Positions 1-64,000 of a stretch of DNA of 64,000 bases are shown piece by piece. Where the stretch lies: positions 682,001 to 746,000 of the forward strand of contig OZ237736.1 of assembly GCA_965178125.1 (NCBI GenBank), in the 5' to 3' direction. This DNA is from Bilabrum cf. latius (taxonomy: Eukaryota). Under the pieces are notes generated by a model. It had not been told where the DNA came from. It searched no databases and saw only the letters and a list, made by a program, of their open reading frames with translations. The translations under genes and the position numbers were made by a program. Within the stretch, counting starts at the first letter, position 1. Each line of letters begins with the position of its first letter.

Positions 1-310
1 TGCGATGATTGCATCCATGATGGTCTGTTGCCACTACTTGAAAGTGACCGACGATGGCACACAGCTGTAACTCGCCCTGATGCGAGCACAATAGTATCCT
101 AGGCCAACAATCGTCGACTCAATACTCCTGATAGACGATTAAGCTGGATGTAACACCTCTACATCACCCTGGCAGCTGTGCAAGAAGGAAAATATATTCC
201 GGTGCAACTGGATAATGTAAGGTGGGTTTTAAAGACGCACAAATCCGTATTATGTTGCAGAACACTGGCTGCTGTTCGCGCCCCATTTACCCGACATAAG
301 CCCATAAATC

Positions 311-2103
311 ATGCGCAGTGTGGTTCGAAGGAGTATCAAAACGCTTTCAAGGTCACTTAGTGCGGGTGTTCCTGCTGCAGTTCCCAGTAGGACGTGTGCT
401 GGACTCGCATCGGCAGTATCCCCGGCTGCTGACGGCAGCCATGTGCACGTGATGAAGTTTTCTGGGTCTCAGCTTGACGGTGCTATTGCTCTAAAGTAGA
501 TTGCAGATTCAATCAGGGAGGCAGAGGCTGGAGATGATAAGTAAGAAGTGCTTGGTTCGTGTATCGTTCCTGGCCATCCAGGACGGATATTTAATGGAAG
601 CCCTGCTGTGGTTTTTACAATCTTTTGCCTCTACATTTTTGGCGAAAATAAATAAGCGGGACTTTAATTTCCTCATGCAGTAATCAAGCATGCATAGATT
701 TCCCGTTTCGCAGGTTGGTGGTAGTTCTATCCGCTCTGGCAGGCGTTACGAACTCCCTGTACAAGATTTTGCAAGATTTTGACGCCGGTGCAAGCGTGGA
801 ATCGCTGAAAGATGATATTAGTGCGCTATTGTCTCTGCATGCCGGGACAGCAACGGATCTTTTGGGCCCTCAAGCTTCCCGACAGGTCATCGAGAACATC
901 GAACTGGCCCTTGAGCATCACCTGCTGGGCAGATTGCGCTACGCCCGGGAGCGCGAGGGACCGTTGGTACCGTTAGACCGAGACATTATTTGCTCATTAG
1001 GAGAAAGATTCTCTGCCTACATTTTGACGGAATATTTGAGTGAGCACGGCCTGCAGGACCGTGCTGCGCTGGTGCCAGCCGAGCAAGTGATCGTGACCGA
1101 TGGGAAGCCGGGGGCTAGCATGCCCCTCATGGCGGAGACATAGAGCAAGGCAAGGGCGGTTCTAGCACCCATGCTGGCCCAGGGCACGGTTCCGATCGTC
1201 CCTGGATTCTACGGCGGCTCCATTTAGGACGGGGCAGCGACAACGCTTGGTCGCAAGGGCGGTGATCTGTCTGCTGCCATGCTGGGGTACGCTCTCGATG
1301 CGGAGGGGGTAGACTTGTATCACCTGGAGCAGGATCCGTCCAAGGCAACTTTTACGCAGGCGAACCACAGCTTCAGTGACCAGAGGGAGCACGGAGCAAG
1401 TGCTCCGGGGCGAGCAGGCGACCCTGCTCGCTCTGGAGCAGGTGCCTCAGAATGGCGCGCAGACCACAACGGCAGCCACTCAGACGTGGTCGAAAACCTC
1501 ACGTACGAAGCCGCCGAGGAGCTGTGTGCCCTGGGCCAGGACGCCGTGCACAGGGGCTCGGTGGGTCCTCTGCGTCGCAAGGGAATCCCCTTCACGGTGG
1601 CCTCGAGCCTGGGCGCAGAGGACGAAGACACCACCACCATCCAGTCGGAAGTGGATTTGTACGGGAACGAGGGAGCTGTGGGAGGGGAGGCCCCCGCCCA
1701 TGCCGCTGGTGGGGCGGGCCAGGGGTGGGCCGTGGAGGACCGTGTCTCCGCGGTGCATTCCATTGCAGTGCCTGAGTTTGAGCGGAGGTCGAATCGCCCC
1801 CTGGCCATGGACTGGGAGCAGCTGCCCCCCGAGCTGGAGAGGGACGCCTCCACGATCGTCCCCCTCGTGGGGTCATCCCTGATGCGGGACCAGAAGAGGC
1901 TCCGGAAGCTCACTTCGAGGGCGCTTCAGGAGGCCGGGGTGAAGTTTGCTGTTCCCTAGCGCGTGACCGGCTCCGAGCACAGCTTCTCCGTGGTGGTTCC
2001 CAAGGGGCAGGAAGGGAGCGCTGTGGCGGCGCTGCAGGACACATTCCTGAATGCCTCGGAGGACAGCTCGGGGACCGAGGGCGGAAGGAAGGGAAGGAGC
2101 TGA
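311..2103 (+). CDS. Host aspartate kinase-like protein (divergent), one intron 541-713, in-frame TAGs read as sense
   Basis: Exon 1 VMKFSGSQL joins in frame across a GTAAG...CGCAG intron to KLVVVLSALAGVTNSL; also SLGERFSA, PGFYG..TTLGRKGGDLSAA, LTYEAAEEL and an ACT-like C-terminus. In-frame TAG at 497, 1141, 1225, 1957; ends TGA 2101-2103. Confidence 0.75.
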
Positions 2104-2394
2104 AGGGCATGGGGACTTGGTGTAGCTGCTTGGGTGGGGGGGGTGGGTTGCGTGTGCCTGGCATGTTGAGATCTGATGCTATCCCACAAGCAAGCCGGCC
2201 TGGTCGAGGCGGGCATTACGATTAGAACTGTCTACGCACTTGGCCGTGCGGCACTGTAGCTGCATGTTCGCTGATGCATAAGCAGAATCTCCACTTTCAC
2301 TACGCGCGGCGCCGGTGCAAACCTTGAGGTTCCGTTTGCATCAGCCTCCCGCCATCAGCTGCTCTCAATCCACCTCGGAATCCGTCCTGTCTGC

Positions 2395-5277
2395 ATGCGC
2401 CCCAAGCGAGAGAGTATGCTTAAATCTCTGCGATTTGATAACAGGCAGGTCAGGCTGCTTCCTATTGACCCAGAAACTTCGAACTTCGTGCGAGATCCTG
2501 TGAAGGACTCCATCTTCTCTCTTGTAGAGCCCAAGCCCGTGCGTAATCCGCGCCCCGTTGTTTGGTCCAAGGATGCATTGGCTCTTTTGGGTCTAGCTGA
2601 CGAGGATTGGCTTGAATCTGAAGACGAGGAGACGGTGGCGTACCTGGTGGGAAACGCCGCAATCCCGGGCACGCGCCCTGCTGCCCATTGCTACTGCGGA
2701 TACCAGTTCGGAAGTTTTGCCGGCCAGCTGGGGGACGGCGCAACTATGTATCTCGGGGAGGTAGTCACTGAAAGTGGGGATCGATGGGAGCTGCAATTCA
2801 AGGGCGCAGGTCCGACCCCCTACTCGAGAAGAGCGGACGGCCGAAAGGTCCTCCGCTCCAGCCTGCGTGAATTTCTCTGCAGTGAGGCAATGGATGCACT
2901 TGGAATTCCAACCACGAGAGCTGGAAGCACCGTCACGTCCGATAGTCTCGTCGAACGCGACGTTTTTTACACGGGTGATGTGATCCATGAGAGGTGCACC
3001 GTAATCACCAGGATTGCCAAGAGCTTCTTACGGTTCGGATCGTTCGAGATATTCAAGGGACAGGATAGTAAGACTGGTCGCGCAGGACCCTCAGCGGGCA
3101 ACCAGGCGCTCTTGTTCCGCCTCGTGGACTATGTCTGCCGATTCCTGTATGCCGACATCCACGCAAAGTACATTCGTGGTGACTCCGGAGACTCCGCAAA
3201 TGGTGCAAAAGCCCTATCCAGTTCATCGTTGAGCGAGAAACATGGGGAATCCTCCAGCTCGAGTGGTGCCACCTCTCAGGCGCTGAAATCGTCCGATGCC
3301 GCCGGTGACGTCAAGCAGGCCAGCGCAGGCAGCAGCACGAAGACAACAGAAGCTGCTGCATGGAACCCGCAGGCAGAATGGGCCGAGGAAGAGGGACACG
3401 GAGACTATGCCCCCCCTGGCACGGAGCCCGGCGCGGCAAGAGTGCTGGAGGTCTACGAGGAGATTTGCAGGAGGACGGCGAGGCTCGTGGCCGGCTGGCA
3501 GCTGGTCGGGTGGTGCCACGGCGTGCTGAACACGGATAACATGAGCATTCTGGGCCTGACCATCGACTACGGTCCCTTCGGGTTCATGGATCGCTTCGAC
3601 CGGGAGTACATCTGCAATCACTCGGACGACACGGGGCGGTATGCCTTCGAGAACCAGCCGCCCATCTGCCGGTGGAACCTGGAGCAACTCGGAATCGCCT
3701 GGGAGCCGGCCATGCCGGGGGCCTACTGGAAGGGCAAGCTGGCCACGGGGTTCGACGAGGAGTTCGGCAGGGCGTACCGGGACGGGTCGGCTGCCAAGCT
3801 GGGCATGCTGGCCCTGTGCGGGGGCTCAGGGAACAAGACATCGGTGGCTCTGTATGAGAGCCTGCTGGACACCATGCAGGCCACGGGGGCGGACTTCACC
3901 AACACCTTCCAGGCCCTTGCAGCCATCCGGCTCAGCAAGCGGAGCGAGCTGCCTGCAGGGGTGGCCTCCCTGGCCCGAGGCAGCGGCTCAGCAGCGGGTA
4001 AAGTGGGGGGCGCTGGAGAGGGATCCAAGGCCGAAGAAGGGGAAGAAGACGGAAAGAAAAGTGACGCAGCAGGGGCTGGGGCTGGGGCTGGGCCGAGCAT
4101 GGGCTCGGAGCTAGCGTCGGCTGCGCTGCTCGGGTGCACTGCTGTCAGCGATGGATGGGAGCTGCTCCGGCGGCAGCTGTGCACTGCCAGCGAGCTGGCT
4201 GACGCAGCAAAGCCGAAGATGCCCAAGGAGCAGCTGCAGTTCTTCCTTATGCTGCTGAAGATGCAGGACCCGAGGGTGCTTGGGGCCCGATCCATGGTCA
4301 TCGCCGAAGCGAAGCGATGGCAGCAGTATGAGAAGCTGCAGGGGGTCTCAGAGGAGGCCAAGGCGGCGAGCGACAGGACACTGTGGGCCAAGTGGATCGC
4401 CAGGTACCTCGAGATCATGCACTCGCTCGCGGTTGCAACCGCGGGCGAGGTTGCAACCGGTTCGGGGGGCGGGGCCAAGGAGCCCGAGTGGGAGGCCCTG
4501 CGTGCGGCCAGGCAGGCTGAGATGGAGCGGGCCAACCCCAAGTACATCCTGAGGAACTACATCGCGCAGGCAGCGGTGCATTGCGCGGAAAGAGGCGATT
4601 TCTCCGAAGCCAGGAGGGTGCTGGCACGGGTGCGAGACCCGTTTGGTCTGAAGGACGGGCAGGAGGGGGCCGCACCTGTTGGGTTCGGCGCCGCCGCCGT
4701 TGAAGAGCAGAGGCGAGGCATGCTGGGTGGTGCTTCCTAGGGCGTGCTGGCTGGGACAGGGACAGGGGCGGAGAACAAATCGCATGCATTGAATGAAGGA
4801 GAGGCCGACGGTGCGCCTGCATCCTCCTCGGCGGAAGCAGGTAGCGGCAGTGGGGCCAGCGGCGAAGCGGAAGGAGCTGGCAGTGGCGGGAGCACAGCCA
4901 AGAGGGCGGCCCCAGGGTCGAAAGGGGGCGCGGGAGCATCGCCCGTGCGGCCTGGCGACAGCAAGCGGGCCCGAGTGGGAGAGGCGGGGAATAGCGGTGG
5001 CTTAGGGAACAAAGAGGCGGGGAACAAGGAGGTGTCCTCGGCGGCGTCCTGCCCCGCCGATGCGGACGGCGCGTCTGTCGGCGGCAGCATGCCGGCCAGC
5101 GGAGCAGGGGCAGGAACAGAAATAGGAGCCGGAACAGGAGCAGGGGTCGGCGCATCGTCCACTGAGGTGGACCTGTCAAAATGGAAGGTGCCGGTTGAGG
5201 GCGAGAGGGTTGCCCTCACATACGACTGCAGGCCACCAGGCTGGGCCTGCAAGCTCAAGGTGAGCTGCTCCAGCTAA
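2395..5277 (+). CDS. SELO: Host selenoprotein O / SelO-family AMPylase (Cys-type C-terminus)
   Basis: YCGYQFGSFAGQLGDG, ELQFKGAGPTPYSRRADGRKVLRSSLREFLCSEAM, HGVLNTDNMSILGLTIDYGPFGF, NPKYILRNY. Reading through TAG 4738-4740 reaches the family C-terminus PPGWACKLKVSCSS-TAA. Start uncertain (2395 or 2416). Confidence 0.9.
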
Positions 5278-5424
5278 ATCCATGGGAATCGGTGACCGTC
5301 GCGCAAATTCGTAGCACGTGCGAGAGTGTGGGTTTAATTAGTCCTTTTGAATAGCATTGCCAGTCGCTGCTAGCATAAACACTGCCCGGCGTTGATTGTA
5401 ATTTACGGATCAATACTTCAGTAA

Positions 5425-6147
5425 TCAATTCTCAGGTATCAAAGAGGCGTAGCACAGACCCGTTGAAACGCAGGCGTGCTCATAAGCCTTCCTATCTTGC
5501 TGGCCGGAAGCCCCCTTCTTGCCCACTTGAACGCCTTCCTCCTCCAGCCCCATGCCGATTCGCAGGTATTCCGCAAGAGTTGCGTCCCAGTGCATCACTT
5601 GCCCGCAGGGCTCCTAAAACACAGGAGCTTCTCCCTATAGATAGTTGCAGGATGTTCGGATCTGGTAAATGATGTCTCGAACCGACACTCCTCCATCTTC
5701 AGGGTTCAGCCGGCCCTGCACCTGCTGCATGACTGCCAAACAGCCGTAGCAGACTTCACTGTCAGTCCACGTCGGAGGAAGCCTGCGGCGCGCTTCGATT
5801 TCATCCAGGAGTTTCTGTCCACCAGACTTCAAGTTTTCTGCCCTCTCTGCCAAACTGGACTACGGACTATCTGCGACGCGGGAGCTCTGGGTGCCTCGCA
5901 CGCTACCCTACACCCGCGAATCGCTCTAAAGCAGCGACTAATGACCAATATTTAAAATTTTTGATGCTCCATTGCTTGCCTACACTGTTTCTTGTTGGCG
6001 ATGAGAGTTCGTGCGGATAGCGTCGTGCATCAGCGAGCCTTCGAAGCTAGCCCAGTCAGACGACGAACGACGCCGCTAGCGTAGTGCCGCTGTAGGCCAA
6101 GATAGAAACAAAAATAGCGATGCGAGCAGGTGCATACACCTTCCCAT
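5425..6147 (-). CDS. Host putative secreted saposin-B-like protein (probable intron ~5872-5982)
   Basis: With TAG read-through, ORF 5635-5853 extends to TGA at 5425 and gives six-Cys saposin-like spacing (VCYGC...SC...EPC...AC-x4-LC). An upstream exon MGRCMHLLASLFLFLSWPTAA looks like a signal peptide. Exon structure inferred. Confidence 0.45.
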
Positions 6148-6342
6148 GCTGGGCTTGGACGTGCGAATTGCGGCTGCGCTGGCTCCTGAGAGAAACGGTT
6201 GCAACATCTTTTTGGACCACCCCCCCTTTGAGGCCACCGTGACGGGGGAAATCACTTGACAATTTGGGGGAAGCTGCGGCCACCAGTGCAGTCCCGGGTA
6301 CAGCACCGAGAACGTTTCGAAAGAGACAGGTCTGATATCACA

Positions 6343-9300
6343 ATGGCAGGCTCTGGGCCACCCGGGTCCAATGGAATGCCAGGTGTGGTACCTGCCGTCG
6401 TGCAGGCTCTTGCCAAGCTGCAATCGCATGGTAAGTAGCCAAGTGCGCTTCGCGGGTGTACACAACTTTGCACATTGACGCGGCCAGTAGTTCCTTCACG
6501 GATATTTGATTTTTTGCTTGCATAGATCATGTATCACACGTAGTCGTGCAGCGATGTCTTCCGTCTTTGTTGTCTTTGCTTTTTCTACTGCCACGCAGAG
6601 GATGCGGATCGAGCTAGCGGGGAATAGTAGCTCAACCAAATGCGAGAAGCAGACTACGTGAGGTTGTAAAACATACAACTGAATGCACATCGCGAGCCTG
6701 GATGTCACGGAGTCTTCTGTGTGAGGACATGAGTGATCCAACAGCCGTCTACTTGAAAATTCGGGTACCGCAGAAAAGGCTGTTTCCCATGGTCTCTACC
6801 ATTGTCGCCGACGAACGGCAAGTGCCAGACGCAAGGATTGCAGGTTCTATCTGGCTCAAGAATGTGCTGGATCAAAAGGTATGATTCCGCTAGCTCGTGA
6901 CAATCAGAATCGACTGCAAACGGACGGCAGGGTATGCACGCCTCCTGAACATTCCCCCCCTATGCTTGCAGACGGATGCGGCACAGGCTGCAGTTGACGA
7001 CAAGTGGATGGCAATTGCAGCCCCTGTGCGCGATGCGATGAAGAAGCAGCTGATCGGAACTCTGCTCAACACGAACCCCCAGCTCCGCCGACTGGTAGCT
7101 CTTACAATTTCGGCTGTCGGTAGCATCGAGATCCCCCGCGACGAATGGAAAGATTTGCTCAAAGGTCTTGTTTCGAAAGTCTCTGACGAGAAGTCTGATT
7201 CGTTGACAAAGCAGGAGTGCCTGAACTGCCTTGGGTACACGTGCGAGAAGTTGGATCAGCGAGCTATGGACCAGGAAATGATCGATGGGATCCTGAAGTG
7301 CGTGATCCAGACACTGCAGAACAAGGCAAACGACCAAGCAACGGTATAGTGAGTTGATGGAGGAGCGGTGTCGCGCCGCTGCGCTGCGCACATTCACGGC
7401 CGAGCTCCTAGAGCAGCTGCTCGACGCCTCACTTCTTCTCGCGCCTCCCCCACAACTGCTCGCTAAATTGCCTTCTCGGATTCACACCGCAGCACTGCCA
7501 TGAAAACGCTCAACACAATGCTGGAGTTCGTAGAGGAGAATTTTACGGATGCTCGCAAGATGCAGAGAGACGCGATCGTGGGCACCGTGTGCGATGTGAC
7601 CGAGCATGAGAACGACGACGTGAAGATCGAGGCGTTCGAGTGCATTGCCAACATGGGAGCCATGTACTACGCCAACATGACGAGTTACATCGTTCGAATC
7701 TTTACAATCACCGACAAGGCAGTCGCAGATTCCCTCGCGGACAAGGTCGACGAGCGGGTGGGGCGCCTCGCTCTCGAATTCTGGGCGCAGGTGATGAACA
7801 CCGAAGCCAAAATCCGGGCCGAGGAAGTGGATGAAGAGTCCCGCGGCGTCACGGAGCGCGGCGTACCCAAGCTGCTTCCCCTCTTCTTCAAGTGCCTCAG
7901 CGCGAGAGACAAGGACGAGGAGGTCAGGGCACAGGCTGGAGAGAACATGGACTCTACCCTGGCCATCATGGGGGGCGCGTGCATGCGCCACCTGTGCCTC
8001 GCGCTGGGCCCGCAGTGCGTGAAGAGCGTCATGCCCGTGGCAGAGAAGCACTTCAACTCGCCTGACTGGAGGCTGAGGGATGCCGCTATCCTGTGCCTAG
8101 GCAACGTGTTCGAGGCCAACCTGGCAGAGCCCGCCGCCCTGGCCGACAAGATCCAGGCCGCGTTCACCGCGCTCATGCACAAGCTGCTCAAGGGAGAGCG
8201 CAGGGAGCAGGACCCCCGCGTGCGGAACACGACTGCGTGGTCTGTCGCGTTCGTGCTGCAGGGGTACTTGCCCATGATCAAGCCCGCTCAGTTCGAACCG
8301 ACCGTCAACTGCCTGCTGGACTGCCTCGCGGATCCCAGCCCTGACGTCGCCCAGTTCTCTTCGTATGCCTTCACGTGCCTTGCAAAGGCCAGCAGCGATC
8401 TCACCGAGAAGAACAGGCTCCCTGAGAACCCCTTCGACAAGTTCATACCGCAGGCCCTTCAGCGGCTCTTCACCGCCTACAACAGGGCGGATGGTCACCC
8501 TTCTCACCTCAAGCACGACGCCCACCTGGCCATGGAAGCTGTGGTGAAGAAGACCCCCGAAAAGCACACTTCAACGCTCGAGACCATGCTAGACAACGTG
8601 CTGAAGAACGTCGAGACTGTGGGAGGGAGGGTCGCCGCCTCCCAATAGGAAAAGGGCAACAAGGACGAGGTGCTGGCTCAGCTGCTGCAGCTCACTTCGT
8701 GCCTCTTCGAGCGCATGGGACCGGCTGCCAGCCGCTTCGCGGCTAGGGCAATCACAGACGCGTCGAGGGCGTACACGACTGGCTTGCCCCAGACGATTGA
8801 GGACTCGTTCGTGGTGATGCAGGCCGCACTCCCGCAGCTGCCAGAGGACAAGCAGGGGCAGGCGCTGGAGAGCATCTGGACCTGCCTGGGCGAGGTTCTC
8901 AACCAGAAATAGACCAATCCCGTGCTCTTCCAGCGGGCCGTGGTCAGCGTCACGTTTGTGTCGGAGCTGCTGTCCCACGTGTCGCCGGACAAGCTGGCAA
9001 TACTTTTGAGGTCACTGATCGCTGGGCTTCGCAACCCTGAGGTCACGCTGGAGAACAAGAGCCAGGTCCTGAGCAGCATCGCTGACGTGCTCATCTACAT
9101 GGGCACGGCCCCGCCCGTCGCCGCCGTTGACAATGTTTTCCAGGCGCTCGCGGAGTGCCACACGATTGCGATCGACGAAGAGGACGAGGACGAGGTGAGT
9201 GAGCTGGACGCCGTGTTCGAGGCCGTGGCCTACACGTACACGACCATCGCGCAGATTGCAGCAGACGAGGGCGGCGAGAAGTACCACGAGCTGATTGGTA

Positions 9301-9617
9301 GAAACATGAAGCCTGTGTCTGACTTCTTCGCCCGCATTGCGCTGCAGCAGAAGAACCGCGAGGCGCCAAACAGATCTGGAGAGCTGCTCAAGAACATCGC
9401 CGGCGCGATCGGGGACTTTGCCATGACGTTCGGCTTGGCCAGGGTCAGCAACTTTTTCCGGTTGCCGCTCGACTGGGTTCGCTTCGTCCTTGACAACGCA
9501 GATGCCTACGAGAAGGAGGACTGGCCCCGAGACTCGTCGAACCGTCCCATCCCTCCCATGGTGGAAGGCACCCCGAAGGAGACTGCGGCCGACTTTGCGC
9601 GACGGATGCTGCACTGA
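6343..9617 (+). CDS. KPNB1: Host importin beta-1 (karyopherin beta), about 4 introns in the 5' part
   Basis: GE(TAG)(TAG)LNQ at 6625-6630, IWLKNVL, WKDLL, CLGYTCE, LEFVEENF, ALEFWAQV, DWRLRDAAILCLG, VRNTTAWSV, GAIGDFA. Introns start at ~6431, 6658, 6879, 7349. Last exon 7493-9617 has TAG at 8646 and 8910 and ends TGA. Confidence 0.85.
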
Positions 9618-9821
9618 GTGCCCCATTGTTTGCTAACGAGCAAAATTGTGCACTATTGACAGAGTCTGAATGTTCAATCAATTCACTTCTATCCAGGATC
9701 AAGCAGCGTGGCACCTCGTCCACTTATACCCCGAACCCGGCCGGACTGGCTCCGATCCGATCGGCTGATTCAAGAAGGACAGCAGGGCCTTCTCTTTTCG
9801 CATCACGCCACTAAACCACCA

Positions 9822-12800
9822 TTAAATCCTTGGACGTTTTCCGTCTGGCTGCATGGCAACTGCAGCACCGTCCCGGCCGCGCTTTCCTCCGACAGTTGCC
9901 TCCTGATCCGGGTCGTTGCGAGCTCCTTCGCCGCCGGTTGCGCCAGCCGAGTCTCCGGCACTACCACGACTGCCCGCTGACTGCGAGCCCGTAGCAGAGC
10001 CCCGTTGCTCCTGCGGCACGAAGGCCAGGCTGCTCAGTGCGGCCGCTGCCTCCGACTCTGACTGCTGGTCAGCCCCGGAAATAGGCCCTGTCGGCGTGGA
10101 CACGGATGTTGCGGAGTGTGCCGCGAACGCACTGGACGCACCTGCTTGTGCCCAAGCGACGCTCTGTCCCCATGGGTGCGGATAGGCCTGCCCTAGCGGC
10201 GTTTGACCTTGGTAGGCCTACTGAAAGTGGTTATAGTACTGGTACACTGAGGGTGAGAACGGCAGCGTTGGCATGGCTTGCCCGTACGCTTGGCCGGCCT
10301 GCACAGAGCCCCCGTTGAAAGGCCCACTGGCACCCCCCTGGAAGCCTACAGAAGCAGAAAGCCCCATACCGTAGGGAAGTGGCACCCCGTAAGGCAAGCC
10401 GGCGCCGTTCGGATACAGTGGCACGCCAGACGGTCGGCCAGCGCTTGGCCGACCCTTTCGCTGCACCGGCACCGGCACCAGCACCATCTCTGTGTAGGTT
10501 TCTTCTTCGTCGTCAGTCGAGGCCTCCTTAAGTGCGCTTCCGCTGACCCCACCCTAATTAAACATCGCGCTCACCCCTGGAAACGTGCCTTGCCCAGCCG
10601 AGAGCGGTAACTGAGATGAGGTGACTGCGATGCTGCCTGCGCTCGACTCGATCCCTGCTGTCGCGCTCCCTGGGTGCGCGGGTGAGCTGATGAGGGTGCT
10701 CTCGACTACCTCGACCTGGCCGATGTGCGAGGAAATAGCGCCTTGCTAGGTGCTCGAGCTCGAGCTCGTGGTTGTGGAGGGGGCAGTCTCTTGCCCAGCG
10801 TCAGCGGTGCCAGAGTCGCCCGAGGAGGAAGAGGGGCCACCTTCGCCGACACTGCCTGGAGTTGTGAGTCCTGAGGCCTGGGAGTCTTCCAGACTGCTGG
10901 TGGACACAGATGAGGTGGAGCGGTTGGGCAGGCCGATCTTTGCCAAGGAACTCGCAGGCAGCCCGGTCGTTGACGAGCTAGCTGCCCCAACTAAGGCGGT
11001 GCTCGACGAGGCACTATTTAGTGGCGCTTGCGCCGGGAATTTGCTGCTGGCTGCTGCCTTTTCACCGAATGTTATGCTGGCTTGCACTAGTTCCGGGGCG
11101 TCTTCTTGGGAGTCTGGGCTGCCTCGCCGTGCAAGCGACCCCGCGTGGTCTACACCTGCGCCCGCCTCCGCAGATGCTTCTTCTTCGGTCAGCTGAGGCA
11201 TGGATACCACGGCGTTCGACTGGCTATCACCTGCCCCCCCCTGCTTCTGATTGTGATGCCCAGGGGCAGTACTGACCTGTACATGACCGGATGACCAAGT
11301 CCCAGGCATGCTTGGAGGCAGTTGTTGGCTGCGGCTGGCACTTGATCTGGCAGAGTCCGTGCGATTTCCAGTCAGCGGCATTGGTGAACCTGAGCTTTCC
11401 GCACGGACAAGGCTCGCTGTCCCGTCCAAGCTAGCTGCTCCATCCACGCTTGCCGAACCAAAAGCGCTGTCTCTGCCCATCGATTGAAATGCATCGGGCC
11501 GAGAGGAAGGGGTATCTCGTGAAGGGCTAGAGCTAGCCGTTTGCTGGCTGGTCACCTCGCTCAGAACCATGAGAGCGCTATTAGGACCGTTGAAGTCTGC
11601 CTGCTGCCTCCGCTGCGCGTGCTGGGGGGGCACATCCCCGCCGATACTTCCAGCTCTCCACGCGTCGCTGCTAGGCTGGCCTCCAGCACCCGAACCTGCA
11701 CCGGCCGCCGCTGCTGCCGCCAGGGCGATAGAACTACTTGAAGCACTGGGTTCGGAGCCGAAAGCGGACAAGGCATGCCTCCCACCGAACATCCCAAGAG
11801 AAGCTGGAGCGGTGCCTATGGTGCTGCCCTTGCTTGCCCATGCAGACGCACCCGAGCTGCTACTTGAGGCGGCGGATGAGAATGTCAACTGGCTGCCTGG
11901 TGCTGGTGCATTGCTATGGGACAGGCTGAGGCCTGCGCCAATCCATTCACGCGGCGCATCCCATGGCCTGGCCCCCTGTTGCTGCAGCTGCGAGTGCGCC
12001 CCAGATGAGGCAAGCAAGGCCATCCTACGGGCAGCCTGCCTGCCCCCTTGTCCCTGGCCTGCCGCCGCTGGAAGCATGGAACTGGGACCTCCTCGGCGCT
12101 GCGGACCTGCATTGCTGCTCGTGGTACCATACCGCCCGCCCACTGCTTCGGACCCGCCCTCATCTTCATCTTCGGCCAGGTCCATCGAGCTGGGCTGGAG
12201 GTCACCCCGGTGGCCAAGGCCGGCGAGGAGGGCGGTGGCGGCCGAGACGTCCTAGGGGTCGGTCCCATGGGCTCCGGTTGTACTGCTGCTAGAGGAATCC
12301 TCATTTCTGTGCAGACTGGGGTTCGGGCGGGGGCGCGGGCGTGGTTGGCCCAGCCTGGGCCTCGCGGTGCTGCTGTTAGTGATGGGTACAGTGGACCCGT
12401 CCATCACGGAGGCAGGCATGCGGAGGTTCGCGACGTGCTTGATAAGGTAAGGAGCAGCAGCCCCTAGCATGAACTCAAGCCGCTTCACGATGTTGGGCTT
12501 TGACCGCTCGCTCGCAAGGGGCGCGTCGCTGTTGCTCACCGGATCTTCCAGCAAAATCGGGGGCATGCCCGCTGGGTCGCCTGCCAAGATCGCTTCGCCT
12601 AGCCACTTGCAAAATTGGTTCTAAGTACTTCCAAGCTGACTTGTGACGTACTTGGAAATCGGAGGGAACCACGGTTTGCCCTTTGACTTGCTGCGAATGA
12701 GGCTTTTCTAAGCCTGCTCCACTGCCTTCTTGACACAGGCCGTCTCATCCTCAATCTAGGCTGGAGTAGGACCTCCTCGAGGCTTTTGGGCCTATTCGAC

Positions 12801-13019
12801 GTACCCTGCATGTCCTCTTGCAATGAAACGCATGCGGTCGACGTATCCCTGGCCTTTGCCGCCCGAGTTGTAAATGGCTCCGAGCCACTCCTGCACATGC
12901 GGGATTCTCTATTCCCTAGAGAACCGACGGCTACGCCCCTTGGAAGCATGGGATATTCCATCAGCAGGCGGTGCCTTCTTGGCACGAGGCCTAGTATTCC
13001 CTTCATAGACAGAAGACAT
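9822..13019 (-). CDS. Host tandem-family protein, paralogue A (unrecognised N-terminal domain plus long low-complexity tail, ~1065 aa)
   Basis: ORF fragments 9822, 10218, 10746 and 12252 share one frame separated only by TAG; ends TAA. N-terminal HVQEWL..GKGQGYVDRMRFIA..KGKPWFPP..NQFCKWLGEAILAGDPAGMPPILL. Confidence 0.7.
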
Positions 13020-13967
13020 GTGACTGCGACCGCTCGTTGGTTGAAGTGCAAACCAAATAAAGAGATAGGACATCTCACCAAGAAAAGCAGGCCAATGACT
13101 TAGTAATTTGGGTATTCAACCACTTGGTTGCATGCATGATATCAAATGTCGGGGGTTCGAAGTGGGTGACCAGGCAAATACTGCGACGTGGGCCGCGCCC
13201 TTTTTGTAGTGCAAGGACCCTCAAGTTGCTCACATGATGCTTGTCCGATCAAATGTTTTTGGGGCAAGTAATCATTCTTCAATGTCGCCGTAAGTTCGTT
13301 TGATGCGCAAATGCAGAGTGTTGATGGCCTTGTACCCTTTGTCCAATGACAAAGGCAGGGGCTTATATCGGATCTGGTTGCGAGTACTTTGATGAGAGCG
13401 GTGACCGAAGCTGTTGCTGTGCGGAAAAACCGTGATTACGAGAGGTCATCAATTACAAGACGTCGTTCAGCGCACGCTGAGACACCCCCTGCCCTCAGCA
13501 GCAGGATTATCTGCCCCTGCCAGTGGCAGTGCAGTTCCTGTGCAGATTGCAGCGAGCGAGCTTCGCCAACACGGCGGTGGCCCCACTAGCAGGCGTCGGT
13601 GCACTGCCGGGTGCAGCCTTGCACACACACCAGGAACGCGCCTCTGAGGAGTCCCCATACGCGTACCAAACATTCGGGCCAACCACAGTAGTTTGCCAGG
13701 GGTATCACCCCTGGTACTGTATGGTCTCACCAAGCCTTAGAACCCGCCACACTCATTGAGGGCTTGCCTGGATCGAGCGAGTTGCGGCATTGCCATCCTG
13801 GCACTGGGCCACCCCGCCGCTTCGAAAGAGGAGTTTATAGCGCCGCGCCACTCCTTCGAATTCGACGCCCTCATCACCAGAATGACGCTGCAGCAGCAAG
13901 AAATGTTTTCGCTCACGTGGGAGGACGGCCAAATCGAAGGTTCGATTGAGGTTCTGTATTGGACCAG

Positions 13968-15989
13968 GTTCGTGCCTCGCCATTAACGATGTCAATAGCA
14001 ATGGGATCGCGCCCGCCAACTGTGAATAGCATTGGTCGGTCATTATGCAAGGCCAGACAATCTGTCTTGGTTGTTGCTGGGGCTGGCATGTCTGTGGCAA
14101 GCGGCATCCCTGACTTTCGCTCGGAATCGGGTTTGTATCCCATGCTCAAGCAGGTGTATGGCATTTCGTAGCCGGAATCCGTGTTCGACTTGGACTACTT
14201 TCGTCGCGATCCTCGTGCATTCTTTGCCGTGGCTTCGGAGGTGTTGCCACGAGATGTGCGCCCTAGCCTCTCTCACTTTTTCCTGAGGCTGCTGCACGAG
14301 AAAGGGTTGCTGAGACGAGTATACACGCAAAACATTGACACTTTGGAGAGGATTGCTGGGGTGCCAGCCGAAATGCTGGTCGAGGCGCACGGAAGTTTTG
14401 CATCGGCAACTTGCACCGGGTGCAAGCAGACATTCGATTCAGATTTTGTCCGCGATGCGATGAAGCTAGGATAGCGTGCACCCGGATTTGGGAAGTCAGC
14501 ACATGGGCCTGACTCACTGGCAGGGACAAAGTTTGATGCTGCCTCTCGCTGGAACAGCAAGGTGGGGGCCGCACGGGTACCTCTTTGCCCATCGTGCGGG
14601 TCCGTCGTGAAGCCAGACATCACCTTCTTCGGCGAGGCAATGCCCTCGCGTTTTTTCGATTTGATTGAGGAGGACTGCAAGGCCGCGAGCCTCCTCATCG
14701 TGATCGGCACGAGCCTCAGGGTGTACCCCGTGGCTGACGTGCCCCTCCGAGTGCCTCCGGACACGCCGAGGCTGCTGCTCAACAAGGACCTCGTCCTCCG
14801 GCAGAAGCACACCGTTGCTGCACTGAGAGCAATGGCACCGGATGAACTGCACCATGAGTTGGCGCACCAGAGGGAAGTGGACCCGGACTCGGATGATTCA
14901 GACAGCGAGGAGGATGGTGAGGAGGAGGTCGAGAGTCGCAGTGCACCGATGGCAGGCCTCGCGTCCGACACCACTGCCAGCGATGGCCGCTCCTCCAAAG
15001 CACCCGCTGCTACCACTGGCCTCCCCAACCGGCATGGGCAGGGCCCGTCCGTGGGTGTATCATCGAGGGTGGAGGCGCTTCGCGGGGCTGAAGCAGGGGC
15101 CGGGGCGGGGGCTGCTGACCCAGCGGTGGACCGCTCGCCAGGCACTGCTATGGCGGCCAAAGGACACGGCACTGCCAGCCAAGGAGATGGTCCCAGTGGA
15201 CCACTGGCAGCAGCAGGAGGCAACCCTTTGCAAGGACTGTCCAGCCCCGGTGAGCTGCCTGCCTTTGACGAGCTGAGCCCGAGAGACAAGCTGCAGCTGA
15301 TCGGGCATCAGGGTGGCTTTCTCGTCGGCCATCCAGACAACAAAAGGGACGCGTTCTACCAGGGACAGTGCGATGAAGGTGTTGCGGCTTTGTGCGAGGC
15401 TGCGGGCTGGATGTAGGATCTGGTAGACACCGTGCGAGCGTGGAGTCGCCGTCGATCACGTTCGGCCGCGGCAAGCGGCGAGATGGCGGTGCCAGCGCCA
15501 CCAGGGCTGGGGAGTTCTAAGCCGGACGGTGGGGGAGGTGGAGATAGTTGCAAGCCGACTAGGGCTACTGAGGTATTCAGATCCATTCCAAAGCAGCTAC
15601 GCAGCATCGAACATACCTTGCCGAAACCGTCTTTCCAAGTGTTGCTTCGATCGTTCGCGCGAAGCCGTGAGGCAGCAGAGTTGGTCGATCTACCGGCCAT
15701 CGCTCCAGGTGCTAGTGCAGTAGGTAACGATAGCCGCTTAGGGGCTGGCTCAAGCGATCCAGCGTCAGCTTAGCACGATGTTGCTGAATCGGCCGGACGT
15801 GCCGCGACAAATACCGCCAGGCCGTCGCAGCATGCATCAGCAGCACAGGGAGGCCTTGGCACCATTCGCGAGTTGCTGGAGCGAGGTGCGGCAGCACCAC
15901 CGTCAGCAAAGGCAGCGGTAGCGATCAGACTGCAAGGTGTTGGGTTAGATATCCTCGCACAAGCCGAGAGGGACCTGGAGGGATGGTAA
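13968..15989 (+). CDS. Host class I sirtuin (Sir2-family NAD-dependent deacylase); 5' exon(s) not resolved
   Basis: [43 protein letters not shown]...[27 protein letters not shown] in one frame interrupted only by TAG (14169, 14472, 15414, 15771); ends TAA 15987-15989. Confidence 0.85.
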
Positions 15990-16205
15990 CTAATACTTGG
16001 CATGCAGTGGGCCCTGAGAAGCAAGTTGAAGGCCGTAGCCTCCCGCGTCGTGTGCGAGGGCCCGACAAGCATCACAGTGCAACAGCAAGGTACATGAACG
16101 AATGCGTACGGTTCTGGCAAAAATATTGGCATATTCGCGTTCAAGCATCGTTCTCGATGAGGGTGGGGGGATGGTAGCGCTTCCAAGCACCTGTCGCTGC
16201 TTCCA

Positions 16206-18203
16206 TCAGGTGCCCATTCCAGCAGAGCTTGCGAGGGCAGACGTCGTTGGTGCGCCTGCTTCCCATCTGTGGCGCTTAGAAGCGGGCTCGGAACCGTTGC
16301 TACTCCCATCTTCTTGGTGCAGATCACTCATCGTGATCGCCCCCTCGTTGGCGAGCTGGGAGTAGTACAGCGGAGACCTCTCTCGAATGCGCTGGCGGCT
16401 CCCAGAATCGAGACTGTCAGAATCAACGCCTCCATCTGAAGCTGCAGGATGTACATGCGTGGAGTTTGTAGCATCGGATTGCTCGAAGCCGTCAGTGCTT
16501 GTATCTAAACGAGCAGGTTGAGCCACCCCGTCAGCGCATGCTGGACTGCCGGGTAGCACAGCAAGGCGCCAAGCCTAGTCGCGTTCAGGCGCAATGCTTA
16601 CACTGCGCACATCTTGTTCGTGTGTTACAACAATTGGCGAGCTGTCAGCTGTGTCCGCACTGCCGCTGCTCGCGAAACCACCCACGGAAATCCCAGACAT
16701 GGTGGTACAAGTTGTAGAGTCGCGACTGGTTGATCCAATGACCACCACACCATGCTGGTCAGAAGCAACACGCTGCGCTCGAAGTGTAGACAAGCGTCCG
16801 GGGTATAACCTGAAGCTGGACGCAGTAGTGCGGCGTTCAGCGGGCTACGAGACATGTTGAGCTGGAATGCGCAAAGGTGCGGACAGCTATTCGTCGCGCG
16901 CAGTGCTCGATGCAGCGTCGAGTCTACGAACTTCACAGAACGCAACACGATCTGTGTGCTAAAGTTGCACCTCCGATCCTGGTGCCAGCTCGCTTGCGGC
17001 ATCCTGGCCGAGAGAAGAACCGCCAGTTACGGCTGACAGACCGCTGGCAGCGCCATCGCGTGGCTACTGGTCATTTTGATCTCCAAGTTGCGATCCCGGT
17101 GGACTTGCACCGCCTATTCCCGTGTGAATTGATGGAGATAGCCTGGTATCCCAATCGTCGCCACTGGTGTGCACCATGCCGTCGAGCAGCTCAGACATCG
17201 TGGGACTCATGCTAGACCACAAAGCCTGCTCACCGTCATTACAAGGTTGAGACTGCACGTCACAGCCCCCCATTTTAAAGCTGCTCTAGTACTGTATTGC
17301 TTTCGCCTGCATGTTGGCTTCTTGTAAAGTGTCCAGACTCCCCACTGCTGCACCAGTGCTCGGTTCGACCTAAAGCCGCACCACCGGAACTGTTTTGCCA
17401 TTGCTCGGCGGAGTTAAGCGTTTTTGAGTACCTGTAGTAATCATGCCATCACTCTCTATTGCAAGATCGCTTGGAAGATCAAGTAGAATCGGAGGAATCG
17501 AGCTACGATCTCCAGCTAGGATCTTCTCGCCGAGCCATTTTGTGTATTGGTTCAGGCTGGACCCGAGTTTATCCTCAATTTCACGGGCCACTGGAGGAAA
17601 CCAAGGCTTACCGTGAAACTTGCTGCGGAGCAACGCTTTCTGTCTCTTCTTGAGATCCCTGCGAATTTCTGCTCGGCGCTGCTGTTCGCTCGAGGTCCCG
17701 CGGGATGCGATACTCGCTGATACGAATGACTTCAGATCCGAGATGTATGCTGGGCCTTTTTCATGCAGCATTATTTCTTCAAGCCACCGCTAAACGTGAA
17801 AACCGCGTTCAGCCCGGTCGATTCGGCCGATTAGCCGCCTAGATTTCGGCAGAATGACGGGACTCGATGCAACATTTTCCACCTTGGCAGCTGCTTCGGA
17901 ACTGATTTCAAGATCAGAAATATCCATCGATAGAGTAGCTATGGGAAAAGAAGACTGGATCTGCGGGAGAATGCCCCGGGCTAGCGAGAGGCCTTTGCGC
18001 GGTAAAGAATGTAAATCAAGAGCCTGGGAGAAGTAACGTTCTGTTATAACCGCTGACGTCGTATACGGTACGTACGATCCCGTTGGAGTACGGAGGTGAA
18101 GGGCAACCCCAAGAAGTACCTTTGGTTTGTACAAATGGATAAAAATGTCTGTGGCCGGAATGTTGAGACGCAGTTCGACAGGCTGATCGACCGGTGCTGA
18201 CAT
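16206..18203 (-). CDS. Host tandem-family protein, paralogue B
   Basis: Fragments 16206, 16575, 17064, 17370, 17790 are co-frame and separated only by TAG; ends TGA. Contains HV(Q)RWLEEI..KGPAYI..HGKPWFPP..NQYTKWLGEKILAGDRSSIPPILL. Confidence 0.65.
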
Positions 18204-18567
18204 CTACCCGCCGCCCGCATCCCCCCTCGCCCAGCCCTAGCTGCCGTTCCTGCTCCTACCTCGAGCGAACAGTCCTCCGCTTTGCCGTGTCGCATCTAAT
18301 CCTGCACCTCGAGCGGGTACTGCGCCCAACGCGCGACCTCAATTTCAGAGACCTCATTGGCCTCACGAGTCGCACATTCGTAGCAAAGCGCTACGAACCC
18401 ATGCCGGCCGCCAGCCGAGACAACCGTCTATCATGCTTTGGGGCACTTTCAATCAAGAGTACTGCTACTATCGTTTACATGTCTACCGATGCAGTCCATG
18501 CATAGGTTCGAGTCGCTCGCTGGTGCTCGGCGCAACCTCTACCACTGGCCTGACCTCCACAGACTCA

Positions 18568-18860
18568 TCTCACACACCACATACCAGGGGGACCTCCAAT
18601 TTGGAGGTCCCCCTGGTATGTGGTGTGTGAGAGTAGGGTATTTTTTATGTACATTTTTCTTTTGTTATAAGTAATTCTTTCCATAAAACGGGTAGAGGGT
18701 GGAAATTTAAGTTGCTGAAAAATCATTTTTTTTGCAGGTGAAATTTTCAACTGCCAAAAATTACGCACTGAGTTACACTGCTACGTTTCACATCTCGGGT
18801 TCTATTCCTCTTGCAGAGGAGAGAAATTTGGGGGTCTCCATATTATTCTGCGGGGTCCCC
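18568..18860 (+). repeat. Left terminal inverted repeat (293 bp), outer 65 bp palindromic
   Basis: Reverse complement of 46405-46697; extends ~8 bp further with a 1-nt indel. 18568-18599 and 18601-18632 are 32-bp perfect inverted arms. Confidence 0.95.
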
Positions 18861-18923
18861 CACGCGGGGGATGTTCAAAAATTCATTTAATATTGCATTG
18901 AGAAATCACAGGGATTCTCATTT

Positions 18924-19589
18924 TCATTTTCCATTTTTCACTTTCATTGATTTTAATTTAATTCGCTGTTTCAACGCAGGTGCTGGTTCAGGTGCTGGTG
19001 CTGGTTCAGGTGCTGGTGCTGGTGCTGGTGCTGGTTCAGGTGCTGGTTCAGGTGCTGGTTCAGGTTCTGGTGCTGGTGCCGATCCAGATTCAGATGCTGG
19101 TGCTCCTTCACTATCTACGGTGCCTAGCATTCGTGGTTTAGAAGCATAAGGCTATGCAAAACTATGCAAGTGTTTCATAATGCTCAGCATTTCCGAACGC
19201 TACTTCTTATCCTCCTTCTGCATCTACACCATTGCATCATACTATTTCTATTGCATCTACATCATTGCAAACATCAGTTGCGTTACCTAATTAGGTTCTT
19301 GTGGTGCTGGTGCTGGTGCTGGTGCTGGTGCTGGTGCTGGTGCTGGTGCTGGTGCTTGATCAGGTTCTGCAGTTCCACCAGATTCACAAAGTGGTGATGT
19401 GCCTTCCGGCTACTTCACCACCGCATGAAATGCTCTGATTATGCTATCCGATTTCTTCCCCTCATGCCACCAATCCGTGCCAATATTGGTTTGCATCCAT
19501 TTCTTCATATCATACTCCGAAACAAGTGATTTGTAACCTTTTCCAAAGTGTTTTTGTAAATATTCTCGTGCTTTCTGTGGGTATCTCAT
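18924..19589 (-). CDS. Virophage protein of unknown function (N-terminal domain paralogous to the N-terminus of the methyltransferase fusion; Pro-Ala repeats; Gln-rich coiled coil)
   Basis: MRYPQKAREYLQKHFG..WMQTNIGTDWW; frame contains several TAG (MM*MQ*K*YDAMV*MQK) but no TAA/TGA until TGA 18924. Confidence 0.75.
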
Positions 19590-19702
19590 ACTGATATCCT
19601 CTCCCTTACATGCGCACACGAAATAGGTTCAGGGGAATTCATTTTGTTACCTAAAAGGTTCTGTATACATCTTACTGCCCAATCAAAAAAAAAGTTATTT
19701 GG

Positions 19703-19941
19703 ATGTTGTTCAGAAAAATCTCATGTTGTTCAAAATACTCGGTTTCATAAAAATTTTCAGAACTCAGCCAACTGAAAAAAATATTGATTTTCAATTTTTT
19801 TCTAAGAATGAAAAAATCTCATTTCCTTTGTTTTGAACAACATCCCTACCTTTTCCGACAACAAAACCTTTATTTTGAACAACATTTTGAACAACATAAT
19901 TATTCGTAACCAATTATTTTGAACAACATTTTGAACAACAA
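19703..19941. repeat. Cluster of TGAACAACA iterons in an AT-rich divergent intergenic region
   Basis: Two reverse copies (~19703, ~19723) and five forward copies (~19834, 19876, 19888, 19920, 19932). Confidence 0.7.
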
Positions 19942-20024
19942 CAAATAAATTGATTAATGCAGTTACTGATATCTTATTTATATTAGATTATAGGATTTTT
20001 AAAAAATCCTATAATCTAATATAA

Positions 20025-20648
20025 ATGAATTCGAATTTTAATACATGTCCTTGTTGCCAAAAACCGGTCTCAAATGAAGATCTAATTATTCAACCAGATG
20101 GTACTCACTTTTGGTATAAGAATGGTCAAATACACAGAGATGGTGATCTACCTGCAGTAGTTGGTATGAAGGGTAACTACTGGTACAAGAATGGTAAAAT
20201 ACACAGAGATGGTGATCAGCCCGCAGAAATTACATTAAATGTACGCGGATACTACAAGAATGGTCAATTACACAGAGATGGCGATCAGCCCGCGTACATG
20301 TACAATTCAGAAAATAGAAAATATTGGTATAAGAATGGCGTATTGCACAGAGATGGTGATAAACCCGCAATAATTGAAATAGATGGAGATACAAAATGGT
20401 ACAAGAATGGCAAATTACATAGAGATGGTGATAAATACGCAGTAATTAATGAATATGGAAATGAATGGTACAAGAATGGCGAATTGCACAGAGATGGTGA
20501 TAAACCCGCAATAATTGAAATAGATGGAGATACAAAATGGTACAAAAATGGTAAATTACACAGAGATGATGATAAACCCGCAGTAATTGAAGCATATGGA
20601 CGAAATGAATGGTACAAAAATGGTGTACAATACCATCCATCCATTTAA
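20025..20648 (+). CDS. Virophage repeat protein (WYKNGxLHRDGDxPA, MORN-like beta-hairpin repeats)
   Basis: About seven repeats of WYKNGKLHRDGDKPAII; N-terminal CPCC; ends TAA. Confidence 0.8.
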   Translation: MNSNFNTCPCCQKPVSNEDLIIQPDGTHFWYKNGQIHRDGDLPAVVGMKGNYWYKNGKIHRDGDQPAEITLNVRGYYKNGQLHRDGDQPAYMYNSENRKYWYKNGVLHRDGDKPAIIEIDGDTKWYKNGKLHRDGDKYAVINEYGNEWYKNGELHRDGDKPAIIEIDGDTKWYKNGKLHRDDDKPAVIEAYGRNEWYKNGVQYHPSI

Positions 20649-20733
20649 ACTAGATTGCTTTATAAAAGCTTGGAGCGGAAAAATGAACCGCGTTCACCCT
20701 ATTTCTCGCAGGTATAGGAGGGGGAGTATCACA

Positions 20734-23700
20734 ATGATATACCCTACTAAAGCACATGAATACCTATCAACACACTTTGGAACTGATTACAAAACATTAG
20801 TTTCAGAGGCTACTATAAAGCAGTGGATGCGAACACATATTGGTGCAGATTGGTGGCTTGATTACTTGAAAGCAGATAGCATTATAAAAGCGTATCATGC
20901 GGTGTTGAAGAAGCCTACAAGCTCTTTAACACTAGATGAACCCAAAACTGCTGCTACTGGTGGAGGTGCAAACCCCAAGCCCAGAGTGCAGCTTCGAGCC
21001 AAGCCCAGAGTGCAGATTCGAGCCAAACCCAAACTGCAGCTTCGAACCAAGCCCAGAGTGCAGCTTCGAGCCAAACCCAAATTGCCAGCAGTTTCACTCA
21101 AAAAGATTACAGATAAATCTATAATGCCATAGTATATGAGTTATCTTACAAGCGTTTGCGATAATAATTTAAACAAAATAATCAAAAGTACACCAACATT
21201 AAGGGTTGGAACTGATTGTAGCGGCATCGATGCACCAATCCATGCTTTGAAAATTATGAATGTGCCTTTTCAATACGAATTTGCCTCAGATATTGATGTA
21301 TCAGCTAAGGCTAGTATCAAAGGCAATCATCAACCACGCATGTTCTTTGATGATATTACAACTCGTGATCACACTCTATTACCCAAACTGGATTTGTACT
21401 GTGCTGGATTCCCTTGCCAATCATTCTCAACTTTGGGGAAACGCCAAGGATTCCATGATAGTAAAAACAGAGGCACAGTGTTTTTTCACTGTTACGAAAC
21501 CATAAAACAAACTCAACCACAAATGTTTATTCTAGAAAACGTTAAAGGACTGTTAAGCCATGATAAAGGCAAAACTTTTAAAACAATCATGGATCATCTT
21601 TCAGCATTGAAAGGTTACTATATTCATCACTAGGTTTACAATACGAAATCTTACGGATTGCCACAATCCAGAGATCGCGTTTACATCGTGGGCACTAAAG
21701 GATCGTTTGTTCCACCTAAACCCATTGCTCTACCAATTGGTATCAAAGGATTACTCGAAAAAGGTATCAATGATCCCTACTATTTCAAAACCACCGCTCA
21801 CAAGGAACAATTGATAAAGGATTGTATATCCAATGGCAAAATTGATGATCCCAAGAACGATTGGGTTATGAATTTAAATGTATCATCGTACAAAAGAACT
21901 GGAGCAAAGCTGGGAATATCTCCCTGTTTACTTGCAGGTAGTGGTGGCAACTGCACATTTTTTATCACATCACTCATGCGCAAACTAACACCTGTAGAAT
22001 ACCTAAGATTGCAGGGATTTCCTCCAGATTTTAAGATTTGTGTTAGCAGAGCACAAACATACAAACAGGCAGGTAACGCCATGTCTGTAAATGTTGTGTG
22101 CTTTATAATGAAACAATTGCTAATGGGGCTTGGTGCGAAACCCAAGATCAAGATCAACCCCAAAACCAAAATCTCACTCAAAAAGAAAAAAGGTAAATCT
22201 ATAATGAGCTCCGCAAAATCGAAACCTAAAGAAATACTAGTTAAACCTATAATAACCGATCAAACCGCACAGAAAATGGTTGGTGAATTTGTTAATGCAG
22301 ATCACTACCAGCAGGTAATTGATCATGATTGTGATTGCTACTACTATGATAAATCTGGCAAGCGCCGTGCTTTGTTTTACTTTCGCCGCAAGGTAATCCC
22401 CCAAGCGCATCTGGATACAGCACTAGATAGTTTAAAAACAGAAGCCAAAAGTGCCTCCAATACACGATCCATTGCTGGTGGCGGAATTGGCAAAGGCAAA
22501 GTACACAGCATGATTGTTGGCTACTACGATAAACCCCGAATCAGAGATAAACGAGAAATCTTAGCCAAGAAACTCGTACCCTGCAGAACTACCAGTTATA
22601 CCAGCAAACACCAATCCAAATGGAACAACTTAAAACCATTAATTAATTAGGTTGATAAGGCATACAGCGAGTTCGAACCAGAACGCCATCACGAACAGCA
22701 CGGCATGGCTAAAAAAACTCCCGATTACCAAATCAACGATACTGCATTTTCTACCATCACCGTAAATTACAACTGGCGAACCGCTTGTCACAAGGATTCA
22801 GGTGATTATCACAATGGATACAGTGCTGTAGTAGTTGCCGAGGATGGCAAGAATTCTTACAAGGGCGGATACCTGGGTTTTCCTAAGTTCGGCGTTTGTG
22901 TTGATGTTCGCCACGGCGATTTTATCTTAATAGATCCTCACCAGTTGCACTGTAATACAGAAATAGTGCCAGATGGATCAGATTGGTGCAGATTATCAAT
23001 GGTTTACTACTACCGAGAAAACATGCAAAAATGTACCCAATCCAAACCTTCTTGTGAAGCCGCCTCACAAGAATTAATTGATGTAGTTTTACCCAAACGA
23101 AAACTCGATCTTAAACTCTGGGTTCGCCCCAAAACCACAGATCTTACTGTAATTGGTGAAGTGCTTACCAGGAATTCTTACGATAAACCCAAAGTTAGTT
23201 TCAAAGTGGGATCTACACCCAAGGAGCGATGGCTAGATCTTGGTGCCAATATCGGCACATTCGCCTTACTTGCCTTATCGCGGGGGTGCTCTGTAACCTG
23301 CTATGAACCTGAACGGGATAACCTTGAAATACTACAAAAAAACCTGGAACTCAACTTTCCTAAACCTAGGGGTGGATGGAAAATTGTTGAATCAGGGGTT
23401 TCTACAAAACCCACTGGAACTCAAAAACTCTACCTGTGCAAAGGAGATTACAACAAATACAGGCATACCTTGCATCCCGTAAGAGGGCGTACAACTGTTG
23501 ATATCCCTGTAGAAAATATTTTTGAGGCTTTGGAACGGGCTGATTGCAACTGCATTAAAATGGATATCGAGGGTGCTGAAATCGAGATCCTCGAAACACT
23601 TAAACCAACAACTTACCAACGCCATGGCATCCAAAAACTGGTGTTAGAATATAGTTTTGATGTAGATAGGAGCATCCCCCGATTTCTACGCATCATCGAA

Positions 23701-23805
23701 ACCTTAAAACAAGCCTTTAAAACCGTGTTTTACACCAAAGTAAAGCCAGATCAGGCTACCTATGATTACTTTCCAGCAGCCTGTATGGTATACTGCCAGA
23801 ATTAA
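20734..23805 (+). CDS. Fusion: N-terminal domain + C5-cytosine DNA methyltransferase + TET/JBP-like 2OG-Fe(II) dioxygenase + FkbM-family methyltransferase (~1023 aa; in-frame ATGs also at 20683, 21124, 22204)
   Basis: One frame, TAG only at 21130, 21631, 22648, ends TAA. DNMT motifs TDCSGI, GFPCQSFS, ILENVKGL, GLPQSRDRVY, RKLTPVEYLRLQGFP, YKQAGNAMSVNV. Dioxygenase FSTITVNYNWRTACHKDSGD..HQLHCNT..RLSMVYYYR. FkbM WLDLGANIGTF..CYEP..IKMDIEGAE. Confidence 0.85.
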
Positions 23806-23915
23806 ATCCCATGAAAATTAAAATATTAGTGAAATGCCTAGGCATCTACTCAGAGAAATACATATTTTACTTTTAATCCGTATCAACTTAGTACGGGATT
23901 AAAAGGAAAATTACA

Positions 23916-25127
23916 TTACTTTTTCCACGTAAAAGACCATTTCTTTGTACGTGGGTTCTCTTTCCAAACTACATTATGCTTCTTTTCAAATGCCTAAACC
24001 AGTTTGGGCACATCTTCGATCATGTTTTCATAGCTGTTCCACTCTGGAACCTTGTATCCAACCCATCGAACCACAAATCCACGCTCCCCATTAACCACAC
24101 TAGGGCGCACAATACTCGAAATAATATACTAATCTGGCAAAGAAATTGGATTTTCAACCTCACCCACCTTCTGCAATTCCTCTGTAAAATATCTGGTTGG
24201 CAAACCTTCTACCTGATACGACCACGGGCTCCACGGCATACGCGGTTTTAACACCTATCGTACTGTATACACATCCTTAGACCAGTTTTCACCCCTTTTC
24301 TCATTAGATCCCCATCGCAATCGAACCCTTACTTGATCGCCCACTTTGAACCGCTACTCATTGGCACGTTCACCTGCATTTTTCTTTATTCTTTTTCTAA
24401 CTGCATCCACCCCAGAACTCTGTTTGTTCTCCAGATACTCCCTCTCTAAATTATCTGGCGATTGCTTGGTTGTATTTTGTGGCGTTTGATTGTATACCCT
24501 CAAATAGGCTGCCAAACTATTATCCCAGTTATTCACACCCGAATCCAAACGATCTGCCTTAATCATTCTCTTAATTGTTCCATTAAATCGCTCAACCAAA
24601 CCATTTGTTTGCGGCTTACCCGCTGTACTCAAGATCTATTTAATTTTCTTGCTTTTCAAAAACGCTTTGAATGCCCGATTAACAAACTCACTGCCATTAT
24701 CACTCTACAACACACTGGGTGGCTGGGGCATCTACTCTAAGATTTGTTTCAAAGCATTCAATACGGTTTGCTCTCGCTTATCGGGCATAGCAACTGCGTA
24801 AGCTTTCTTACTAAAACCATCAATGGCTGTAAGCAACCATTTCATGCCTCGTGGGGTTTCCGATGAACTCAAATCCACCAAATCTATTTGCAACTTTTTA
24901 AAAGGAGCACTAATTACCTAGCGTTTAATTGAACGAACTTTCTTGGTTGGTTTTAGCATCTACCATGTTTCTTGCCGTTGAAGAAAATCTCTAACCACAC
25001 GCCGTGGCAAATCAATGCCGTTTAACACTGCCAATTTGTATAAACGCTCCTCTCCAACAAAGGCTTTTGAACCATAATATAACTCTTTCAACTTCTATAA
25101 TTCACGTTGCTGATGCTTTGTATCCAT
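23916..25127 (-). CDS. Retroviral-type (rve) DDE integrase with C-terminal chromodomain-like region, 403 aa
   Basis: LQIDLVD, LLTAIDGFSKKAYA, VL(TAG)SDNGSEF, QTNGLVERFNGTIK, FKVGDQVR, FVVRWVGY..EWNSYENM; about ten in-frame TAG; ends TAA 23916. Confidence 0.9.
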
Positions 25128-25176
25128 TTATTGATATAATAAACCACATAAAATATTCTTATCTAATCTAGTATAT

Positions 25177-26037
25177 ATGCTTAAGCGAAAGCAAATTTTA
25201 CAATTACTGAAGATAGCCAAGAAACGCAACCCAAGGATCAAAAAATGTGTTAAGGGGTACGGAAAGTTTACCAAATCGCAATTACAAGCCGTTCTTGAGG
25301 CTCCTATGGTATTAGAAACTCTTGAACCTGAAGTTACCAGAATGGGTGGCTCACTGTTTGGCAAGTTTCGCCAAGGTTTTAACCAAGTTGTTGATAAGGC
25401 TAAGAACTTCTTTGGAGTTGATACTAAGAACTTTAATAAAACTAGCTAGCGAACACTAAAAGAATACGGTAACCGAGTTATTACCCAGATGAAAGTAGCA
25501 CGAACACCCTTAAGTTCAAGTTTAAATCGATTGCTAAACGTTCTTTCACTAGGGGCAACTAAACGAGCCAAACAAAGCTTATAGTACCATTCATTCTACC
25601 ATCTTGCAATAGCAGTAAAATTACAAGGCGTTGCTACCCCCCTTGTGGTTGAGAAAAACGAGGCTGTTAACGTTGATAAAACATTCCCCGTAAATAATCT
25701 TACTCAATTCCTAAACGTTGATCTAAATGGCAAACAAATCACTTTGAATCAACTGGTACAACAAACACTCAAATCCGTGGGCAATAATCGATTTTTCTTG
25801 TATCGTGCTTTCAATGATCGCTCAGATGCAGGTAATTGTTAGCGATTTGTTACTGATGTACTTCGATCCAATGGTTTATTAACCAGCCAATTGGATCAAT
25901 TCATCAATTAGAATGTTGAACAGGCAGCATCTACCATACCGCAGTTGTTTAAAAGGGTGGCAAATGTTGCAACCGATGTTGGTGCATTCGCTAATCGAGT
26001 AGTTGGTAGAGGTAAGAAGAAAAAGAAATAGCATTAA
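25177..26037 (+). CDS. Virophage protein with permuted papain-like (PPPDE/NlpC-P60-type) H...NCQxF motif, 286 aa
   Basis: Single frame via TAG; RTPL..LNVLSLG..FYHLAI..EKNEAVN..FFLYRAF..GNC(TAG)RFVTDVL; ends TAA. Confidence 0.6.
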
Positions 26038-26291
26038 GGCATGCTTGCTGCCAACAATTCACATATACTCTGCTTGTTCAGTGAATCCCAAGTCATAGTA
26101 ACCACTACCTTGTAAGCGGGTTCATCACCACCTGCACCTGAATGCGGCACTTGCTCAATCTTAACATCAGTACGATAGTTTGATGTGGGATCGGATTCAG
26201 GTTCAGGTTCTGGTTGAGAATTACGAATAATCTCTATTTTAGGTTGAGGTGTTGTTGGAGTTGGTTTAGTTGGGCTAGATTTTTCAGACAT
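26034..26291 (-). CDS. Small virophage hypothetical protein
   Basis: ATG to TAA, 85 aa, stop overlaps the convergent gene stop. Confidence 0.55.
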   Translation of the reverse strand: MSEKSSPTKPTPTTPQPKIEIIRNSQPEPEPESDPTSNYRTDVKIEQVPHSGAGGDEPAYKVVVTMTWDSLNKQSICELLAASMP

Positions 26292-26357
26292 CTATAACTA
26301 TCTGGAGGATTTTTTTTAAGTTAACTTTGTTTCGTTATTACTACCAAATAAAGTTAA

Positions 26358-27686
26358 TTAGTATCCACGCAAACGCCTAATACGATCCTATTGAAACTAT
26401 TTTTCTTGGGCTTCTTTGCCTTGTAACCCGGCACGGCGTTCAGATTTATTGATTCTCCGATGTGATTTGGGTGCAATTGCTTTCAATCCTTTATCACCGA
26501 TTACCTTGCGCAATGGAGCTCCAACCAATCCATCAAACAAAAATCGCCCAGCATCCTCAATGATTCCTTTGCCTTTCATATTCGATTGTTTCACAGCCTT
26601 AAATGCCTGTTTCATTGCTTCTCCACGGCTCAATTTAGGATTCTAGCGCCTCATCTATCCAGCTAAACGCAGTGCCTAGGATTGTAATGTACGATTCCAT
26701 TTACCCGATTTAGGTGCACCCATACCCTATGTACCCTCCGCTGAACCTAAGTTACCCATTGTGTTTGCGGTTAACCTATCTGGTTCTGTGGTTTGCCTAC
26801 TTGATCTGCGTCGTGCTGGTGCTGGTGCTGGTGCTGGTGCTGGTGCTGGTGCTGGTGCTGGTGCTGGTGCTGGTGCTGGTGTAGGATCATTATCGGAATC
26901 ACCGCCAGGTCCTGGTCCGCCAGGAGCAACATCAGCAGCCCGAGCACGGGCAGCACGAGGAGCTCGGGCAGCACGAGCAGGAGAACCTGCAAAACCTTGT
27001 TCCATCTATTCTGCGAGATCAGCTGCTGGTACCAACTATGGCACTGGTATTCGTGCTCCTCGTCTTCGTGCCCGTGCCCGTGCAGGTGCAGGTGCCGGTT
27101 CAGGTACTGAATCAATAATCCAAGGTTCGATATCTACTCTTCGTGGACGCTCTCCCACAGGATTTGAACCCTCCTCTGGTATTTCTCTCATTGGATCACG
27201 ATCCACACGATTGGGATTACGCTTGATTGCATACTACAATGCATCTCGAACTCCATTTTCAATTAGTAACCTTCGTATTGCCTAATTGCTTCCTCTATTA
27301 ACATTTAAACGCTTAAACTAGGCTTCTATCTCTTTAAGGCTCTTGGGCAAAATAATATCACCACTATACAAACTCACTTCTAAGGCATCTATTACTCTCT
27401 GCCTACTAGTTGCCGTTCTTGCCCTCTATAACTAGCCCAATAATGCTTTAACCCGCCCAGTTGCCTAATCATTTCTGGTACGTTCAAGTTCACTCACCAC
27501 ACCTGCCTTTCTCAATCTTTCTTGATCTTGTTGCTCTTTACGTGCTCGGTTTTCCTGCCTCACACGGCGGTTGTTTTCCTCCATGTTTTCTCTTCTTTGT
27601 TCTGCTAAACCGGAGTATCTCTCAATTGTTAGCTCTTTAAGAATCTTTCGCAACTTTTCATCGCTTTTTGCCATATATAATAGCAT
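26358..27686 (-). CDS. Arg/Ala/Pro-rich virophage protein, possible virion core protein (~440 aa)
   Basis: Fragments 26397, 26727, 27465 are co-frame with only TAG between them; ends TAA 26358; (PA)n tract, RAARA repeats, GMG/GKG motifs. Start 27686 or 27674. Confidence 0.7.
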
Positions 27687-27712
27687 TGAAAATATTTTAT
27701 ATACCTATAGTA

Positions 27713-28735
27713 ATGATTTCCACTCGACATACAAAAGATGGTGTTCCTGTTGCACTTGATATGAATCGCAATGATCCAGATGTTATATACTACAACCGCA
27801 AACCACCTGAAAATGATTCTGATTCTGATGATGATTCTGGTGATGAATCCGATATCAGTGAATCTGATCTAAGGTTGAGATACGGTGTTCGTGCCACCAG
27901 ATACCAGCGACAACTACCAGAACTAAAGAAAAAGTTTAAATAGGAAATGCGGGAAGGAAAGATCCTACATGGAAAATATAAAAGTAAAAAAGGAACGATT
28001 ATTCCGTATCCCGATCGAGATGCACGCGATTGCCGAACTGCGTACCATATAATGGGTAAAGCAGGTTCAGGTAAAACTACCTGGGTGCTAGAACAAGCCA
28101 AAATTATTAGGAAACTATTTAATAAAAAGGTGTATGTGATCAACGGCAAGGATGATGAAAAGCGATTCAAAGAAGCCAAGTTTCATACCCTCGATATCGA
28201 TGATCTTATCATTGGCGATAGTTCCGAACGAAAATATCAAGAGGCTAAACTGCGCTACAAAATGCTGGATAAGAGCGAACTAGATCCTGAGGAGGTTATT
28301 GAAATGAAACTTGCGGTTGAATCCTTGAAGCCAAAGAAAAAGATCAACTATTCGGTAACCGAAGGATTTTTGAAGCTGATCAAGAATTCTGTATGGATAT
28401 TTGATGATGTGGAAGGCGGTGAACTGCAAAACAAAGCCCTGTTCTTGATCAATTATATTCTTACCAAGGGTAGAAGTACCGAAACCGATATCTTTGTAAT
28501 TACACACTTACCATCTTGGGGTTAGAATACCCGCACTCTACACAATGAAATTAACATCTATGTAATTTTCTAGCGCAACAAACCTCGTTAGAATTAGTTT
28601 CTAATGGAAAACTATCTGAAATTTAAAGCTAAGGAGATAAAAAAGGTGAAAAGCCTGTTAAGCCGAAACGATTGGGTAGCCATAAACCAGCAACGCAATT
28701 GCTTGATATCGCCCCATCAGGTTTGTTTGATATGA
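27713..28735 (+). CDS. DNA-packaging ATPase (FtsK/HerA, A32-like), 340 aa
   Basis: Walker A GKAGSGKTT, Walker B VWIFDDVE, ILTKGRS..IFVITH, TRTLHNE; ends TGA after TAG read-through. Confidence 0.9.
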
Positions 28736-28768
28736 TCTATTTTTTTACCATTATATATATATAGCAAA

Positions 28769-29242
28769 ATGTCTGTTTGCAAAAACCTATCAGATCTTGT
28801 AGTTTGTTATGATTTAAACATCTCAGTTCAGGATTATGAGTCAATTGTTAACTCAGAGGAAAACCTAAAAAATTCAAAACCCCTTGATTCGCTTGAAACT
28901 ATTGTTGTTGATATCAAGAAAGGTGATAGAATCGCTCTGTTACACGATAATAAAGGCAAAGTGCGCTATTCAATCCCAGTTCCTAGCGCCAAACCAACTC
29001 TCAGAGAATTACTTAGAACCCTTCACAGAGAAATGCAATACCCAATTGATGTAAAAAATGAAGATTTAGTTGAAGTTATCTACGATTCGCTGAAAAACTA
29101 TAAACCATCGCTCCGCTTAAAGTACGTTACTATGTACGAAGAGGGGAAAATGCCATTGCTTAGTTGGTTTGGTGATCATACTCACTTGGAAAAAATATTT
29201 CGACGGGGGGACAAATACTTACAAATATTCCTAGGATCATGA
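28769..29242 (+). CDS. Virophage hypothetical protein, 157 aa
   Basis: Clean ATG to TGA ORF between the ATPase and the protease. Confidence 0.65.
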   Translation: MSVCKNLSDLVVCYDLNISVQDYESIVNSEENLKNSKPLDSLETIVVDIKKGDRIALLHDNKGKVRYSIPVPSAKPTLRELLRTLHREMQYPIDVKNEDLVEVIYDSLKNYKPSLRLKYVTMYEEGKMPLLSWFGDHTHLEKIFRRGDKYLQIFLGS

Positions 29243-29272
29243 ACAAATTTCTAGCATACTACTATAATCATA

Positions 29273-29815
29273 ATGGATCAGTTACTTGATAAAATTAAAT
29301 CGGGGCTCAGCCCACAACAGTTGCAACACTTGAAAGCCAATGTGCCTGTTTTTACCAACGATCAAATTGAATAGCACGGATTACCCACTGGCAAGGATCA
29401 GGATTTCGTTTTGTTTTTCCCTTTGATACGGCAAGGCAAAAACGAATCTGGGCATTACTGTGCCGTTATTCAAAGCCTCGATCCCAATCGTATCCACTAT
29501 TATGATCCATACGGATTTTTACCCCATGCAATCACTAAAACCAGCCCACAGCGAGAAGCCCTTGGCTACCTAGATCGATAGAAAGGCATCTTAGGCAAAC
29601 TAATAAATGATCATCGAACCATAGATTATTCACCATTCCCTCACCAAATCGATGATCCACAAATCTCAACCTGTGGTAGGCACTGCTTGCTACGATTAAG
29701 TAATCGGCATTTAAATCATGAACAGTACAATAAGCGATTATTACAAAAGTGTAAGCAACACAAAGTTAAGCCCGATGTGTTTGTTACCTTGTTTGAACAA
29801 TTCAGACCCATGTGA
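29273..29815 (+). CDS. Maturation cysteine protease (adenain/Ulp1-like), 180 aa; absent from the ORF track
   Basis: SGHYCA (His), YYDPYG (Asp), HQ..ISTCGRHC (oxyanion Gln, catalytic Cys); two in-frame TAG; ends TGA. Confidence 0.9.
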
Positions 29816-29843
29816 TTTATTTCTCATTTAAACTATATCTCAA

Positions 29844-30752
29844 ATGAGCAATAAAACCTACCAGTATGTAAATCTACGCTACTTCAACCCAGAAACTACC
29901 ACTGCCACTCGAACTTTGTTAGAGGAACAGCGTTCTGGCAACATTTTAGATGATAAAATGTATAAACTCAGTGTGGATCGATGGAATATCGAACAAGCTG
30001 TATTTCCAGTATTTGAACCTAATCCTAAGCTAACTTATACTGTTAACATTCGTGATCAGGCTTCAAGCACTGTGAGTTCAGCCAATGTTAACTTTGGCAG
30101 CAACAAGTTTGTTTACAATATGGCAGAAGTGGTGGCGGCTATAAACATTGCTATAGCGACCGCTTGTGCTGCTCACTCATCTCCAGTTTCACCCGCGGAT
30201 TTTCCTGAGTTAACTTACGATGGCATTCTATTTTTTATCGAAAGCACCAGCAACTTTCGGGATTTAACCACAGGATACGATTTGGGATTCAATGAGCACT
30301 TGTTTGCCATGTTCCATACCTTTCCCAGAATTCCTTAGGATACATTGGAGAATCCCTATTTTTTCTTGGATGTTGATGTAGTGCAACAGCCTGAATCCAC
30401 TCTTGAGGCAATAGTTCCTGTGAAACGAATTGAAATTGAGGGTACGTTACCCATGATCAGCGAGTTGTTGCCAAATTCAGTTGAATCAGCCGAAGGCTAG
30501 TTTTCTACTCGGGTCGAAAACATTATTACCGATTTCAATTTCTTTCCAAGTAACGGCAGCCACCTTCAATCAATTACTTATAGTGCTGGTGGCAACCACC
30601 GATGGGCAACAGTAACTGGAAACCAGTTCAACAACATTCAACTCAGGTTTTACTGGTTGGATAGTAAAGGTGTTAAGTACGATGTGAAGCCTCGTGCCCG
30701 AACCTCTGTTTCGGCAAAATTAGCATTTGTGGAGGTGAGTGAGCTAAATTAA
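29844..30752 (+). CDS. Minor capsid (penton) protein, 302 aa
   Basis: YKLSVDRWNI, GFNEHLF, IITDF, NIQLRFYWLDSKG..SVSAKLAF, typical of virophage pentons; directly upstream of the MCP; ends TAA. Confidence 0.8.
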
Positions 30753-30783
30753 GAAATAATTATTTTATCAGTTTAAATCATAA

Positions 30784-32511
30784 ATGTCTCAAACCTTAAG
30801 ACAAAGTTTACCAGTAAGTGTGGCAGTTGATCCAAAGTACAACTTCCTCGATCCTTCCAGAGTAAAACAACAGGTAGAAGCAGGTAACACCAAGATTGGT
30901 TACAACCGCTTAACCTTTACTGATCCTGTTGCAAATGGTGCAACCTTGAATATGACTATAAATCCAGTAAAAGGTGATTTCAATCAACCTACTTTAAGAT
31001 ACATTCAACGAGTTCGAGTGGCTAAGGCAAATGCTGCTGCCCTTGCTCTAGCAGATTTAAAGAGCAGAGTTGGTGTTAAACCTTTCCCCTTGGCTAGAAT
31101 GTTTGATCGTACCATTGTGGATCACAATGGTTCTACTTGGGTGAGTGAGAGTTACTAGGAAAGCAAAGAGTTTGCTCATAACCACGATCCAGAGATTGGT
31201 TACCGAATGAGCCCTGCTCCTGTTCCTGATAAAAACACTGCATATAGCCGTGATTATCTCAGTGATCCACTCCGCGTTTCATTAGATACAATTGATTAGA
31301 ACGAATCCCGTGGTTTCGGCAACCGTTACTCTGTATACTATGTTGGTCCAGCTGCTGGCAACTCACACGAATTCCTCATTATTCTGGAGGAGCGCCTATG
31401 GAACAAGTTTTTCCCTTTCAAGGATGCCTATCCTAATCCTTACAAGAACCTGCAACCGTTCGATCTCAAACTTGAGATTGGTTCTAATGGATTATAGCGC
31501 ATATGGTCTGCCTCAACTGTCGGCGGACAGGATTTAGCATTTACCCAAGTTGGTAACCCATCCCTGTTTCTGGATTTCACTATCGATACACCTGCGCTTG
31601 AAGTTCCTCAACCAAACAGAATTGTGCTAAACTCAGTACATCGCCAAAAGCGTTAGGAACGCCCTAACCAGGCTATTCCAGCCGCTGCAAACGGTGTGCC
31701 AGGCAGCATTGAGCACCAGATGTAGTCTTATGATTTCGCATACACACCAGAAATGTTGCTGTGTTACGTGGAACGCGATCCTGTGGCTGGAAGCAACTAG
31801 CCTGATTAGTTTTTACCCATTTCTGCCATCAACCTAACCATCAATGGTGAACAAGATATTGGCAGGTTGATTTCCCAGTATGAACTCTGGCAAATGAGCA
31901 CCAAAAACGGATATAACGGCAGATTCGGGCATTTCGCTGGTTTAATCTAGGATTTCTCAGTTGGTGCCAACCGAATTTACGGCAACGGTTGCATGTTGGC
32001 AATAAAACCATCCCAATTGCCTCTGCCTCAGGAAACCCAAGGTGGTGTGAATGCTAGATTCTCTATCTAGGCTACTGTTACTATCCAGAACCCCACTGGT
32101 GCTGCAGTGGCAGCTGGTAGTTACCGCTTATGGATGATTCTAGCCAACTCCGAAGCCAATTACCTCAAAGACGGTTTGATGGAGAGCCGTGTGTTACTTG
32201 CCGATCCAGTTAAGAGCCTAACCGCTACTAATGTTACTTACAAAGATGATGGAGTATCTGCCTCAATCGTGGGTGGAAGGCGTGGTTTCTTCGGTCGACT
32301 GTGGAACGGAATCAAGAAAGCAGCCCCAGTGCTTAAAGAGGTTTCTAAAGTTGCCCGTAACCTACCTATTGTAAAGAATTATGTTGGTGATAATACCGCT
32401 GTGGGTAAAGTTGCCAAAGCAGTGGGTGCTGGAAAAAGGGGTAAAGGCGTAAATCGGGTGGCTGGTAAGAGCGTTTCTACTCAAGCACTTTTAAGCAAAC
32501 TTGGAATGTAA
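30784..32511 (+). CDS. Major capsid protein (virophage double jelly-roll), 575 aa
   Basis: One frame with nine TAG and no TAA/TGA; FPLARM, PD(Q)FLPI, SQYELWQMSTKNG, then IVGG followed by a basic amphipathic tail; size typical of virophage MCPs. Confidence 0.85.
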
Positions 32512-32534
32512 ATAAATCTAAGATCTAATAGTAT

Positions 32535-33428
32535 ATGAACAACAAATCTTATTAGAACTTAAGTGCACTTAAGTACCTGGGGCAACCAATTAATATCACT
32601 GGTTACAATTTTGCACGACCCGTACTTAAACTGTTTAACGATATCAAATTTCCCGATCGAACCTTGAGATTAGCAGGAACTGCTCGGTTCAAGGTTCTTT
32701 CGTTGTTTGCCTCTGATATTGATTTATTTCAACTGCTTAACAAAAAGGATATCCCGCACTTTGCCACACACATTTCCAACTTGGCAAAAAAAATGGCACC
32801 ATCCAAACAAGCCAACCATGCCACCTTTGTTGAATTTAAATCAGGTGGAAGGCATTACACCAGAAAAGAAATGGCAAACCTCTCAACTAACCAGAAACTA
32901 AAGCAGGAAATCGAGCACAACATCCATCATGATCCGTTCAACAAGGTAGATTTGATTTTTTATGATGGCAAAACTTACGAGGAAATCACCATCGTGTACC
33001 AATTTGAGGAACTTGCCGATGTAGCAACCATTCTACAAAGCCTTGTTAAGGATGCCAACAAGTATATTAGTTCAGGCAATTTATACAAAGCCACCAAACG
33101 ATTGCACAACATCTCCCGTTTGCAAGGCGAACAACCCAACTCACCCGGTCTCAAATCTCTGGAACAGATTATTACCAATCCTATTCTTTCCACTCTCAAC
33201 CTTGCTAAGAGCTAGTTGGAGGCTTACTTGCGAGTACCTACCGGATTTCGCCACAGCACTGCACTCGAATACCTTAAGCAAAGAGTGGGTAAGGTGATGA
33301 AACCCAGATCACTGCGGACACTTGCCAAGCATTTCAAGAATAACACCAACAAATCAATTAAACTAGCCATTACTTAGCTTAAGCGATATTTGAATCAACT
33401 AAGCAGATCCATGATTTAGCAAAAATAA
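32535..33428 (+). CDS. Virophage protein with possible nucleotidyltransferase motif, 297 aa
   Basis: LAGT..FASDIDL and later KVDLI resemble the pol-beta-type G[S/T]..DxD..D signature; ends TAA after TAG read-through. Confidence 0.55.
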
Positions 33429-33447
33429 AATCATGCGAAATACTATA

Positions 33448-33726
33448 ATGCTAAGTAACTGGAGCAAATTTATGAAAGAACTGTGGTCCAAAGTTAAGGG
33501 CTAGATGAAGTATATCGATGCCGTAAGAATGGCTAAAGAACAAGGATTGTATGATGCTTGGCTATCTAAGCATGGATTATCACGTGCTCCCAAGAAACGC
33601 ACTTACAAACGCAAACGCAAGGGTGGGCAGATGGTTTAGGATTAGATGGGTATGGGGTTAGTTGAGGATTAGATGGGCATGGGCTTGGTTGAAGGCGGTG
33701 CTAGCACTCTAAATGATCTATTCTGA
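33448..33726 (+). CDS. Small basic protein with GG/GMG motifs, possible core protein, 92 aa
   Basis: MLSNWSKFMKELW..KRKRKGG..(Q)MGMGLVED(Q)MGMGLVEGG; open only with TAG as sense; ends TGA. Confidence 0.6.
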
Positions 33727-33752
33727 TCTAAAAAATTCCTAACGTAAGATAT

Positions 33753-34385
33753 ATGTCTTGCGATAAACAAGAATTGTATGAATAGTTTAAGAAAATCGGG
33801 CAGCAAAAGTTTAGTGCTCCCCACCAACAGCAAATCTATCTACAATATATACGCTCAGTATTGTTTCCTGCTGGTGATCCTGAACCTGATTCGGAATCTG
33901 ATAGCGATACTGATAGTGATAGCGAGAGTGATTCCAAATTAATTATCGAATCGAAACCTGCTACTCCTCCTGCAGTACCCGCTTCACCACAACCCAAACC
34001 TAAACCTGAGCCAAAATCAAAACCCGAACCCGAACCCGAACCCGAACCCGAACCCGAACCCGAACCCGAACCTGATCTCAGCCCACCTAAACTGGAACGC
34101 CAAAAAAGGGTTGTTATTGTGCCTGGTTTTGGTGATCCTGATCCTGAACCCGAACCCGAACCAGTGGTTCAAAAGAGTGATCGTGAGGATTTCAGATTTA
34201 TGGTTCGAGATGGATCTGAAAAAGTGTATTTCGGCACTCCCACCATTCTAACCCTAAAAGAAAACATCGATGGCAAGGTTTGTAGCCAACGCAAAGCGGT
34301 TTCTAGAGTTAATCGATATTTAGCCTAGTTCAACTAGGCAACACCAAGAGGCAAATGGGAGCACCAACACTATCTCAATCAATAA
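33753..34385 (+). CDS. Acidic/Pro-Glu repeat virophage protein, 210 aa
   Basis: ATG 33753 in frame with ORF 33861; (PE)n from (CCCGAA)n; ends TAA. Confidence 0.6.
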
Positions 34386-34417
34386 AATAATTATCCATAC
34401 TTAAGTTATAACAAAGT

Positions 34418-34792
34418 ATGCACAATTATGAATATATTGAAATTAAACCATCTCAAATCCATGGACATGGCGTGTTTGCTCGAGGCAAAATTCCCAAAGG
34501 CACTAAATTAGCCTATTTTTACGGCATACCCATGAAACCCAAAGATATCATGCTCAAATACGGCAACTACCGTTTTACCTATCGGCGCCCATTTCAAAGC
34601 ACATGGATTTGTAGCAGACATACCCCAAATCTAATCAATTTTGTTAACTCTGTGGGCTTTGGTAAATCCAAAGGAATGAAAGCAAATGTTATTCTCAAAA
34701 ACAGATGGCTAGTTCCTACTCGTGATATCCAAGCTGGTGAAGAATTACTGCTCGAATACCCAAAAGGATACTGGAAGCACGGCGATGATTAA
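34418..34792 (+). CDS. Stand-alone viral SET-domain protein-lysine methyltransferase, 124 aa
   Basis: IKPSQIHGHGVFA..IPKGT, NFVNS, TRDIQAGEELLLEY..YW. Confidence 0.85.
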   Translation: MHNYEYIEIKPSQIHGHGVFARGKIPKGTKLAYFYGIPMKPKDIMLKYGNYRFTYRRPFQSTWICSRHTPNLINFVNSVGFGKSKGMKANVILKNRWLVPTRDIQAGEELLLEYPKGYWKHGDD

Positions 34793-34832
34793 ATTTAGTG
34801 AAATTAAAAAACAATAAATTTAATTAATCCGT

Positions 34833-35483
34833 TTAGGCTGTTGGTGGGTACATCATCCAGTTAAACTGGAAATCGTTGCCTCCATGTGCGCCTGTAAGAT
34901 GCACTGTAAATTCACCATCACCCGCAGTTACGTGGGTAAAATCAACTCCGCCTGTGGGTACACTTGTGGGTGTTAGATGCACGTGATGATCAGATGTGCA
35001 GCCTGCTGCAGCCACAACTAGTGTTTGACCACCTCCGCTCCAGGTTTCCTATCCTCTTAGTGCAGGTACGTTGTTTGCAGTTACATCGCCCTAAACTATG
35101 ATGTTACCAGATCCAGATCCACCTGTAATGCGAACACCTGCACCGGCTGAATTGGCTCCAAATCTTACCTCGCCCGGGCTAAAGAACATCTATCCTGTGC
35201 CCTGATCGCCCCATCCTATGATACCGAAGTTACCCTCACTGAAACTTGAATCGCCCTCGATGCTTCTGGCAACCACATTTCCACCTAATTCCATATTACC
35301 TGTTGAACTTACTGCAAGAAGTTGAGTGGTTACATCGGATGCCACATTCTCAGAGTTAATTATAAAATTTCCACCTTTAGCTGAAAACGAAGCCCCTGAA
35401 GTAGAGCCTGATGTTTCAGTGCAAAGTAGTTTGTTTACGTAGATTTGTTCATCGTTTGGTTCGTTAAAAGTACTAGCTGACAT
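34833..35483 (-). CDS. Gly-rich beta-structured protein, candidate fibre/spike, 216 aa
   Basis: Fragments 34833 and 35190 joined through three TAG; ends TAA; GNVVA/GNIIV repeats and a compact C-terminal FNW domain. Confidence 0.55.
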
Positions 35484-35530
35484 AGCTTATAACTTAAACT
35501 ACAAAAAAATAATTTAATTCTTAATCCTAT

Positions 35531-36151
35531 ATGGTAGAACCCAACACCGTAATTATAGGGGCATCTGTTGCCCCATGGATTTACAAAGCAGGTTGCATGT
35601 TTTTAGATTGGCTCTAGAAGCCCCGCTCACAACGCCGAAAGTTAGTGCTTCTTCTTCCTTAGAAAGCACTTAAAAGCACTATATGCAAACGCTTAACCAG
35701 TAGCAACCCCAATGTTCGTTTATATGATTTAGATGAAGTTGTATTAGCCCGAGCATCTGCCGAAGATGTAGTTAAACTTAAGTTGGCTGAGCACTGCGAT
35801 AACAACGCTTCCGAGTTGCTCAGGTATAAATACGTTTAGAGTGCCATTGATGAAATTAAAGCAACTTGGTTAAAGGATCGCAATCACCGTGCTATTTTTG
35901 TTACCAGTGATGCTTCTGTAGTTGCCTCCATCTTCAAACCCACCTCGATTGGTGTTGCTATGCCCAGCGAACAATTTCACCAGCAACTTATCCAAAAATT
36001 AAGCCCTGAGGAGCAAACTGTTGCCAACCGATCACATGCCCAGTTTAGAGATTTATTTTATCGCACCGATGATCCATGTTCGGTCTACGATTCACTGCAA
36101 GATCTAGCAAATATCATCATTGCTCACTATGGCTTGAACTACAGACCTTAA
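35531..36151 (+). CDS. Virophage hypothetical protein with degenerate P-loop kinase-like pattern, 206 aa
   Basis: Open with TAG as sense; LVLLLP(Q)KALKSTICKRL..LYDLDE; ends TAA. Confidence 0.55.
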
Positions 36152-36202
36152 GCCTTTAAGCCTTTAAGAATAATTATTTTCTCCACCAGGATTATAGCAA
36201 AT

Positions 36203-36622
36203 ATGCCAAAACCACTCAAAGTAGTAATAAAGAAAAGAGAACCCGCTCCTAGCCACAACCCAATCGCCTTGATTCACCCCGAAACCTCGAATACCGTTCA
36301 GGAACTGCACCAGTAGTACACCGAATCGTTCGAGCAGAACCAGCAGGAAATCAAGAACCTCAAACTAGAAGCCCGTCGGTTGCTACGCAAGGTACGCAAA
36401 TAGTGCCCTGAAATTCATGAACAGATTAGAGAACTTCGAACTAACCTCAAATAGCAAAAACACAACCTAGAACAACTACAACAGGAAATCAAAGCGCAAT
36501 CTGATTTGCTTCGATCGAGTGCACCCGAGGAATACCAAAGGCTGGATAAGATTCGAGAAGAATCCAAAAAGTTACAAAAGCAACTCCAATACGATCAAAA
36601 TGTTGCCGATTTTCTAAATTAA
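36203..36622 (+). CDS. Coiled-coil protein, 139 aa
   Basis: Gln/Glu/Lys heptad-rich, three TAG in Gln-rich context; ends TAA. Confidence 0.65.
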
Positions 36623-36630
36623 TTTCTATT

Positions 36631-36707
36631 TTTACCTTTAATCCCGTACTAAATTGATACGGATTAAATGCAAAATATTCTCTGTCTAGATACTCACACA
36701 GAGAAAA
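36631..36707. terminator. Double-hairpin element (copies at 37150-37226 and, inverted and partial, ~23850-23905); putative transcription end/polyadenylation hairpin
   Basis: TTTAATCCCGTA-N9-TACGGATTAAA plus TCTCTG...CAGAGA; all copies lie just downstream of stop codons. Confidence 0.55.
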
Positions 36708-36732
36708 ATCCTGTTTTTAAAATACATGAATA

Positions 36733-37080
36733 TTAAATTAAACCAATGTTTGGTTTTATACCGCCCCCGATCAGTTTGTAAACATCTACGTGATCTAAAT
36801 GCGGTTTCTGCAAATGACCCCTAACTCCCAACACAATTAGATTTTCCACCAATCGAATGCGAATGCTAAAAGCACCCGATTTGTGAGTTTGTCGCTTTGC
36901 AATCTAGATATCATTATCAATATGCTGTTGGTTCAACGGAGATGAGTACACTGTTTCATAAACAGTATTTCCAGCCTCGTGCTACACCTTTTTCCCATTT
37001 CGTGCTATTTCAACAAACAAATCCTAGATTTGTTCCATTCGAATGCTTTCAATTCCTTTACTACTATCGCTATTGTTCAT
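36733..37080 (-). CDS. Virophage hypothetical protein, 115 aa
   Basis: MNNSDSSKGIESIRMEQI..; three TAG, ends TAA; lies between the two hairpin repeats. Confidence 0.55.
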
Positions 37081-37227
37081 TTATATTTTACCATAGATAA
37101 TTCCAAATCATATTATTCCAATATGATTCCATTCCCATTTCCATTCCCATTTACCTTTAATCCCGTACTAAATTGATACGGATTAAATGCAAAATAATCT
37201 CTGGCTAGATACTCACCCAGAGAAAAC

Positions 37228-37515
37228 TCAATTTGAATCAACTTTCAGCCATTCCCATGGTTTCCTCATGGGTAGCCAATCTACTGGTACCTCCTCCACC
37301 TTGTAGTGCTTTGATACACCTTCTTCAGCATTCTTAACCTTATAAGTTCCTTTCTTGATTAGGTTAACTGTTAACCTACTGATTGGATGCAATTTAAACA
37401 AATCCGAATGCATTTCTGCCAACAGCTTTAGTACCGTATTGCAGTTTCTAACCTAATACACATGCTAACTTTTATCTAGTTCTATCACCTTTAACTTTAC
37501 ATTATGTTTACTCAT
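37228..37515 (-). CDS. Virophage hypothetical protein, 95 aa
   Basis: MSKHNVKLKVIELDKS(Q)HVY(Q).. joins ORF 37228-37422; ends TGA. Confidence 0.55.
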
Positions 37516-37590
37516 TTCTATAATATATCCTATATTTTTTAATTCATTTTTTTAAAAAATAGTTTAAGAACTTTCCTAACTCTATACTAT

Positions 37591-37878
37591 ATGGTAAATA
37601 AATGCACTCACACCTCTCAAACCTCAATCGTTCTTGAAAACAGTGTTCATTATGGAAAACAAGTATGTTCCCATTGTGGCAAATGGCTAAAATGGCTACC
37701 CAATCCTAAAACTGCTATCCTACTCTCAAGGCAAAAACAATGCATCCAAGATTTACTACTCCTGGATTCTCTACCTGATCACTATTGTAAATTTATCTAG
37801 GGCATATCCCAATCCAAACGCCTCTCTCCTAAACAGCAAAAATATCTTTTCGCTCTACATTCTTAGTTCATTAAGTAA
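37591..37878 (+). CDS. Small Zn-ribbon protein, 95 aa
   Basis: CTH..HYGKQVCSHCGKWLKWL..LSPKQ; ends TAA after two TAG. Confidence 0.65.
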
Positions 37879-37880
37879 AC

Positions 37881-38211
37881 CAAATAATATTTGGTTTAGT
37901 TCAGAGGGATCGAACATTTATGAACATTTATGAACATTAAAATGTTCCTTACTTTAATTCGGATTTTATTTGTTTTTATAGGGGTAGAACGTTTTGAACA
38001 TTAAAAAAAATATAAATATAAAAAAAAACGTTTTTCACACATTTTTGAAATTAAAAAATGGTGAAAATAAGGTTTTTTACAAATCAAACCCACCCTCAAA
38101 AACGCTCATTTTTTTTACTTGATCATCGTAGGGAATTTCTGTACGAAATCCGAGGAACGTTAAAATGAGCGTTTTTAGAGTTAATTGCAATGATCAGGCT
38201 TCCGATCTAAA
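37881..38211 (+). repeat. ~330-bp direct repeat, copy 1 (with GAACATT iterons)
   Basis: Aligns end to end with 40879-41209 with scattered substitutions. Confidence 0.85.
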
Positions 38212-38281
38212 CACAAGTTAATTTGATTATAATCAACTTTTTAAAAAACTGATTTAAAAAAATTTAGTGGAATATAATATA

Positions 38282-40873
38282 ATGCAAATTTCGATAACCG
38301 ATTTAGTAAAACCTCTACCTGTGGGATCAACAGTACAAACAAAAATTGTAGTGGATGTAAAGCGCTCCAAAATGGTGGAAAAGCATCTCAACCGTATTTT
38401 GTTTTCTTTAATGGCAGGATCAGATCTGGTAGATATTCGAGCCGAAATTACCAAAACCCAGAATATCTTGAAACGGCATATCGGGCGATCAAAAAAAGCA
38501 ACCATCAATCGAAAGGTGGATTTTACATGCACTAGAGGATTCGGGCGGTTTTACAGTGATGATGGGTTTGTAAATATTACACGACCGATTAGGCATTTCT
38601 TATGCCGAGATAATTACATTGATCTTGATGTTTGTAACTGCCACCCTGTTATTGCTGAACAGTTGTACCCGGTTTTAACTAACAAACCTTCAGTTGCCAT
38701 TAAGAGGCTAAACAATGAACGCAAGCGCATATTTGCCGAATTCTTAGAGGATCACAAATTACCCAAGGATAGCATCAAGAAACTAGGATTTGCTTGTTTA
38801 TACGATGGTAGCATTTAGGGTACTGCAAAACAAATTGGAATCGAGGATCTTCAAGAGCTCACTCACAGATGCAAACAAAACTACGATTTATTTGTTAAAG
38901 CCAAACGGGAGTTTGCTGAAATCATGCAGCATGTAAAACAAATAATGGGTTCTGATTGGGAGTTGTTACCTTGTAATCCCGGTAAAGAAAATACTGATAG
39001 AGCCGATGTAGGCAAACTTTCAAGTTTCTTTCAGCACATTGAACGGTAGATAACCGAGCATATTGCTTTCATTCTGAATGGTAAGTTTAAGTGCAAGGTG
39101 GCTGATTATTAGTACGATGGCGTGTTTTTGCGTGATGTTTAGAGCAAAACGGTAAACACATGGATTCCAGCTATCGAACAGTTCATCTATGAAAAGACAG
39201 GTTTCCGAGTAAAACTGGAAACAAAACGAATGGAAAACTATCAAGTGGATGCTATTTTAGAATCCGATCAAGAAGCACCTGTACCCAAAGAGGTTTAGGA
39301 TTACTTGGATGAAAAAGAACAGCAGGTAATTAAGCATATTGAAAGTAACAATCCTTTTGATCCGTTCTTTCATAATTCGATGGATACAGAACGTGTTCCG
39401 ATAAAACTACATAGCATCATGGATTACAGTAAATTAAACAAGTTACGATAGTAGTATTTCGAGAACTTTTGTGTAAAGATAGAAAATCCTGCGATGTTTG
39501 TACGTGTTTTTCCAGAATCAGGAGATGCTGTAACTATCAATCGCCAAAATCTGTTAGTTAGTTTTGAGAACTTACGGCATGGCAATAAAAACCAACCTTG
39601 GATTACCGAATGCTGGTTAAAATCAGCCTCTATCAAAACCTACACGAAAACTACGTTTGTACCATACACTATCAATCCGCCACCTAACCACATGGTAGAA
39701 AACAAATTCAACATGTTTAAGGGATTCATGCATTCAGTAACACCACCTGATAACTTCAAGATGGATCAAACCAAAATCCAGCCGATTCTAGATCACTTGC
39801 ACGATATTTGGTGTGGTGGTGATTAGATGTGTTACAAGTATATTCTTGATTGGATGGCATCGATTGCTCAAACACCATGGAAAAAATCCTTGGTGGCTGT
39901 TGTTTTGGTTTCAATCAGAGAGGGTGCAGGTAAGAATTCAATCATGGAGTTTTTGAAAGAACATGTGTTTGGCAATTAGTACATTCGTGATGTGAGTAAC
40001 ATTAATGATTTAACCAGATAGTTTAACATGGACGGAATGAAAACCATCTTTACAGTTTGCAATGAGATTGGATCACAGGGTGGTGCTTACCGAAATGCAG
40101 ATTCCTTAAAGGATATGATTACTCGCAAAACGCAGCGGATTGAAACCAAAGGAGTAGATCCAATTCAAATGAGCTGTTTTAATAATTTTATGCTCACATC
40201 ACAGTATTGGAAATGGGTCGCCAAGATTTCCAGTAGTGATCGCAGGTACTTTTGTTTAGATGCAGATAACAAACGATGTAACGATGTTGATTATTTCACT
40301 AATCTGTTTAAGTTTTTAACTCCTGAATCAGGCAAACATTTTTGGTATTACCTGTTATCCCGTGATCTTTCAACAGTAAACCTAAGAAATATTCCAATGA
40401 CTGATTTAAAGCGTGATATGGCATCCTTGAGCTATGATCCATTCATTAAAACGCTGATTGAATTAGAAAATCAAAGAGCTGATGGAGAAGATCGATTTAC
40501 GGCTCAAGAATTAATGCTGTTATACAATCATGTAAATGAACGGGATAGCATAAAATCTACCAGATCGTTTAGTAAACAATTCAAGAAATGGAGCAATGAT
40601 TTCTTTAAGGTTTGCTAGATTGGAAAAACACGAACTAGGGGGTTCTTAATTACACCCGAGGGCAACCTTGAATTGATCAGGTAGGTGCTGAAAGATCCTG
40701 TTTGGTATTTTCCTGATGCCCCTGAAAATGAATATGAAGTACCCGAACCTAAATATGATGATAGGGAGGAATCCAAGCAATCAGAGCCTGTTACTGTTAT
40801 GGTTAAACCTAAGATTCAAGTAAAAGTTCAAAGAGTATATTCTAAGCTTCCAAAGGATATCTGTTTGATTTAA
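38282..40873 (+). CDS. TVpol-type primase/polymerase fused to D5-like SF3 helicase, 863 aa
   Basis: GRFY..IRHFLC..YIDLDVCNCHP, FQHIER, Y(Q)YDG in the N-terminal part; VVLVSIREGAGKNS, VCNEI, SDRRYF in the helicase; one frame via TAG; ends TAA. Confidence 0.8.
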
Positions 40874-40878
40874 AAAAT

Positions 40879-41209
40879 CAAATAATATTTGATTTAGTTC
40901 AGAGGGATCGAACATTTTTGAACATTTGAGAACATTTTAATGTTCCTTACTTTGATACGGATTTTATTTGTTTTATATAGGGTAGAACATTAAGAACATT
41001 TTTTAACTATATATATAAAAAAAAACGATTTCCACACATTTTTGATTTTCAAAAATGGTGAAAATAACGTTTTCTACAAATCAAACCCACCCTCAAAAAC
41101 GCTCATTTTTTTTACTTGATCATCGTAGGGAATTTCCGTACGAAATCCGAAGAACATTAAAATGAGCGTTTTTACGAAATAGAAATAATGATCAGGCTTC
41201 TGATCTAAA
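40879..41209 (+). repeat. ~330-bp direct repeat, copy 2
   Basis: Homologous to 37881-38211. Confidence 0.85.
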
Positions 41210-41405
41210 ATTCAAGGATGCAATCAATCAAGAATACGCCAAGGTAAAGCATATTGAATCCTAGAAGGAGTTTGCACTTGCAATCAAGGAATCCCCATAC
41301 AAATCTGCACTGTTTCGGGCGAGAAAAGCGGGTAAAGTAATATCAGAGGATCTTTACCTATGCATAAAGCAGATGGGATTCAAACAGAAAGGATTAAATC
41401 ATTAA
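41200..41405 (+). pseudogene. Possible 5'-truncated gene remnant
   Basis: Protein-like frame DLKFKDAINQEYAKVKHIES(Q)KEFALAIKESPYKSALFRARK.. ending TAA, with no ATG near its 5' end; abuts repeat copy 2. Confidence 0.35.
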
Positions 41406-41672
41406 CCATTAAATTTTCACGCATTTTAAAACCCAAATATTTCCCTGTATGAGTACACAGAGAGCGTGATTTTAGCGAGTATCTCTGTATTAATTTAAAT
41501 GCACTTAATACGGAATAAATCTTAGAAATCATGAAATCGTTTGATCGTGGTTTGGGGGGAAAATTGATCCGTGTTCACCCTATTTGTCGAGGCATGGTAA
41601 GAGGGGGGATTCGTTTTCGGACAACAATAGGTTTTCTTTGCAAAAAGAGGACCTCTGAAAAGCATTCCTCTA

Positions 41673-41680
41673 AAAATTGA
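41673..41680 (+). promoter_or_regulatory. AAAATTGA motif (mimivirid early-promoter-like) upstream of the tyrosine recombinase
   Basis: Exact octamer ending 30 nt before ATG 41710; second copy at 41560-41567. Confidence 0.45.
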
Positions 41681-41709
41681 TTTAGAGGTATCTGATCAAA
41701 GTAGATAAA

Positions 41710-42963
41710 ATGGAAGAAACACGAAAACTAACTGAATGGATTAGGGTGGGTTACTCGGGGTTGAGTTCGAAAACCATCAACAATAAGCTGGGCACGGCTC
41801 GTAACTCGATTGTGCCTTTCTTGGAGCAGCATGGTTTGAGCCTAGAGCACCCGATCCCCAAGGGTGCAGATGAGAAGCGGTACTACGAGCTGCTTCGAAC
41901 TTTCGCTGAAACGCGCCCAAGGAAATCCACATGCCCCACTAAGAGCACTAGCCACTCCCGTTAGGTGATAATCTAGAGGGAGGTGCAGAGCATGAGTTCG
42001 ATCCTGAAGCAGTACATGGCAACTCACGGAGGATCGGATGAGCAGGTGCAGATGATGGGGATGGTGAGCAAGGTGAGTTATGATAAGGCAAAGGAGGCGA
42101 GTGTGGCAAAAAACACGGTACTCAAACCCGCACCGCCGATTTCCTTGAAGTTGGCAGTGGAGCGATTCGCAGCCAAATCGGTGGCGAGTGTGGATCAGCC
42201 GTGGATGTACTGCCTGATGTATGCTATCCTGCATGTAGCCCCCTTCCGAGCCAAGGTGCTGTAGGCAACCACGATCAATGGGGATGGCTTGAGTAACATT
42301 AGCACTGCTGATAGGGTTTGGAACATTGCGGTGGGCACGGACAAGGGCAAGAGTTCGGGTGATAAGGAGGAGCGTGTGGTGACGATCTCGGCACGGATGG
42401 CGGAGTTGCTGGAACGGCACTACAAGGCAGGTGATCATTTGATTCCTCTCACGGTTAGCCACAAGAGGCGGGTGAAGGAGTTTGGAGCAACCATGAAGGG
42501 GATTAGTATGGCATTGGTGGGTGTGGAGGTGAGTGCATCGGTGTGGCGAGAGATAGCCTGTACCAATCACTACAACTAGCCCAGCCCCCTGACCGACGTG
42601 CAGTTGAAGCACGTGGCATCGATCATGGGGCATTCGGTAGGCACCTCGCTCACGTACAAATCGTACTCGATCGGTGCGGATTAGGTGATTCCGTGTGGGT
42701 TGCTGGCATCCCCCGAGCCAGAGCCCAAGCCCAAGCTCAAGCCCAAACTCAAGCCCAAGCTCAAGCTCAAGCTCAAGCTCAAGCTCAAGCTCAAGCTCAA
42801 GCCCAAGCCAGTGATTCGATTGAAGTCCAAGATCAAGCCAGTGATTCGATTGAAGCCAAAGGCGCAGCTGGTGGTGGGAACGGGTGCTGGTGTGCTGAGT
42901 GGGTTGAGTGAGGAGCAGATGCGTGTGGCACTGGCAGCCTTGAAGGCAATGAAAGCAATGTAA
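41710..42963 (+). CDS. Tyrosine recombinase with basic (KL)n C-terminal tail, 417 aa
   Basis: APFRAKV (Arg), DKGK (Lys), SVWRE (Arg), VASIMGHSVGTSLTY (His, Tyr); five in-frame TAG; ends TAA. Confidence 0.75.
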
Positions 42964-43093
42964 ACAAACTAAATGAATAAAACAAAACGAAGGGCCCTCA
43001 TCTATGGTAGTGATACCATGGGTGTTGTGCCCTTTTTTTTGGCCTCAGAATTTAGTATCTAACCGAATAAACGAAACATGCTCTAGAGATCAA

Positions 43094-43642
43094 TCACCCA
43101 TGGCGAGGGTGGGGGCAATCCACGAAGGTAGCCATCATATCTTTCTTCTGCAACTTTGCCCTGAACACAGCAATGGAGCAACTCTCCTTATCCTTCAAGA
43201 ACTTCTACAACCGCCGAAACTAGGCTCGGGTTCGATCGCTCTTGATGAACTTGGGGAGCTCATCCATCTCGTACTTCTCTAGGGTGCGGTGATCCCGCAA
43301 GAAGGGCTTTAAATCCTGCCACTTGCTCCACGCCACCTCCTCCTCCTCGATCGGCGGCAACGCCCAAGTTACCCGCTTGGTGCCCTTGCGGCTCATCCAG
43401 AACCGCCGCCCCAACCCGAGCTCCTCCAGCAGCACCCGCCGCTCCTTTACATCCCGAGGCACTCCCTCCTGCTCACCCTCTTCCTGCACATCTCCCTCCA
43501 GCAAGAACCCCGTAGCATCACCATCCAACCAGTGGCGGATGGCAAGAGGGCACTTGAGAGGAGGCACAGGTGCAGGTCGAGCGCAGCAGCCCAAAAAACA
43601 CATCAGATCCCCAAACAGGAAAGGGGGCAGCGATGGGATCAT
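43094..43642 (-). CDS. Hypothetical protein in the GC-rich arm
   Basis: ORF 43220-43642 extends through two TAG to TGA 43094; its ATG overlaps the TGA of the upstream gene (ATGA). Confidence 0.5.
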
Positions 43643-44487
43643 TCGAAGCCCCCCACCAGTTTTCCCGAGGTGGGATCACGGCGGCGGTGCTTCTTGGATG
43701 GGCGCCCACGAGAGGGGGCGCGTTTGGGCTTGGGTGAATCTGGATCCACCACAGCCACCTCCTCATCGCTCTCACTCTCGACGATGGTGTGCTTGGGTTT
43801 GCGCTTCGTGGCACGCCCCCTTGATGGCTTGGGCTTGGGCTTGGGCTGCGGCTCCTCCTCTTCGGATTCCCCCACGATGTCGGGCACGAAATCCTCTGGG
43901 CGGCGGCTGCTGTTGCTGCGGTTGGATACCACAGAGAGGGCTAGATCGTCGATGGCAACCTTGATCTGATCCACACGGGGGTTCTTCACGGCCTTGACCA
44001 CCTCTTGGATGATGCGTAGTTGCTCCCGTAGCTTGGAGGCATCGCCCTTGTGGCGGGTAAGGGTGTGGTAATCTCCCTCGAGATCCTGCTTGTCGCTCTC
44101 GTTGAGGCTCATGCCCTTGATCTTGTCGGAGAACTTGGTGAGATCGTTGAGGTGCTCGGCGAACACATCCCTTCTTTGGAAGCGCTTAGCGATGGTTTTG
44201 ATCTCCTTATCCCGATCGGTGAGGCGCTTGCGCATGCTGTCCTCCTCGTTGGCCATCATTTGCAGCAGCTGCAGCCGAATGGGTTTGGGCACAGCGAACA
44301 GAGCTTGTCCCAGAAGGTGTAGTGCCTGATCCTTGATGTGTGCCATAGCCGATTCCTGCACACGTTGGAGAGTGGGCGCGAGCTTCTGGGCGAGCCAGAA
44401 GGCACCAGCAGCCATGGCGCTGATGCCCGAGGAGTTGAGCAGCGCGGGAAACCCCTCCCCAGAAACGAAGAGTGAAGCCACGTACAT
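43639..44487 (-). CDS. Protein with hydrophobic N-terminus, coiled coil and basic tail (~282 aa)
   Basis: MYVASLFV..SAMAAGAFWLAQKL, helical middle region, KPKPK/RGRPSKK tail; start inferred. Confidence 0.55.
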   Translation of the reverse strand: MYVASLFVSGEGFPALLNSSGISAMAAGAFWLAQKLAPTLQRVQESAMAHIKDQALHLLGQALFAVPKPIRLQLLQMMANEEDSMRKRLTDRDKEIKTIAKRFQRRDVFAEHLNDLTKFSDKIKGMSLNESDKQDLEGDYHTLTRHKGDASKLREQLRIIQEVVKAVKNPRVDQIKVAIDDLALSVVSNRSNSSRRPEDFVPDIVGESEEEEPQPKPKPKPSRGRATKRKPKHTIVESESDEEVAVVDPDSPKPKRAPSRGRPSKKHRRRDPTSGKLVGGFE

Positions 44488-44627
44488 GCTGTGATGGAAG
44501 GTGGGAAAGGGTATGGATGGATAGATAACGAGCAAAAATTGTTGGGGCAGCCAAAGGTAGGAGAGCAAAGTAGGGGTGCGTGCAGCTCGATCTAGCCATA
44601 GGGCGGCAGGATTGCACCATTCAAAAC

Positions 44628-44858
44628 TTACATGAAATTGATGATAGCTGAAACGCCTAGCCCGGCAGGCAGCATTTTGGCTCCATTGGGTATGAATCGG
44701 AGAAGCCAATACACCACGCTGCCGATCGAGGCAGTGCTCCATAGCGCCGTAACAACCCTTTCTTCATCGAGTAGTTCGGCGTACATGGGGGTAAAAGTCT
44801 GGAACATTGCAACTGGCCGCGGGGTATCCTCGAACTGGGTAACGCCGGTGCCGACCAT
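44628..44858 (-). CDS. Possible small membrane protein, 76 aa
   Basis: Two hydrophobic stretches (VVTALWSTASIGSVVYWLL; MLPAGLGVSAIINFM); ends TAA. Confidence 0.35.
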   Translation of the reverse strand: MVGTGVTQFEDTPRPVAMFQTFTPMYAELLDEERVVTALWSTASIGSVVYWLLRFIPNGAKMLPAGLGVSAIINFM

Positions 44859-44876
44859 GCGAGAAATGGCGCGGGG

Positions 44877-44923
44877 GACAGGCGTGAGTCCGTTGCGACA
44901 GGCGTGAATCCGTTGCGACAGGC
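44877..44923. repeat. 20-bp tandem repeat (about 2.3 copies) between divergent ORFs
   Basis: GACAGGCGTGA(G/A)TCCGTTGC twice plus GACAGGC; extra TGCGACAGGC at ~44954. Confidence 0.7.
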
Positions 44924-45038
44924 TCGTATCGCAACCGAAATCTGGTTTTCTCATGCGACAGGCAGCAGTACCAAGGGACGGAGGCAACTTGCAGTATCCT
45001 TTCCCGCCTTTGTTTGAAAGATAATAGTGTAATAAAGC

Positions 45039-45788
45039 ATGGATGCAGCAGGCGATGGTGAGAAAGCAGTGGCAACAGCAGGGGATACCAGTGCAGTTGC
45101 TCTGCCTCCCAAGCACCCAGCAGGGGCTTCTAGCAAGAAGCAGCCATCCGCCGCCATCGGTGCACCAGTGGATAGTGGCACAGATAGTTACGATGAGTTT
45201 ATCGGGCAGTTGCACCGCGGGATTTCACGCGAAGGAGCAGGAGAGGCGCCCACTGCCATGGCGCCAAGCAGAGCAGCGCAACCCTCGATTGAGGGGGGGC
45301 AGCCTTTAGCGGCAACCGCGGGGGAGGAATCAGCAAAGGAACATGCTTCTGAAGCAGATCCTTCGATCAGTGATCATGTTGTATTGCCCCGAGAGGCAGC
45401 AAGTGGAGCGGGGGCGGGCGCAGCTGCACTCGCTGCCTCACATCGATCTCGAGAGCGTGGCAAACCTAAGGTAAAGGTAACAAGGGCAAGGAGTAAGCGA
45501 GGTGCTGTATTACAATGGGGTTTCACTGAGGCGGTAATGATTGTGCATGCCCTGCGCTTCGGCTCTCCGATGGTGGACGGGTGGCTGCCAGAGCATGCGC
45601 CTGGCGATCAAACCATGGAGCCTGAATTGGATCGGAGGAGGATGCACAAGCAATTAGATCGGTTGCTTGATGGTTTGAACCTCTATATTGGCGAGGCAGC
45701 AGCGGTGCCTACCAGCGATCCCGCAGTGGTGGATGATCAGGAGATTCCAAATGCGATGGACGCAGAGAGCTTGGGTAGGATTGAATGA
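45039..45788 (+). CDS. Ala-rich hypothetical protein, 249 aa
   Basis: ATG after an AT-rich spacer, ends TGA. Confidence 0.5.
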   Translation: MDAAGDGEKAVATAGDTSAVALPPKHPAGASSKKQPSAAIGAPVDSGTDSYDEFIGQLHRGISREGAGEAPTAMAPSRAAQPSIEGGQPLAATAGEESAKEHASEADPSISDHVVLPREAASGAGAGAAALAASHRSRERGKPKVKVTRARSKRGAVLQWGFTEAVMIVHALRFGSPMVDGWLPEHAPGDQTMEPELDRRRMHKQLDRLLDGLNLYIGEAAAVPTSDPAVVDDQEIPNAMDAESLGRIE

Positions 45789-45892
45789 ATGAACGAGCAG
45801 AATTTTGTTATCAATCCATCACTCGATCCGAAACCCTGCCAAGTACGACTGCCAATCAGCGAATCAGTGTGGCAGCACGGCGCCAAAGCCAA

Positions 45893-46315
45893 TCACAGCT
45901 CCTCAATGATGGCGGGGGGATCTTCCTCGCTTGGATCAGCAGCCATTCCCCAGCTGCGCTTTGGAACTTTAGGTACATCGCGCTTGATCACGGTACTGGG
46001 TTCCAGAACGGCGTTGAGGATGGCGGTAATGCACATCGGCTTGGGCTTTCGCGCGGGTAGCGTTTGCAGCCACAGCGAGAAGGTAGTTTCTCCGCCGAGC
46101 TCTTCGTACTTATCAACTAGATCTTGGTACGAATCAATGCCGTGGGTGTGCAGCGCCTTGAACAGCTTGCCCTTCATGCCTCCGCGTAGGCAATCGATTG
46201 CATTGAGCGGTGGCGGATCGCTTGTGCTGTACCGCTGCACCTTGGTAGCGAGTACCCCAGTGCATGCGAATGTTGAAGCGATCACAAGCAGGAAACTAAT
46301 GCCCCGAGAAATCAT
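45893..46315 (-). CDS. Hypothetical protein with possible BAF-like helix-hairpin-helix domain
   Basis: IDCLRG..KLFKALHTHGIDSYQDLVDKY..FSLWLQT pattern; hydrophobic N-terminus; ends TGA. Confidence 0.4.
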   Translation of the reverse strand: MISRGISFLLVIASTFACTGVLATKVQRYSTSDPPPLNAIDCLRGGMKGKLFKALHTHGIDSYQDLVDKYEELGGETTFSLWLQTLPARKPKPMCITAILNAVLEPSTVIKRDVPKVPKRSWGMAADPSEEDPPAIIEEL

Positions 46316-46404
46316 TCTTGCTGATTAATTTGTGCGGTAAACGGCGGTGCGGGATGAGCGAACTCACAGAGAACCTTCCCCAGATCGGCGCTCCCCTCCC
46401 GCGT

Positions 46405-46697
46405 GGGGACCCCGCAGAATAATATGGAGACCCCCAAATTTCTCTCCTCTGCAAGAGGAATAGAACCCGAGATGTGAAACGTAGCAGTGTAACTCAGTGC
46501 GTAATTTTTGGCAGTTGAAAATTTCACCTGCAAAAAAAATGATTTTTCAGCAACTTAAATTTCCACCCTCTACCCGTTTTATGGAAAGAATTACTTATAA
46601 CAAAAGAAAAATGTACATAAAAAATACCCTACTCTCACACACCACATACCAGGGGGACCTCCAAATTGGAGGTCCCCCTGGTATGTGGTGTGTGAGA
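46405..46697 (-). repeat. Right terminal inverted repeat (293 bp), outer 65 bp palindromic (46633-46697)
   Basis: Reverse complement of 18568-18860, followed by the TSD ACTCA. Confidence 0.95.
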
Positions 46698-46984
46698 ACT
46701 CAGACCCCATAGCTGATTGAATCCGACAGAGTCTTCGCTTGTCATCGCTCGTTCTGGTCGATACCTGGGAAGGTTGGTTGCATAGGCACGCTAGACTGGC
46801 AGCCTCGCAACTAGAGCTCGGCTGGCTCCTGGGCTGCTGTAGGGTTGGCTTGTCTTCATCGTCACGATGTTCTTGGAGCCCATCGAGAACTCTGCAGATC
46901 GATGATAGGCCTGTGCCAATCTTTCGGACATTTCCGTGTGATCAGACATGCATAGATAAAATGAGTACCATGTTTCACGGATTA

Positions 46985-48859
46985 TCAATTTGGTGTCTGC
47001 ACATGCACCTACGTTCTGGCAACCATGCCAGCGCGCCCCCCATCAGTTGCAGTGCCTTGTGCACCGGGTGCCACGCCATGCCGCTCTTCCTCGCTGCCCG
47101 CACCAGCACCGCGTGGCCTAGGTCGCTTGCTCCCTATCGGGAGTCTGGACATGCTCACACCAAAGGTTTGTGTGCCCCTCATGTCGATAGATCTGGTGCT
47201 ATCCTGCGGCAGCAACGCCGGCTGGGTGGCAGCCGTCGGCGGCAACGAGCCCGCACCGGCAGAGGGTTGGATGGCGTGCGGTGCGCCAGCTAGAGAGGGA
47301 GTTTGGACGGATGATGCACTAGGCTGCACTGGCGCCGTCGCGCGAGTGCGCCCACTTTGGCTGCTTTGGCCGCTTTCGAAGAGCATTGTAAGCGATTCCA
47401 CCGCAAGCGATTCGGCGGACGAGGCCGAGGAGGCGCTCCCACCCCCTTCACTCTTTGAGTCACTGTTGTCCCGCGCACGGCCTGCGCCGACAAACTGACT
47501 GTCTACTGCCCTGTGCCTGTTCACGTGCTCGTCCAATCGGGAATATCCGCCCGACAGAGAAGCACTCGAGCTGCCGACATGGCTGGCCCCAGACCCGAAG
47601 CTAGTGACGGGAGAGTGGGGTCGCTGCCGAAGCTCATCCAGAATGTGGGTGTTGCTGTACGAGCTGCCCCTGGAATCCACTCGCACGCCATCGCTACCAA
47701 GCACCGCGCTGGGAAGGTCCCCCTGGCTGTCAATCTCCGCCCCGATCCCGGAATCCAAGTCTTTGGCCCGCTCGAGTCGGGTGCCCTCTGTCTGCTCCTG
47801 GAACGAGTCTCCTTGTCGCGGGTATCCGGGAGCCAGTAGGGTCTAGGTGCTCCCACCGAAAGTCGCCCTGGGTACGTTGCCCAGGTACGGCTGCTGCGTC
47901 ATGGTGTCGCTCCCTGGGAGGGCGGTGCCCGGAGGACCCATCACAGCAGCTCCTACGCCATTCTCGTGCTGCTCAAACGCAACGTTTTGAAGATTCCTTG
48001 CCGCCTCTGGGATCAAATTGCGGGAGCTGGAAGACTAGCGCGGATGCATCATTGATGGAACCCCTGTGGCCTGCGAAGACGACGGGGTAGCAACTATCGG
48101 TGCTTCACCAGAATCAGCAGAGTGGGTCCGGTGCATTGGTCTGCCTGGCGGGATTGAGAAGCCCCTGCCCATCTGCTGGCTACCGGCCGACGTGTCTCTA
48201 GCCATTGGAACGTCCGCACCCACCCCGATCGACCCAACTAGCGGGACCATGGCTCTGCCATGCGGCCCCATCCCCATGCTGGAGTCTGCTATCATGCCCC
48301 CCAACAAATGGCGACTGGACGGTGTCGAGAGCCGGCTATGCCTCAGGAAAGCAGCGGCGTTGGTCCCCATGCCATGCCCAGCGGGTTGAAAGCCACTGCC
48401 ACTGCCGCTACTGATGCTACTGCTGCTGCTGCTAGAGCTGCGAGGAGGAAATGAGGCCGGGGCGGGAGGTACCGGGTAGCCCTGGCCCAAGTCCAGCGGC
48501 CCGCCCTGCACATACGAAGCGAACGGTGCCGTCGCGTGCACTGCACCAGCCACACCCCGCTGCATCTTGCGAAGGATGCTTGACGAGTCCTAGACAGAAG
48601 TGGAGACCTGCGAGCTTTCGCTCTCCCCGCCCTCGTCGCTCTGGCTGTCGTGCGAGTAGGGGGAATGCCGCGGCCTGCGGGAAGATGGAGCACGCTGCCT
48701 GCCAGACATTCTGCCGTGCGTTCCGTTGGTGGCACTCCCTTGCTCCGATTTGATCTTTTTCGGTCTGCCTACGCGCCGCTTGCCTGTCTTGCCAGGCGGT
48801 CTTCCGAGCTTCTTTGCGGCAGGCTCCCTGTGGGACACAGGGCCTTTGCCCCCCTTACC

Positions 48860-48902
<43 letters not shown>

Positions 48903-49663
48903 CCGCCATCGATGCCCTTGCCGACGTTGCTACTGCCACCCCCTCCGGCGACCTTGGTCTTTTGGTGCGCCCTGGGCGTCTCTCCCCGGCGCACCATCCT
49001 CCTGTCTTCCAGCCTAGCCCTCGCATAGGGCAGGTAGCCGTCCGCCGGGGCGGTCTGCAGCTCCCTCGGCATATTTTCGAGCACACCGGCAATGACCGCT
49101 TCGCCCATCCATTTTGTGAACCTGCGAGGCGGAGCGATTCGCTGGGGAGAGAAATGGATGGTGTATTTCAGGCATTGGTCTCTTGAGCAGCTTGGCAGCT
49201 GGCTTGCTCACTGGTTCTTGGACGTTCCGAGCTTGCCCTCAATCTTCTTGGACTCCTCCGGGAACCACTTCCCACCGCCGCACTTCGAGCGGTTCAACGC
49301 TTTCTACCGAGAAGCGAGCAAATACCGCAAGTCAGTTTCATCGTCTGTCGCGGCTTGTGCGGCGGCTTCGGGCGGTGCTATAGCGCCACGCTCCTGCTTG
49401 AGCTCCACTGCAAGGTGAGCAATGGCCCGGACATGGTTGACGTAATCAACCCCTTTCATCCCACGAATCTTCGTGCGGTCCTCTGCGCTAAGAGTTTCCA
49501 GAATTCCTTCTGGGCCTCTCTAATTAATCTCCTGCAGCCACATATCGACCTGCTGAAGGTGGTCCATAGTCACGTCGTGGGCATCGTGAGCGATCTCTCC
49601 TGCTGCCGGTTCTGCACTCGATGCGCGTCTCTAGCTTGCATTCGGTCGTAAACCGCTCGCCAT
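46985..49663 (-). CDS. Host tandem-family protein, paralogue C (intron ~49122-49210)
   Basis: VDMWLQEI..KGVDYVNHVRAIAHLA..GGKWFPE..KNQ|FTKWMGEAVIAGVLENMPRELQTAPADGY; fragments 47009, 48035, 48590 are co-frame via TAG. 3' end uncertain. Confidence 0.65.
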
Positions 49664-50163
49664 TATATCGCTTGCTTCCATAGTAGTACGTCTGCGAAGT
49701 ACCATCGATACGAGCGAACTATTTCATGGAAAGGATGCGCCGGTGCAGCAATGTAATGTCCAGCGAGCAATGGGCTCATGGTGCCGATCAGATTGGCCTT
49801 CAATGTATGAAATGATTGGTGCAGCACCAGCTTTCAATACTTTGCCACTGCTGGGGTACGCGATGGAATGGTCCCGGTCGTGGCAAAACTGCTAGCTTGT
49901 TTGCGGCTACACGGGTACTGAACGGGGCAAATATACGTCTCCTGGCCACACGACTTACAAATTCAATCGATGATTTGTTTATAGATGACCAAAACCGCGC
50001 AAGCAGCCAGGTTTTCGACGGCCGACGTTCCGTTTGCACCGCCCGAAAATCGAATTACAACTAGATAAGCCCACGTTACAAAGCAGACAAGCGCCGATCG
50101 ATCGACGATTGCACGCCGACCCCCTTGCATCTCAGCTCCAGCAAACATGAGACCAAAGCGCAT

Positions 50164-52515
50164 TCAATTGGCTGATACCTTGCGCACCTTAATGGGCGGC
50201 ATGCCGATGCTTGACTCGAGCGCAGCGGCTGCACAGGGCGGTCTGAACCTGCCTGCCGCGCCTCTTGCACGGCTGGTACCCCCTTCTTTGCCCATCATCG
50301 ACACCGATGAGTATGGCTGAGGCTGCTCGTACGTCTTTGCGTAGCTGTTCATCGTGCTTCGGGACCGCTTCATGCCTAGTCCGGCGCCTGCATGTGCACC
50401 CACACGCCGCTCAAGCCCATCGACACGCACGACACTGGGCCCAACGCTGCCTCTATGCCGCTCCTAAATTCCTGTAGCTGTGGCGGGCTTGTTTTTCCTT
50501 GGGCTTCCTGCCTGCATGCGATCGAAGTCGCCGAGGGAGGAGGAGGCCAGACCCGCGCTCCGAGGAGTCTCCGTGCTGCTCCCTCTGCCGGTGGCGATGC
50601 CCAGCCAGTGATGCCCGCTCGACCTGGTGTGCGAGGCAAGGCTGGTCTGGTCTGTGGCCACCAAAGAGGACACGGGTGGATACTGGCGCATCAAATCGGC
50701 TGGGCGAGGCGCCATGGTGACAGCCACCGCGGTCTGCTTGGAGGCCTCTGGCGACAGGTCTGTACTGCACGCACAACTCATGAGGCTATGCTGCCGTGAC
50801 GACGAAGACAAGCCATGCTGAGGCATAGGGCTGGAAGCCACGCGCTTAATCTCATGGCAGGGGCCGAGTCCGACAGAGAGCGTGCGTCCTAGCGGGTGAT
50901 CGAACCTCGGCCGCTTCGGAGCAAGAGCCTCGCGCTCGCCCACCACGGCACCATCTTTTGTCACCTCGCTGTCGATAGTTTTCATGTGCTAGGCATGGTC
51001 AGCCACCGTGTTTTGGCTATCCAAGCGCCTGCCTACCCTGCCAGTGCCTTCTTCCTCATCCTCCTCGTCTGAATTGTTGTCGTCCATGACCACTTGGACG
51101 CTTGGTAGCGCCTCACTGCTGCGTGGTCCCAACCATAGCTGCTCGCTCAAGCGTTTCGATGAGTCCTACCCGCTAGTGGATTGGCCGTCAGGTCTCTGCA
51201 GACTCCCTCGCTTCACGTCAGCTTGAACGACCCCTGCTAAGCGTGTGGCAGCAGTTGCGCCAGCAATGTCTGCCTTACGCTCCACATTACCGTCTGAGCC
51301 ATGCAAATTTTTGCCTGGCTCGGCACCGAAATGCTGCAACATCGCTTGCAGCATGCCTGCTCGTGATTGTCCATGGCGGGTGAATGGGCTAAAGCCCGTG
51401 CTTCGTGTGCATTTCGCAAGCTGCTCCCCACTCCTCGGGATACAATCACCACCGGTGCTAGCCCAGTACTGCACCATTGCTGTGCCGTGCACCGCGGTAG
51501 AGCTGAGTTGCGAGACTCCACCCGAGCGTGCACTGTATCTAGTTGCTTGCTCTCCCCAGCCGGACTACATCTTTGCCAGCGCCTCGATTGCGTCTGCTTC
51601 TGCCATTGAGTCCGCCTTCAGATCCTTACAGCTGTTAGTGCTGATACAAGCAGGTACAAGTGATTGGAGGCACACTGCTGGTTGATTTCCAGGCACTGAG
51701 CATAGCCCGTGCTACCCATCGCGACCGGCAGGAGGTCGGTCTGGGGGTTGGTCGCTTCCCTGCCTAGTGAAGGAGCTGCTAGTTTGTAGAATCTACGAAT
51801 CGCCGTTACTCACTGTAGACCGGGCATGCGCTTGGCAACCGCTGCTGGTCTCGGACGACTTCTGAGATTTGGACACCTCACTCGAATCTGGATTGCCCAC
51901 CTCCGTTGAATCTGCAGTCTGTCCGTTGCCCAAGCCCCTGGCACCTATCTGATCGCGGGACTTGTGGCCCTTTTCAAGACATTTTCGAGCGAACTCCATA
52001 TATTCTGAAGGGGGGGTGCAACGCAGAACCTCGGGCAGGTCTTCTCGTACACCTGCTACAATGGCAAAGTTCATGTACTTCGTGAAGGTGTTCTTTCTGG
52101 CACCGTGCAGCGAATCCGGAGGAACTAGACATTTCTCGATTGTCTTCGCTACATCTGGAAACCAAGGCTTGCTACCATTCTTGGAGCGGTTCACAGCCTT
52201 CGACCTCGCTGCAAGCAGCGCGCGAATTCTGATGTCGTCGCGAAGCTTCGAATCTGGATCGGACGCTTCGTCGCGCTTGGCACGAAGCTCAATTGAGAGC
52301 TATGATATTGCTCTGATGTGATCAATATAGTCTTGGCCCTTGCTAGACGATCTCTTCGGCCCGTGGTTGATACCGAGCGGCTCGAGAATTCCCACAGGGC
52401 TGAGCTCTACTATTTTCACCAGCCACTGCTGCAGAAAAGCCTAGATCTCGCCCTTAGAGCCCCCTCTAGCATCTTGGTTATCTTGAGTTACACTCTACCG
52501 TAGTACTTGAGGCAT
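50164..52515 (-). CDS. Host tandem-family protein, paralogue D
   Basis: FLQQWLVKI..KGQDYIDHIRAIS..SKPWFPD..NTFTKYMNFAIVAGVREDLPEVL..PPSEY; single frame via TAG; ends TGA. Confidence 0.7.
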
Positions 52516-52727
52516 CGTTTGTCCCGCTTGGGTGCAACAGTGTATTGTGTGGGTGGCAGAAAAAAAGATGGCAAAACACAGCCGACCCGGATTCCGGATT
52601 CCAGACCATCGGTCCCCTATACGGAATCTTTGAGCCAGAGAGATAACGGCCACCACTAGACCACACCTTTCAATGTATGCTTGCCTTCTTCATATCGGCC
52701 ACGGCGCATCTGATCCAAGTCGCTGTC

Positions 52728-53807
52728 TCAACAAACCCGGCGCTTCTTCCCCGCACCAGCTTCGTGGCCTGCAACACTAGCAATGCGCTCTGGGTTTATG
52801 CCACGGTCCAAGCTACACGGTGATACAGGCCGTTTTGACCCCAAGCGCTCACTGCTAGTGCTGGCACCAGCATCGCCCGCCTCACCTGAAGCCCCCACAC
52901 TGCCAGAGCTGGCACCAGCATCGCCCGCCTCACCTGAAGCCCCCACACTGCCAGAGCTGGCACCACCAGCTAGCATACTTCTGCTACTCGATCCCAACCC
53001 TGCGACCAATGGAGTAACTGGCAGCCCTGGCAACGATCTACAAGACTCGCTGAGGGATACGTCACAAATGTCATGCCCCTCCCCGCGATCCTCCCGACTC
53101 CAGTAGCTTCTCGTCGTCAGCCCAGACGCACCTGAAGCACCTGAACCGCTCGATCCGTTTGAACCGCTAGATTCCGATCGATGCATCGGGTCGTGCATTT
53201 GGATCTGCATGTCACCAGTATTATCATGTCTTTGCTGGTCAAGCTCACTAAACCCGTCGGAGGTTTCAAGTTGCCCGCGTGACGAGGACGAATCCTCACT
53301 GGCAGCAGCCTCTCCTTGTCCTTCACGGTGCCTTTGAAGGTATTCGTCTGGAGGAGCCTACTGCAGAATATCAGGCATATTCTCTAGTACGCCTGCAACT
53401 ACGACTTCATTCAGGTACTTCGTGTACACATTCTTCGCCTTGCCCTGCGAGAAACTTGGCAGCCGAACTGTGTCCAGTAGCTGGGAACAAATCTCCTGGA
53501 ACCAAGTTCGCCTTCCTGCCGTTGATCGATTGACGGATTTAGACAGTTGTGCCAGAAGCTCCCTAAGCTCCTCAGTTCTTTCCTGCTTGCCAGTGGCTGC
53601 TTTTCGTGTCGATGCAGCAAGGTGGGCAATCGCTCGAAGCCTGTTGATGTAATGAAGACCTTTGCTGCCTCTCCACCTCTTCCCTCCTTTGACTGGAGAA
53701 TCTAGTCTACCTACTGGAGCATCATTCTGGATCCGCTCCAGCCATGCACTCAAGTAGTCGTTGATATCTTGGTGCCTCTGGGATTCGCTCGGTTCCGGCT
53801 TGCTCAT
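52728..53807 (-). CDS. Host tandem-family protein, paralogue E (short)
   Basis: YLSAWLERI..KGLHYINRLRAIAHLA..TWFQEIC..YTKYLNEVVVAGVLENMPDIL; joins ORF 52728 via TAG. Confidence 0.7.
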
Positions 53808-54148
53808 TGCGCTCGCAGGAACTTTCTCCTTAGGACTGCCTGCAGTGGAAGATTTGGATTGTCCAGCAGGGCATATACACATAGATGGAAATGTTGCAGC
53901 CCGATCGTCTCGTCTTGAGGCGAAGTTCGTATACCAAAACCAGGTTGAAGATCACACGAATTGAATGTGCAATTGCCTGGGCCTTTAGGCCTAGTTCTGC
54001 TTTGTTCTATCTGTCAAGCACTTTCTTGGCAATCTTCTAAGATCTTCTTACCTGAAAGCTTGGCATTGCAGATCTATCGGATGGATTCCATCCGCTCCGC
54101 TTATTCTAAAAGTAACGCGCAGTTTTTGTACGTGGGCGGCCACGGGTT

Positions 54149-57100
54149 TCAAACTTCGACCCTGCGCCTCTTTTCCGGACTTGCTCCATGGGCTTCAACA
54201 CTAGCCTCTCGATCTAGTTCTTTGCCACCGCCGGAGCCGTGCGGTGATGCAGGCCGCTTTGAGCCCAAGCGCGCACTGCCAGTGCTGGCACCATCATCGC
54301 CCGCCACACCAGAAGCACCCGCACTGCCAGTGCTGGCACCATCATCGCCCGCCACACCAGAAGCACCCGCACTGCCAGAGCTGGCACCATCATCGCCCGC
54401 CACACCAGAAGCGCCCGCACTGCCAGAGCTGGCACCATCATCGCCCGCCACACCAGAAGCGCCCGCACTGCCAGAGCTGGCACCATCATCGCCCGCCACA
54501 CCAGAAGCACCCGCACTGCCAGAGCTGGCACCATCATCGCCCGCCACACCAGAAGCACCCGCACTGCCAGAGCTGGCACCATCATCGCCCGCCACACCAG
54601 AAGCACCCGCACTGCCAGAGCTGGCACCATCATCGCCCGCCACACCAGAAGCGCCCGCACTGCCAGAGCTGGCACCATCATCGCCCGCCACACCAGAAGC
54701 ACCCGCACTGCCAGAGCTGGCACCATCATCGCCCGCCACACCAGAAGCACCCGCACTGCCAGAGCTGGCACCATCATCGCCCGCCACACCAGAAGCACCC
54801 GCACTACCAGAGCTGGTTCTATCTCGTGCTGGTCGGGTGGCGGCAGGTGGCTGTCCACAGCGCGAGCCAGACCCATGCGATTCCAGCTCCAAAGCTCGTG
54901 CGGACGGTACAGATTGTATGGTCCGCGACGAGTCCCATGAGCCAGGCGGAAACTGAGGATGCTGACTCTGCCCGGACATTGTGTTCTTGCCGACGATATC
55001 AAGCGGATTATCGGCAAGACTGCACCCCGAGACTCCGCTCCCACTGGATTCATGTGACTCGCTAGATGAAGACCGGCCCATCTGTTCATGTACGATCCCT
55101 GTGTCTCCTGTAGACCCGTCCAACGCGTGAGTAGGTCGAACTGCATCATCCACCTCAGTGATGCTGTTTGTACCTGCTGCGTGGCCTCGAGTCTGGTACT
55201 ATGCCACAGGGCGCTCACTCACCCCGCCGTGGTCGCTGCCACTTCTGCTGCCGTTGCCGGCATGACCAACTGCCACACCGTGCCCTGGCCTGTGTGACTC
55301 GCTCGAATCCGCTCGATCAATCGAGCGTGCCGTTCCAGAACTCGATCGCTGGATCTGAGTATCGCCATGGTTGCCTCGGCCTGGCGACTGTTCCTCACTG
55401 AGTCCGTCGGAATCCTGTTCGTGCGTAACATTTGAGCTAACAGGCACAGTTGCAATAAGTTGGGTCGATGATTGAGACTAGAGTCCAGCAAGCTCGGGGA
55501 GTGGGGAAGGCTGACTGCCTCTACGGTACTGCTGTCTCGCTACATCCTGGCGCAACAGTGTGTTGTACTCCAGGCTCGGTCCAGTGTAGGCACTGGTGCC
55601 TCGCGTGCTAGGAGCTGTATGGGCCGCGTCTGTACTTCTACCGAGTCCTCGTCCCTGGGCGGCCAACACTTCTACTGCAACCGCAGTGCCGGTGCTTGGA
55701 ACCATAGATTCATCGCGGGGTGCGCCTCGTGTTGCACTGTCGTCATCAGCGCTACCATGGCTCTAGCCACTTCTCACGCTGTACTGGTCATTATCGAAAG
55801 CTGAGGGGGAGCGATCCGCGCTGGCCTCGCCGTATGCACTGCTTGCCTGATCTATGCTTGCAGGTGTGCGTGTTACGACGTTCCAATGACCGCTGCTATC
55901 CAATGCAGTGGGCAGTTCCATGCTGCTCGAGGCTGATGCAGCCCCAGTCTTGATTGAAGGGCTACGTTGACCACCGCGTGCGCCGACCGCATGCGAACCA
56001 GCATATCTGCTCGGGTCTGGCAGGACGCCTGGGGTAGCTGACCCACTGCCGCCAGATACAAGAGCTTCACCCCCATGACCGCGTGAATTCTGTCCATACG
56101 CAAGAACACCAAGGCAAGTGGAGGTGCTGCGACTCGCTGTGCTGCTCGCAGCTGCAAATTGCCCGGAACGCTGATGCATTGAACCTATAAGCGGCACATG
56201 GCCCATGTTGGGAACAAGCAAAGAATCGCCCCTGCTGCCGTCACTGATAGTGTCGCTGTCTCTCAAGTTGCCATGCTGGATGCCGGAGTTGCGTGATCGT
56301 ACGGCTGCTCCATGCGCTGTTGGGGCAGCTGGGCGAGAGCCATAGGACCTGGCGACTACAAGTAGTACCGCACTCGATTGCGATCCCGCTGCCGGCTGGC
56401 GATGCACAGGAGACAAAGATCCCTCGCCAGTCTGCATCTAAGCCTCGGACTACACAATGGAATTTTGGGCGGCAGGACCTTTGGTCGCGCTCGTGTGCGA
56501 CTCAGGGCGTTGCCGTTCCGGCTCGGTAGAGCGTGCCCTTCCCGCCCCCCCTTTTGCTGGTATGGGCTTCGGACCGTGCTGTCGATGCCGACGAGTGGTC
56601 TTTGATGCACCAGAGGCGGACTCAATGGCCCCAGAAGAGGCGCTCTCTGCACCGGAAAGCAAGCTTGCTGCCCAATCATCCTCCGGCTGCTATCCGCCTC
56701 CTGCATCTCCACGTTGCTTGTGCAGTTCTTCAAGGCACCCTCGTGCGTATTCGTCAGGGGGGCGACGGTGTAGAATGACTGGCATGTTTTGTAGTTCACC
56801 TGCAAGCACCACTTCGTTCAAGTATGTCGTGTACGAATTCTTTGCTGCTCCCTGCGAGAAGCTGGGTGGCCGAATCGACTTCACCAGTCGAGCACATACC
56901 TCTTGGAACCAAGTTTGCCTGCCCACCTTTGATCTATTTACGGATTTCGATAGTTTTGCCAGGAGCGCCTTTAGCTCCGTAATTCTTCTTTGCTTATTGG
57001 ATTCATTGCAGCCTCCTCGCGTGGATGCAGCCAGGTGGGCAATCGCTCGAAGCCTGTTGATGTAGTGGAGACCTTTAGTGCCCGTTGGCCTCTTCCCTCC

Positions 57101-57220
57101 TTTGACTGGCGGGTGTAATATACCTTCTGAAGCATCTATGCGGATTTCCTCCAACCACGCACTCAAGAAGTGGTTGATTTCCACTTGCCTGTTTGATGCA
57201 CCCTGTTCTGGTGTGCTCAT
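54149..57220 (-). CDS. Host tandem-family protein, paralogue F (~1023 aa, with 16-aa repeats)
   Basis: N-terminal domain very close to paralogue E; fragments 54149, 55199, 55478, 55763, 56450, 56690 are co-frame. Confidence 0.7.
54273..54816. repeat. 48-bp coding minisatellite, about 11.3 copies
   Basis: Unit GCACTGCCAGAGCTGGCACCATCATCGCCCGCCACACCAGAAGCACCC; encodes SSGSAGASGVAGDDGA on the minus strand. Confidence 0.95.
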
Positions 57221-57611
57221 TGCGGGGAAGAACAATGCTCCTGAGAACTATCTGCGGTAGCAAGATAAGGGTTTTAGTTCTGATTGACATTATGGGTGGA
57301 AGGGTTGTTGCCGAGCGGCCCAAACTCGAGATAGATCGGGTGGCAATTCTGTGCGTTCAGTCGGGCTTATTCACCAAGAGGACCGCCAGCAATCAGGTCA
57401 TTAATCGCCGTAATACAAACCTCACGCGCTATCAGTGAATAATCAAATACTAGTGGAAATTATAAGAGCGTCAAGTGTAGGTTCACTTCCTCCCAAAAGT
57501 AGCTACGATCTCGATCTACGAACGAACGAACGAACGAATCTTGATTTATATCTACAACGCGCACGAACCAACTCGGGGCGCCGCGCGACGGAACCAGAAT
57601 CCATTTGTTCG

Positions 57612-60600
57612 TCATTCACCTTGCGCTAGAGACTCCCACAGTTCGTCCGTCGTTTCCTTCAGCACCTTGGCATGGTAGGCCGCCTAGATGGCGCTCATCT
57701 TGGCCGAATCAGAGAGCCTCTGCAGCGGGTTCGATGGCCGCCCACCAGAACCAGAATCACCACTGGCAGTGCCTGCACCGGGAGAGCCCCCACTGGCAGC
57801 AGGCTCGTCCAAATCGTTCTGTACCGCAATCTCCGAAAGAACGCCGCGAAAAGCGTCAGGAGCCGCGTCCCTTGCGCACGCGTTCAGCGCCCGCCGGAGT
57901 GCAAGCGCTACACTCCTGCGATGCTAAAGCAGAGCAGGCGGCGCCCCGTCCACTCGCAGGCCCACGGTCCTGTGCTTGCATTCCTCTTCCAGGTCCGCAT
58001 CCAGCAGACCCGTGATAGTGCTCTCGATGCTCTCGCGCAGCTCTGATGGCACGGTCCTGCCGATGCCATCCTCCTCTTCACCCCCCTCACCCCCCCGGTC
58101 CTGCTCTGGTTTTCGAGCAAACCCTCCACCTGCTCCTTTGAGCGTAACCGCCGCCGTACCATCCAGGCTGTTAGTAGCTGCAATCGGCAATTTGGGCCCT
58201 CGATCGGACCCAGGAGGCTACTTCGCGGCATCGCGCGTTGCACCACCATGCGGTGCACCCACCCGACCTTCCCGGGCAGCATCGACATCGCCGGGCGATG
58301 TCGGCATGTCTACCGTGGAACTGCTTGGGGCGGGCCCATTGATTGAAACTCGCTACATCCCTGTGTCATCATCTGACCACTCGTCGTCATAGCTGTCAGA
58401 CTCGCTGAGATCCTTGCCTGCACGACTGGAAATGAGGGCATCGCTGTGGCTCGTCCCTGGATGTTTGGCCGCACCATCGACTGACGGTCTGTGCTTCGGG
58501 TCATCAGCACCTAGCCCTTTGCCAGTGGTGCGTGTCTATTTCCCAACTAGTCTTTGCACCATGGCACGCCCTGCATCGATGGTGGTGGAGGCCGAGCTGC
58601 TCACTGTCGACGGGTCGACAGAAGTGGCGCTGCCGTGTGTGCCAGCCAAATTGCTCTTCCCTGGGTCAACGCTTGCCGTACTCGGGAAATTGACAGCATC
58701 TGACGGCGCTGCACCCACATACCCGCCGGAGAACACCGCAGGCTAGAAGCCAGCCGCGCCTCGGCGCGCGGATGGGCTTTGTATGGGAGACGGCGTGCGC
58801 GCGAAGGCCTCCTCGTCCAAGTCTGTGCCACCCCCATCGTCATCGCTACCACGCTGTCGTGTGTGAGACCTACCACCATCCCCGATGCCTACACGCTGCC
58901 ACGTGCCAACCGCGCCATCCTCGCTATCGCTAGTGACGCTGGCTGCACTGGCCTGCTGCCGCGGCTAGCTGCCACCGCTGCGCCTGCCCGCCAGATGCTC
59001 TGGTATTGGGGGTGGCTCCTGGGTACCAAGTGACGGAGGCTCCAGCTGCTTGCCAGATGGCTCCCTGCTGGCAGCCTTGCTGTCGGAGCGCTCACCTTCT
59101 GCAGACAGAGACATGGGGGTTAGCCGGCCGGGAGGTGACATGGATCCAGACCCTCGTCTACGGCGGAGCTAGATCTCGGCAGAACGACGAGTTCTGCCTG
59201 CCCTGCCTCCATGCCTTTCAGCGCGTGGTGCAGTATCTCCAGCTGGTGATGACCCAATGGCGTGCTTAGAATCAAGTCGTGACCCGCGACCACGCACTTG
59301 ACGCCTGCCTTCGCGGCTGCGAGTTGACTGATCGTCGGGTGAGAAGCCAGTGCTGCCGCGGCTCCTGTTGGAACTGTGTCCGGTGCTGAGTCCTGATGAC
59401 TCGAGCGCCATGGTATCGCTTGCCTCCGCTCTGGCGGCCTTGCGCACCGACTGGGGCCTTGGGTGCCTGTATGGGTCGCGACCAGCAAATGGAGAGGGCG
59501 GCCCCTCCTCGTCATCGTAGCCTGTTTGGGCTGCTACAGCCAACCCACCAAGCGGCTGTAGCTACGCAGCGGACTGTGACTGCCCGATTCCGCCTGCTCT
59601 ACGCTTGACACCCTTGGCTGCACCGTGAAGGCTCGTCGCGCTCAATCGATGTTGCTGCCTCGACGGGCTGCCCGACGATCTTCGCTGGGGGCTGCCGTGC
59701 TGCATATAGCCCGACGAACCAATGCCACGCCTCCCTCCAAGTGTTCCCATCGGCACGCCTCGTTGATTCAACGGGCCGCGGCCCAGGTCACTGTCGGTGC
59801 TTTTGCCGCTGCGATGCCGTACGGGTATACCGCTCCGAGTACGGGAGCGAGTGGAAGCGGCGGCAGTGGCCGCCCGCCTGTTCGGCTGCTGCACAGTCAT
59901 CTCATCCATGTCTTCCTGGGTGACAGCAAGCGTCCCCAACAAATGCGAGTGGCTGTGCCTGACGGTGATCGTGTCAGGACCGGTGCGAGAACGACCGTGG
60001 CTGGTCTTGGGCACGGTGGGACTCCTCCCTCCACGCACTGGAGCCAGGCCACCCTATCCTGGAGACAATCCCGACCGGATAGATGAGGATATGGACTCTA
60101 TCGAATCGCGTTGCCGGTGTTGTGCGGCCTGCGGCGAAGACTGCCCGCGTGCTTGTGCACCAAAGCCTCCTGACGCGCGGTCATGTTCTGGCGAAGGCTC
60201 GAACCATGCGCCCTGCGTTGGCACCACCTTCTTTTCACTTCTTCGCTTGCCCCTGCTGCTGCCATTAGAGCGCCCCGGTCGAAACCAGAACGAGTCTTGA
60301 CCGTCGGTGGCACCACTGGCGCGGCCACTCGACGACATACCTCCGTCCGGCGACGACTCGCTCGGCAAGGTCGGGCTACCGAAAGGGTCGGACTCTCGCA
60401 TCTAGGCGCCATAGCCATGAGGCCTCTCGCCCTGCAGGCCATCACCATCACCTCTCGATGCATGGGACCGAATTGTGGGAACTTCTTCGAGCGGTGGTAG
60501 CCTCCCACCACCGCCCGGCCCTTCGTACCCCGACAGGCTACCGCCGCGCATGCCCCCACTCCCGCCATCGTATTGCTGCGCGGCGCCGCCTCCACCCTCC

Positions 60601-63600
60601 CTGACATCCCATTGCGTCTACACCATGGTATGGTCTCCGGACGGACCGCTGGAGCCATTCGGCTCTAGGATAGTCATTCCTATTTCTTCCTCGCCGAAAG
60701 AGTCCTTGCCTTCCCCCTCGCCGTCTATTGTGCCTGAAATCACGCTCACGCCAAGTCGGCTATCGACGTCTGCGCCGGTGATGGGTGCCTGCCCTGAGCG
60801 GGGGTCTGCTTCAAGCGAATCAGGGGAACCTGGGCGGATCTCGCTGTCGTCCTCGACGGAAAATCCGGATGAGTCTGCCACTGATGACGACGCTGTCGTG
60901 TTCGAAGCCTTGGAGCTCCGCTTCTTCTTCTTCCTCTTTGCTCTCTTTCGAGTCCTAGCGGACTTGCCATCGATGCCTTTGCCTGATGCACCTCTGCTGG
61001 GTCTCTTGGTGCTCTTTCTACCCGTTGATCTACCGCTCGAAGCCGTACGCGCACGACTGTCTGACCTGTGTGAAGGCTGCTTCCTCGTCCGATTGCCCTT
61101 CCCCGCTGTGCGCGACCTAGTCCGACTGCCAGTGCTGTTGGAAGTGGACGGCTTGGACGCTGCAGACGAGGAGCCTGCTCTCTCTTGAGACTCTCCCGGG
61201 TGACGACCACCGTCGTTTGCAACATTCCCGTTCCGACCCGATGCTTGCAATTTGCTTCCTGCGCCAGCACTCGCTGGCACGTGGCTATGGGCAGCCCTTC
61301 GCATCGCTTGGATGGAGTCCTCCAACGGCCCATCCTGCTGGCCATCCCCACCCCAACGCGACGGCGACGGAGACCCAGAGTCGGAGATACTCGCCGTGGG
61401 ATTGTTCCCCGTGGCGTTGCTGCGACCAAAGCGTCGGGCTGCTCCTGTTGCTGTTGCGGCTCTGCGTGGACGACTGGGCAGAGCCTCGGCGCGCCTCAAA
61501 GGGGAGTCTCCCGGTCTCCCGGATTGACCCACCACACCAAGGGGACCCATCTCTAAGCTCTCATGCGATCCCTTCACCTGAAGAGGGCTTCGCATGCCGG
61601 TGTCTACCTGGTCCTGGTCCGGGCCGACTGTATCACTGCCCCGTTGAGAGCCACCTTCAGAGCTGCTTGTACCCCGACCTCTGCGACCGCCCCGAATTGG
61701 AGCCAAGCCAGTGCCACCCACACCGAGACCACTGCTCCCTGCATCGTCTGCCCCACGATGGCCGCTGGGATCATCTGCACAGTTGCTCTCCATGGAGCGC
61801 CTGACTCTGTGCGGCGAGGGCCGGGCATGTCGGCCGCCCCGTGGTGGTCCGCGCATGGCCCCTGCCAGCGCTGTCTGTGCCCTGGGCTATTCTGGACTGG
61901 CAATCCCACCGCGACTGCGGCGCGATGCAGCGCCCGCGGGGTCTAGCATCACGTCATGAGCGGACAGGCCCCTCGTTAACGGCTACAGGCCAGCAAAGCC
62001 CTCGGCGTCCCCTCCCCCGCCGCTCGCAGTGTCGCTGCCAGACCTGTCGGGGGACCCATCCCGGCTTGAGTCTGACGACAAGCGGTGTCTCCTACCGCCA
62101 GACCTGCTGCTTCCTCTGCGCATACCACGAGGCGAACGATTTGGGGAGCCTTCTGAGCTTTGCACTCTAGGGGCTGGGTCGTGCTTTCGCCACGCACCGC
62201 GAGGCTGGCTGGGCTTTGAGCTCCCGCGGTGCGATGAATGCACGCCATCGCCTGGTACCCCTCGAGGCGACGTAGAGGATGATCTTTCTGCAGATGCGTG
62301 GCCCTGTGCCCCCTCTGCACCTCCACCTTGGCCCTCACCGAATAGGGTAAGCGTGGTAGTTGGCGCCAGCACCATGTCGGCCTAGTGAGCGGAGGTGGGC
62401 CTGGATCCCCCATGCACTCCATCATCACCGATACCGCCGCCCATGACCTCCTCCTCCTGCTGATCATCATTTGCATCATCATCATCGTCCTTGCCCTCGC
62501 CTGACCCAGCCGCCACACCTGACGGAGCCACCCGGCGCTTCTGCCTGACGGGCGTTGCTTTGCCTCCCCTCCCTGAAGGCGGAACACCCAGTTTCCTACC
62601 TCCATGGCCCCCCACATCATCGCCGCCAGTGCCCGCGCCCGCGCCCATGCCCTTGCCCGCGGCAGTGCCAGGGCCCATGGCAGCCGACCGCGCTGCTCCC
62701 TTGATGGCGGCCCGGCGAGCCGCCGCCTCCAGCGCCTCTGCAGGCAGCTCGAGACCCAGCTCCGCCGCCCACGCGGCCACAAAGGGCTTGCTGAGCACGG
62801 TCATCACGGAAGGCCTCCTCCTCGAGTCCCTGGTCAGCAGCTCGTCCACAAGGCCCCGCAGCTGGGGCGAATACTGCGTCCTCGAGATCGGTGGGTACGT
62901 CCCTTGCAGGATCTTGAGGATGAGCGCCCCTTGATTGCGAGCGTCGAAAGGGTGTCGCAGCGTGAGTAGCTCGTATAGGATGCAGCCCAGTGCCCAGCAG
63001 TCCGACTTTTGGTTGTAGGGTTTCTCGGAGAGCAGCTCAGGGGATAGGTAGAATGGGCTGCCGGTGAGCGTCCGGCTGAACCGCGTCTGCGTGGACAGCA
63101 GCTTGGCGACGCCCAAGTCTCCCACTCGCACCCGAATGCTGCGTGCCACGGATCCGTCTGGGTCGTCAAGCAGGTCTGGCGGTCCGCTGGTGCCGCCACT
63201 AGATTTTGCTGCATCGGCTTCTAAAGAAGTGCCAGCGACTAAAAACACGTTGGCGGCCTTCAAATCTCGGTGCATAATTCTATGCGAATGAAGAAACGCC
63301 AAGCCGCAGCATATTTGGATGAATAGGGAGCGCACCATCGTCTCTGGCAAGAGCTATCCACGGCGGGCCTTCAGGGCGCGGTGTAGATCCCCATCGCACA
63401 GCTCCATCACGATGCAAAGAGCTTCATCGTCCACAAACGAGTCGAAATATTGCACCACGAACTCGGAATCCATCCTGGCAAGAATTTGTGCTTCCCTGGC
63501 TGCTTGAGCTTGCTCTTGGTCCGAGAGGTCGCTGATATCGACCTGCTTCATGGCATATAGCCGCCCAGTCTCAAGCCTCTCCACGCAGTGGACCGATCCA

Positions 63601-63728
63601 AATGAGCCAGAGCCTAACTTCTTAAGGAGCTTGAAATCTGATAGTTTGCTCATCTCTTGCGGTTGCGACTCTCCCCTTGCACCACCGGTTGCAGGCGATG
63701 TGCTAGCGGCGTCACCCGCTCCAGACAT
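57612..63728 (-). CDS. Host NIMA-related (NEK) Ser/Thr kinase with very long disordered C-terminus (~2000 aa)
   Basis: LGSGSFGSV, YAMKQV, EAQILA, IVMELCDGDL, RRG(TAG)LLPE, HRDLKAANVFL, GDLGVAK, GSPFYLSPE, YNQKSDCWALGC; downstream fragments are all co-frame to TGA 57612 (not every gap checked for stops). Confidence 0.8.
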
Positions 63729-64000
63729 GATGCCGAAGAGTCCAGTCCGGCGAATCAAGTGATAATGAACGCAGTCCACGTCATGATGGCGCGTAGGCCA
63801 CGCGGTATGCTTCATGTTTTCCCGTTCGAACGGCTTGCTTGAATTGGCACGCTACCACCGCCCAGGCTGGATGAAAGCGGTGGCTTGGCCGGGCCACACT
63901 CCGCTCCTGGTGGTCGGACAGCGCCAGCTTAGTGTCAATACATTACGATGGCAGCATCAGGCGCAGGAGAAGCCACTAGTGAAGGCTCACCACAGCAATA

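Follow-up and report, generated by a model that had tools for sequence, protein, structure and literature searches.

[quoted passage not shown] The reading of TAG as Gln with UAA as a stop is thus already known from three protist lineages. The first-pass annotation of the DNA described here had called such an uncoupled UAG reassignment rare, which is correct, but its account was incomplete because the two ciliates were omitted. Integrated viruses can share the code of their host: endogenous polinton-like viruses of Streblomastix strix are described as using the TAA/TAG = Gln code of that organism (PMC10120064). Metagenomic giant-virus genomes have also been presented as best read with single stop-codon reassignments, and the isolated giant viruses as coming, all of them, from standard-code hosts (PMC13524828).

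The window analysed here, that is, the whole 64-kb stretch of DNA, contains cellular genes in DNA of about 59% GC (55-63% in the window), whose introns are of the GT..AG type and 82-210 nt long. A viral element is integrated among them (Table 1). We consider it very probable that the cell reads UAG as Gln and UAA and UGA as stops, a pattern equal to NCBI table 15, and that the integrated mavirus-like virophage is written in the same code.

Table 1. Features of the window, with their in-frame TAG codons and terminators
Feature	Position	Strand	Remarks
Aspartokinase	299..2103	+	exons to 540 and 714-2103, intron 541-713; ends TGA
Aspartokinase, in-frame TAG	497, 1141, 1225, 1957	+	
SelO gene	2395..5277	+	single in-frame TAG (4738); protein ends ...KVSCSS, followed by TAA
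Importin-beta gene	6343..9617	+	start approximate; ends TGA
Importin-beta, exon limits	6429, 6598-6657, 6774-6876, 6970-7348, 7493-9617	+	
Importin-beta, in-frame TAG	6625, 6628, 8646, 8910	+	
Sirtuin ORF	13950..15989	+	TAG at 14169, 14472, 15414, 15771; ends TAA
Target-site duplication ACTCA	18563..18567 (left), 46698-46702 (right)		5 bp, read from flanks
Mavirus-like virophage element	18568..46697		28,130 bp; recognised by GC, inverted ends, target duplication, capsid genes
Left terminal inverted repeat	18568..18868		301 nt, 99.7% complementary to 46398-46697
Right terminal inverted repeat	46398..46697		
C5 DNA methyltransferase + TET/JBP dioxygenase + FkbM methyltransferase ORF	20596..23805	+	ends TAA
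rve integrase	23916..25127	-	10 in-frame TAG; ends TAA; Pfam rve + rve_3
Putative packaging ATPase	27713..28735	+	5 TAG; ends TGA
Putative cysteine protease	29273..29815	+	2 TAG; ends TGA
Penton (minor capsid)	29844..30752	+	2 TAG; ends TAA
Major capsid protein (MCP)	30784..32511	+	9 TAG; ends TAA
D5-like primase-helicase	38282..40873	+	12 TAG; ends TAA; Pfam DUF5906
Protein kinase, long disordered tail	57612..63956	-	17 in-frame TAG; ends TGA

The 27 ORFs of the window contained 153 in-frame TAG codons (70 in host genes and 83 in the low-GC island) and no in-frame TAA or TGA, with 16 of the ORFs ending at TAA and 11 at TGA. After refinement of the exon limits there were 65 TAG in 9,687 host codons and 83 in 5,817 island codons, which corresponds to a density of 0.7% in the host vs 1.4% in the island, TAG making up about 14-15% and about 27%, respectively, of the Gln codons. 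When the frames were read from stop to stop by TAA and TGA alone they became much longer; reading TAG as sense raised the number of island ORFs with 300 aa or more from 2 to 8, as against 3 when TAA and 2 when TGA was taken as sense. In the two off-frames of the island we counted 149 and 213 TAA, 103 and 243 TGA, and 89 and 65 TAG, so that TAG was equally frequent in and out of frame and TAA and TGA were absent from the coding frame. A C-to-T artefact could be excluded, because the island coding frame held 153 CAA and not a single TAA.

Pfam domain matches crossed TAG codons in host genes (AA_kinase, TPR_IMB1, SIR2 and Pkinase) as well as in viral ones (DNA_methylase, Tet_JBP, rve, MCP_V20_C and the D5-like DUF5906). 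The integrase ended at TAA in the very alignment column where two of its homologues (P0001 and P0006) end, and the capsid-block genes began 23-31 nt past the preceding TAA or TGA. In host and virus alike TAG serves as a sense codon, and TAA and TGA terminate, as the first-pass annotation had proposed; the gene ends checked by homology (SelO and integrase) are TAA, and TGA was judged by its absence in frame. That annotation had also placed its examples correctly (TAGTAG at 6625-6630, the integrase TAG at 24705, the TAG at 25840 and the nine TAG of the MCP), but its statement that TAG falls in Gln-rich coils was not upheld, since Gln was not enriched beside TAG.

Since the ORFs were bounded by TAA or TGA, a terminal TAG would have escaped notice and TAG may act as a stop in some contexts. 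A dual meaning of the ciliate type, with TAG read as Gln within genes and as a stop at some gene ends, would agree with the TAG at 21130, which resembles a gene boundary in that an ATG of the same frame comes 3 nt after it (encoding the M of 'YMSYL'), and with the long low-complexity tails found past some TAG, for instance in SelO. We regard it as improbable: all 27 ORFs reach TAA or TGA, the ends of the integrase and the primase agree with those of their homologues, and no case in the window demands a TAG stop. The SelO protein, moreover, carries 178 codons past its TAG, directly before TAA, a C-x-x end motif reachable only by reading through TAG, and this motif is described as typical of the SelO family (PMC3281104).

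Assembled contigs from three studies (X3, X5 and X6) covered the host genes that contain TAG, and 0 letters differed. Those of X6 contained six GT..AG-type joints, five on the plus strand and one, seen as CT..AC, in a minus-strand gene, and because of these joints we take them to be spliced RNA; they are contigs of one public run rather than raw reads, and their RNA nature is presumed. One joint (540/714) lay in the aspartokinase gene, again with 0 other letters, and four in the importin-beta gene, where the TAGTAG is enclosed in a 60-nt exon with a GT..AG joint on each side. An RNA-type contig also spanned the SelO gene (2375-5381) with 0 other letters. No T>C change was found anywhere in the X6 contigs on the window. 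UAG is present in the mature host mRNA, which answers the concern of the first-pass annotation about editing or micro-introns: the spliced contigs keep the host TAG unchanged.

These contigs also bear on the view that TAG is never translated as such and reflects sequencing or assembly errors, RNA editing to CAG, or pseudogene decay. False stops are reported to be frequent in integrated viruses of protist assemblies (PMC10120064); however, only TAG, never TAA or TGA, occurred in frame here, the contigs of the three studies were identical, and the spliced ones retained TAG without T>C. In addition, a 93%-identical fragment of the kinase orthologue of a relative (P0175) terminates exactly before a TAG of the window. 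This explanation is already contradicted by the data, and we give it hardly any credence.

The names proposed for most genes were corroborated. Pfam matched the aspartokinase (AA_kinase, E=7e-16), which also matched aspartokinases in PDB, SelO (SelO, E=3e-93), importin-beta (TPR_IMB1 and HEAT), the sirtuin, whose SIR2 domain was complete across two TAG (1-180 of 180, E=3e-52; PDB SIRT3, E=1e-63), and, at the level of a protein kinase, the putative NEK (Pkinase 2-263 of 263, E=2e-57), which has a TAG at 63354 within the kinase domain. Among the viral genes, Pfam identified the integrase (rve), the primase-helicase (DUF5906) and the MCP (MCP_V20_C, E=1.3e-12 with X placed at TAG), the latter also matching the mavirus MCP (PDB 6g45, E=3.7e-32, residues 57-558) and Sputnik V20 (E=9e-9), and the penton was recognised from the minor capsid protein of mavirus (PDB 6g41, E=2.3e-15, residues 28-297). 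The names of two others remained putative. The ATPase reached 22.8 bits with Pfam ATPase_2, below the cut-off of 33.2, and was matched by tblastn to virophage-like IMG/VR contigs (L022, E=6e-29). The protease had no Pfam or PDB match; its tblastn relatives adjoin penton or MCP genes in four IMG/VR loci (L022, L008, L009 and L004), and it may have the catalytic motif of a cysteine protease.

The element has a core of 39.5% GC (18869-41600) and an inner segment of 55% (41601-46397) between host flanks of 59%, and the outer 65 nt of its left repeat (18568-18632) form a perfect palindrome. The ORF of three enzymatic domains (DNA_methylase, E=2e-59; Tet_JBP, E=1e-24; Methyltransf_21, E=2e-7) has TAG at 21130, 21631 and 22648, two of which fall within domains. 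The integrase had 24 homologues, mostly with a chromodomain, and 56 IMG/VR relatives at the DNA level; for the primase-helicase, 13,244 homologues were retrieved at E<=0.001. The element showed no protein-primed polymerase. The expectation of the first-pass annotation that such a virus stays hidden from standard gene calling is correct only in part: a public protein collection contains its primase-helicase, translated with Q at each of the 12 TAG.

The higher TAG density of the island would fit a virus recoded alone in a host of standard code, through a suppressor tRNA brought in by a virus in the manner of TAG-recoded phages, and phages using code 15 reportedly infect standard-code hosts. This is extremely unlikely and is already contradicted here: TAG lies in frame within conserved domains of host genes that have introns and recurs in the contigs of spliced RNA, and no tRNA gene was found in the 64-kb window, hence none in the element.

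In the viral genes, several comparisons point to Gln. At the TAG columns of the integrase, 42 of the 153 residues found in 16 homologues were Q. The count was 64 of 232 where the query has CAA or CAG, and no other query residue had more than 7.2% Q in its columns. Columns with at least 70% Q were 2/10 for TAG, 2/15 for Q and 0/368 for the others; these counts were the same without P0001, and the other columns gave 1/367 without P0001 and P0002. Where IMG/VR relatives have Q opposite an integrase TAG of the window (62 instances), their DNA reads CAA (31) or CAG (31) without exception, and each of the nine closest loci has Q both at position 56 and at position 164. The L*SDNG site at 24705, offered earlier as a place where Gln is expected, has Q in the two closest homologues, but of the 16, 11 have R there, 4 have Q and 1 has K. 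We also noted that P0001, the closest homologue, may itself carry a TAG=Q translation, because the same collection translated P0025 in this way.

Each candidate residue was also placed at TAG and the resulting Pfam family scores were compared. Q was the best of 8 residues for rve (70.0 bits) and of 14 for MCP_V20_C (56.1, followed by N with 52.4), and the sums over five viral families were 462.7 for Q, 456.0 for K, 454.7 for R and 450.2 for E. TAG aligned to Q at 3/9 sites between the MCP and that of mavirus (6g45), and Q came first among 149 primase homologues. Outside the integrase, only 3 of the 73 residues that distant IMG/VR relatives of the viral genes have opposite TAG were Q, vs 17% at true Q positions. 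Judged from these alignments and scores, TAG in the viral genes is shown to be read as Gln.

The host genes of the window could not, by themselves, separate Q, E and K. The Pfam sums for SIR2, AA_kinase, TPR_IMB1 and Pkinase were 511.0 for E, 508.3 for K and 508.0 for Q, and a calibration based on in-domain codon counts made by eye gave an E minus Q difference per codon of +0.2 to +0.43 bits for TAG, about -0.39 for CAG and about +0.56 for GAG, which places the host TAG columns between those of genuine Gln and those of genuine Glu. Window paralogues had mixed residues opposite TAG. In a close relative, the SelO encoded on a metagenome contig (L057, 57% GC), 71% identical to that of the window, has three in-frame TAG and no TAA or TGA, and 3/3 aligned to CAG or CAA of the window (chance 1.5e-5). 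In standard-coded loci, two of these positions had Q in 18/18 (position 134) and in 14/18 (position 111), and in this host-type gene, too, TAG is shown to mean Gln. In a further locus (L063), 1/2 in-frame TAG aligned to Met, and the SelO TAG of the window aligned to Arg.

The view that TAG means Glu or Lys, be it in host genes alone or also in viral ones, draws on these host-only sums, with E 3.0 bits above Q and K level with it, on the residues found by PDB alignment at host TAG (Y and E in the sirtuin; K/P/A and E/K/N/E in the aspartokinase) and on the primase, where K trails Q by just 0.3 bits. Yet the integrase TAG columns were poor in E and K (7.8% and 15.7%) compared with true E and K columns (34% and 46%), no integrase E or K column reached 70% Q, as two TAG columns do, the viral Pfam sums placed Q 12.5 bits over E and 6.7 over K, and the TAG of the related SelO stand at near-invariant Gln positions. 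With one translation apparatus common to host and virus, we judge Glu or Lys still less probable than a dual use of TAG. Over all nine families the sums were 970.7 bits for Q, 964.3 for K, 961.2 for E and 959.8 for R, Q being ahead of K by 6.4 bits and of E by 9.5. Gln is the best-supported meaning of TAG overall, and every host TAG would presumably be read in this way.

By analogy, decoding of cytoplasmic UAG as Gln, with UAA and UGA remaining stops, would involve a tRNA-Gln with anticodon CUA and an eRF1 blind to UAG; the eRF1 gene, like tRNA genes, is absent from the 64-kb window. The 28.1-kb virophage was very probably inserted between two host genes by its own rve integrase, and this insertion left the 301-nt inverted ends and the 5-bp target duplication. 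As the genes of the element are written in the same code, the virus can make its proteins only where UAG means Gln, and it has probably long evolved in such cells. Its presumed adaptation to a recoded host, suggested by the first-pass annotation, is in line with the 83 TAG that lie in frame in this element, whose ends are intact, and a giant-virus helper that uses the same code, and on which the virophage would depend, may exist.

The locus resembles Iotanema spirale in that UAG alone is reassigned, to Gln, and UAA is still a stop; in contrast to that transcriptome-based case, it is seen in chromosomal DNA (about 59% GC), has GT..AG introns and includes a virus in the same code. The code table of Hartmannula sinica and Trochilia petrani is equal to that of the window. 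The macronuclear DNA of these ciliates is AT-rich and made of gene-sized pieces, unlike this multi-gene 64-kb stretch of 55-63% GC. As in Streblomastix strix, an integrated DNA virus is found in the non-standard nuclear code of its host, which is taken as a sign of long association, but there TAA and TAG both mean Gln (table 6) and the viruses are polinton-like, whereas here only TAG does so and the capsid proteins are of the mavirus type. The element is similar to mavirus and to the endogenous mavirus-like elements reportedly present in Cafeteria burkhardae in its MCP, penton, rve integrase, inverted ends, short target duplication and GC content below that of the host. Mavirus uses the standard code, and differs from this element, which has a D5-like primase-helicase, the methyltransferase/TET/FkbM ORF and an inner segment, 4.8 kb long, that is rich in GC.

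No giant-virus sequence was found in the 64-kb window. We tentatively suggest, as a possibility, that the organism belongs to a protist lineage hitherto overlooked, GC-rich and with introns, which has one or more environmental relatives and a nuclear code in which UAG alone means Gln, and that it is a natural host of the metagenomic TAG=Gln giant viruses. If this were true, the intact recoded virophage would be the first cell-anchored trace of a three-partner system. The recoded metagenomic giant viruses, too, are eukaryotic viruses dependent on a non-standard code, but they have no known host, whereas here the genes of the cell itself show the code, and the code shared by host and virophage points to a cellular host for such TAG-recoded viruses.

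The window had a GC content of 55-63%, with the exception of an island of 36-44% GC at approximately 18.5-41.6 kb. When TAG was read as a sense codon, the number of island ORFs of at least 300 amino acids rose from two to eight, as against three when TAA was read as sense instead and two when TGA was. Across 27 ORFs we counted 153 in-frame TAG codons and no in-frame TAA or TGA, and the ORFs ended in TAA (16) or TGA (11); since they were delimited by these two codons, the off-frames serve as the appropriate reference. In the 5,817 codons of the island, TAA was found 0 times in frame vs 149 and 213 times in the off-frames, TGA 0 times vs 103 and 243, and TAG 83 times vs 89 and 65. All the coordinates of the first-pass annotation were correct when the window was read again, and its claim that TAG is a sense codon in both host and virus was confirmed by a Pfam search of the ORFs with X written at each TAG, in which domain matches crossed the TAG codons complete in both gene sets.

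Features of the window, with coordinates where assigned
Feature	Position	Strand	Basis
AA_kinase, host-type gene	652-2103		Pfam
SelO, host-type gene	2275-5277		Pfam
TAGTAG in a 60-nt importin exon	6625-6630
Importin-beta TPR/HEAT, host-type gene	7467-9617		Pfam
Host paralogue 1	9822-13115	-
SIR2, host-type gene	13950-15989		Pfam
Host paralogue 2	16206-18203	-
Contig break, loose ends	18273-18366
Terminal inverted repeats	18568-18868; 46398-46697
Raised X3 depth inside the element	18677-20000
ORF with YKNG..HRDGD.PA repeats	20025-20648	+
C5 DNA methyltransferase, TET/JBP and FkbM domains, single ORF of 1,069 codons	20596-23805	+	Pfam
33-nt motif ending in ATG, before methyltransferase part	21094-21126
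33-nt motif ending in ATG, before TET part	22174-22206
AT-rich hairpins	23862-23913; 36627-36678; 37150-37196
rve integrase	island		Pfam
Major capsid protein (MCP), Sputnik V20 family	island		Pfam
D5-like primase-helicase (DUF5906)	island		Pfam
Direct repeats flanking primase-helicase	37877-38211; 40875-41209
Inner segment of host-like GC	41601-46397
ORF with recombinase-like C-terminal stretch	41710-42963
Host paralogue 3	46985-49723	-
Host paralogue 4	50164-52689	-
Host paralogue 5	52728-53951	-
Host paralogue 6	54149-57289	-
48-nt tandem unit in host paralogue 6	54267-54816
Protein kinase with long tail, host-type gene	57612-63956	-	Pfam

The SelO gene of the window ended in ...KVSCSS followed by TAA, 178 codons past its sole TAG. 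As a C-terminal [C/U]-x-x is typical of this family (111 of 143 representatives, according to PMC3281104), the ribosome must read through this TAG. Homology backed TAA as a stop at two ends, those of SelO and the integrase, and the genes of the capsid block started 23-31 nt after the preceding TAA or TGA. With the ORFs delimited by TAA and TGA, UAG was required as a terminator nowhere in the window. In a separate data set, an orthologue of the kinase was present as a fragment (P0175, 93% identical) that terminated immediately before a window TAG, showing that this TAG is conserved; it was the one protein recovered when orthologues of the kinase tail were sought. No tRNA genes were found in the window with ARAGORN.

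Contigs from three studies matched the host genes without any differing letter. The contigs of one public sequencing run, X6, skipped six intervals bounded by GT..AG, or by CT..AC in the gene on the minus strand, but those of the DNA-type runs X3 and X5 continued through them, indicating that X6 is spliced RNA; this reading comes from the splice-type joints, as the tool labelled the run 'RNA? (probably DNA)' and no run was recorded as RNA for the stretch. Two X6 joints bounded the importin exon that carries TAGTAG. Editing of UAG to CAG was not seen, because no T-to-C change was present in the X6 contigs, which, like those of X8, leave the element parts beyond approximately 18.4 kb uncovered. 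Run X8 corresponds to a relative with about 8% of bases different, and no TAG site was among the 41 of 1,067 differences listed. A systematic C-to-T artefact was excluded as well, because CAA occurred 153 times in the island frame and TAA never.

The residue specified by TAG was examined in the integrase, for which the protein collection contained 24 homologues. When the best 16 of these 24 were aligned, Gln made up 42 of 153 homologue residues at the ten TAG columns and 64 of 232 at the CAA/CAG columns, and at most 7.2% in the columns of every other query residue. Columns with at least 70% Gln comprised two TAG columns (residues 56 and 164), 2 of the 15 true Gln columns and none of the 368 others; without the two closest homologues, 1 of 367 other columns reached this level. 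A primase-helicase identical to that of the window (P0025, on a public contig of 12,257 bp) carried Gln at all 12 TAG positions, and because the collection had translated its TAG as Gln, close integrase homologues could carry Gln that was itself read from TAG. The DNA of 56 IMG/VR integrase relatives was checked in order to remove this doubt, and all 62 Gln residues at window TAG positions were encoded by CAA (31) or CAG (31), with Gln at positions 56 and 164 in nine of the nine closest loci.

In a further, independent test, each candidate residue was put at TAG and the Pfam scores were compared, a procedure equivalent to computing a likelihood across the columns of the profile. Gln scored highest for rve (Q 70.0, R 68.5, K 68.0, W 67.7, L 67.1, Y 66.9, S 66.5, E 65.6) and for MCP_V20_C, where 14 residues were compared (Q 56.1, N 52.4, K/T 50.4, S 50.3, H 50.2, E 49.4, D 49.3, R 49.2, A 48.8, Y 47.8, W 47.3, L 46.3, G 44.1). 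The sum over five viral families was 462.7 for Gln, 456.0 for Lys, 454.7 for Arg and 450.2 for Glu. Gln stood opposite 3 of 9 TAG codons in the alignment with the mavirus MCP, and it ranked first among the residues, by a small margin, over 149 homologues of the primase. When viral genes other than the integrase were compared with distant relatives in IMG/VR, Gln was not enriched at TAG (3 of 73 residues, with L036 left out as a low-complexity match and L008 and L009 being near-duplicates), and in this comparison their TAG codons occupied variable positions. The proposal that TAG lies in Gln-rich surroundings was not borne out, as the composition of the neighbouring residues revealed no Gln clustering.

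For the host genes, the Pfam sums over four families did not separate Glu (511.0), Lys (508.3) and Gln (508.0), which were followed by H 506.8, S 505.9, R 505.1, Y 501.0, L 498.4 and W 496.7. Among the nine residues scored, hydrophobic and aromatic readings were disfavoured, including Leu, the reading of TAG in the rhizarian described in PMC5304391. In a calibration with real CAG read as Glu and real GAG read as Gln, the host TAG columns fell between both. The residues at TAG sites were variable in PDB alignments of the sirtuin and the aspartokinase, and mixed in the window paralogues of the family-less host gene.

When metagenomes were scanned with the portion of SelO that lacks TAG, a contig (L057, 57% GC) was found whose SelO was 71% identical to that of the window and had TAG in frame three times but neither TAA nor TGA. 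Each of these TAG codons was opposite a Gln codon of the window (chance 1.5e-5), and two of them, within GSFAGQLGDG and WELQFKGAG, occupied positions that are Gln throughout the family. Conserved Gln is thus encoded by TAG in a close relative of the host. Standard-coded SelO loci had Gln in 18 of 18 at position 134 and in 14 of 18 at position 111. Three AT-richer contigs (L065, L066 and L067) had TAA or TAG at these two conserved positions and their organisms apparently read both codons as Gln; the presence of TAA/TAG there, as expected of such a code, confirms the meaning of the two columns. A second GC-rich contig, L063, had two in-frame TAG, one opposite Gln and the other opposite Met, and Arg opposite the window's own SelO TAG. 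The L057 gene provided the decisive host-side evidence for Gln. The integrase columns, the viral Pfam sums and the L057 SelO together support the first-pass reading of TAG as Gln, and it is very probable that TAG specifies Gln in both the host and the virophage, which have one translation apparatus in common.

The virophage was bounded by inverted repeats of 301 nt, 99.7% alike, with the pentamer ACTCA on both flanks, showing that it is a complete integration of 28,130 bp and not a fragment. Its MCP matched the solved mavirus MCP (PDB 6g45, E=3.7e-32), and the ORF preceding it matched the mavirus minor capsid protein (PDB 6g41, E=2.3e-15). No close relatives of the MCP and the primase were found in IMG/VR by peptide patterns, and the protein collection had no word-sharing relative of the MCP. 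A 33-nt motif recurs before the methyltransferase and TET parts of the 1,069-codon ORF, which may therefore represent separate genes or have internal starts. The ORF upstream of it, composed of YKNG..HRDGD.PA units with a weak MORN-like match, lacked any TAG, in contrast to the neighbouring ORFs. The primase-helicase gene was flanked by direct repeats of approximately 335 nt (88% alike), and short AT-rich inverted repeats, each forming a hairpin, recurred in intergenic spots and may be regulatory or terminator-like.

The 4.8-kb segment inside the inverted ends, with 55% GC and TAG-bearing ORFs without Pfam match, may be a nested mobile element; the C-terminal stretch of one of its ORFs presumably resembles box II of tyrosine recombinases. 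Close to the left end of the element, X3 depth reached about 3-4 times the level of the host flank, and the X3 genome may therefore contain the element in several copies or contain its relatives. The virophage was inserted within an array of six host paralogues that belong to no known family. They have an N-terminal block in common, with motifs of the KPWFPP and KWLGE..AG type, and beyond it their tails are long and of low complexity; in one of them a 48-nt unit repeated about 11 times encodes a 16-residue tandem repeat (SSGSAGASGVAGDDGA). At 200 nt outside the element, the contigs of all four runs broke with loose ends in a region of about 94 nt, which is probably a high-copy repeat, the depth of the bin holding it being up about 15-fold in X3.

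Virophage replication needs a giant virus. An intact virophage in UAG-only code inside a cell using the same code therefore implies infection of such cells by giant viruses, and the window points to a kind of host that could be used to find and culture the recoded giant viruses known from metagenomes, so that the question of their hosts becomes testable. The idea that such a virus is hidden from gene calling held in part: standard calling fragments both host and viral genes, but P0025 indicates that at least one pipeline already chooses the TAG=Gln code for the virophage primase-helicase. This fragmentation matters for surveys of endogenous viruses, in which, according to PMC10120064, such stops are often taken as decay or assembly error.

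The rarity of a UAG-only change to Gln was upheld, with three protist lineages documented in the literature surveyed: Iotanema spirale (PMC5304391) and two phyllopharyngean ciliates (PMC11687900) are reported to read UAG as Gln and to keep UAA and UGA as stops. No description of a virophage in UAG-only code was found in the main texts of the literature searched, and the literature checked on newly sequenced protists and on protists carrying endogenous viruses did not mention a code change. Ochre-suppressor tRNAs occur in some virophages according to a 2019 survey, which suggested recoded hosts (PMC6905037). A 2026 catalogue describes giant-virus genomes best read with single stop reassignments, and states that every giant virus isolated so far has a host with the standard code (PMC13524828). 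Streblomastix strix has integrated viruses in the variant code of the host, but there both TAA and TAG are reported as Gln (PMC10120064), in contrast to TAG alone in the window. Since this type of code and viruses in the variant code of their host are both already known, the window represents a further example of an established kind. Within the literature searched, what is new is the combination, in UAG-only code, of a cell with its own genes and an intact virophage.

What the first reader, a model, noticed from the sequence alone, without database searches (positions are those of the whole stretch)
18563..46702. Complete, recently integrated endogenous virophage invisible to standard-code annotation
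Seen: matching 293-bp TIRs, perfect 5-bp TSD ACTCA, intact ATPase-protease-penton-MCP genes with no frameshifts noticed, and an rve integrase with catalytic D,D,E. Known: Mavirus and EMALEs integrate by rve integrase with short TSDs and can reactivate upon giant-virus infection to protect host populations. Inference: a potentially reactivatable provirophage of a distinct lineage (28 kb, TVpol-helicase instead of pPolB).
Basis: partly seen in the sequence, partly recalled or inferred. Interest (0 to 1): 0.85.

Follow-up and report, generated by a model that had tools for sequence, protein, structure and literature searches.

The report
Integrated virophage written in UAG=glutamine code
This is an intact-looking, mavirus-like virophage genome inserted in the chromosome of a GC-rich microbial eukaryote, and its genes read the stop codon TAG as glutamine as the host's genes do; it is a new lineage of a known kind of element.

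Summary
There are perfect 293-bp terminal inverted repeats (18568-18860 and 46405-46697). A 5-bp duplication, ACTCA, flanks a 28,130-bp insert that has about 40% GC in a host of about 59% GC. Read with TAG=Gln, the insert has a tightly packed gene set: packaging ATPase, cysteine protease, penton, major capsid protein (MCP), a DDE rve integrase with a chromodomain-like tail, and a D5-like helicase protein. No pPolB was found. The MCP and penton match the solved mavirus capsid proteins (2.4e-33 and 5e-15). The MCP model superposes best on mavirus, then on Sputnik, and far less well on giant-virus capsids. It therefore meets the sequence-based criteria tested for a virophage and is not Polinton-like. 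It is a distant lineage: the best full-length MCP match among 1.84 billion representatives is 30% identical.

- The TVpol domain could not be confirmed.
- The last 4.6 kb inside the right repeat (about 41.75-46.39 kb) has host-like composition and codon usage. It is an acquired or recombined module, so the element is a composite.
- Public contigs show sibling copies about 2% divergent. One form lacks the C5-methyltransferase cassette.

Reactivation and the junctions remain untested. Verdict: new member of a known kind, of moderate interest.

The parts
18563..18567 (.). Left copy of the target-site duplication ACTCA
   Evidence: Read directly; identical to 46698-46702.
18568..18860 (+). Left terminal inverted repeat (293 bp). 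Its outer 65 nt (18568-18632) is a perfect palindrome.
   Evidence: 100% complementary to 46405-46697. pair I1 shows the palindrome in the right copy. DNA hairpin -40.5 kcal/mol, z -14.1.
18924..19589 (-). ORF of 221 aa, function unknown. Its N-terminal ~60 aa are paralogous to the N-terminus of the methyltransferase fusion. PA/PE low-complexity repeats.
   Evidence: shared upstream motif.
20025..20648 (+). MORN-like repeat protein (207 aa)
   Evidence: Repeats WYKNGxxHRDGDxPA seen. Pfam MORN_2 gives 21.2 bits, below the cut-off.
20596..23805 (+). Fusion protein: N-terminal domain, C5 cytosine DNA methyltransferase, TET/JBP dioxygenase and FkbM-type methyltransferase. The likely start is at 20683 or 20734.
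   Evidence: Pfam PF00145 7.8e-60, PF12851 1.6e-24, PF05050 1.5e-7. M.HhaI 1.1e-35. The TAGs lie inside domains. A variant copy lacks 20980-22142.
23916..25127 (-). rve-family DDE integrase with a chromodomain-like C-terminus (403 aa)
   Evidence: PF00665 2.2e-19. D/D/E aligned to PFV and Ty3 integrases. Chromo 19 bits, E 0.0013, below the cut-off. Homologues carry PF00385.
25177..27686 (.). Two ORFs of unknown function: 25177-26037 (+) and 26358-27686 (-)
   Evidence: Open with TAG=Q; no family found.
27713..28735 (+). P-loop packaging-type ATPase (340 aa)
   Evidence: Walker A and B invariant in alignment A5. phrog_2666 6e-8. Pox_A32 E 0.0047, below the cut-off. 27% identical to genes next to PRO-PEN-MCP in L002 and L003.
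28769..29242 (+). ORF of 157 aa, function unknown, between the ATPase and the protease
   Evidence: no family found.
29273..29815 (+). Cysteine protease (180 aa) with conserved His61, Asp78, Gln125 and Cys134
   Evidence: Alignment A3 with homologues from L001-L003. tblastn 1.9e-22 to 3.4e-19. No Pfam, PHROG or PDB sequence hit.
29844..30752 (+). Penton (minor capsid) protein (302 aa)
   Evidence: PDB 6g41_A 'Minor capsid protein' 5e-15.
30784..32511 (+). Virophage-type double jelly-roll major capsid protein (575 aa, 9 in-frame TAG), with a disordered C-terminal tail of ~90 aa
   Evidence: PF22031 MCP_V20_C 4e-15. 6g45_A 2.4e-33 and 3j26_A 1.8e-9. Model pLDDT 82.9. Foldseek: mavirus MCP TM 0.79-0.80, Sputnik 0.72, PBCV-1 about 0.45-0.54.
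32535..33428 (+). Conserved virophage ORF (297 aa), function unknown
   Evidence: 24-31% identical to ORFs beside the ATPase in L002 and L003.
33433..37878 (.). Accessory ORFs. They include a SET-domain protein (34418-34792 +), a Gly/Ser-rich ORF (34833-35483 -), a conserved virophage ORF (35531-36151 +) and five small ORFs.
   Evidence: SET PF00856 3e-5, 24.8 bits, above the cut-off. The 35531 ORF is 29% identical to an L003 ORF. Others.
23862..23913 (.). One of three related hairpin elements placed after gene 3' ends (the others are 36627-36678 and 37150-37196)
   Evidence: pairs I2 and I3. Folds have z -5.8, -3.5 and -3.2. Position relative to ORF ends.
38282..40873 (+). Replication protein (863 aa). 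The C-terminal half is a D5-like (DUF5906) helicase. The N-terminal 430 aa are unassigned.
   Evidence: PF19263 5.6e-12. phrog_1156 'DNA primase' 1.3e-16. The N-terminus gave nothing; one search gave leads only.
41560..41620 (+). Third copy of a ~55-nt motif (core GTTCACCCTATTT) that also precedes ORF 18924-19589 and the methyltransferase fusion
41710..46392 (.). GC-rich module of host-like composition inside the right arm. ORFs: 41710-42963 (+; 5 in-frame TAG; tyrosine-recombinase-like motif by eye only), 43094-43642 (-), 43639-44742 (-) and 45039-45788 (+).
   Evidence: GC steps from about 0.39 to about 0.54 at 41.7-41.8 kb. GC3 0.49-0.73 against 0.27-0.46. Codon-usage log ratio +0.22 to +0.27 against -0.22 to -0.80. 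No family found. No similarity to flanks or virophage body.
46405..46697 (-). Right terminal inverted repeat
   Evidence: One run-X3 contig leaves the TIR inner end with the right-arm sequence (table 7, place 18860).
46698..46702 (.). Right copy of the target-site duplication ACTCA

Best explanation
The insert is the integrated genome of a mavirus-like virophage (class Maveriviricetes). Shown: a linear dsDNA element of 28,130 bp with identical 293-bp TIRs lies between two host genes and is flanked by a 5-bp duplication. It encodes the virophage morphogenesis set (ATPase, protease, penton, MCP), a DDE rve integrase and a D5-like helicase protein. All are written in the host's UAG=Gln code. Inferred: its own integrase, probably steered by the chromodomain-like tail, joined the two TIR ends to staggered cuts 5 bp apart, which made the duplication. 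Inferred by analogy with mavirus and EMALEs: the provirus stays silent until a compatible giant virus infects the cell. Its short AT-rich upstream regions are then read by the giant virus transcription machinery, the genome replicates through the helicase protein, and particles are assembled. The element is a composite. A 4.6-kb right-arm module with host-like GC and codon usage was gained from the host genome, or from another GC-rich element resident in the same host, because it too contains in-frame TAG. The element also carries a methyltransferase-TET/JBP-methyltransferase fusion that would modify cytosines in DNA. Related copies exist in the same organism's sequencing data.
For: TIRs are 293/293 identical and the TSD is ACTCA on both sides. 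The GC drop matches the insert. MCP: Pfam MCP_V20_C 4e-15; mavirus MCP 6g45_A 2.4e-33 and Sputnik V20 1.8e-9 by sequence. Fold model pLDDT 82.9. Best PDB fold matches are mavirus MCP (E 3e-39, TM 0.79-0.80) and Sputnik (1.5e-29, 0.72), then a gap to PBCV-1 (1e-12, about 0.45-0.54). The first two BFVD matches are virophage capsids and mavirus is fifth; rank 3 is labelled adintovirus and rank 4 carries no name. Penton: mavirus minor capsid 6g41_A 5e-15. Integrase: PF00665 2.2e-19 and DDE aligned to solved integrases. Three IMG/VR contigs share some or all of integrase, ATPase, protease, penton, MCP and two further ORFs at 23-38% identity. L003 has the order ATPase-protease-(extra ORF)-penton-MCP. 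Protease H/D/Q/C are invariant and ATPase Walker A/B are invariant. Code: 19 of 22 virophage ORFs hold in-frame TAG, and 26 of 26 ORFs examined end in TAA or TGA. In the integrase, 7 of 10 TAG sites are Q in the 81%-identical homologue, and conserved columns are Q in 24, 17 and 18 of 29 homologues. No ORF of the size expected for pPolB (about 600 aa by recall) other than the two large assigned ORFs exists, and neither hits a polymerase B family. Sibling copies: run-X3 and run-X5 contigs cover the element with 2-3% differences. One contig per run joins 20979 to 22143 with 8 other letters between.
Against: No contig listed bridges either host-element junction, so integration rests on this assembly plus the TSD logic. 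No test of expression, excision or giant-virus dependence was possible. No helper-virus promoter motif was identified. TATA occurs within 30 nt upstream in 16 of 22 genes against 10% of random windows, but the background is mostly coding sequence. ATPase and protease match no curated family above threshold. MCP placement within the class was not resolved because no named reference sequences were available for a tree. The third-ranked BFVD match is labelled adintovirus. Passages of Roux et al. 2023 seen say some 'adintoviruses' are misfiled virophages. The origin of the GC-rich module is unproven, and its left boundary was not checked against reads.
Confidence: 0.85

Rival explanations
1. It is a virophage-derived fossil or a domesticated insert. 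It is structurally intact only because it is young, is epigenetically silenced, and can no longer form particles or respond to a giant virus.
For: No expression data exist. The chromodomain-like integrase tail and the insertion about 200 bp from a highly repeated host sequence (18289-18366; that bin reaches word depth 742 in run X3) would fit heterochromatic, silenced sites. The right arm has been remodelled by 4.6 kb of host-like DNA. This may have displaced a terminal gene, because a promoter-like motif at 41560-41620 has lost the paralogous coding region that follows it at its other two sites.
Against: All 22 virophage ORFs are open, although 97 TAG codons and low GC make random frames short. 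TIRs are identical. Several near-identical but distinct copies exist, as expected of an active family. In Cafeteria such elements are reported to be active (PMC10945749, title and start of abstract only).
Confidence: 0.2
2. It is an autonomous Polinton-like or Tlr1-like virus-transposon that spreads without any giant virus. It is a 'virophage' only by capsid ancestry.
For: rve integrase, TIRs and a short TSD are shared with Polintons. No giant-virus promoter motif was recognised. Dependence on a helper cannot be read from sequence. Integrated Polinton-like elements that use their host's deviant code are known in Streblomastix strix (PMC10120064, passage).
Against: MCP and penton are of the virophage type, not the Polinton type. 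There is no pPolB. Shared genes and a similar capsid-gene order link it to virophage-like contigs. Genes have very short AT-rich upstream regions and no introns were seen in ORFs that are each uninterrupted, unlike host-type nuclear genes. This fits expression in a cytoplasmic virus factory.
Confidence: 0.1
3. The composite structure is an assembly artefact. The GC-rich 4.6 kb, or the whole placement between the two host genes, results from mis-joining at the repeated TIRs.
For: TIRs, multiple sibling copies and a nearby host repeat are the features reported to break assemblies of such elements (PMC8547959 passage; PMC10120064 passage). Contigs stop at 18329-18366.
Against: The same 5-bp duplication sits at both ends, and the flanking genes are neighbouring members of one tandem host family. 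This is what a single true insertion predicts. A run-X3 contig runs from the TIR inner end into the GC-rich sequence (loose end at 18860), although that run may be the assembly's own data. The GC-rich ORF 41710-42963 follows a virophage-specific upstream motif.
Confidence: 0.05

Closest known systems
Mavirus and the endogenous mavirus-like elements (EMALEs) of Cafeteria burkhardae, especially the 'mid-GC' EMALE types
   Same: Low-GC insert in a GC-rich host. TIRs (EMALEs 0.2-2.3 kb) and short TSDs (EMALEs mostly 3-5 bp, mavirus 5-6 bp). rve integrase. ATPase-protease-penton-MCP block. MCP and penton are closest to mavirus among solved structures. Like mid-GC EMALEs it lacks pPolB, has a long primase/helicase ORF and may carry a tyrosine recombinase next to it. 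Several diverged copies per genome. Foreign GC-rich DNA nested in the element (in Cafeteria, Ngaro retrotransposons). EMALE facts come from PMC8547959 passages.
   Different: The MCP model aligns to mavirus MCP at 20-22% identity, and the best full-length MCP match in any library searched is 30% identical. Genes are written in a UAG=Gln code. The element is 28.1 kb against a maximum of 21.5 kb for EMALEs. There is an extra ORF between ATPase and protease. It carries a methyltransferase-TET/JBP-methyltransferase fusion and has terminal 65-nt palindromes. The nested GC-rich module shows no reverse transcriptase.
Sputnik-like virophages
   Same: Virophage-type MCP fold (3j26 TM 0.72). No pPolB. 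A helicase-containing replication protein.
   Different: Sequence similarity is much weaker (1.8e-9 against 2.4e-33 for mavirus). Sputnik uses a tyrosine integrase and has no rve integrase (recalled). The Sputnik-type TV-Pol domain was not demonstrated here.
Polintons/Mavericks and Polinton-like viruses, including integrated elements of Streblomastix strix that use TAA/TAG=Gln
   Same: Integrating double jelly-roll viruses with rve integrase, TIRs and short TSDs. The S. strix case is a precedent for an integrated small DNA virus adopting its host's deviant code (PMC10120064 passage).
   Different: The capsid genes here are of the virophage type. There is no pPolB. Only TAG is reassigned, while TAA and TGA terminate.
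Metagenomic virophage-like contigs L001-L003 (IMG/VR)
   Same: They share chromodomain-rve integrase, protease, penton and MCP, and L002 and L003 also share the ATPase and further ORFs, at 23-38% identity. L003 has the same capsid-gene order.
   Different: They use the standard code (frames open under table 11) and are 17.7-21.2 kb. They match neither DUF5906 nor pPolB. They lack the DNA-modification fusion and the GC-rich module.

Membership tests
Maveriviricetes (virophages sensu stricto; criteria as in passages of PMC9952930) | Virophage-specific major capsid protein (the main criterion) | tested here: met
   PF22031 above its cut-off. Mavirus and Sputnik MCP matched by sequence and by fold. 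The ICTV HMM classifier itself was not available.
Maveriviricetes | Virophage-type penton protein | tested here: met
   6g41_A mavirus minor capsid protein 5e-15 over residues 28-297.
Maveriviricetes | FtsK-HerA family packaging ATPase | tested here: inconclusive
   It is a P-loop ATPase with conserved Walker A and B. Pox_A32 gives E 0.0047, below the cut-off. phrog_2666 gives 6e-8. Homologues lie beside PRO-PEN-MCP in L003. The family-level assignment did not reach a curated threshold.
Maveriviricetes | Adenain-like maturation cysteine protease | tested here: inconclusive
   29-30% identical to the gene between ATPase and penton in L001-L003. His, Asp, Gln and Cys are invariant. No curated family or solved relative matched. 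Reading the motif as the clan CE catalytic set is recalled knowledge.
Maveriviricetes | dsDNA genome of 15-45 kb | tested here: met
   28,130 bp between the TSD copies; about 23.5 kb without the GC-rich module.
Maveriviricetes | Replication dependent on a giant virus (phenotypic criterion) | not testable with these tools
   No helper virus sequence is in the window. No RNA data were available.
Mavirus/EMALE-type provirophage | rve-family integrase with catalytic D, D, E | tested here: met
Mavirus/EMALE-type provirophage | TIRs flanked by a short target-site duplication in host DNA | tested here: met
   Junctions are not independently bridged by the contigs listed.
Mavirus/EMALE-type provirophage | [quoted passage not shown] | tested here: not met
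   There is no polymerase B family hit in any ORF scanned, and no unassigned ORF over 600 aa. Mid-GC EMALEs also lack it, so this excludes only the mavirus/low-GC subtype.
Polinton/Maverick | pPolB together with a Polinton-type capsid | tested here: not met
   No pPolB. The MCP is of the virophage type.
   PF19263 5.6e-12 at residues 543-642. phrog_1156 1.3e-16.
   There is no Pfam hit at E up to 10, no PDB sequence hit and no homologue other than itself. The single-sequence model has pLDDT 35. The Atlas gave only unnamed viral clusters and one cluster with D5_N in 31% of members. Motifs seen by eye are compatible but are not a test.
Tyrosine recombinase (ORF 41710-42963) | Recognisable recombinase catalytic domain | tested here: inconclusive
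   No Pfam or PHROG family at E <= 0.01. A motif resembling the C-terminal His...Tyr box was seen by eye only. Further outward searches with this protein were not made.
UAG=Gln nuclear code with UAA and UGA as stops | In-frame TAG at positions where homologues have Gln; TAA and TGA terminate | tested here: met
   The MCP alignment was too divergent to decide. No suppressor tRNA gene lies in the window.

The most novel reading that the evidence does not exclude
This may be the first virophage lineage found to be locked into a UAG=glutamine genetic code. TAG makes up 97 of 357 glutamine codons in the virophage genes, twice the host's share. The element could therefore not be expressed in a standard-code cell. 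Its unknown helper giant virus must share the same code-restricted host range, so the code becomes a natural label for finding that giant virus. On the same reading, the methyltransferase-TET/JBP-methyltransferase fusion actively hypermodifies cytosines of virophage or helper DNA, and the perfect 65-nt terminal palindromes serve as hairpin telomeres that replace protein-primed end replication.
Probability: 0.3. Interest if true: 0.75.

Novelty: new member of a known kind. Interest (0 to 1): 0.55.

Why it matters
Endogenous virophages are candidate heritable defences of protists against giant viruses, but well-resolved examples come from very few hosts. This one extends the phenomenon to a host with a rare nuclear code. 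TAG=Gln with TAA as a stop was called unprecedented when it was described in 2017 (PMC5304391 passage). The element also shows that standard-code pipelines cut such elements into fragments. The public protein collections hold 80-84-aa pieces that are 91% and 69% identical to this MCP. The code gives a practical handle: any giant-virus contig from this host that also needs TAG=Gln is a candidate helper. The composite right arm and the sibling copy without the methyltransferase cassette illustrate cassette-level mosaicism in these viruses.

Tried and rejected
- **MCP homologues by word index:** none found.
- **MCP in IMG/VR by patterns from the single protein:** none. A 50-sequence alignment was too variable to search with. 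A 7-sequence alignment gave 4 loci.
- **MCP by tblastn in the phage collection:** no match.
- **Names for the 10 MCP relatives looked up:** none on record.
- **TAG identity from the MCP alignment:** undecidable because columns are too variable. It was settled with the integrase.
- **tRNA and Rfam scans of the window:** nothing.
- **Whole genome:** not held, so no copy census was possible.
- **Protease:** no PDB, Pfam or PHROG hit.
- **Helicase protein N-terminus:** no hit in the PDB sequence search. The homologue search returned only the protein itself. The Atlas gave leads only. The fold model had pLDDT 35 and was not searched. There was no Pfam hit and no IMG/VR relatives.
- **GC-rich module:** no Pfam or PHROG family. 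The Atlas gave no usable hit for ORF 43642-44742. There is no similarity to host flanks or virophage body and no flanking repeats that would mark a nested transposon.
- **Earlier findings of this scan:** nothing to show.
- **Sequencing runs:** no RNA holder was listed, so nothing can be said about expression.
- **Run X6:** contigs cover the host flank 14000-17966 without differences, but nothing of the element apart from a low-complexity bin. No contig joins across the insertion site, so this is not evidence of an empty allele.
- **Word depths:** host-flank contig 47.5; element contigs 97-134 in run X3. They hint at about two extra copy-equivalents, but the tool states that such depths are not copy numbers.
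- **Promoter motifs:** the mimivirus-type AAAATTGA motif (recalled) was absent from the 22 upstream regions. TCTA was only mildly enriched, 7 of 22 against 10% of random windows.
- **Literature:** no paper in the library held virophage, endogenous, UAG and glutamine together. Other searches found only the S. strix Polinton-like precedent.
- **Supplements:** those of PMC8547959, PMC10120064 and PMC9952930 were not seen. They may list this host or related elements.

Full report
**1. The observation**

The two repeat arms, 18568-18860 and 46405-46697, are 293 nt long and 100% complementary. Immediately outside them the host sequence reads ACTCA on both sides, at 18563-18567 and 46698-46702. The flanks have GC 0.55-0.63. 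The insert drops to 0.36-0.44 between 18.6 and 41.7 kb.

Under the standard bacterial table the insert holds only short frames. With TAG read as glutamine it resolves into 22 closely spaced ORFs between 18.9 and 40.9 kb.

**2. The genetic code**

- In-frame TAG occurs in 19 of the 22 virophage ORFs and in 21 of all 26 ORFs examined.
- All 26 ORFs end in TAA (17) or TGA (9).
- The integrase has ten TAG sites. Seven are Q in its 81%-identical homologue P0154.
- At the conserved integrase columns, homologues have Q in 24, 17 and 18 of 29 sequences.
- The MCP alignment was too variable to decide.

Host ORFs in the flanks also need TAG as a sense codon. Examples are a SelO, a Sir2 and a protein kinase gene.

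Summing, TAG is 97 of 357 glutamine codons in the virophage genes. In host frames it is 59 of 408 (rough, stop-to-stop frames).

A nuclear code with UAG=Gln but UAA as a stop was called unprecedented when reported for Iotanema (PMC5304391, passage). No tRNA gene lies in the window.

**3. What the element is**

*Major capsid protein (30784-32511)*
- It passes Pfam's threshold for the Sputnik V20 C-terminal domain (4e-15).
- By sequence it matches the solved mavirus MCP at 2.4e-33 and Sputnik V20 at 1.8e-9.
- An AlphaFold model built on 50 sequences has pLDDT 82.9.
- The model superposes best on mavirus MCP (E 3e-39, TM 0.79-0.80) and then on Sputnik (TM 0.72). A wide gap separates these from PBCV-1 Vp54 (TM about 0.45-0.54).
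- In the viral model library the first two matches and the fifth (mavirus) are virophage capsids. One is labelled adintovirus and one carries no name. Passages of PMC9952930 state that some adintovirus records are really rumen virophages.

*Other core genes*
- The penton matches the mavirus minor capsid protein at 5e-15.
- The integrase has PF00665 (2.2e-19). Its D, D and E align with those of foamy-virus and Ty3 integrases.
- The integrase C-terminus gives a full-length but sub-threshold Chromo match (19 bits). Homologues carry PF00385.
- The ATPase and protease match no curated family above threshold.

*Relatives in IMG/VR*

IMG/VR contigs L001-L003 were found with a small MCP alignment. They encode homologues of the integrase, protease, penton and MCP. 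L002 and L003 also encode homologues of the ATPase and of the ORF at 32535-33428, and L003 of the ORF at 35531-36151. Identities are 23-38%. L003 has the order ATPase, protease, an extra ORF, penton, MCP.

In those alignments the protease keeps His61, Asp78, Gln125 and Cys134. The ATPase keeps Walker A and B.

**4. How distant it is**

Of 1.84 billion representative proteins, 243 match the MCP at E <= 0.001. The best full-length match is 30% identical (5.3e-55).

Two short public fragments, 80 and 84 aa long, are 91% and 69% identical. They may be what standard-code gene calling leaves of close relatives.

The window's own helicase protein is present in the collection as a full TAG=Q translation (P0274). 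The window's own MCP and integrase did not appear in their searches.

**5. Replication module**

ORF 38282-40873 carries a D5-like helicase domain (PF19263 5.6e-12; phrog_1156 1.3e-16).

Its first 430 residues matched nothing:
- PDB sequences
- homologues
- Pfam at E up to 10
- IMG/VR

The single-sequence fold was unusable (pLDDT 35). The Atlas offered only leads. The 'TVpol' label therefore remains a guess.

No pPolB exists. Only two ORFs exceed 600 aa and both are otherwise assigned.

According to passages of PMC8547959, the 'mid-GC' EMALEs of Cafeteria likewise lack pPolB. They have a longer primase/helicase ORF and carry a tyrosine recombinase beside the rve integrase.

**6. The right arm is a composite**

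- At 41.7-41.8 kb GC steps from about 0.39 to about 0.54. It stays near 0.56 up to the inner edge of the right TIR.
- The four ORFs there have GC3 of 0.49-0.73, against 0.27-0.46 for the virophage genes.
- Their codon usage is host-like, +0.22 to +0.27 log2 per codon. Five held-out virophage ORFs score -0.22 to -0.80.
- Two of the four ORFs contain in-frame TAG, so the source also used this code.
- The module matches no family. It resembles nothing else in the window. It has no flanking repeats of its own.

The first ORF of the module (41710-42963) lies directly downstream of the helicase gene. It shows, by eye only, a motif resembling the C-terminal box of tyrosine recombinases.

It is preceded by the third copy of a ~55-nt motif (core GTTCACCCTATTT). 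The same motif precedes ORF 18924-19589 and the methyltransferase fusion.

The most likely origin is capture of host DNA or recombination with another GC-rich resident element. A passage of a 2026 preprint (10.64898/2026.10.13.758929) reports that tyrosine recombinases go with PolA/AEP-type replicases in such viruses. That would fit the module being a swapped-in part of the replication-integration module.

Because one TSD flanks the whole 28,130 bp, either the composite integrated as a unit or the module arrived after integration. The data do not decide between these.

**7. Evidence from public runs (all are contigs)**

- Runs X1-X4 of 'organism A' hold 94-95% of the sampled words of 13601-23600.
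- In run X3 a 32-kb contig covers the host flank up to 18329. It stops in a host repeat at 18289-18366.
- No listed piece bridges the junction.
- Several element contigs in run X3 differ from the window. One has 67 differences in 2972 nt over the integrase region.
- One contig each in runs X3 and X5 joins 20979 to 22143 with eight other letters between. This removes the C5-methyltransferase domain.
- The organism therefore holds at least one sibling element without that cassette.
- A loose end at 18860 in run X3 continues with the sequence that lies inside the right TIR. This supports the TIR-module junction.
- Run X8 ('organism D') matches host genes at about 90-95% identity. It has a 1139-nt contig that differs from the methyltransferase cassette at 32 positions over 21040-22131.

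**8. Other features**

- *Terminal palindromes.* The outer 65 nt of each TIR is a perfect palindrome. It folds as a DNA hairpin at -40.5 kcal/mol, z -14. No occurrence of 'palindrom' or 'hairpin' is in the main text of PMC8547959.
- *3' hairpins.* Three related hairpin elements lie just after gene 3' ends. They recall the hairpin-dependent 3'-end formation of mimivirus transcripts (recalled).
- *Upstream regions.* Intergenic spacers are short and AT-rich. TATA occurs within 30 nt of the start in 16 of 22 genes.
- *DNA-modification fusion.* The fusion (PF00145 7.8e-60, PF12851 1.6e-24, PF05050 1.5e-7) has an M.HhaI-like methyltransferase (1.1e-35). TET dioxygenases and methyltransferases are already noted as common in these viruses (passage).

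**9. Insertion site**

The insert lies between two members of a tandem family of five host genes. It is about 360 bp upstream of the start codon of one gene and about 280 bp downstream of the stop codon of the next. No host gene is interrupted.

**10. Verdict**

This is a real, structurally intact, integrated virophage of a distant mavirus-like lineage. It is written in its host's UAG=Gln code and carries an acquired GC-rich right-arm module.

It is a new member of a known kind. Integrated small DNA viruses that use a host's deviant code have a precedent in Polinton-like elements of Streblomastix (PMC10120064 passage). I found no report of a virophage doing so. Supplements were not seen.

Activity, dating of the insertion, junction confirmation and the nature of two domains remain open.

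Noticed in passing
window 9822-13115, 16206-18338, 46985-49207, 50164-52689, 54149-57289 (all minus strand): Five tandem host genes share an N-terminal domain of about 120-170 aa (28-45% identity) followed by long low-complexity tails. No Pfam family was found. The virophage sits between the second and third gene.
   Followed up: partly
whole window, host flanks: The host itself reads TAG as a sense codon while TAA and TGA appear to terminate. The genome has about 59% GC and long uninterrupted ORFs, suggesting few introns. This is a rare nuclear code. The host was not identified.
   Followed up: partly
window 18289-18366: A short host sequence about 200 bp from the insertion site is highly repeated in the runs. 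Its bin reaches word depth 742 against 47.5 for the flank in run X3, and many contigs end there. It has no Rfam or tRNA match and no second copy in the window.
   Followed up: partly
window 18568-18632 and 46633-46697: The outermost 65 nt of each TIR is a perfect palindrome (stem of 31-32 bp; -40.5 kcal/mol as DNA). These could be hairpin telomeres or an integrase binding site.
   Followed up: partly
window 23862-23913, 36627-36678, 37150-37196: Three copies of a related hairpin element lie just downstream of gene 3' ends, two of them between convergent genes. They are candidate transcript 3'-end signals.
   Followed up: partly
window 19590-19650 (minus), 20680-20733, 41560-41620: A ~55-nt motif (core GTTCACCCTATTT) occurs three times. 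Twice it lies directly before paralogous N-terminal coding regions. The third copy lies about 100 nt before the first GC-rich ORF.
   Followed up: partly
window 20979-22143: The C5-methyltransferase domain behaves as a cassette. One contig each in runs X3 and X5 lacks these 1163 bp, with 8 other letters in their place. A run from a related organism (X8) has a contig differing from the cassette at 32 positions over 21040-22131, although its host genes match at only about 90-95%.
   Followed up: partly
window 20596-23805: A C5 DNA methyltransferase, a TET/JBP dioxygenase and an FkbM-type methyltransferase are fused in one 1069-aa frame with no TAA or TGA between them. This would be a one-protein pathway for cytosine modification.
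   Followed up: partly
window 38282-40873 (P0274): The public protein collection already holds this window's helicase protein as a full-length TAG=Gln translation. The window's own MCP and integrase did not appear in their searches, and relatives of the MCP appear only as 80-84-aa fragments.
   Followed up: no
window 18924-19589, 26358-27686, 33753-34385, 42700-42860: Several element ORFs carry PA, PE or KP/KL dipeptide repeat tracts. The 26358-27686 tract varies in length between copies: a variant contig lacks 18 bases at 26947.
   Followed up: no

Follow-up and report, generated by a model that had tools for sequence, protein, structure and literature searches.

In the base J pathway, a JBP dioxygenase acts on thymine and is followed by a glucosyltransferase. 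ALKBH8 unites a 2OG dioxygenase and a SAM methyltransferase in one protein, both of which modify a pyrimidine's C5 side chain; its substrate is the wobble uridine of tRNA, and its AlkB-type dioxygenase and Trm9-type methyltransferase have no homology to the enzymes described here beyond the superfamily folds. Members of the FkbM family transfer methyl groups to oxygen, and those characterised methylate sugar and macrolide hydroxyls.

In viruses, phage gene clusters have been described in which a C5-cytosine methyltransferase (C5-MT) and a TET-like dioxygenase make 5hmC after replication, which is then further tailored (Burke et al., 2021, PMC8256090). The virophage locus presented here likewise combines viral C5-MT and TET-like enzymes; however, while the clusters covered in that account consist of separate genes in a bacterial host and are tailored by glycosyltransferases, the virophage encodes one polypeptide with an FkbM-type enzyme and an orphan N-terminal domain. 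The T-dioxygenase pathways outlined in a 2026 PNAS paper (PMC13229309), ParB-dependent and ParB-independent, use the same dioxygenase superfamily, but profile searches of the virophage element gave no ParB, and here the module is a fusion that is also joined to a C5-methylase. According to the relevant parts of that paper, phage dioxygenases of the TET superfamily accept both thymine and 5mC, oxidising the two with comparable activity, and ParB-linked enzymes and those without a neighbouring methylase were assigned to thymine oxidation. Phage TETs stall at 5hmC, as both sources state in the parts concerned (PMC8256090, PMC13229309), and eukaryotic TETs go on to 5caC (PMC13229309). Polinton-like and endogenous giant viruses comprise small integrating eukaryotic dsDNA viruses with Tet-like and methyltransferase genes, as here (bioRxiv 10.64898/2026.06.19.733378 and 10.64898/2026.10.09.758095); there, as far as these two accounts go, the genes are separate and were proposed to act as demethylases against silencing, including in a Chlamydomonas endogenous giant virus. 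The word FkbM has no occurrence in the text of the first of these preprints.

Co-occurrence of 5mYOX with an FkbM-type O-methyltransferase is already in print, as section 12 and supplement file 10 of PMC13229309 place FkbM (Methyltransf_21) on ~6–7% of the mined 5mYOX contigs; the three-domain fusion is rare. In the parts of that paper dealing with 5mYOX clusters, no product of the FkbM partner was found reported. Outside Iyer et al. (2013, NAR 41:7635), a literature search found no text joining FkbM, JBP and 5-hydroxymethylcytosine or FkbM, TET and hypermodification, and no work with both Tet_JBP and Methyltransf_21 was found among the matches listed. O-methyl and FkbM were also absent from the text of a preprint on glycosyltransferases.

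The window analysed here is a stretch of 64,000 nucleotides from Bilabrum cf. latius (assembly GCA_965178125.1, contig OZ237736.1, positions 682,001 to 746,000, forward strand); positions are counted from its first letter, and features are collected in Table 1. A preliminary description had joined four ORF fragments into a single frame by reading TAG as glutamine, and the single frame stood up, running over 1023 residues to a TAA. Under translation table 11 it is broken by three TAGs, leaving ORFs at 20587-21132, 21136-21633, 21658-22650, and 22705-23805. The run free of TAA and TGA that starts at 20587 spans 1072 codons, with a chance of ~2e-22 at the base composition of the island. That TAG is a sense codon is certain; support for its reading as glutamine is only indirect, and comes from a sister giant-virus gene (L018), where 2 of 8 TAGs are aligned with Q in 25 of the 34 other sequences. 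The fusion gene's own three TAGs fall in variable columns, and no tRNA gene, such as a CUA suppressor, was found in the window, L018 or L036. TAG positions in the host Sir2 and kinase genes are in uninformative places.

Table 1. Features of the fusion gene and its surroundings, in positions of the window.
Feature	Position	Strand	Basis
Integrated virophage-like element, ~24.4 kb	18548-42992	.	GC 0.36–0.44, gene set, GGCC absence
Paralogue with adaptor-type N-terminal domain and Pro/Ala- and Gln-rich tails	18924-19619	-	Sequence comparison
Upstream motif shared with 41551-41589	20670-20708	+	82% identity over 39 nt, similarity to ~70 nt
Fusion ORF, 1023 codons	20734-23805	+	TAA stop
N-terminal orphan "adaptor" domain, residues 1–82	20734-20979	+	Paralogous N-terminus; kept in methylase-less variant
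Lys/Pro-rich repeat linker 1, residues 82–117	20977-21084	+	About four 8-residue repeats (repeat family D8)
Junction element 1, 33 nt, ends in ATG of Met131	21094-21126	+	Repeat D13
C5-cytosine DNA methyltransferase domain, residues 131–466 (Pfam core 164–462)	21124-22131	+	Profiles, family alignment
In-frame TAG, codon 133	21130-21132	+	Frame reading
In-frame TAG, codon 300	21631-21633	+	Frame reading; column has Q in 2 of 14 homologues
Lys/Pro-rich linker 2, residues 467–480	22132-22173	+	Repeat D3
Junction element 2, 33 nt, ends in ATG of Met491	22174-22206	+	Repeat D13
TET/JBP-type Fe(II)/2OG 5-methylpyrimidine dioxygenase (Pfam core residues 616–762)	22204-23040	+	PF12851, model
In-frame TAG, codon 639	22648-22650	+	Frame reading
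FkbM-family SAM methyltransferase domain (Pfam core residues 835–992)	23062-23802	+	Profiles, Foldseek
Hairpin motif between fusion gene and convergent integrase gene	23862-23913	.	Repeats I1, I2, D10

All motifs quoted in the preliminary description were present in the translated frame (GFPCQ, ENV, ACHKDSGD, HQLHCNT, CRLSMVYYYR, WLDLGANIG, and KMDIEGAE). Purifying selection was seen among the between-copy differences listed, beyond which there are 118 more: 18 of 28 substitutions in the ORF were synonymous, and 10 of 11 in the methylase part. A decaying pseudogene is ruled out by the intact motifs, the synonymous share of the listed differences and the frame kept in the variants described below.

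The virophage context that had been proposed was confirmed for this integrated element: a Sputnik V20-type major capsid protein (MCP_V20_C, 56.1 bits, cut-off 27), an integrase of the rve family and a primase-helicase with DUF5906 were identified, each with 9–12 in-frame TAGs. The element also encodes a SET-domain gene and an ATPase, both with in-frame TAG; in the latter the P-loop is present, and the Pox_A32 match reached 16.5 bits, below the cut-off of 22.8. Candidates for the cysteine protease and the penton were chosen by position and size, with no profile match. No locus with close relatives of the capsid protein was found in viral contigs, and nuclease and restriction-enzyme profiles found no match among the unassigned virophage ORFs. 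The absence of a glycosyltransferase from the element, noted earlier, was upheld by profile search. GC content is ~0.6 in the flanks, which carry eukaryotic genes of a GC-rich host genome that likewise reads TAG as sense. The element contains no GGCC site at all, and the GGCC-free zone delimits it. Downstream of the fusion gene stands a hairpin motif, probably a terminator, whose 52-nt arm recurs at 36627-36678 and 37150-37196.

The fusion gene is genuine, modular and kept by selection in this integrated virophage, and the order of its parts is N-terminal adaptor, Lys/Pro linker, HhaI-like C5-methyltransferase, second linker copy, TET/JBP dioxygenase, and FkbM methyltransferase. The three enzyme assignments of the preliminary description proved correct, as Pfam and NCBIfam profiles all scored above their curated cut-offs. 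The methylase domain matched PF00145 DNA_methylase (203.6 bits, cut-off 22) and TIGR00675 dcm (221.8 bits, cut-off 100.65), and its catalytic motifs are present and conserved across a family alignment of 15 sequences, with Cys228 of PCQ (IV), E268-N269-V270 (VI), QSRDR (VIII), and AGNAM (X). Its best solved relative is M.HhaI (GCGC), with 128 bits over chain residues 59–326 including the target-recognition region; however, the two share little identity in the recognition region, and SAM motif I is the variant GTDCSGIDAP, in line with the GTDCSG(I/L)(E/D)xP of all 15 family members aligned. Stand-alone methylase homologues stop just short of linker 2. The dioxygenase domain matched PF12851 Tet_JBP (86.5 bits, cut-off 34.9); His686, Asp688, and His739 (iron triad) and the 2OG-binding Arg753 occupy invariant columns in alignments of 14, 35, and 9 sequences. 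A gap of ~33 residues in this domain is common to L018, L036, P0099, and P0107, and its presence in L018, P0099, and P0107 rules it out as damage. The FkbM domain matched PF05050 Methyltransf_21 (32.2 bits, cut-off 22.7) and TIGR01444 fkbM_fam (60 bits, cut-off 37.7), with WLDLGANIG (833–841) and KMDIEGAE (942–949) on conserved alignment columns and a C-terminus coinciding with that of its homologues. An AF2 model of the C-terminal half of the protein (pLDDT 90.7) was compared by Foldseek; the best matches were TET2, CMD1, NgTET1, and CcTet, down to 4nm6 (listed rank 21), with E ~3e-10, in agreement with the double-stranded beta-helix fold of solved TETs, and the first non-TET match was an FkbM methyltransferase, 2py6 (E 1e-6). 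The adaptor domain shares 53% identity (E 1e-28) with the N-terminal part of the ORF at 18924-19619(-), and a search of shorter proteins gave no homologue of it.

The methylase is an optional cassette, recombined in behind a shared linker. A methylase-less variant, in which 20979 is joined in frame to 22143, was found as one contig in each of two public runs. It loses exactly 385 codons net, so that the frame is kept, and it is the more abundant form, with a depth of 108.6 compared to ~46 in run X4 and of 7.9 compared to ~2 in run X5. In a third organism (organism C) the N-terminal part and the methylase stand alone, ending in TAA.

The preliminary description knew of no such three-domain fusion in a virophage, and no three-domain protein was found elsewhere, neither in the best 150 of 39,909 matches over 1.84 billion representative proteins nor among the 70 matches of a second protein search. 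The novelty does not extend to TET+FkbM itself, which is widespread, pre-existing and not a virophage invention: the 70-match search contained 28 two-domain TET+FkbM proteins, and tblastn found 311 relatives in metagenomes, with many two-domain modules in giant-virus MAGs. The closest copies (L018 and L036, 69–75% identity) lie on giant-virus contigs, with an Rpb2 containing 14 TAGs. Judged by sequence similarity, the TET+FkbM half is a module common to virophage and giant viruses, with its nearest copies in TAG-sense giant-virus contigs. TET and FkbM are functionally coupled: they recur as fusions, as adjacent genes either in the order FkbM-then-TET or pointing away from each other, and in phages as overlapping genes, and 47 of 97 loci carry both. 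In the 8–10 kb flanks of these 97 loci a C5-methylase was clear at one (L076) and weak at one more (L052). L076 is an independent, standard-code viral contig of 22 kb with adjacent but separate TET, FkbM, and C5-methylase genes. Seen from the methylase, none of 79 loci with relatives carries TET or FkbM; these were found with an alignment query, and a single-sequence query for close relatives gave none. The best relatives of the methylase, up to 56% identical, are in giant-virus MAGs.

Our best explanation, which takes in the structure of the fusion, a route from 5mC over 5hmC to a methyl cap, and mimicry of a helper's mark, is a writer-oxidiser-capper on a shared module, and we regard it as evenly poised between right and wrong. 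Short GC-rich sites would be methylated to 5mC by the methylase domain, the dioxygenase tethered to it would hydroxylate the methyl group to yield 5hmC, and the FkbM domain would cap the new hydroxyl, giving a 5-methoxymethyl pyrimidine that is made post-replication and at specific sites only. Virophage DNA would then bear the kind of mark that its presumed helper, a giant virus, puts on its own genome, and the shared mark could let it pass modification-reading nucleases of the host or within the virus factory. All three enzymes lie in one frame here, and L076 provides an unfused counterpart cluster. A hydroxymethyl base as the O-methyl acceptor is suggested by the chemistry of the FkbM family and by analogy with P0157, in which a Tet_JBP domain 45% identical to that of the fusion is followed by TAGT. 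As TAGT holds the position of FkbM in this sister protein, the partner domain may act on the hydroxymethyl group, although TAGT performs glycosyl and not methyl transfer. The hypermodification envisaged in the preliminary description would reach only the methylase's sites, for example the 19 GCGC in the element if the enzyme is HhaI-like, and not the whole genome.

We infer 5mC or thymine as the substrate and a 5-methoxymethyl pyrimidine as the product, and the evidence on the substrate is split: the fusion and L076 favour 5mC, while a methylase-free pelagiphage and the methylase-less variant favour thymine or both. The HxDxGD region is identical in methylase-linked and methylase-free contexts, so that sequence gives no handle on this choice. 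The leading alternative, doubtful but a real contender, is that TET+FkbM converts thymine via 5hmU into 5-methoxymethyl-uracil with no need of the methylase, which would be unrelated protective cargo behind the same adaptor and linker. It is favoured by the pelagiphage, HTVC112P, a cultured phage whose gp17–19 are ParB, a TET-like protein (38% identical to the TET of the fusion) and FkbM, and whose complete genome gave no PF00145 match for a C5-methylase. With this phage and with the 79 methylase loci devoid of TET and FkbM, the earlier proposed route from C over 5mC to 5hmC is not secure. The predominance of the methylase-less in-frame form and the arrangement in organism C also agree with thymine, as does section 12 of PMC13229309, according to which ~6% of mined 5mYOX pathways co-occur with C5-MT and most are inferred by its authors to make 5hmU. 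The flanks of 95 of the 97 TET/FkbM loci, in which no methylase match was found, point the same way; however, many of these loci are on short contigs, giant viruses need not cluster partner genes, and two of five fragmentary records (G002 and G003) carry a C5-methylase elsewhere in the record. Moreover, the fusion and the L076 cluster tie the three activities together twice independently, and the TET-side structural neighbours of the model are all 5mC enzymes, with no thymine dioxygenase among the Foldseek matches listed.

It is improbable that the dioxygenase is instead an anti-silencing eraser, which would remove host-written 5mC from the element while FkbM caps the product against re-reading. 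Such a role was proposed, in the parts of the texts concerned, by Bellas and Sommaruga (2026, bioRxiv 10.64898/2026.06.19.733378) and in a punuivirus preprint; it would suit an element integrated in a host genome, and the upstream motif of the fusion gene, non-viral-looking and common to a recombinase-like gene, is unlike what precedes the other element genes, namely AT-rich regions of the TCTA type. Nevertheless, a 5mC writer fused to its own eraser is a poor fit, and the same module occurs in lytic-type giant-virus contigs and in the pelagiphage, where host silencing is not at issue. Observed/expected CpG in the flanks is 0.85.

Equally hard to credit is that the frame does not act as one protein, either because separate or shorter products arise from internal promoters and the ATGs of Met131 and Met491, or because the junction is an assembly join of two variants. 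The two junction elements are 88% identical and resemble upstream regions of other element genes, element 1 having a motif of the TCTATA type that also immediately precedes such genes; as a promoter-like 33-nt element ending in ATG precedes each enzyme module, shorter products may also be made. Variants with either module alone exist, too. The modules, however, are separated by neither TAA nor TGA, so that a transcript starting at or before Met131 would encode the methylase fused to TET-FkbM, and the methylase-less variant keeps the frame. As to an assembly join, none of the contigs among the records listed (there are 34 further records) spans 22032-22143, where the methylase meets TET, in the arrangement of the window; the two sides are linked by the assembly of the window and by depths that agree (46.5, 46.1, and 45.5) between methylase-specific contigs and the window-type downstream haplotype; the shared repeat, ~40–70 nt at 62–88% identity, is short for a mis-join.

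Very improbable, finally, is another target of FkbM, be it a sugar added in trans by a glycosyltransferase, the 5caC carboxyl or a non-DNA substrate: the sugar and macrolide hydroxyl chemistry of the family and the 5caC formed by eukaryotic TETs would allow it, but the element has no glycosyltransferase, phage TETs stall at 5hmC, and a fusion with TET this tight, seen at hundreds of loci, suggests that both enzymes work on DNA.

More tentatively than the writer-oxidiser-capper itself, we consider it possible that TET+FkbM makes an undescribed natural DNA base, 5-methoxymethyl-cytosine and/or 5-methoxymethyl-uracil, shared by giant viruses, virophages, and marine pelagiphages. The virophage would copy the mark of its helper as a molecular password, the methylase recombined in would have made the enzyme self-contained, and the absence of GGCC would reflect a nuclease, active in this three-way conflict, that reads modifications or sites. 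If the chemistry holds, the fusion gene would be a Rosetta stone for the large uncharacterised TET+FkbM family, tying it to a 5mC writer and predicting a new post-replicative DNA base with a methyl ether cap instead of a sugar; HTVC112P would offer a cultured, testable system, and the single-chain writer-oxidiser-capper could serve as a tool enzyme. The variants indicate that, in a virophage family, cassettes for DNA modification are exchanged behind one shared adaptor, and a module 69–75% identical between the virophage and TAG-sense giant-virus contigs bears on how virophages survive in giant-virus factories.

The fusion gene, translated with TAG as glutamine, gave a single frame of 1023 residues followed by TAA, as the preliminary description had proposed when it merged four ORF fragments; under translation table 11 three TAGs (codons 133, 300, and 639) split it into these four ORFs. 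The run free of TAA and TGA spans 1072 codons, with a chance of about 2e-22 at the base composition of the island. The C5-methylase, TET/JBP, and FkbM identities were borne out by Pfam and NCBIfam scores that all exceeded their cut-offs, and every motif quoted in that description was found in the protein. The ATG at 20734 is likely the start codon, because a paralogue opens with the same residues, and the C-terminus has the same end point as in homologues. The gene is real, conserved, and modular, and the catalytic motifs are intact in all three domains.

Features of the fusion protein, the virophage element and its flanks (window coordinates unless residues are given)
Feature	Position	Details
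DNA_methylase	residues 164-462	Pfam 203.6 bits (cut-off 22)
Tet_JBP	residues 616-762	Pfam 86.5 bits (cut-off 34.9)
Methyltransf_21 (FkbM)	residues 835-992	Pfam 32.2 bits (cut-off 22.7)
dcm		NCBIfam 221.8 bits (cut-off 100.65)
fkbM_fam		NCBIfam 60 bits (cut-off 37.7)
Fusion gene	20734-23805(+)
33-nt junction elements	21094-21126, 22174-22206	88% identical
Divergent ORF	18924-19619
MORN_2-like repeats	20025-20648(+)
Palindrome	18568-18632	32+32 nt, perfect
Sputnik V20-type capsid protein	element	9 TAGs
rve integrase	element	10 TAGs
P-loop ATPase	element
DUF5906 primase-helicase	element	12 TAGs
SET-domain protein	34418-34792(+)	124 residues, PF00856 24.8 bits
Direct repeats	37867-38177, 40865-41174	~310 nt, 85-93% identical
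GC-rich ORF	41677-42963(+)	GC ~0.56, 6 TAGs
TAG-bearing host genes (examples)	57615-63956(-), 13950-15986(+), 7467-9614(+)
Six-ORF family	9825-13115(-), 16206-18329(-), 46988-49207(-), 50167-52689(-), 52731-53951(-), 54152-57289(-)

The gene sits in a low-GC island (0.36-0.44), whereas GC in the flanks is about 0.6. Once TAG is taken as sense, a virophage gene set emerges from the island, in agreement with the virophage context proposed earlier, and the virophage appears to be intact. Codons in frames of at least 200 rose from 1349 to 6267 when TAG was made sense, whereas TAA (2883) or TGA (1784) gave little gain in long frames; both of these codons end genes in the window. In-frame TAGs were also present in flanking eukaryotic genes (importin-beta, Sir2, SelO, and a NEK-like kinase of 2114 residues with 17 TAGs), so the host itself translates TAG as sense. 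No tRNA genes were found in the window. In the sister gene of the viral locus L018, two of eight TAGs fall on columns with Q in 25 of 34 other sequences. These L018 columns are indirect support for glutamine.

GGCC does not occur in the 24.4 kb of the element (18548-42992; 35-43 sites expected, z -6.5) and is normally represented in the flanks; AGCT (37 sites, 80 expected) and CCGG (11 sites, 31 expected) are depleted. The absence of GGCC looks like restriction-site avoidance, and Pfam/NCBIfam profile searches recognised no nuclease gene in the element. The GGCC-free zone takes in the GC-rich right end (41600-42992) with its GC-rich ORF, which had no Pfam or NCBIfam match, has a C-terminal Lys/Pro/Leu repeat, and contains one stretch that gave the impression of a tyrosine recombinase. 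A protein built of tandem repeats of about 23 residues (WYKNGxLHRDGDxPA), weakly similar to MORN_2, is encoded directly upstream of the fusion gene. The primase-helicase gene is flanked by direct repeats, as if it were a cassette. The palindrome lies exactly where GC content changes on the left side of the element, and no terminal inverted repeat pairing its left and right ends was found. Six long GC-rich ORFs flank the element on both sides and have in common an N-terminal motif (…KPWFP… then …(T/C)K(W/Y)(L/M)…AG…(M/L)P..L) ahead of Ser/Gly-rich tails. They make up a multi-copy family around the insertion, and Pfam matched none of the six.

Both domain junctions carry a 33-nt element preceded by a Lys/Pro-rich stretch and ending in ATG (Met131 and Met491). 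It contains a TCTATA-type motif, and similar motifs stand directly upstream of many other genes of the element; late genes of mavirus-type virophages have TCTA promoters. The region upstream of the ATG at 20734 is GC-richer, and about 70 nt of it recur ahead of the recombinase-like ORF that begins at 41677. Residues 1-60 of the fusion protein, within the N-terminal adaptor, match the beginning of the divergent ORF at 53% identity (E 1e-28), and a search among shorter proteins found no further homologue.

Seven public sequencing runs from four studies contain the stretch or part of it, and contigs of four runs were aligned to the window; as contig data they show presence, not absence. One contig each in run X4 (organism A) and run X5 (organism B) connects 20979 with 22143 through 8 other letters, a net loss of 1155 nt or 385 codons that keeps the frame and leaves adaptor, linker, and TET-FkbM (computed length 638 residues). 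The depth of this methylase-less form was 108.6 in X4 and 7.9 in X5, and that of window-identical, methylase-specific contigs 46.5 and 46.1 in X4 and 2 in X5. Two haplotypes were present in X4 at 23114-23256, the window type at depth 45.5 and a type with 14 differences at 79.4; the X4 depths fit the coexistence of a window-type copy that has the methylase with a more frequent copy that lacks it. A contig of run X6 (organism C) covers 21040-22131 with 32 differences and continues in letters starting with TAA, the exact end point of stand-alone methylases; no X6 contig was present over 22138-23775 in these presence-only data. Three architectures therefore stand behind one adaptor: TET-FkbM, the methylase alone, and both. 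The methylase is a cassette that is gained or lost in frame. Among the records listed, none bridges the methylase-to-TET junction of the window form. Among the differences listed between copies, 18 of 28 substitutions within the ORF were synonymous (10 of 11 in the methylase part), which speaks for purifying selection.

A word-indexed search of 5.8 billion proteins returned 70 matches, 28 of them two-domain Tet_JBP+FkbM proteins of 560-640 residues that span the C-terminal half at 41-51% identity; the remainder were methylases. Exhaustive phmmer against 1.84 billion representatives gave 39,909 matches. The four best-scoring proteins (419-460 bits) have 542-593 residues, not enough for three domains, and since a three-domain protein would score higher, none is at the top. 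Methylase and TET were combined in none of the 15 checked by Pfam among the longer matches, although standard-code gene calling would split such genes in TAG-recoded organisms. The tblastn locus screen (17 IMG/VR loci and the best 80 of 311 metagenome relatives) found TET and FkbM in 46 loci, FkbM only in 41, TET only in 8, FkbM with a weak methylase match in one (L052), and all three domains in one (L076). TET and FkbM occurred as fusions, as FkbM-then-TET neighbours, and as divergent neighbours, and many of these loci are giant-virus MAGs.

Closest to the fusion gene were L018, at 69% identity across the full TET-FkbM half, and L036, at 75% for the portion it contains. Both are low-GC contigs that need TAG as sense and carry giant-virus genes: a Ras GTPase, a 2-cysteine adaptor domain, and an Rpb2 with 14 TAGs in 1335 residues. 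The use of alternative codes by giant-virus MAGs has been suggested previously (PMC13524828). Virophage and giant-virus contigs here have a common code and a 69-75% identical gene. A gap of about 33 residues relative to most homologues could be taken for damage, a reading we reject because the L018 protein has the same gap, which makes it a lineage feature. By these alignments the TET-FkbM half is an old module, and it is common to the virophage and to giant viruses using the same genetic code.

The methylase half comes closest to stand-alone methylases, which are about 330-357 residues long (~50% identity). Its best solved relative is M.HhaI (128 bits; chain residues 59-326 aligned, recognition region included), and the match to M.HaeIII is confined to the catalytic part. 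A motif I variant, GTDCSG(I/L)(E/D)xP, was present in all 15 aligned methylases together with PCQ, ENV, QxRxR, and GN. With the alignment as query, 79 methylase loci were found in IMG/VR (identity up to 56%, mostly giant-virus MAGs), none with TET or FkbM within 8 kb. Two of five fragmentary TET/FkbM virus records (G002 and G003) hold a C5-methylase elsewhere. On the 22-kb viral contig L076 (26% GC, standard code; 12.4 kb analysed), TET(-), FkbM(+), and C5-methylase(-) are adjacent, separate genes; they adjoin a DUF5906 helicase, an A32-type ATPase, a ResT/TelK-like protein (telomere-resolvase type), and a D12 adenine methylase. L076 is, on its predicted domains, the sole independent three-way link.

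AlphaFold2 modelling of the TET-FkbM half on a 35-sequence alignment gave a mean pLDDT of 90.7 and a pTM of 0.56, the latter because a short low-confidence stretch joins the two domains. In Foldseek searches against the PDB, the best matches down to 4nm6 (listed rank 21) were human TET2, CMD1, NgTET1, and CcTet (E ~3e-10); the first non-TET match (rank 27) was the FkbM methyltransferase 2py6 (E 1e-6). Since the HxDxGD active-site stretch is invariant in methylase-linked and methylase-free contexts, and no thymine dioxygenase was available for comparison among the matches listed, neither sequence nor fold discriminates the substrate.

The native TET substrate may instead be thymine, or both 5-methylpyrimidines, as the module is mostly found without a methylase; this is the strongest argument against an order beginning with 5mC. 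The methylase-free cases include one complete genome, that of Pelagibacter phage HTVC112P (32,478 bp, no PF00145 match; GenBank MN698246.1), where tblastn against GenBank phages located the consecutive, overlapping gp17-gp19 (L177, 5007-6603). Here gp17 is ParB-like and gp19 an FkbM family methyltransferase; gp18 is a predicted Tet_JBP-like dioxygenase with 38% identity to the TET domain of the fusion, although its annotation reads "DnaJ chaperone / putative SNF2 DNA repair protein." Phage thymine dioxygenases, ParB-dependent and ParB-independent, are reported in PMC13229309, where action on T is inferred for 5mYOX clusters that have no C5-MT next to them, C5-MT co-occurs in only ~6% of mined pathways, and two assayed enzymes were similarly active on T and 5mC. 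On the other side, the fusion itself, the L076 cluster, the TET-TAGT sister protein P0157, where the position of FkbM is taken by a TET-associated glycosyltransferase, and a phage precedent for a C5-MT/TET/tailoring pathway (PMC8256090) are the best arguments for the order and product that we infer: 5mC would be made first and 5hmC next, and an O-methyl cap would be added last. The earlier interpretation is supported in part: its domains and virophage context stand, and its reaction order and product keep this conditional form.

The three-domain fusion appears unique among the collections searched. L076 has the three genes side by side but unfused, and the TET-FkbM core is widespread. The supplement of PMC13229309 lists "O-methyltransferase (FkbM), pfam Methyltransf_21" on 6.2-7.0% of 5mYOX contigs, so the association has already been counted in print, yet the core is uncharacterised in the literature, where our search found no published product of the pair. 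Polinton-like viruses with Tet-like dioxygenases have been described, with FkbM unmentioned in the text (Bellas & Sommaruga 2026, bioRxiv 10.64898/2026.06.19.733378), and for an endogenous giant virus its TET has been proposed to prevent methylation of the virus (bioRxiv 10.64898/2026.10.09.758095). Compared with the known viral C5-MT/TET/tailoring pathway, the fusion is single-chain and virophage-borne, with a putative FkbM cap where the known one has a sugar. In the role we favour, virophage DNA would be marked as the helper virus marks its own DNA, and the absence of GGCC from the element would fit this type of conflict.
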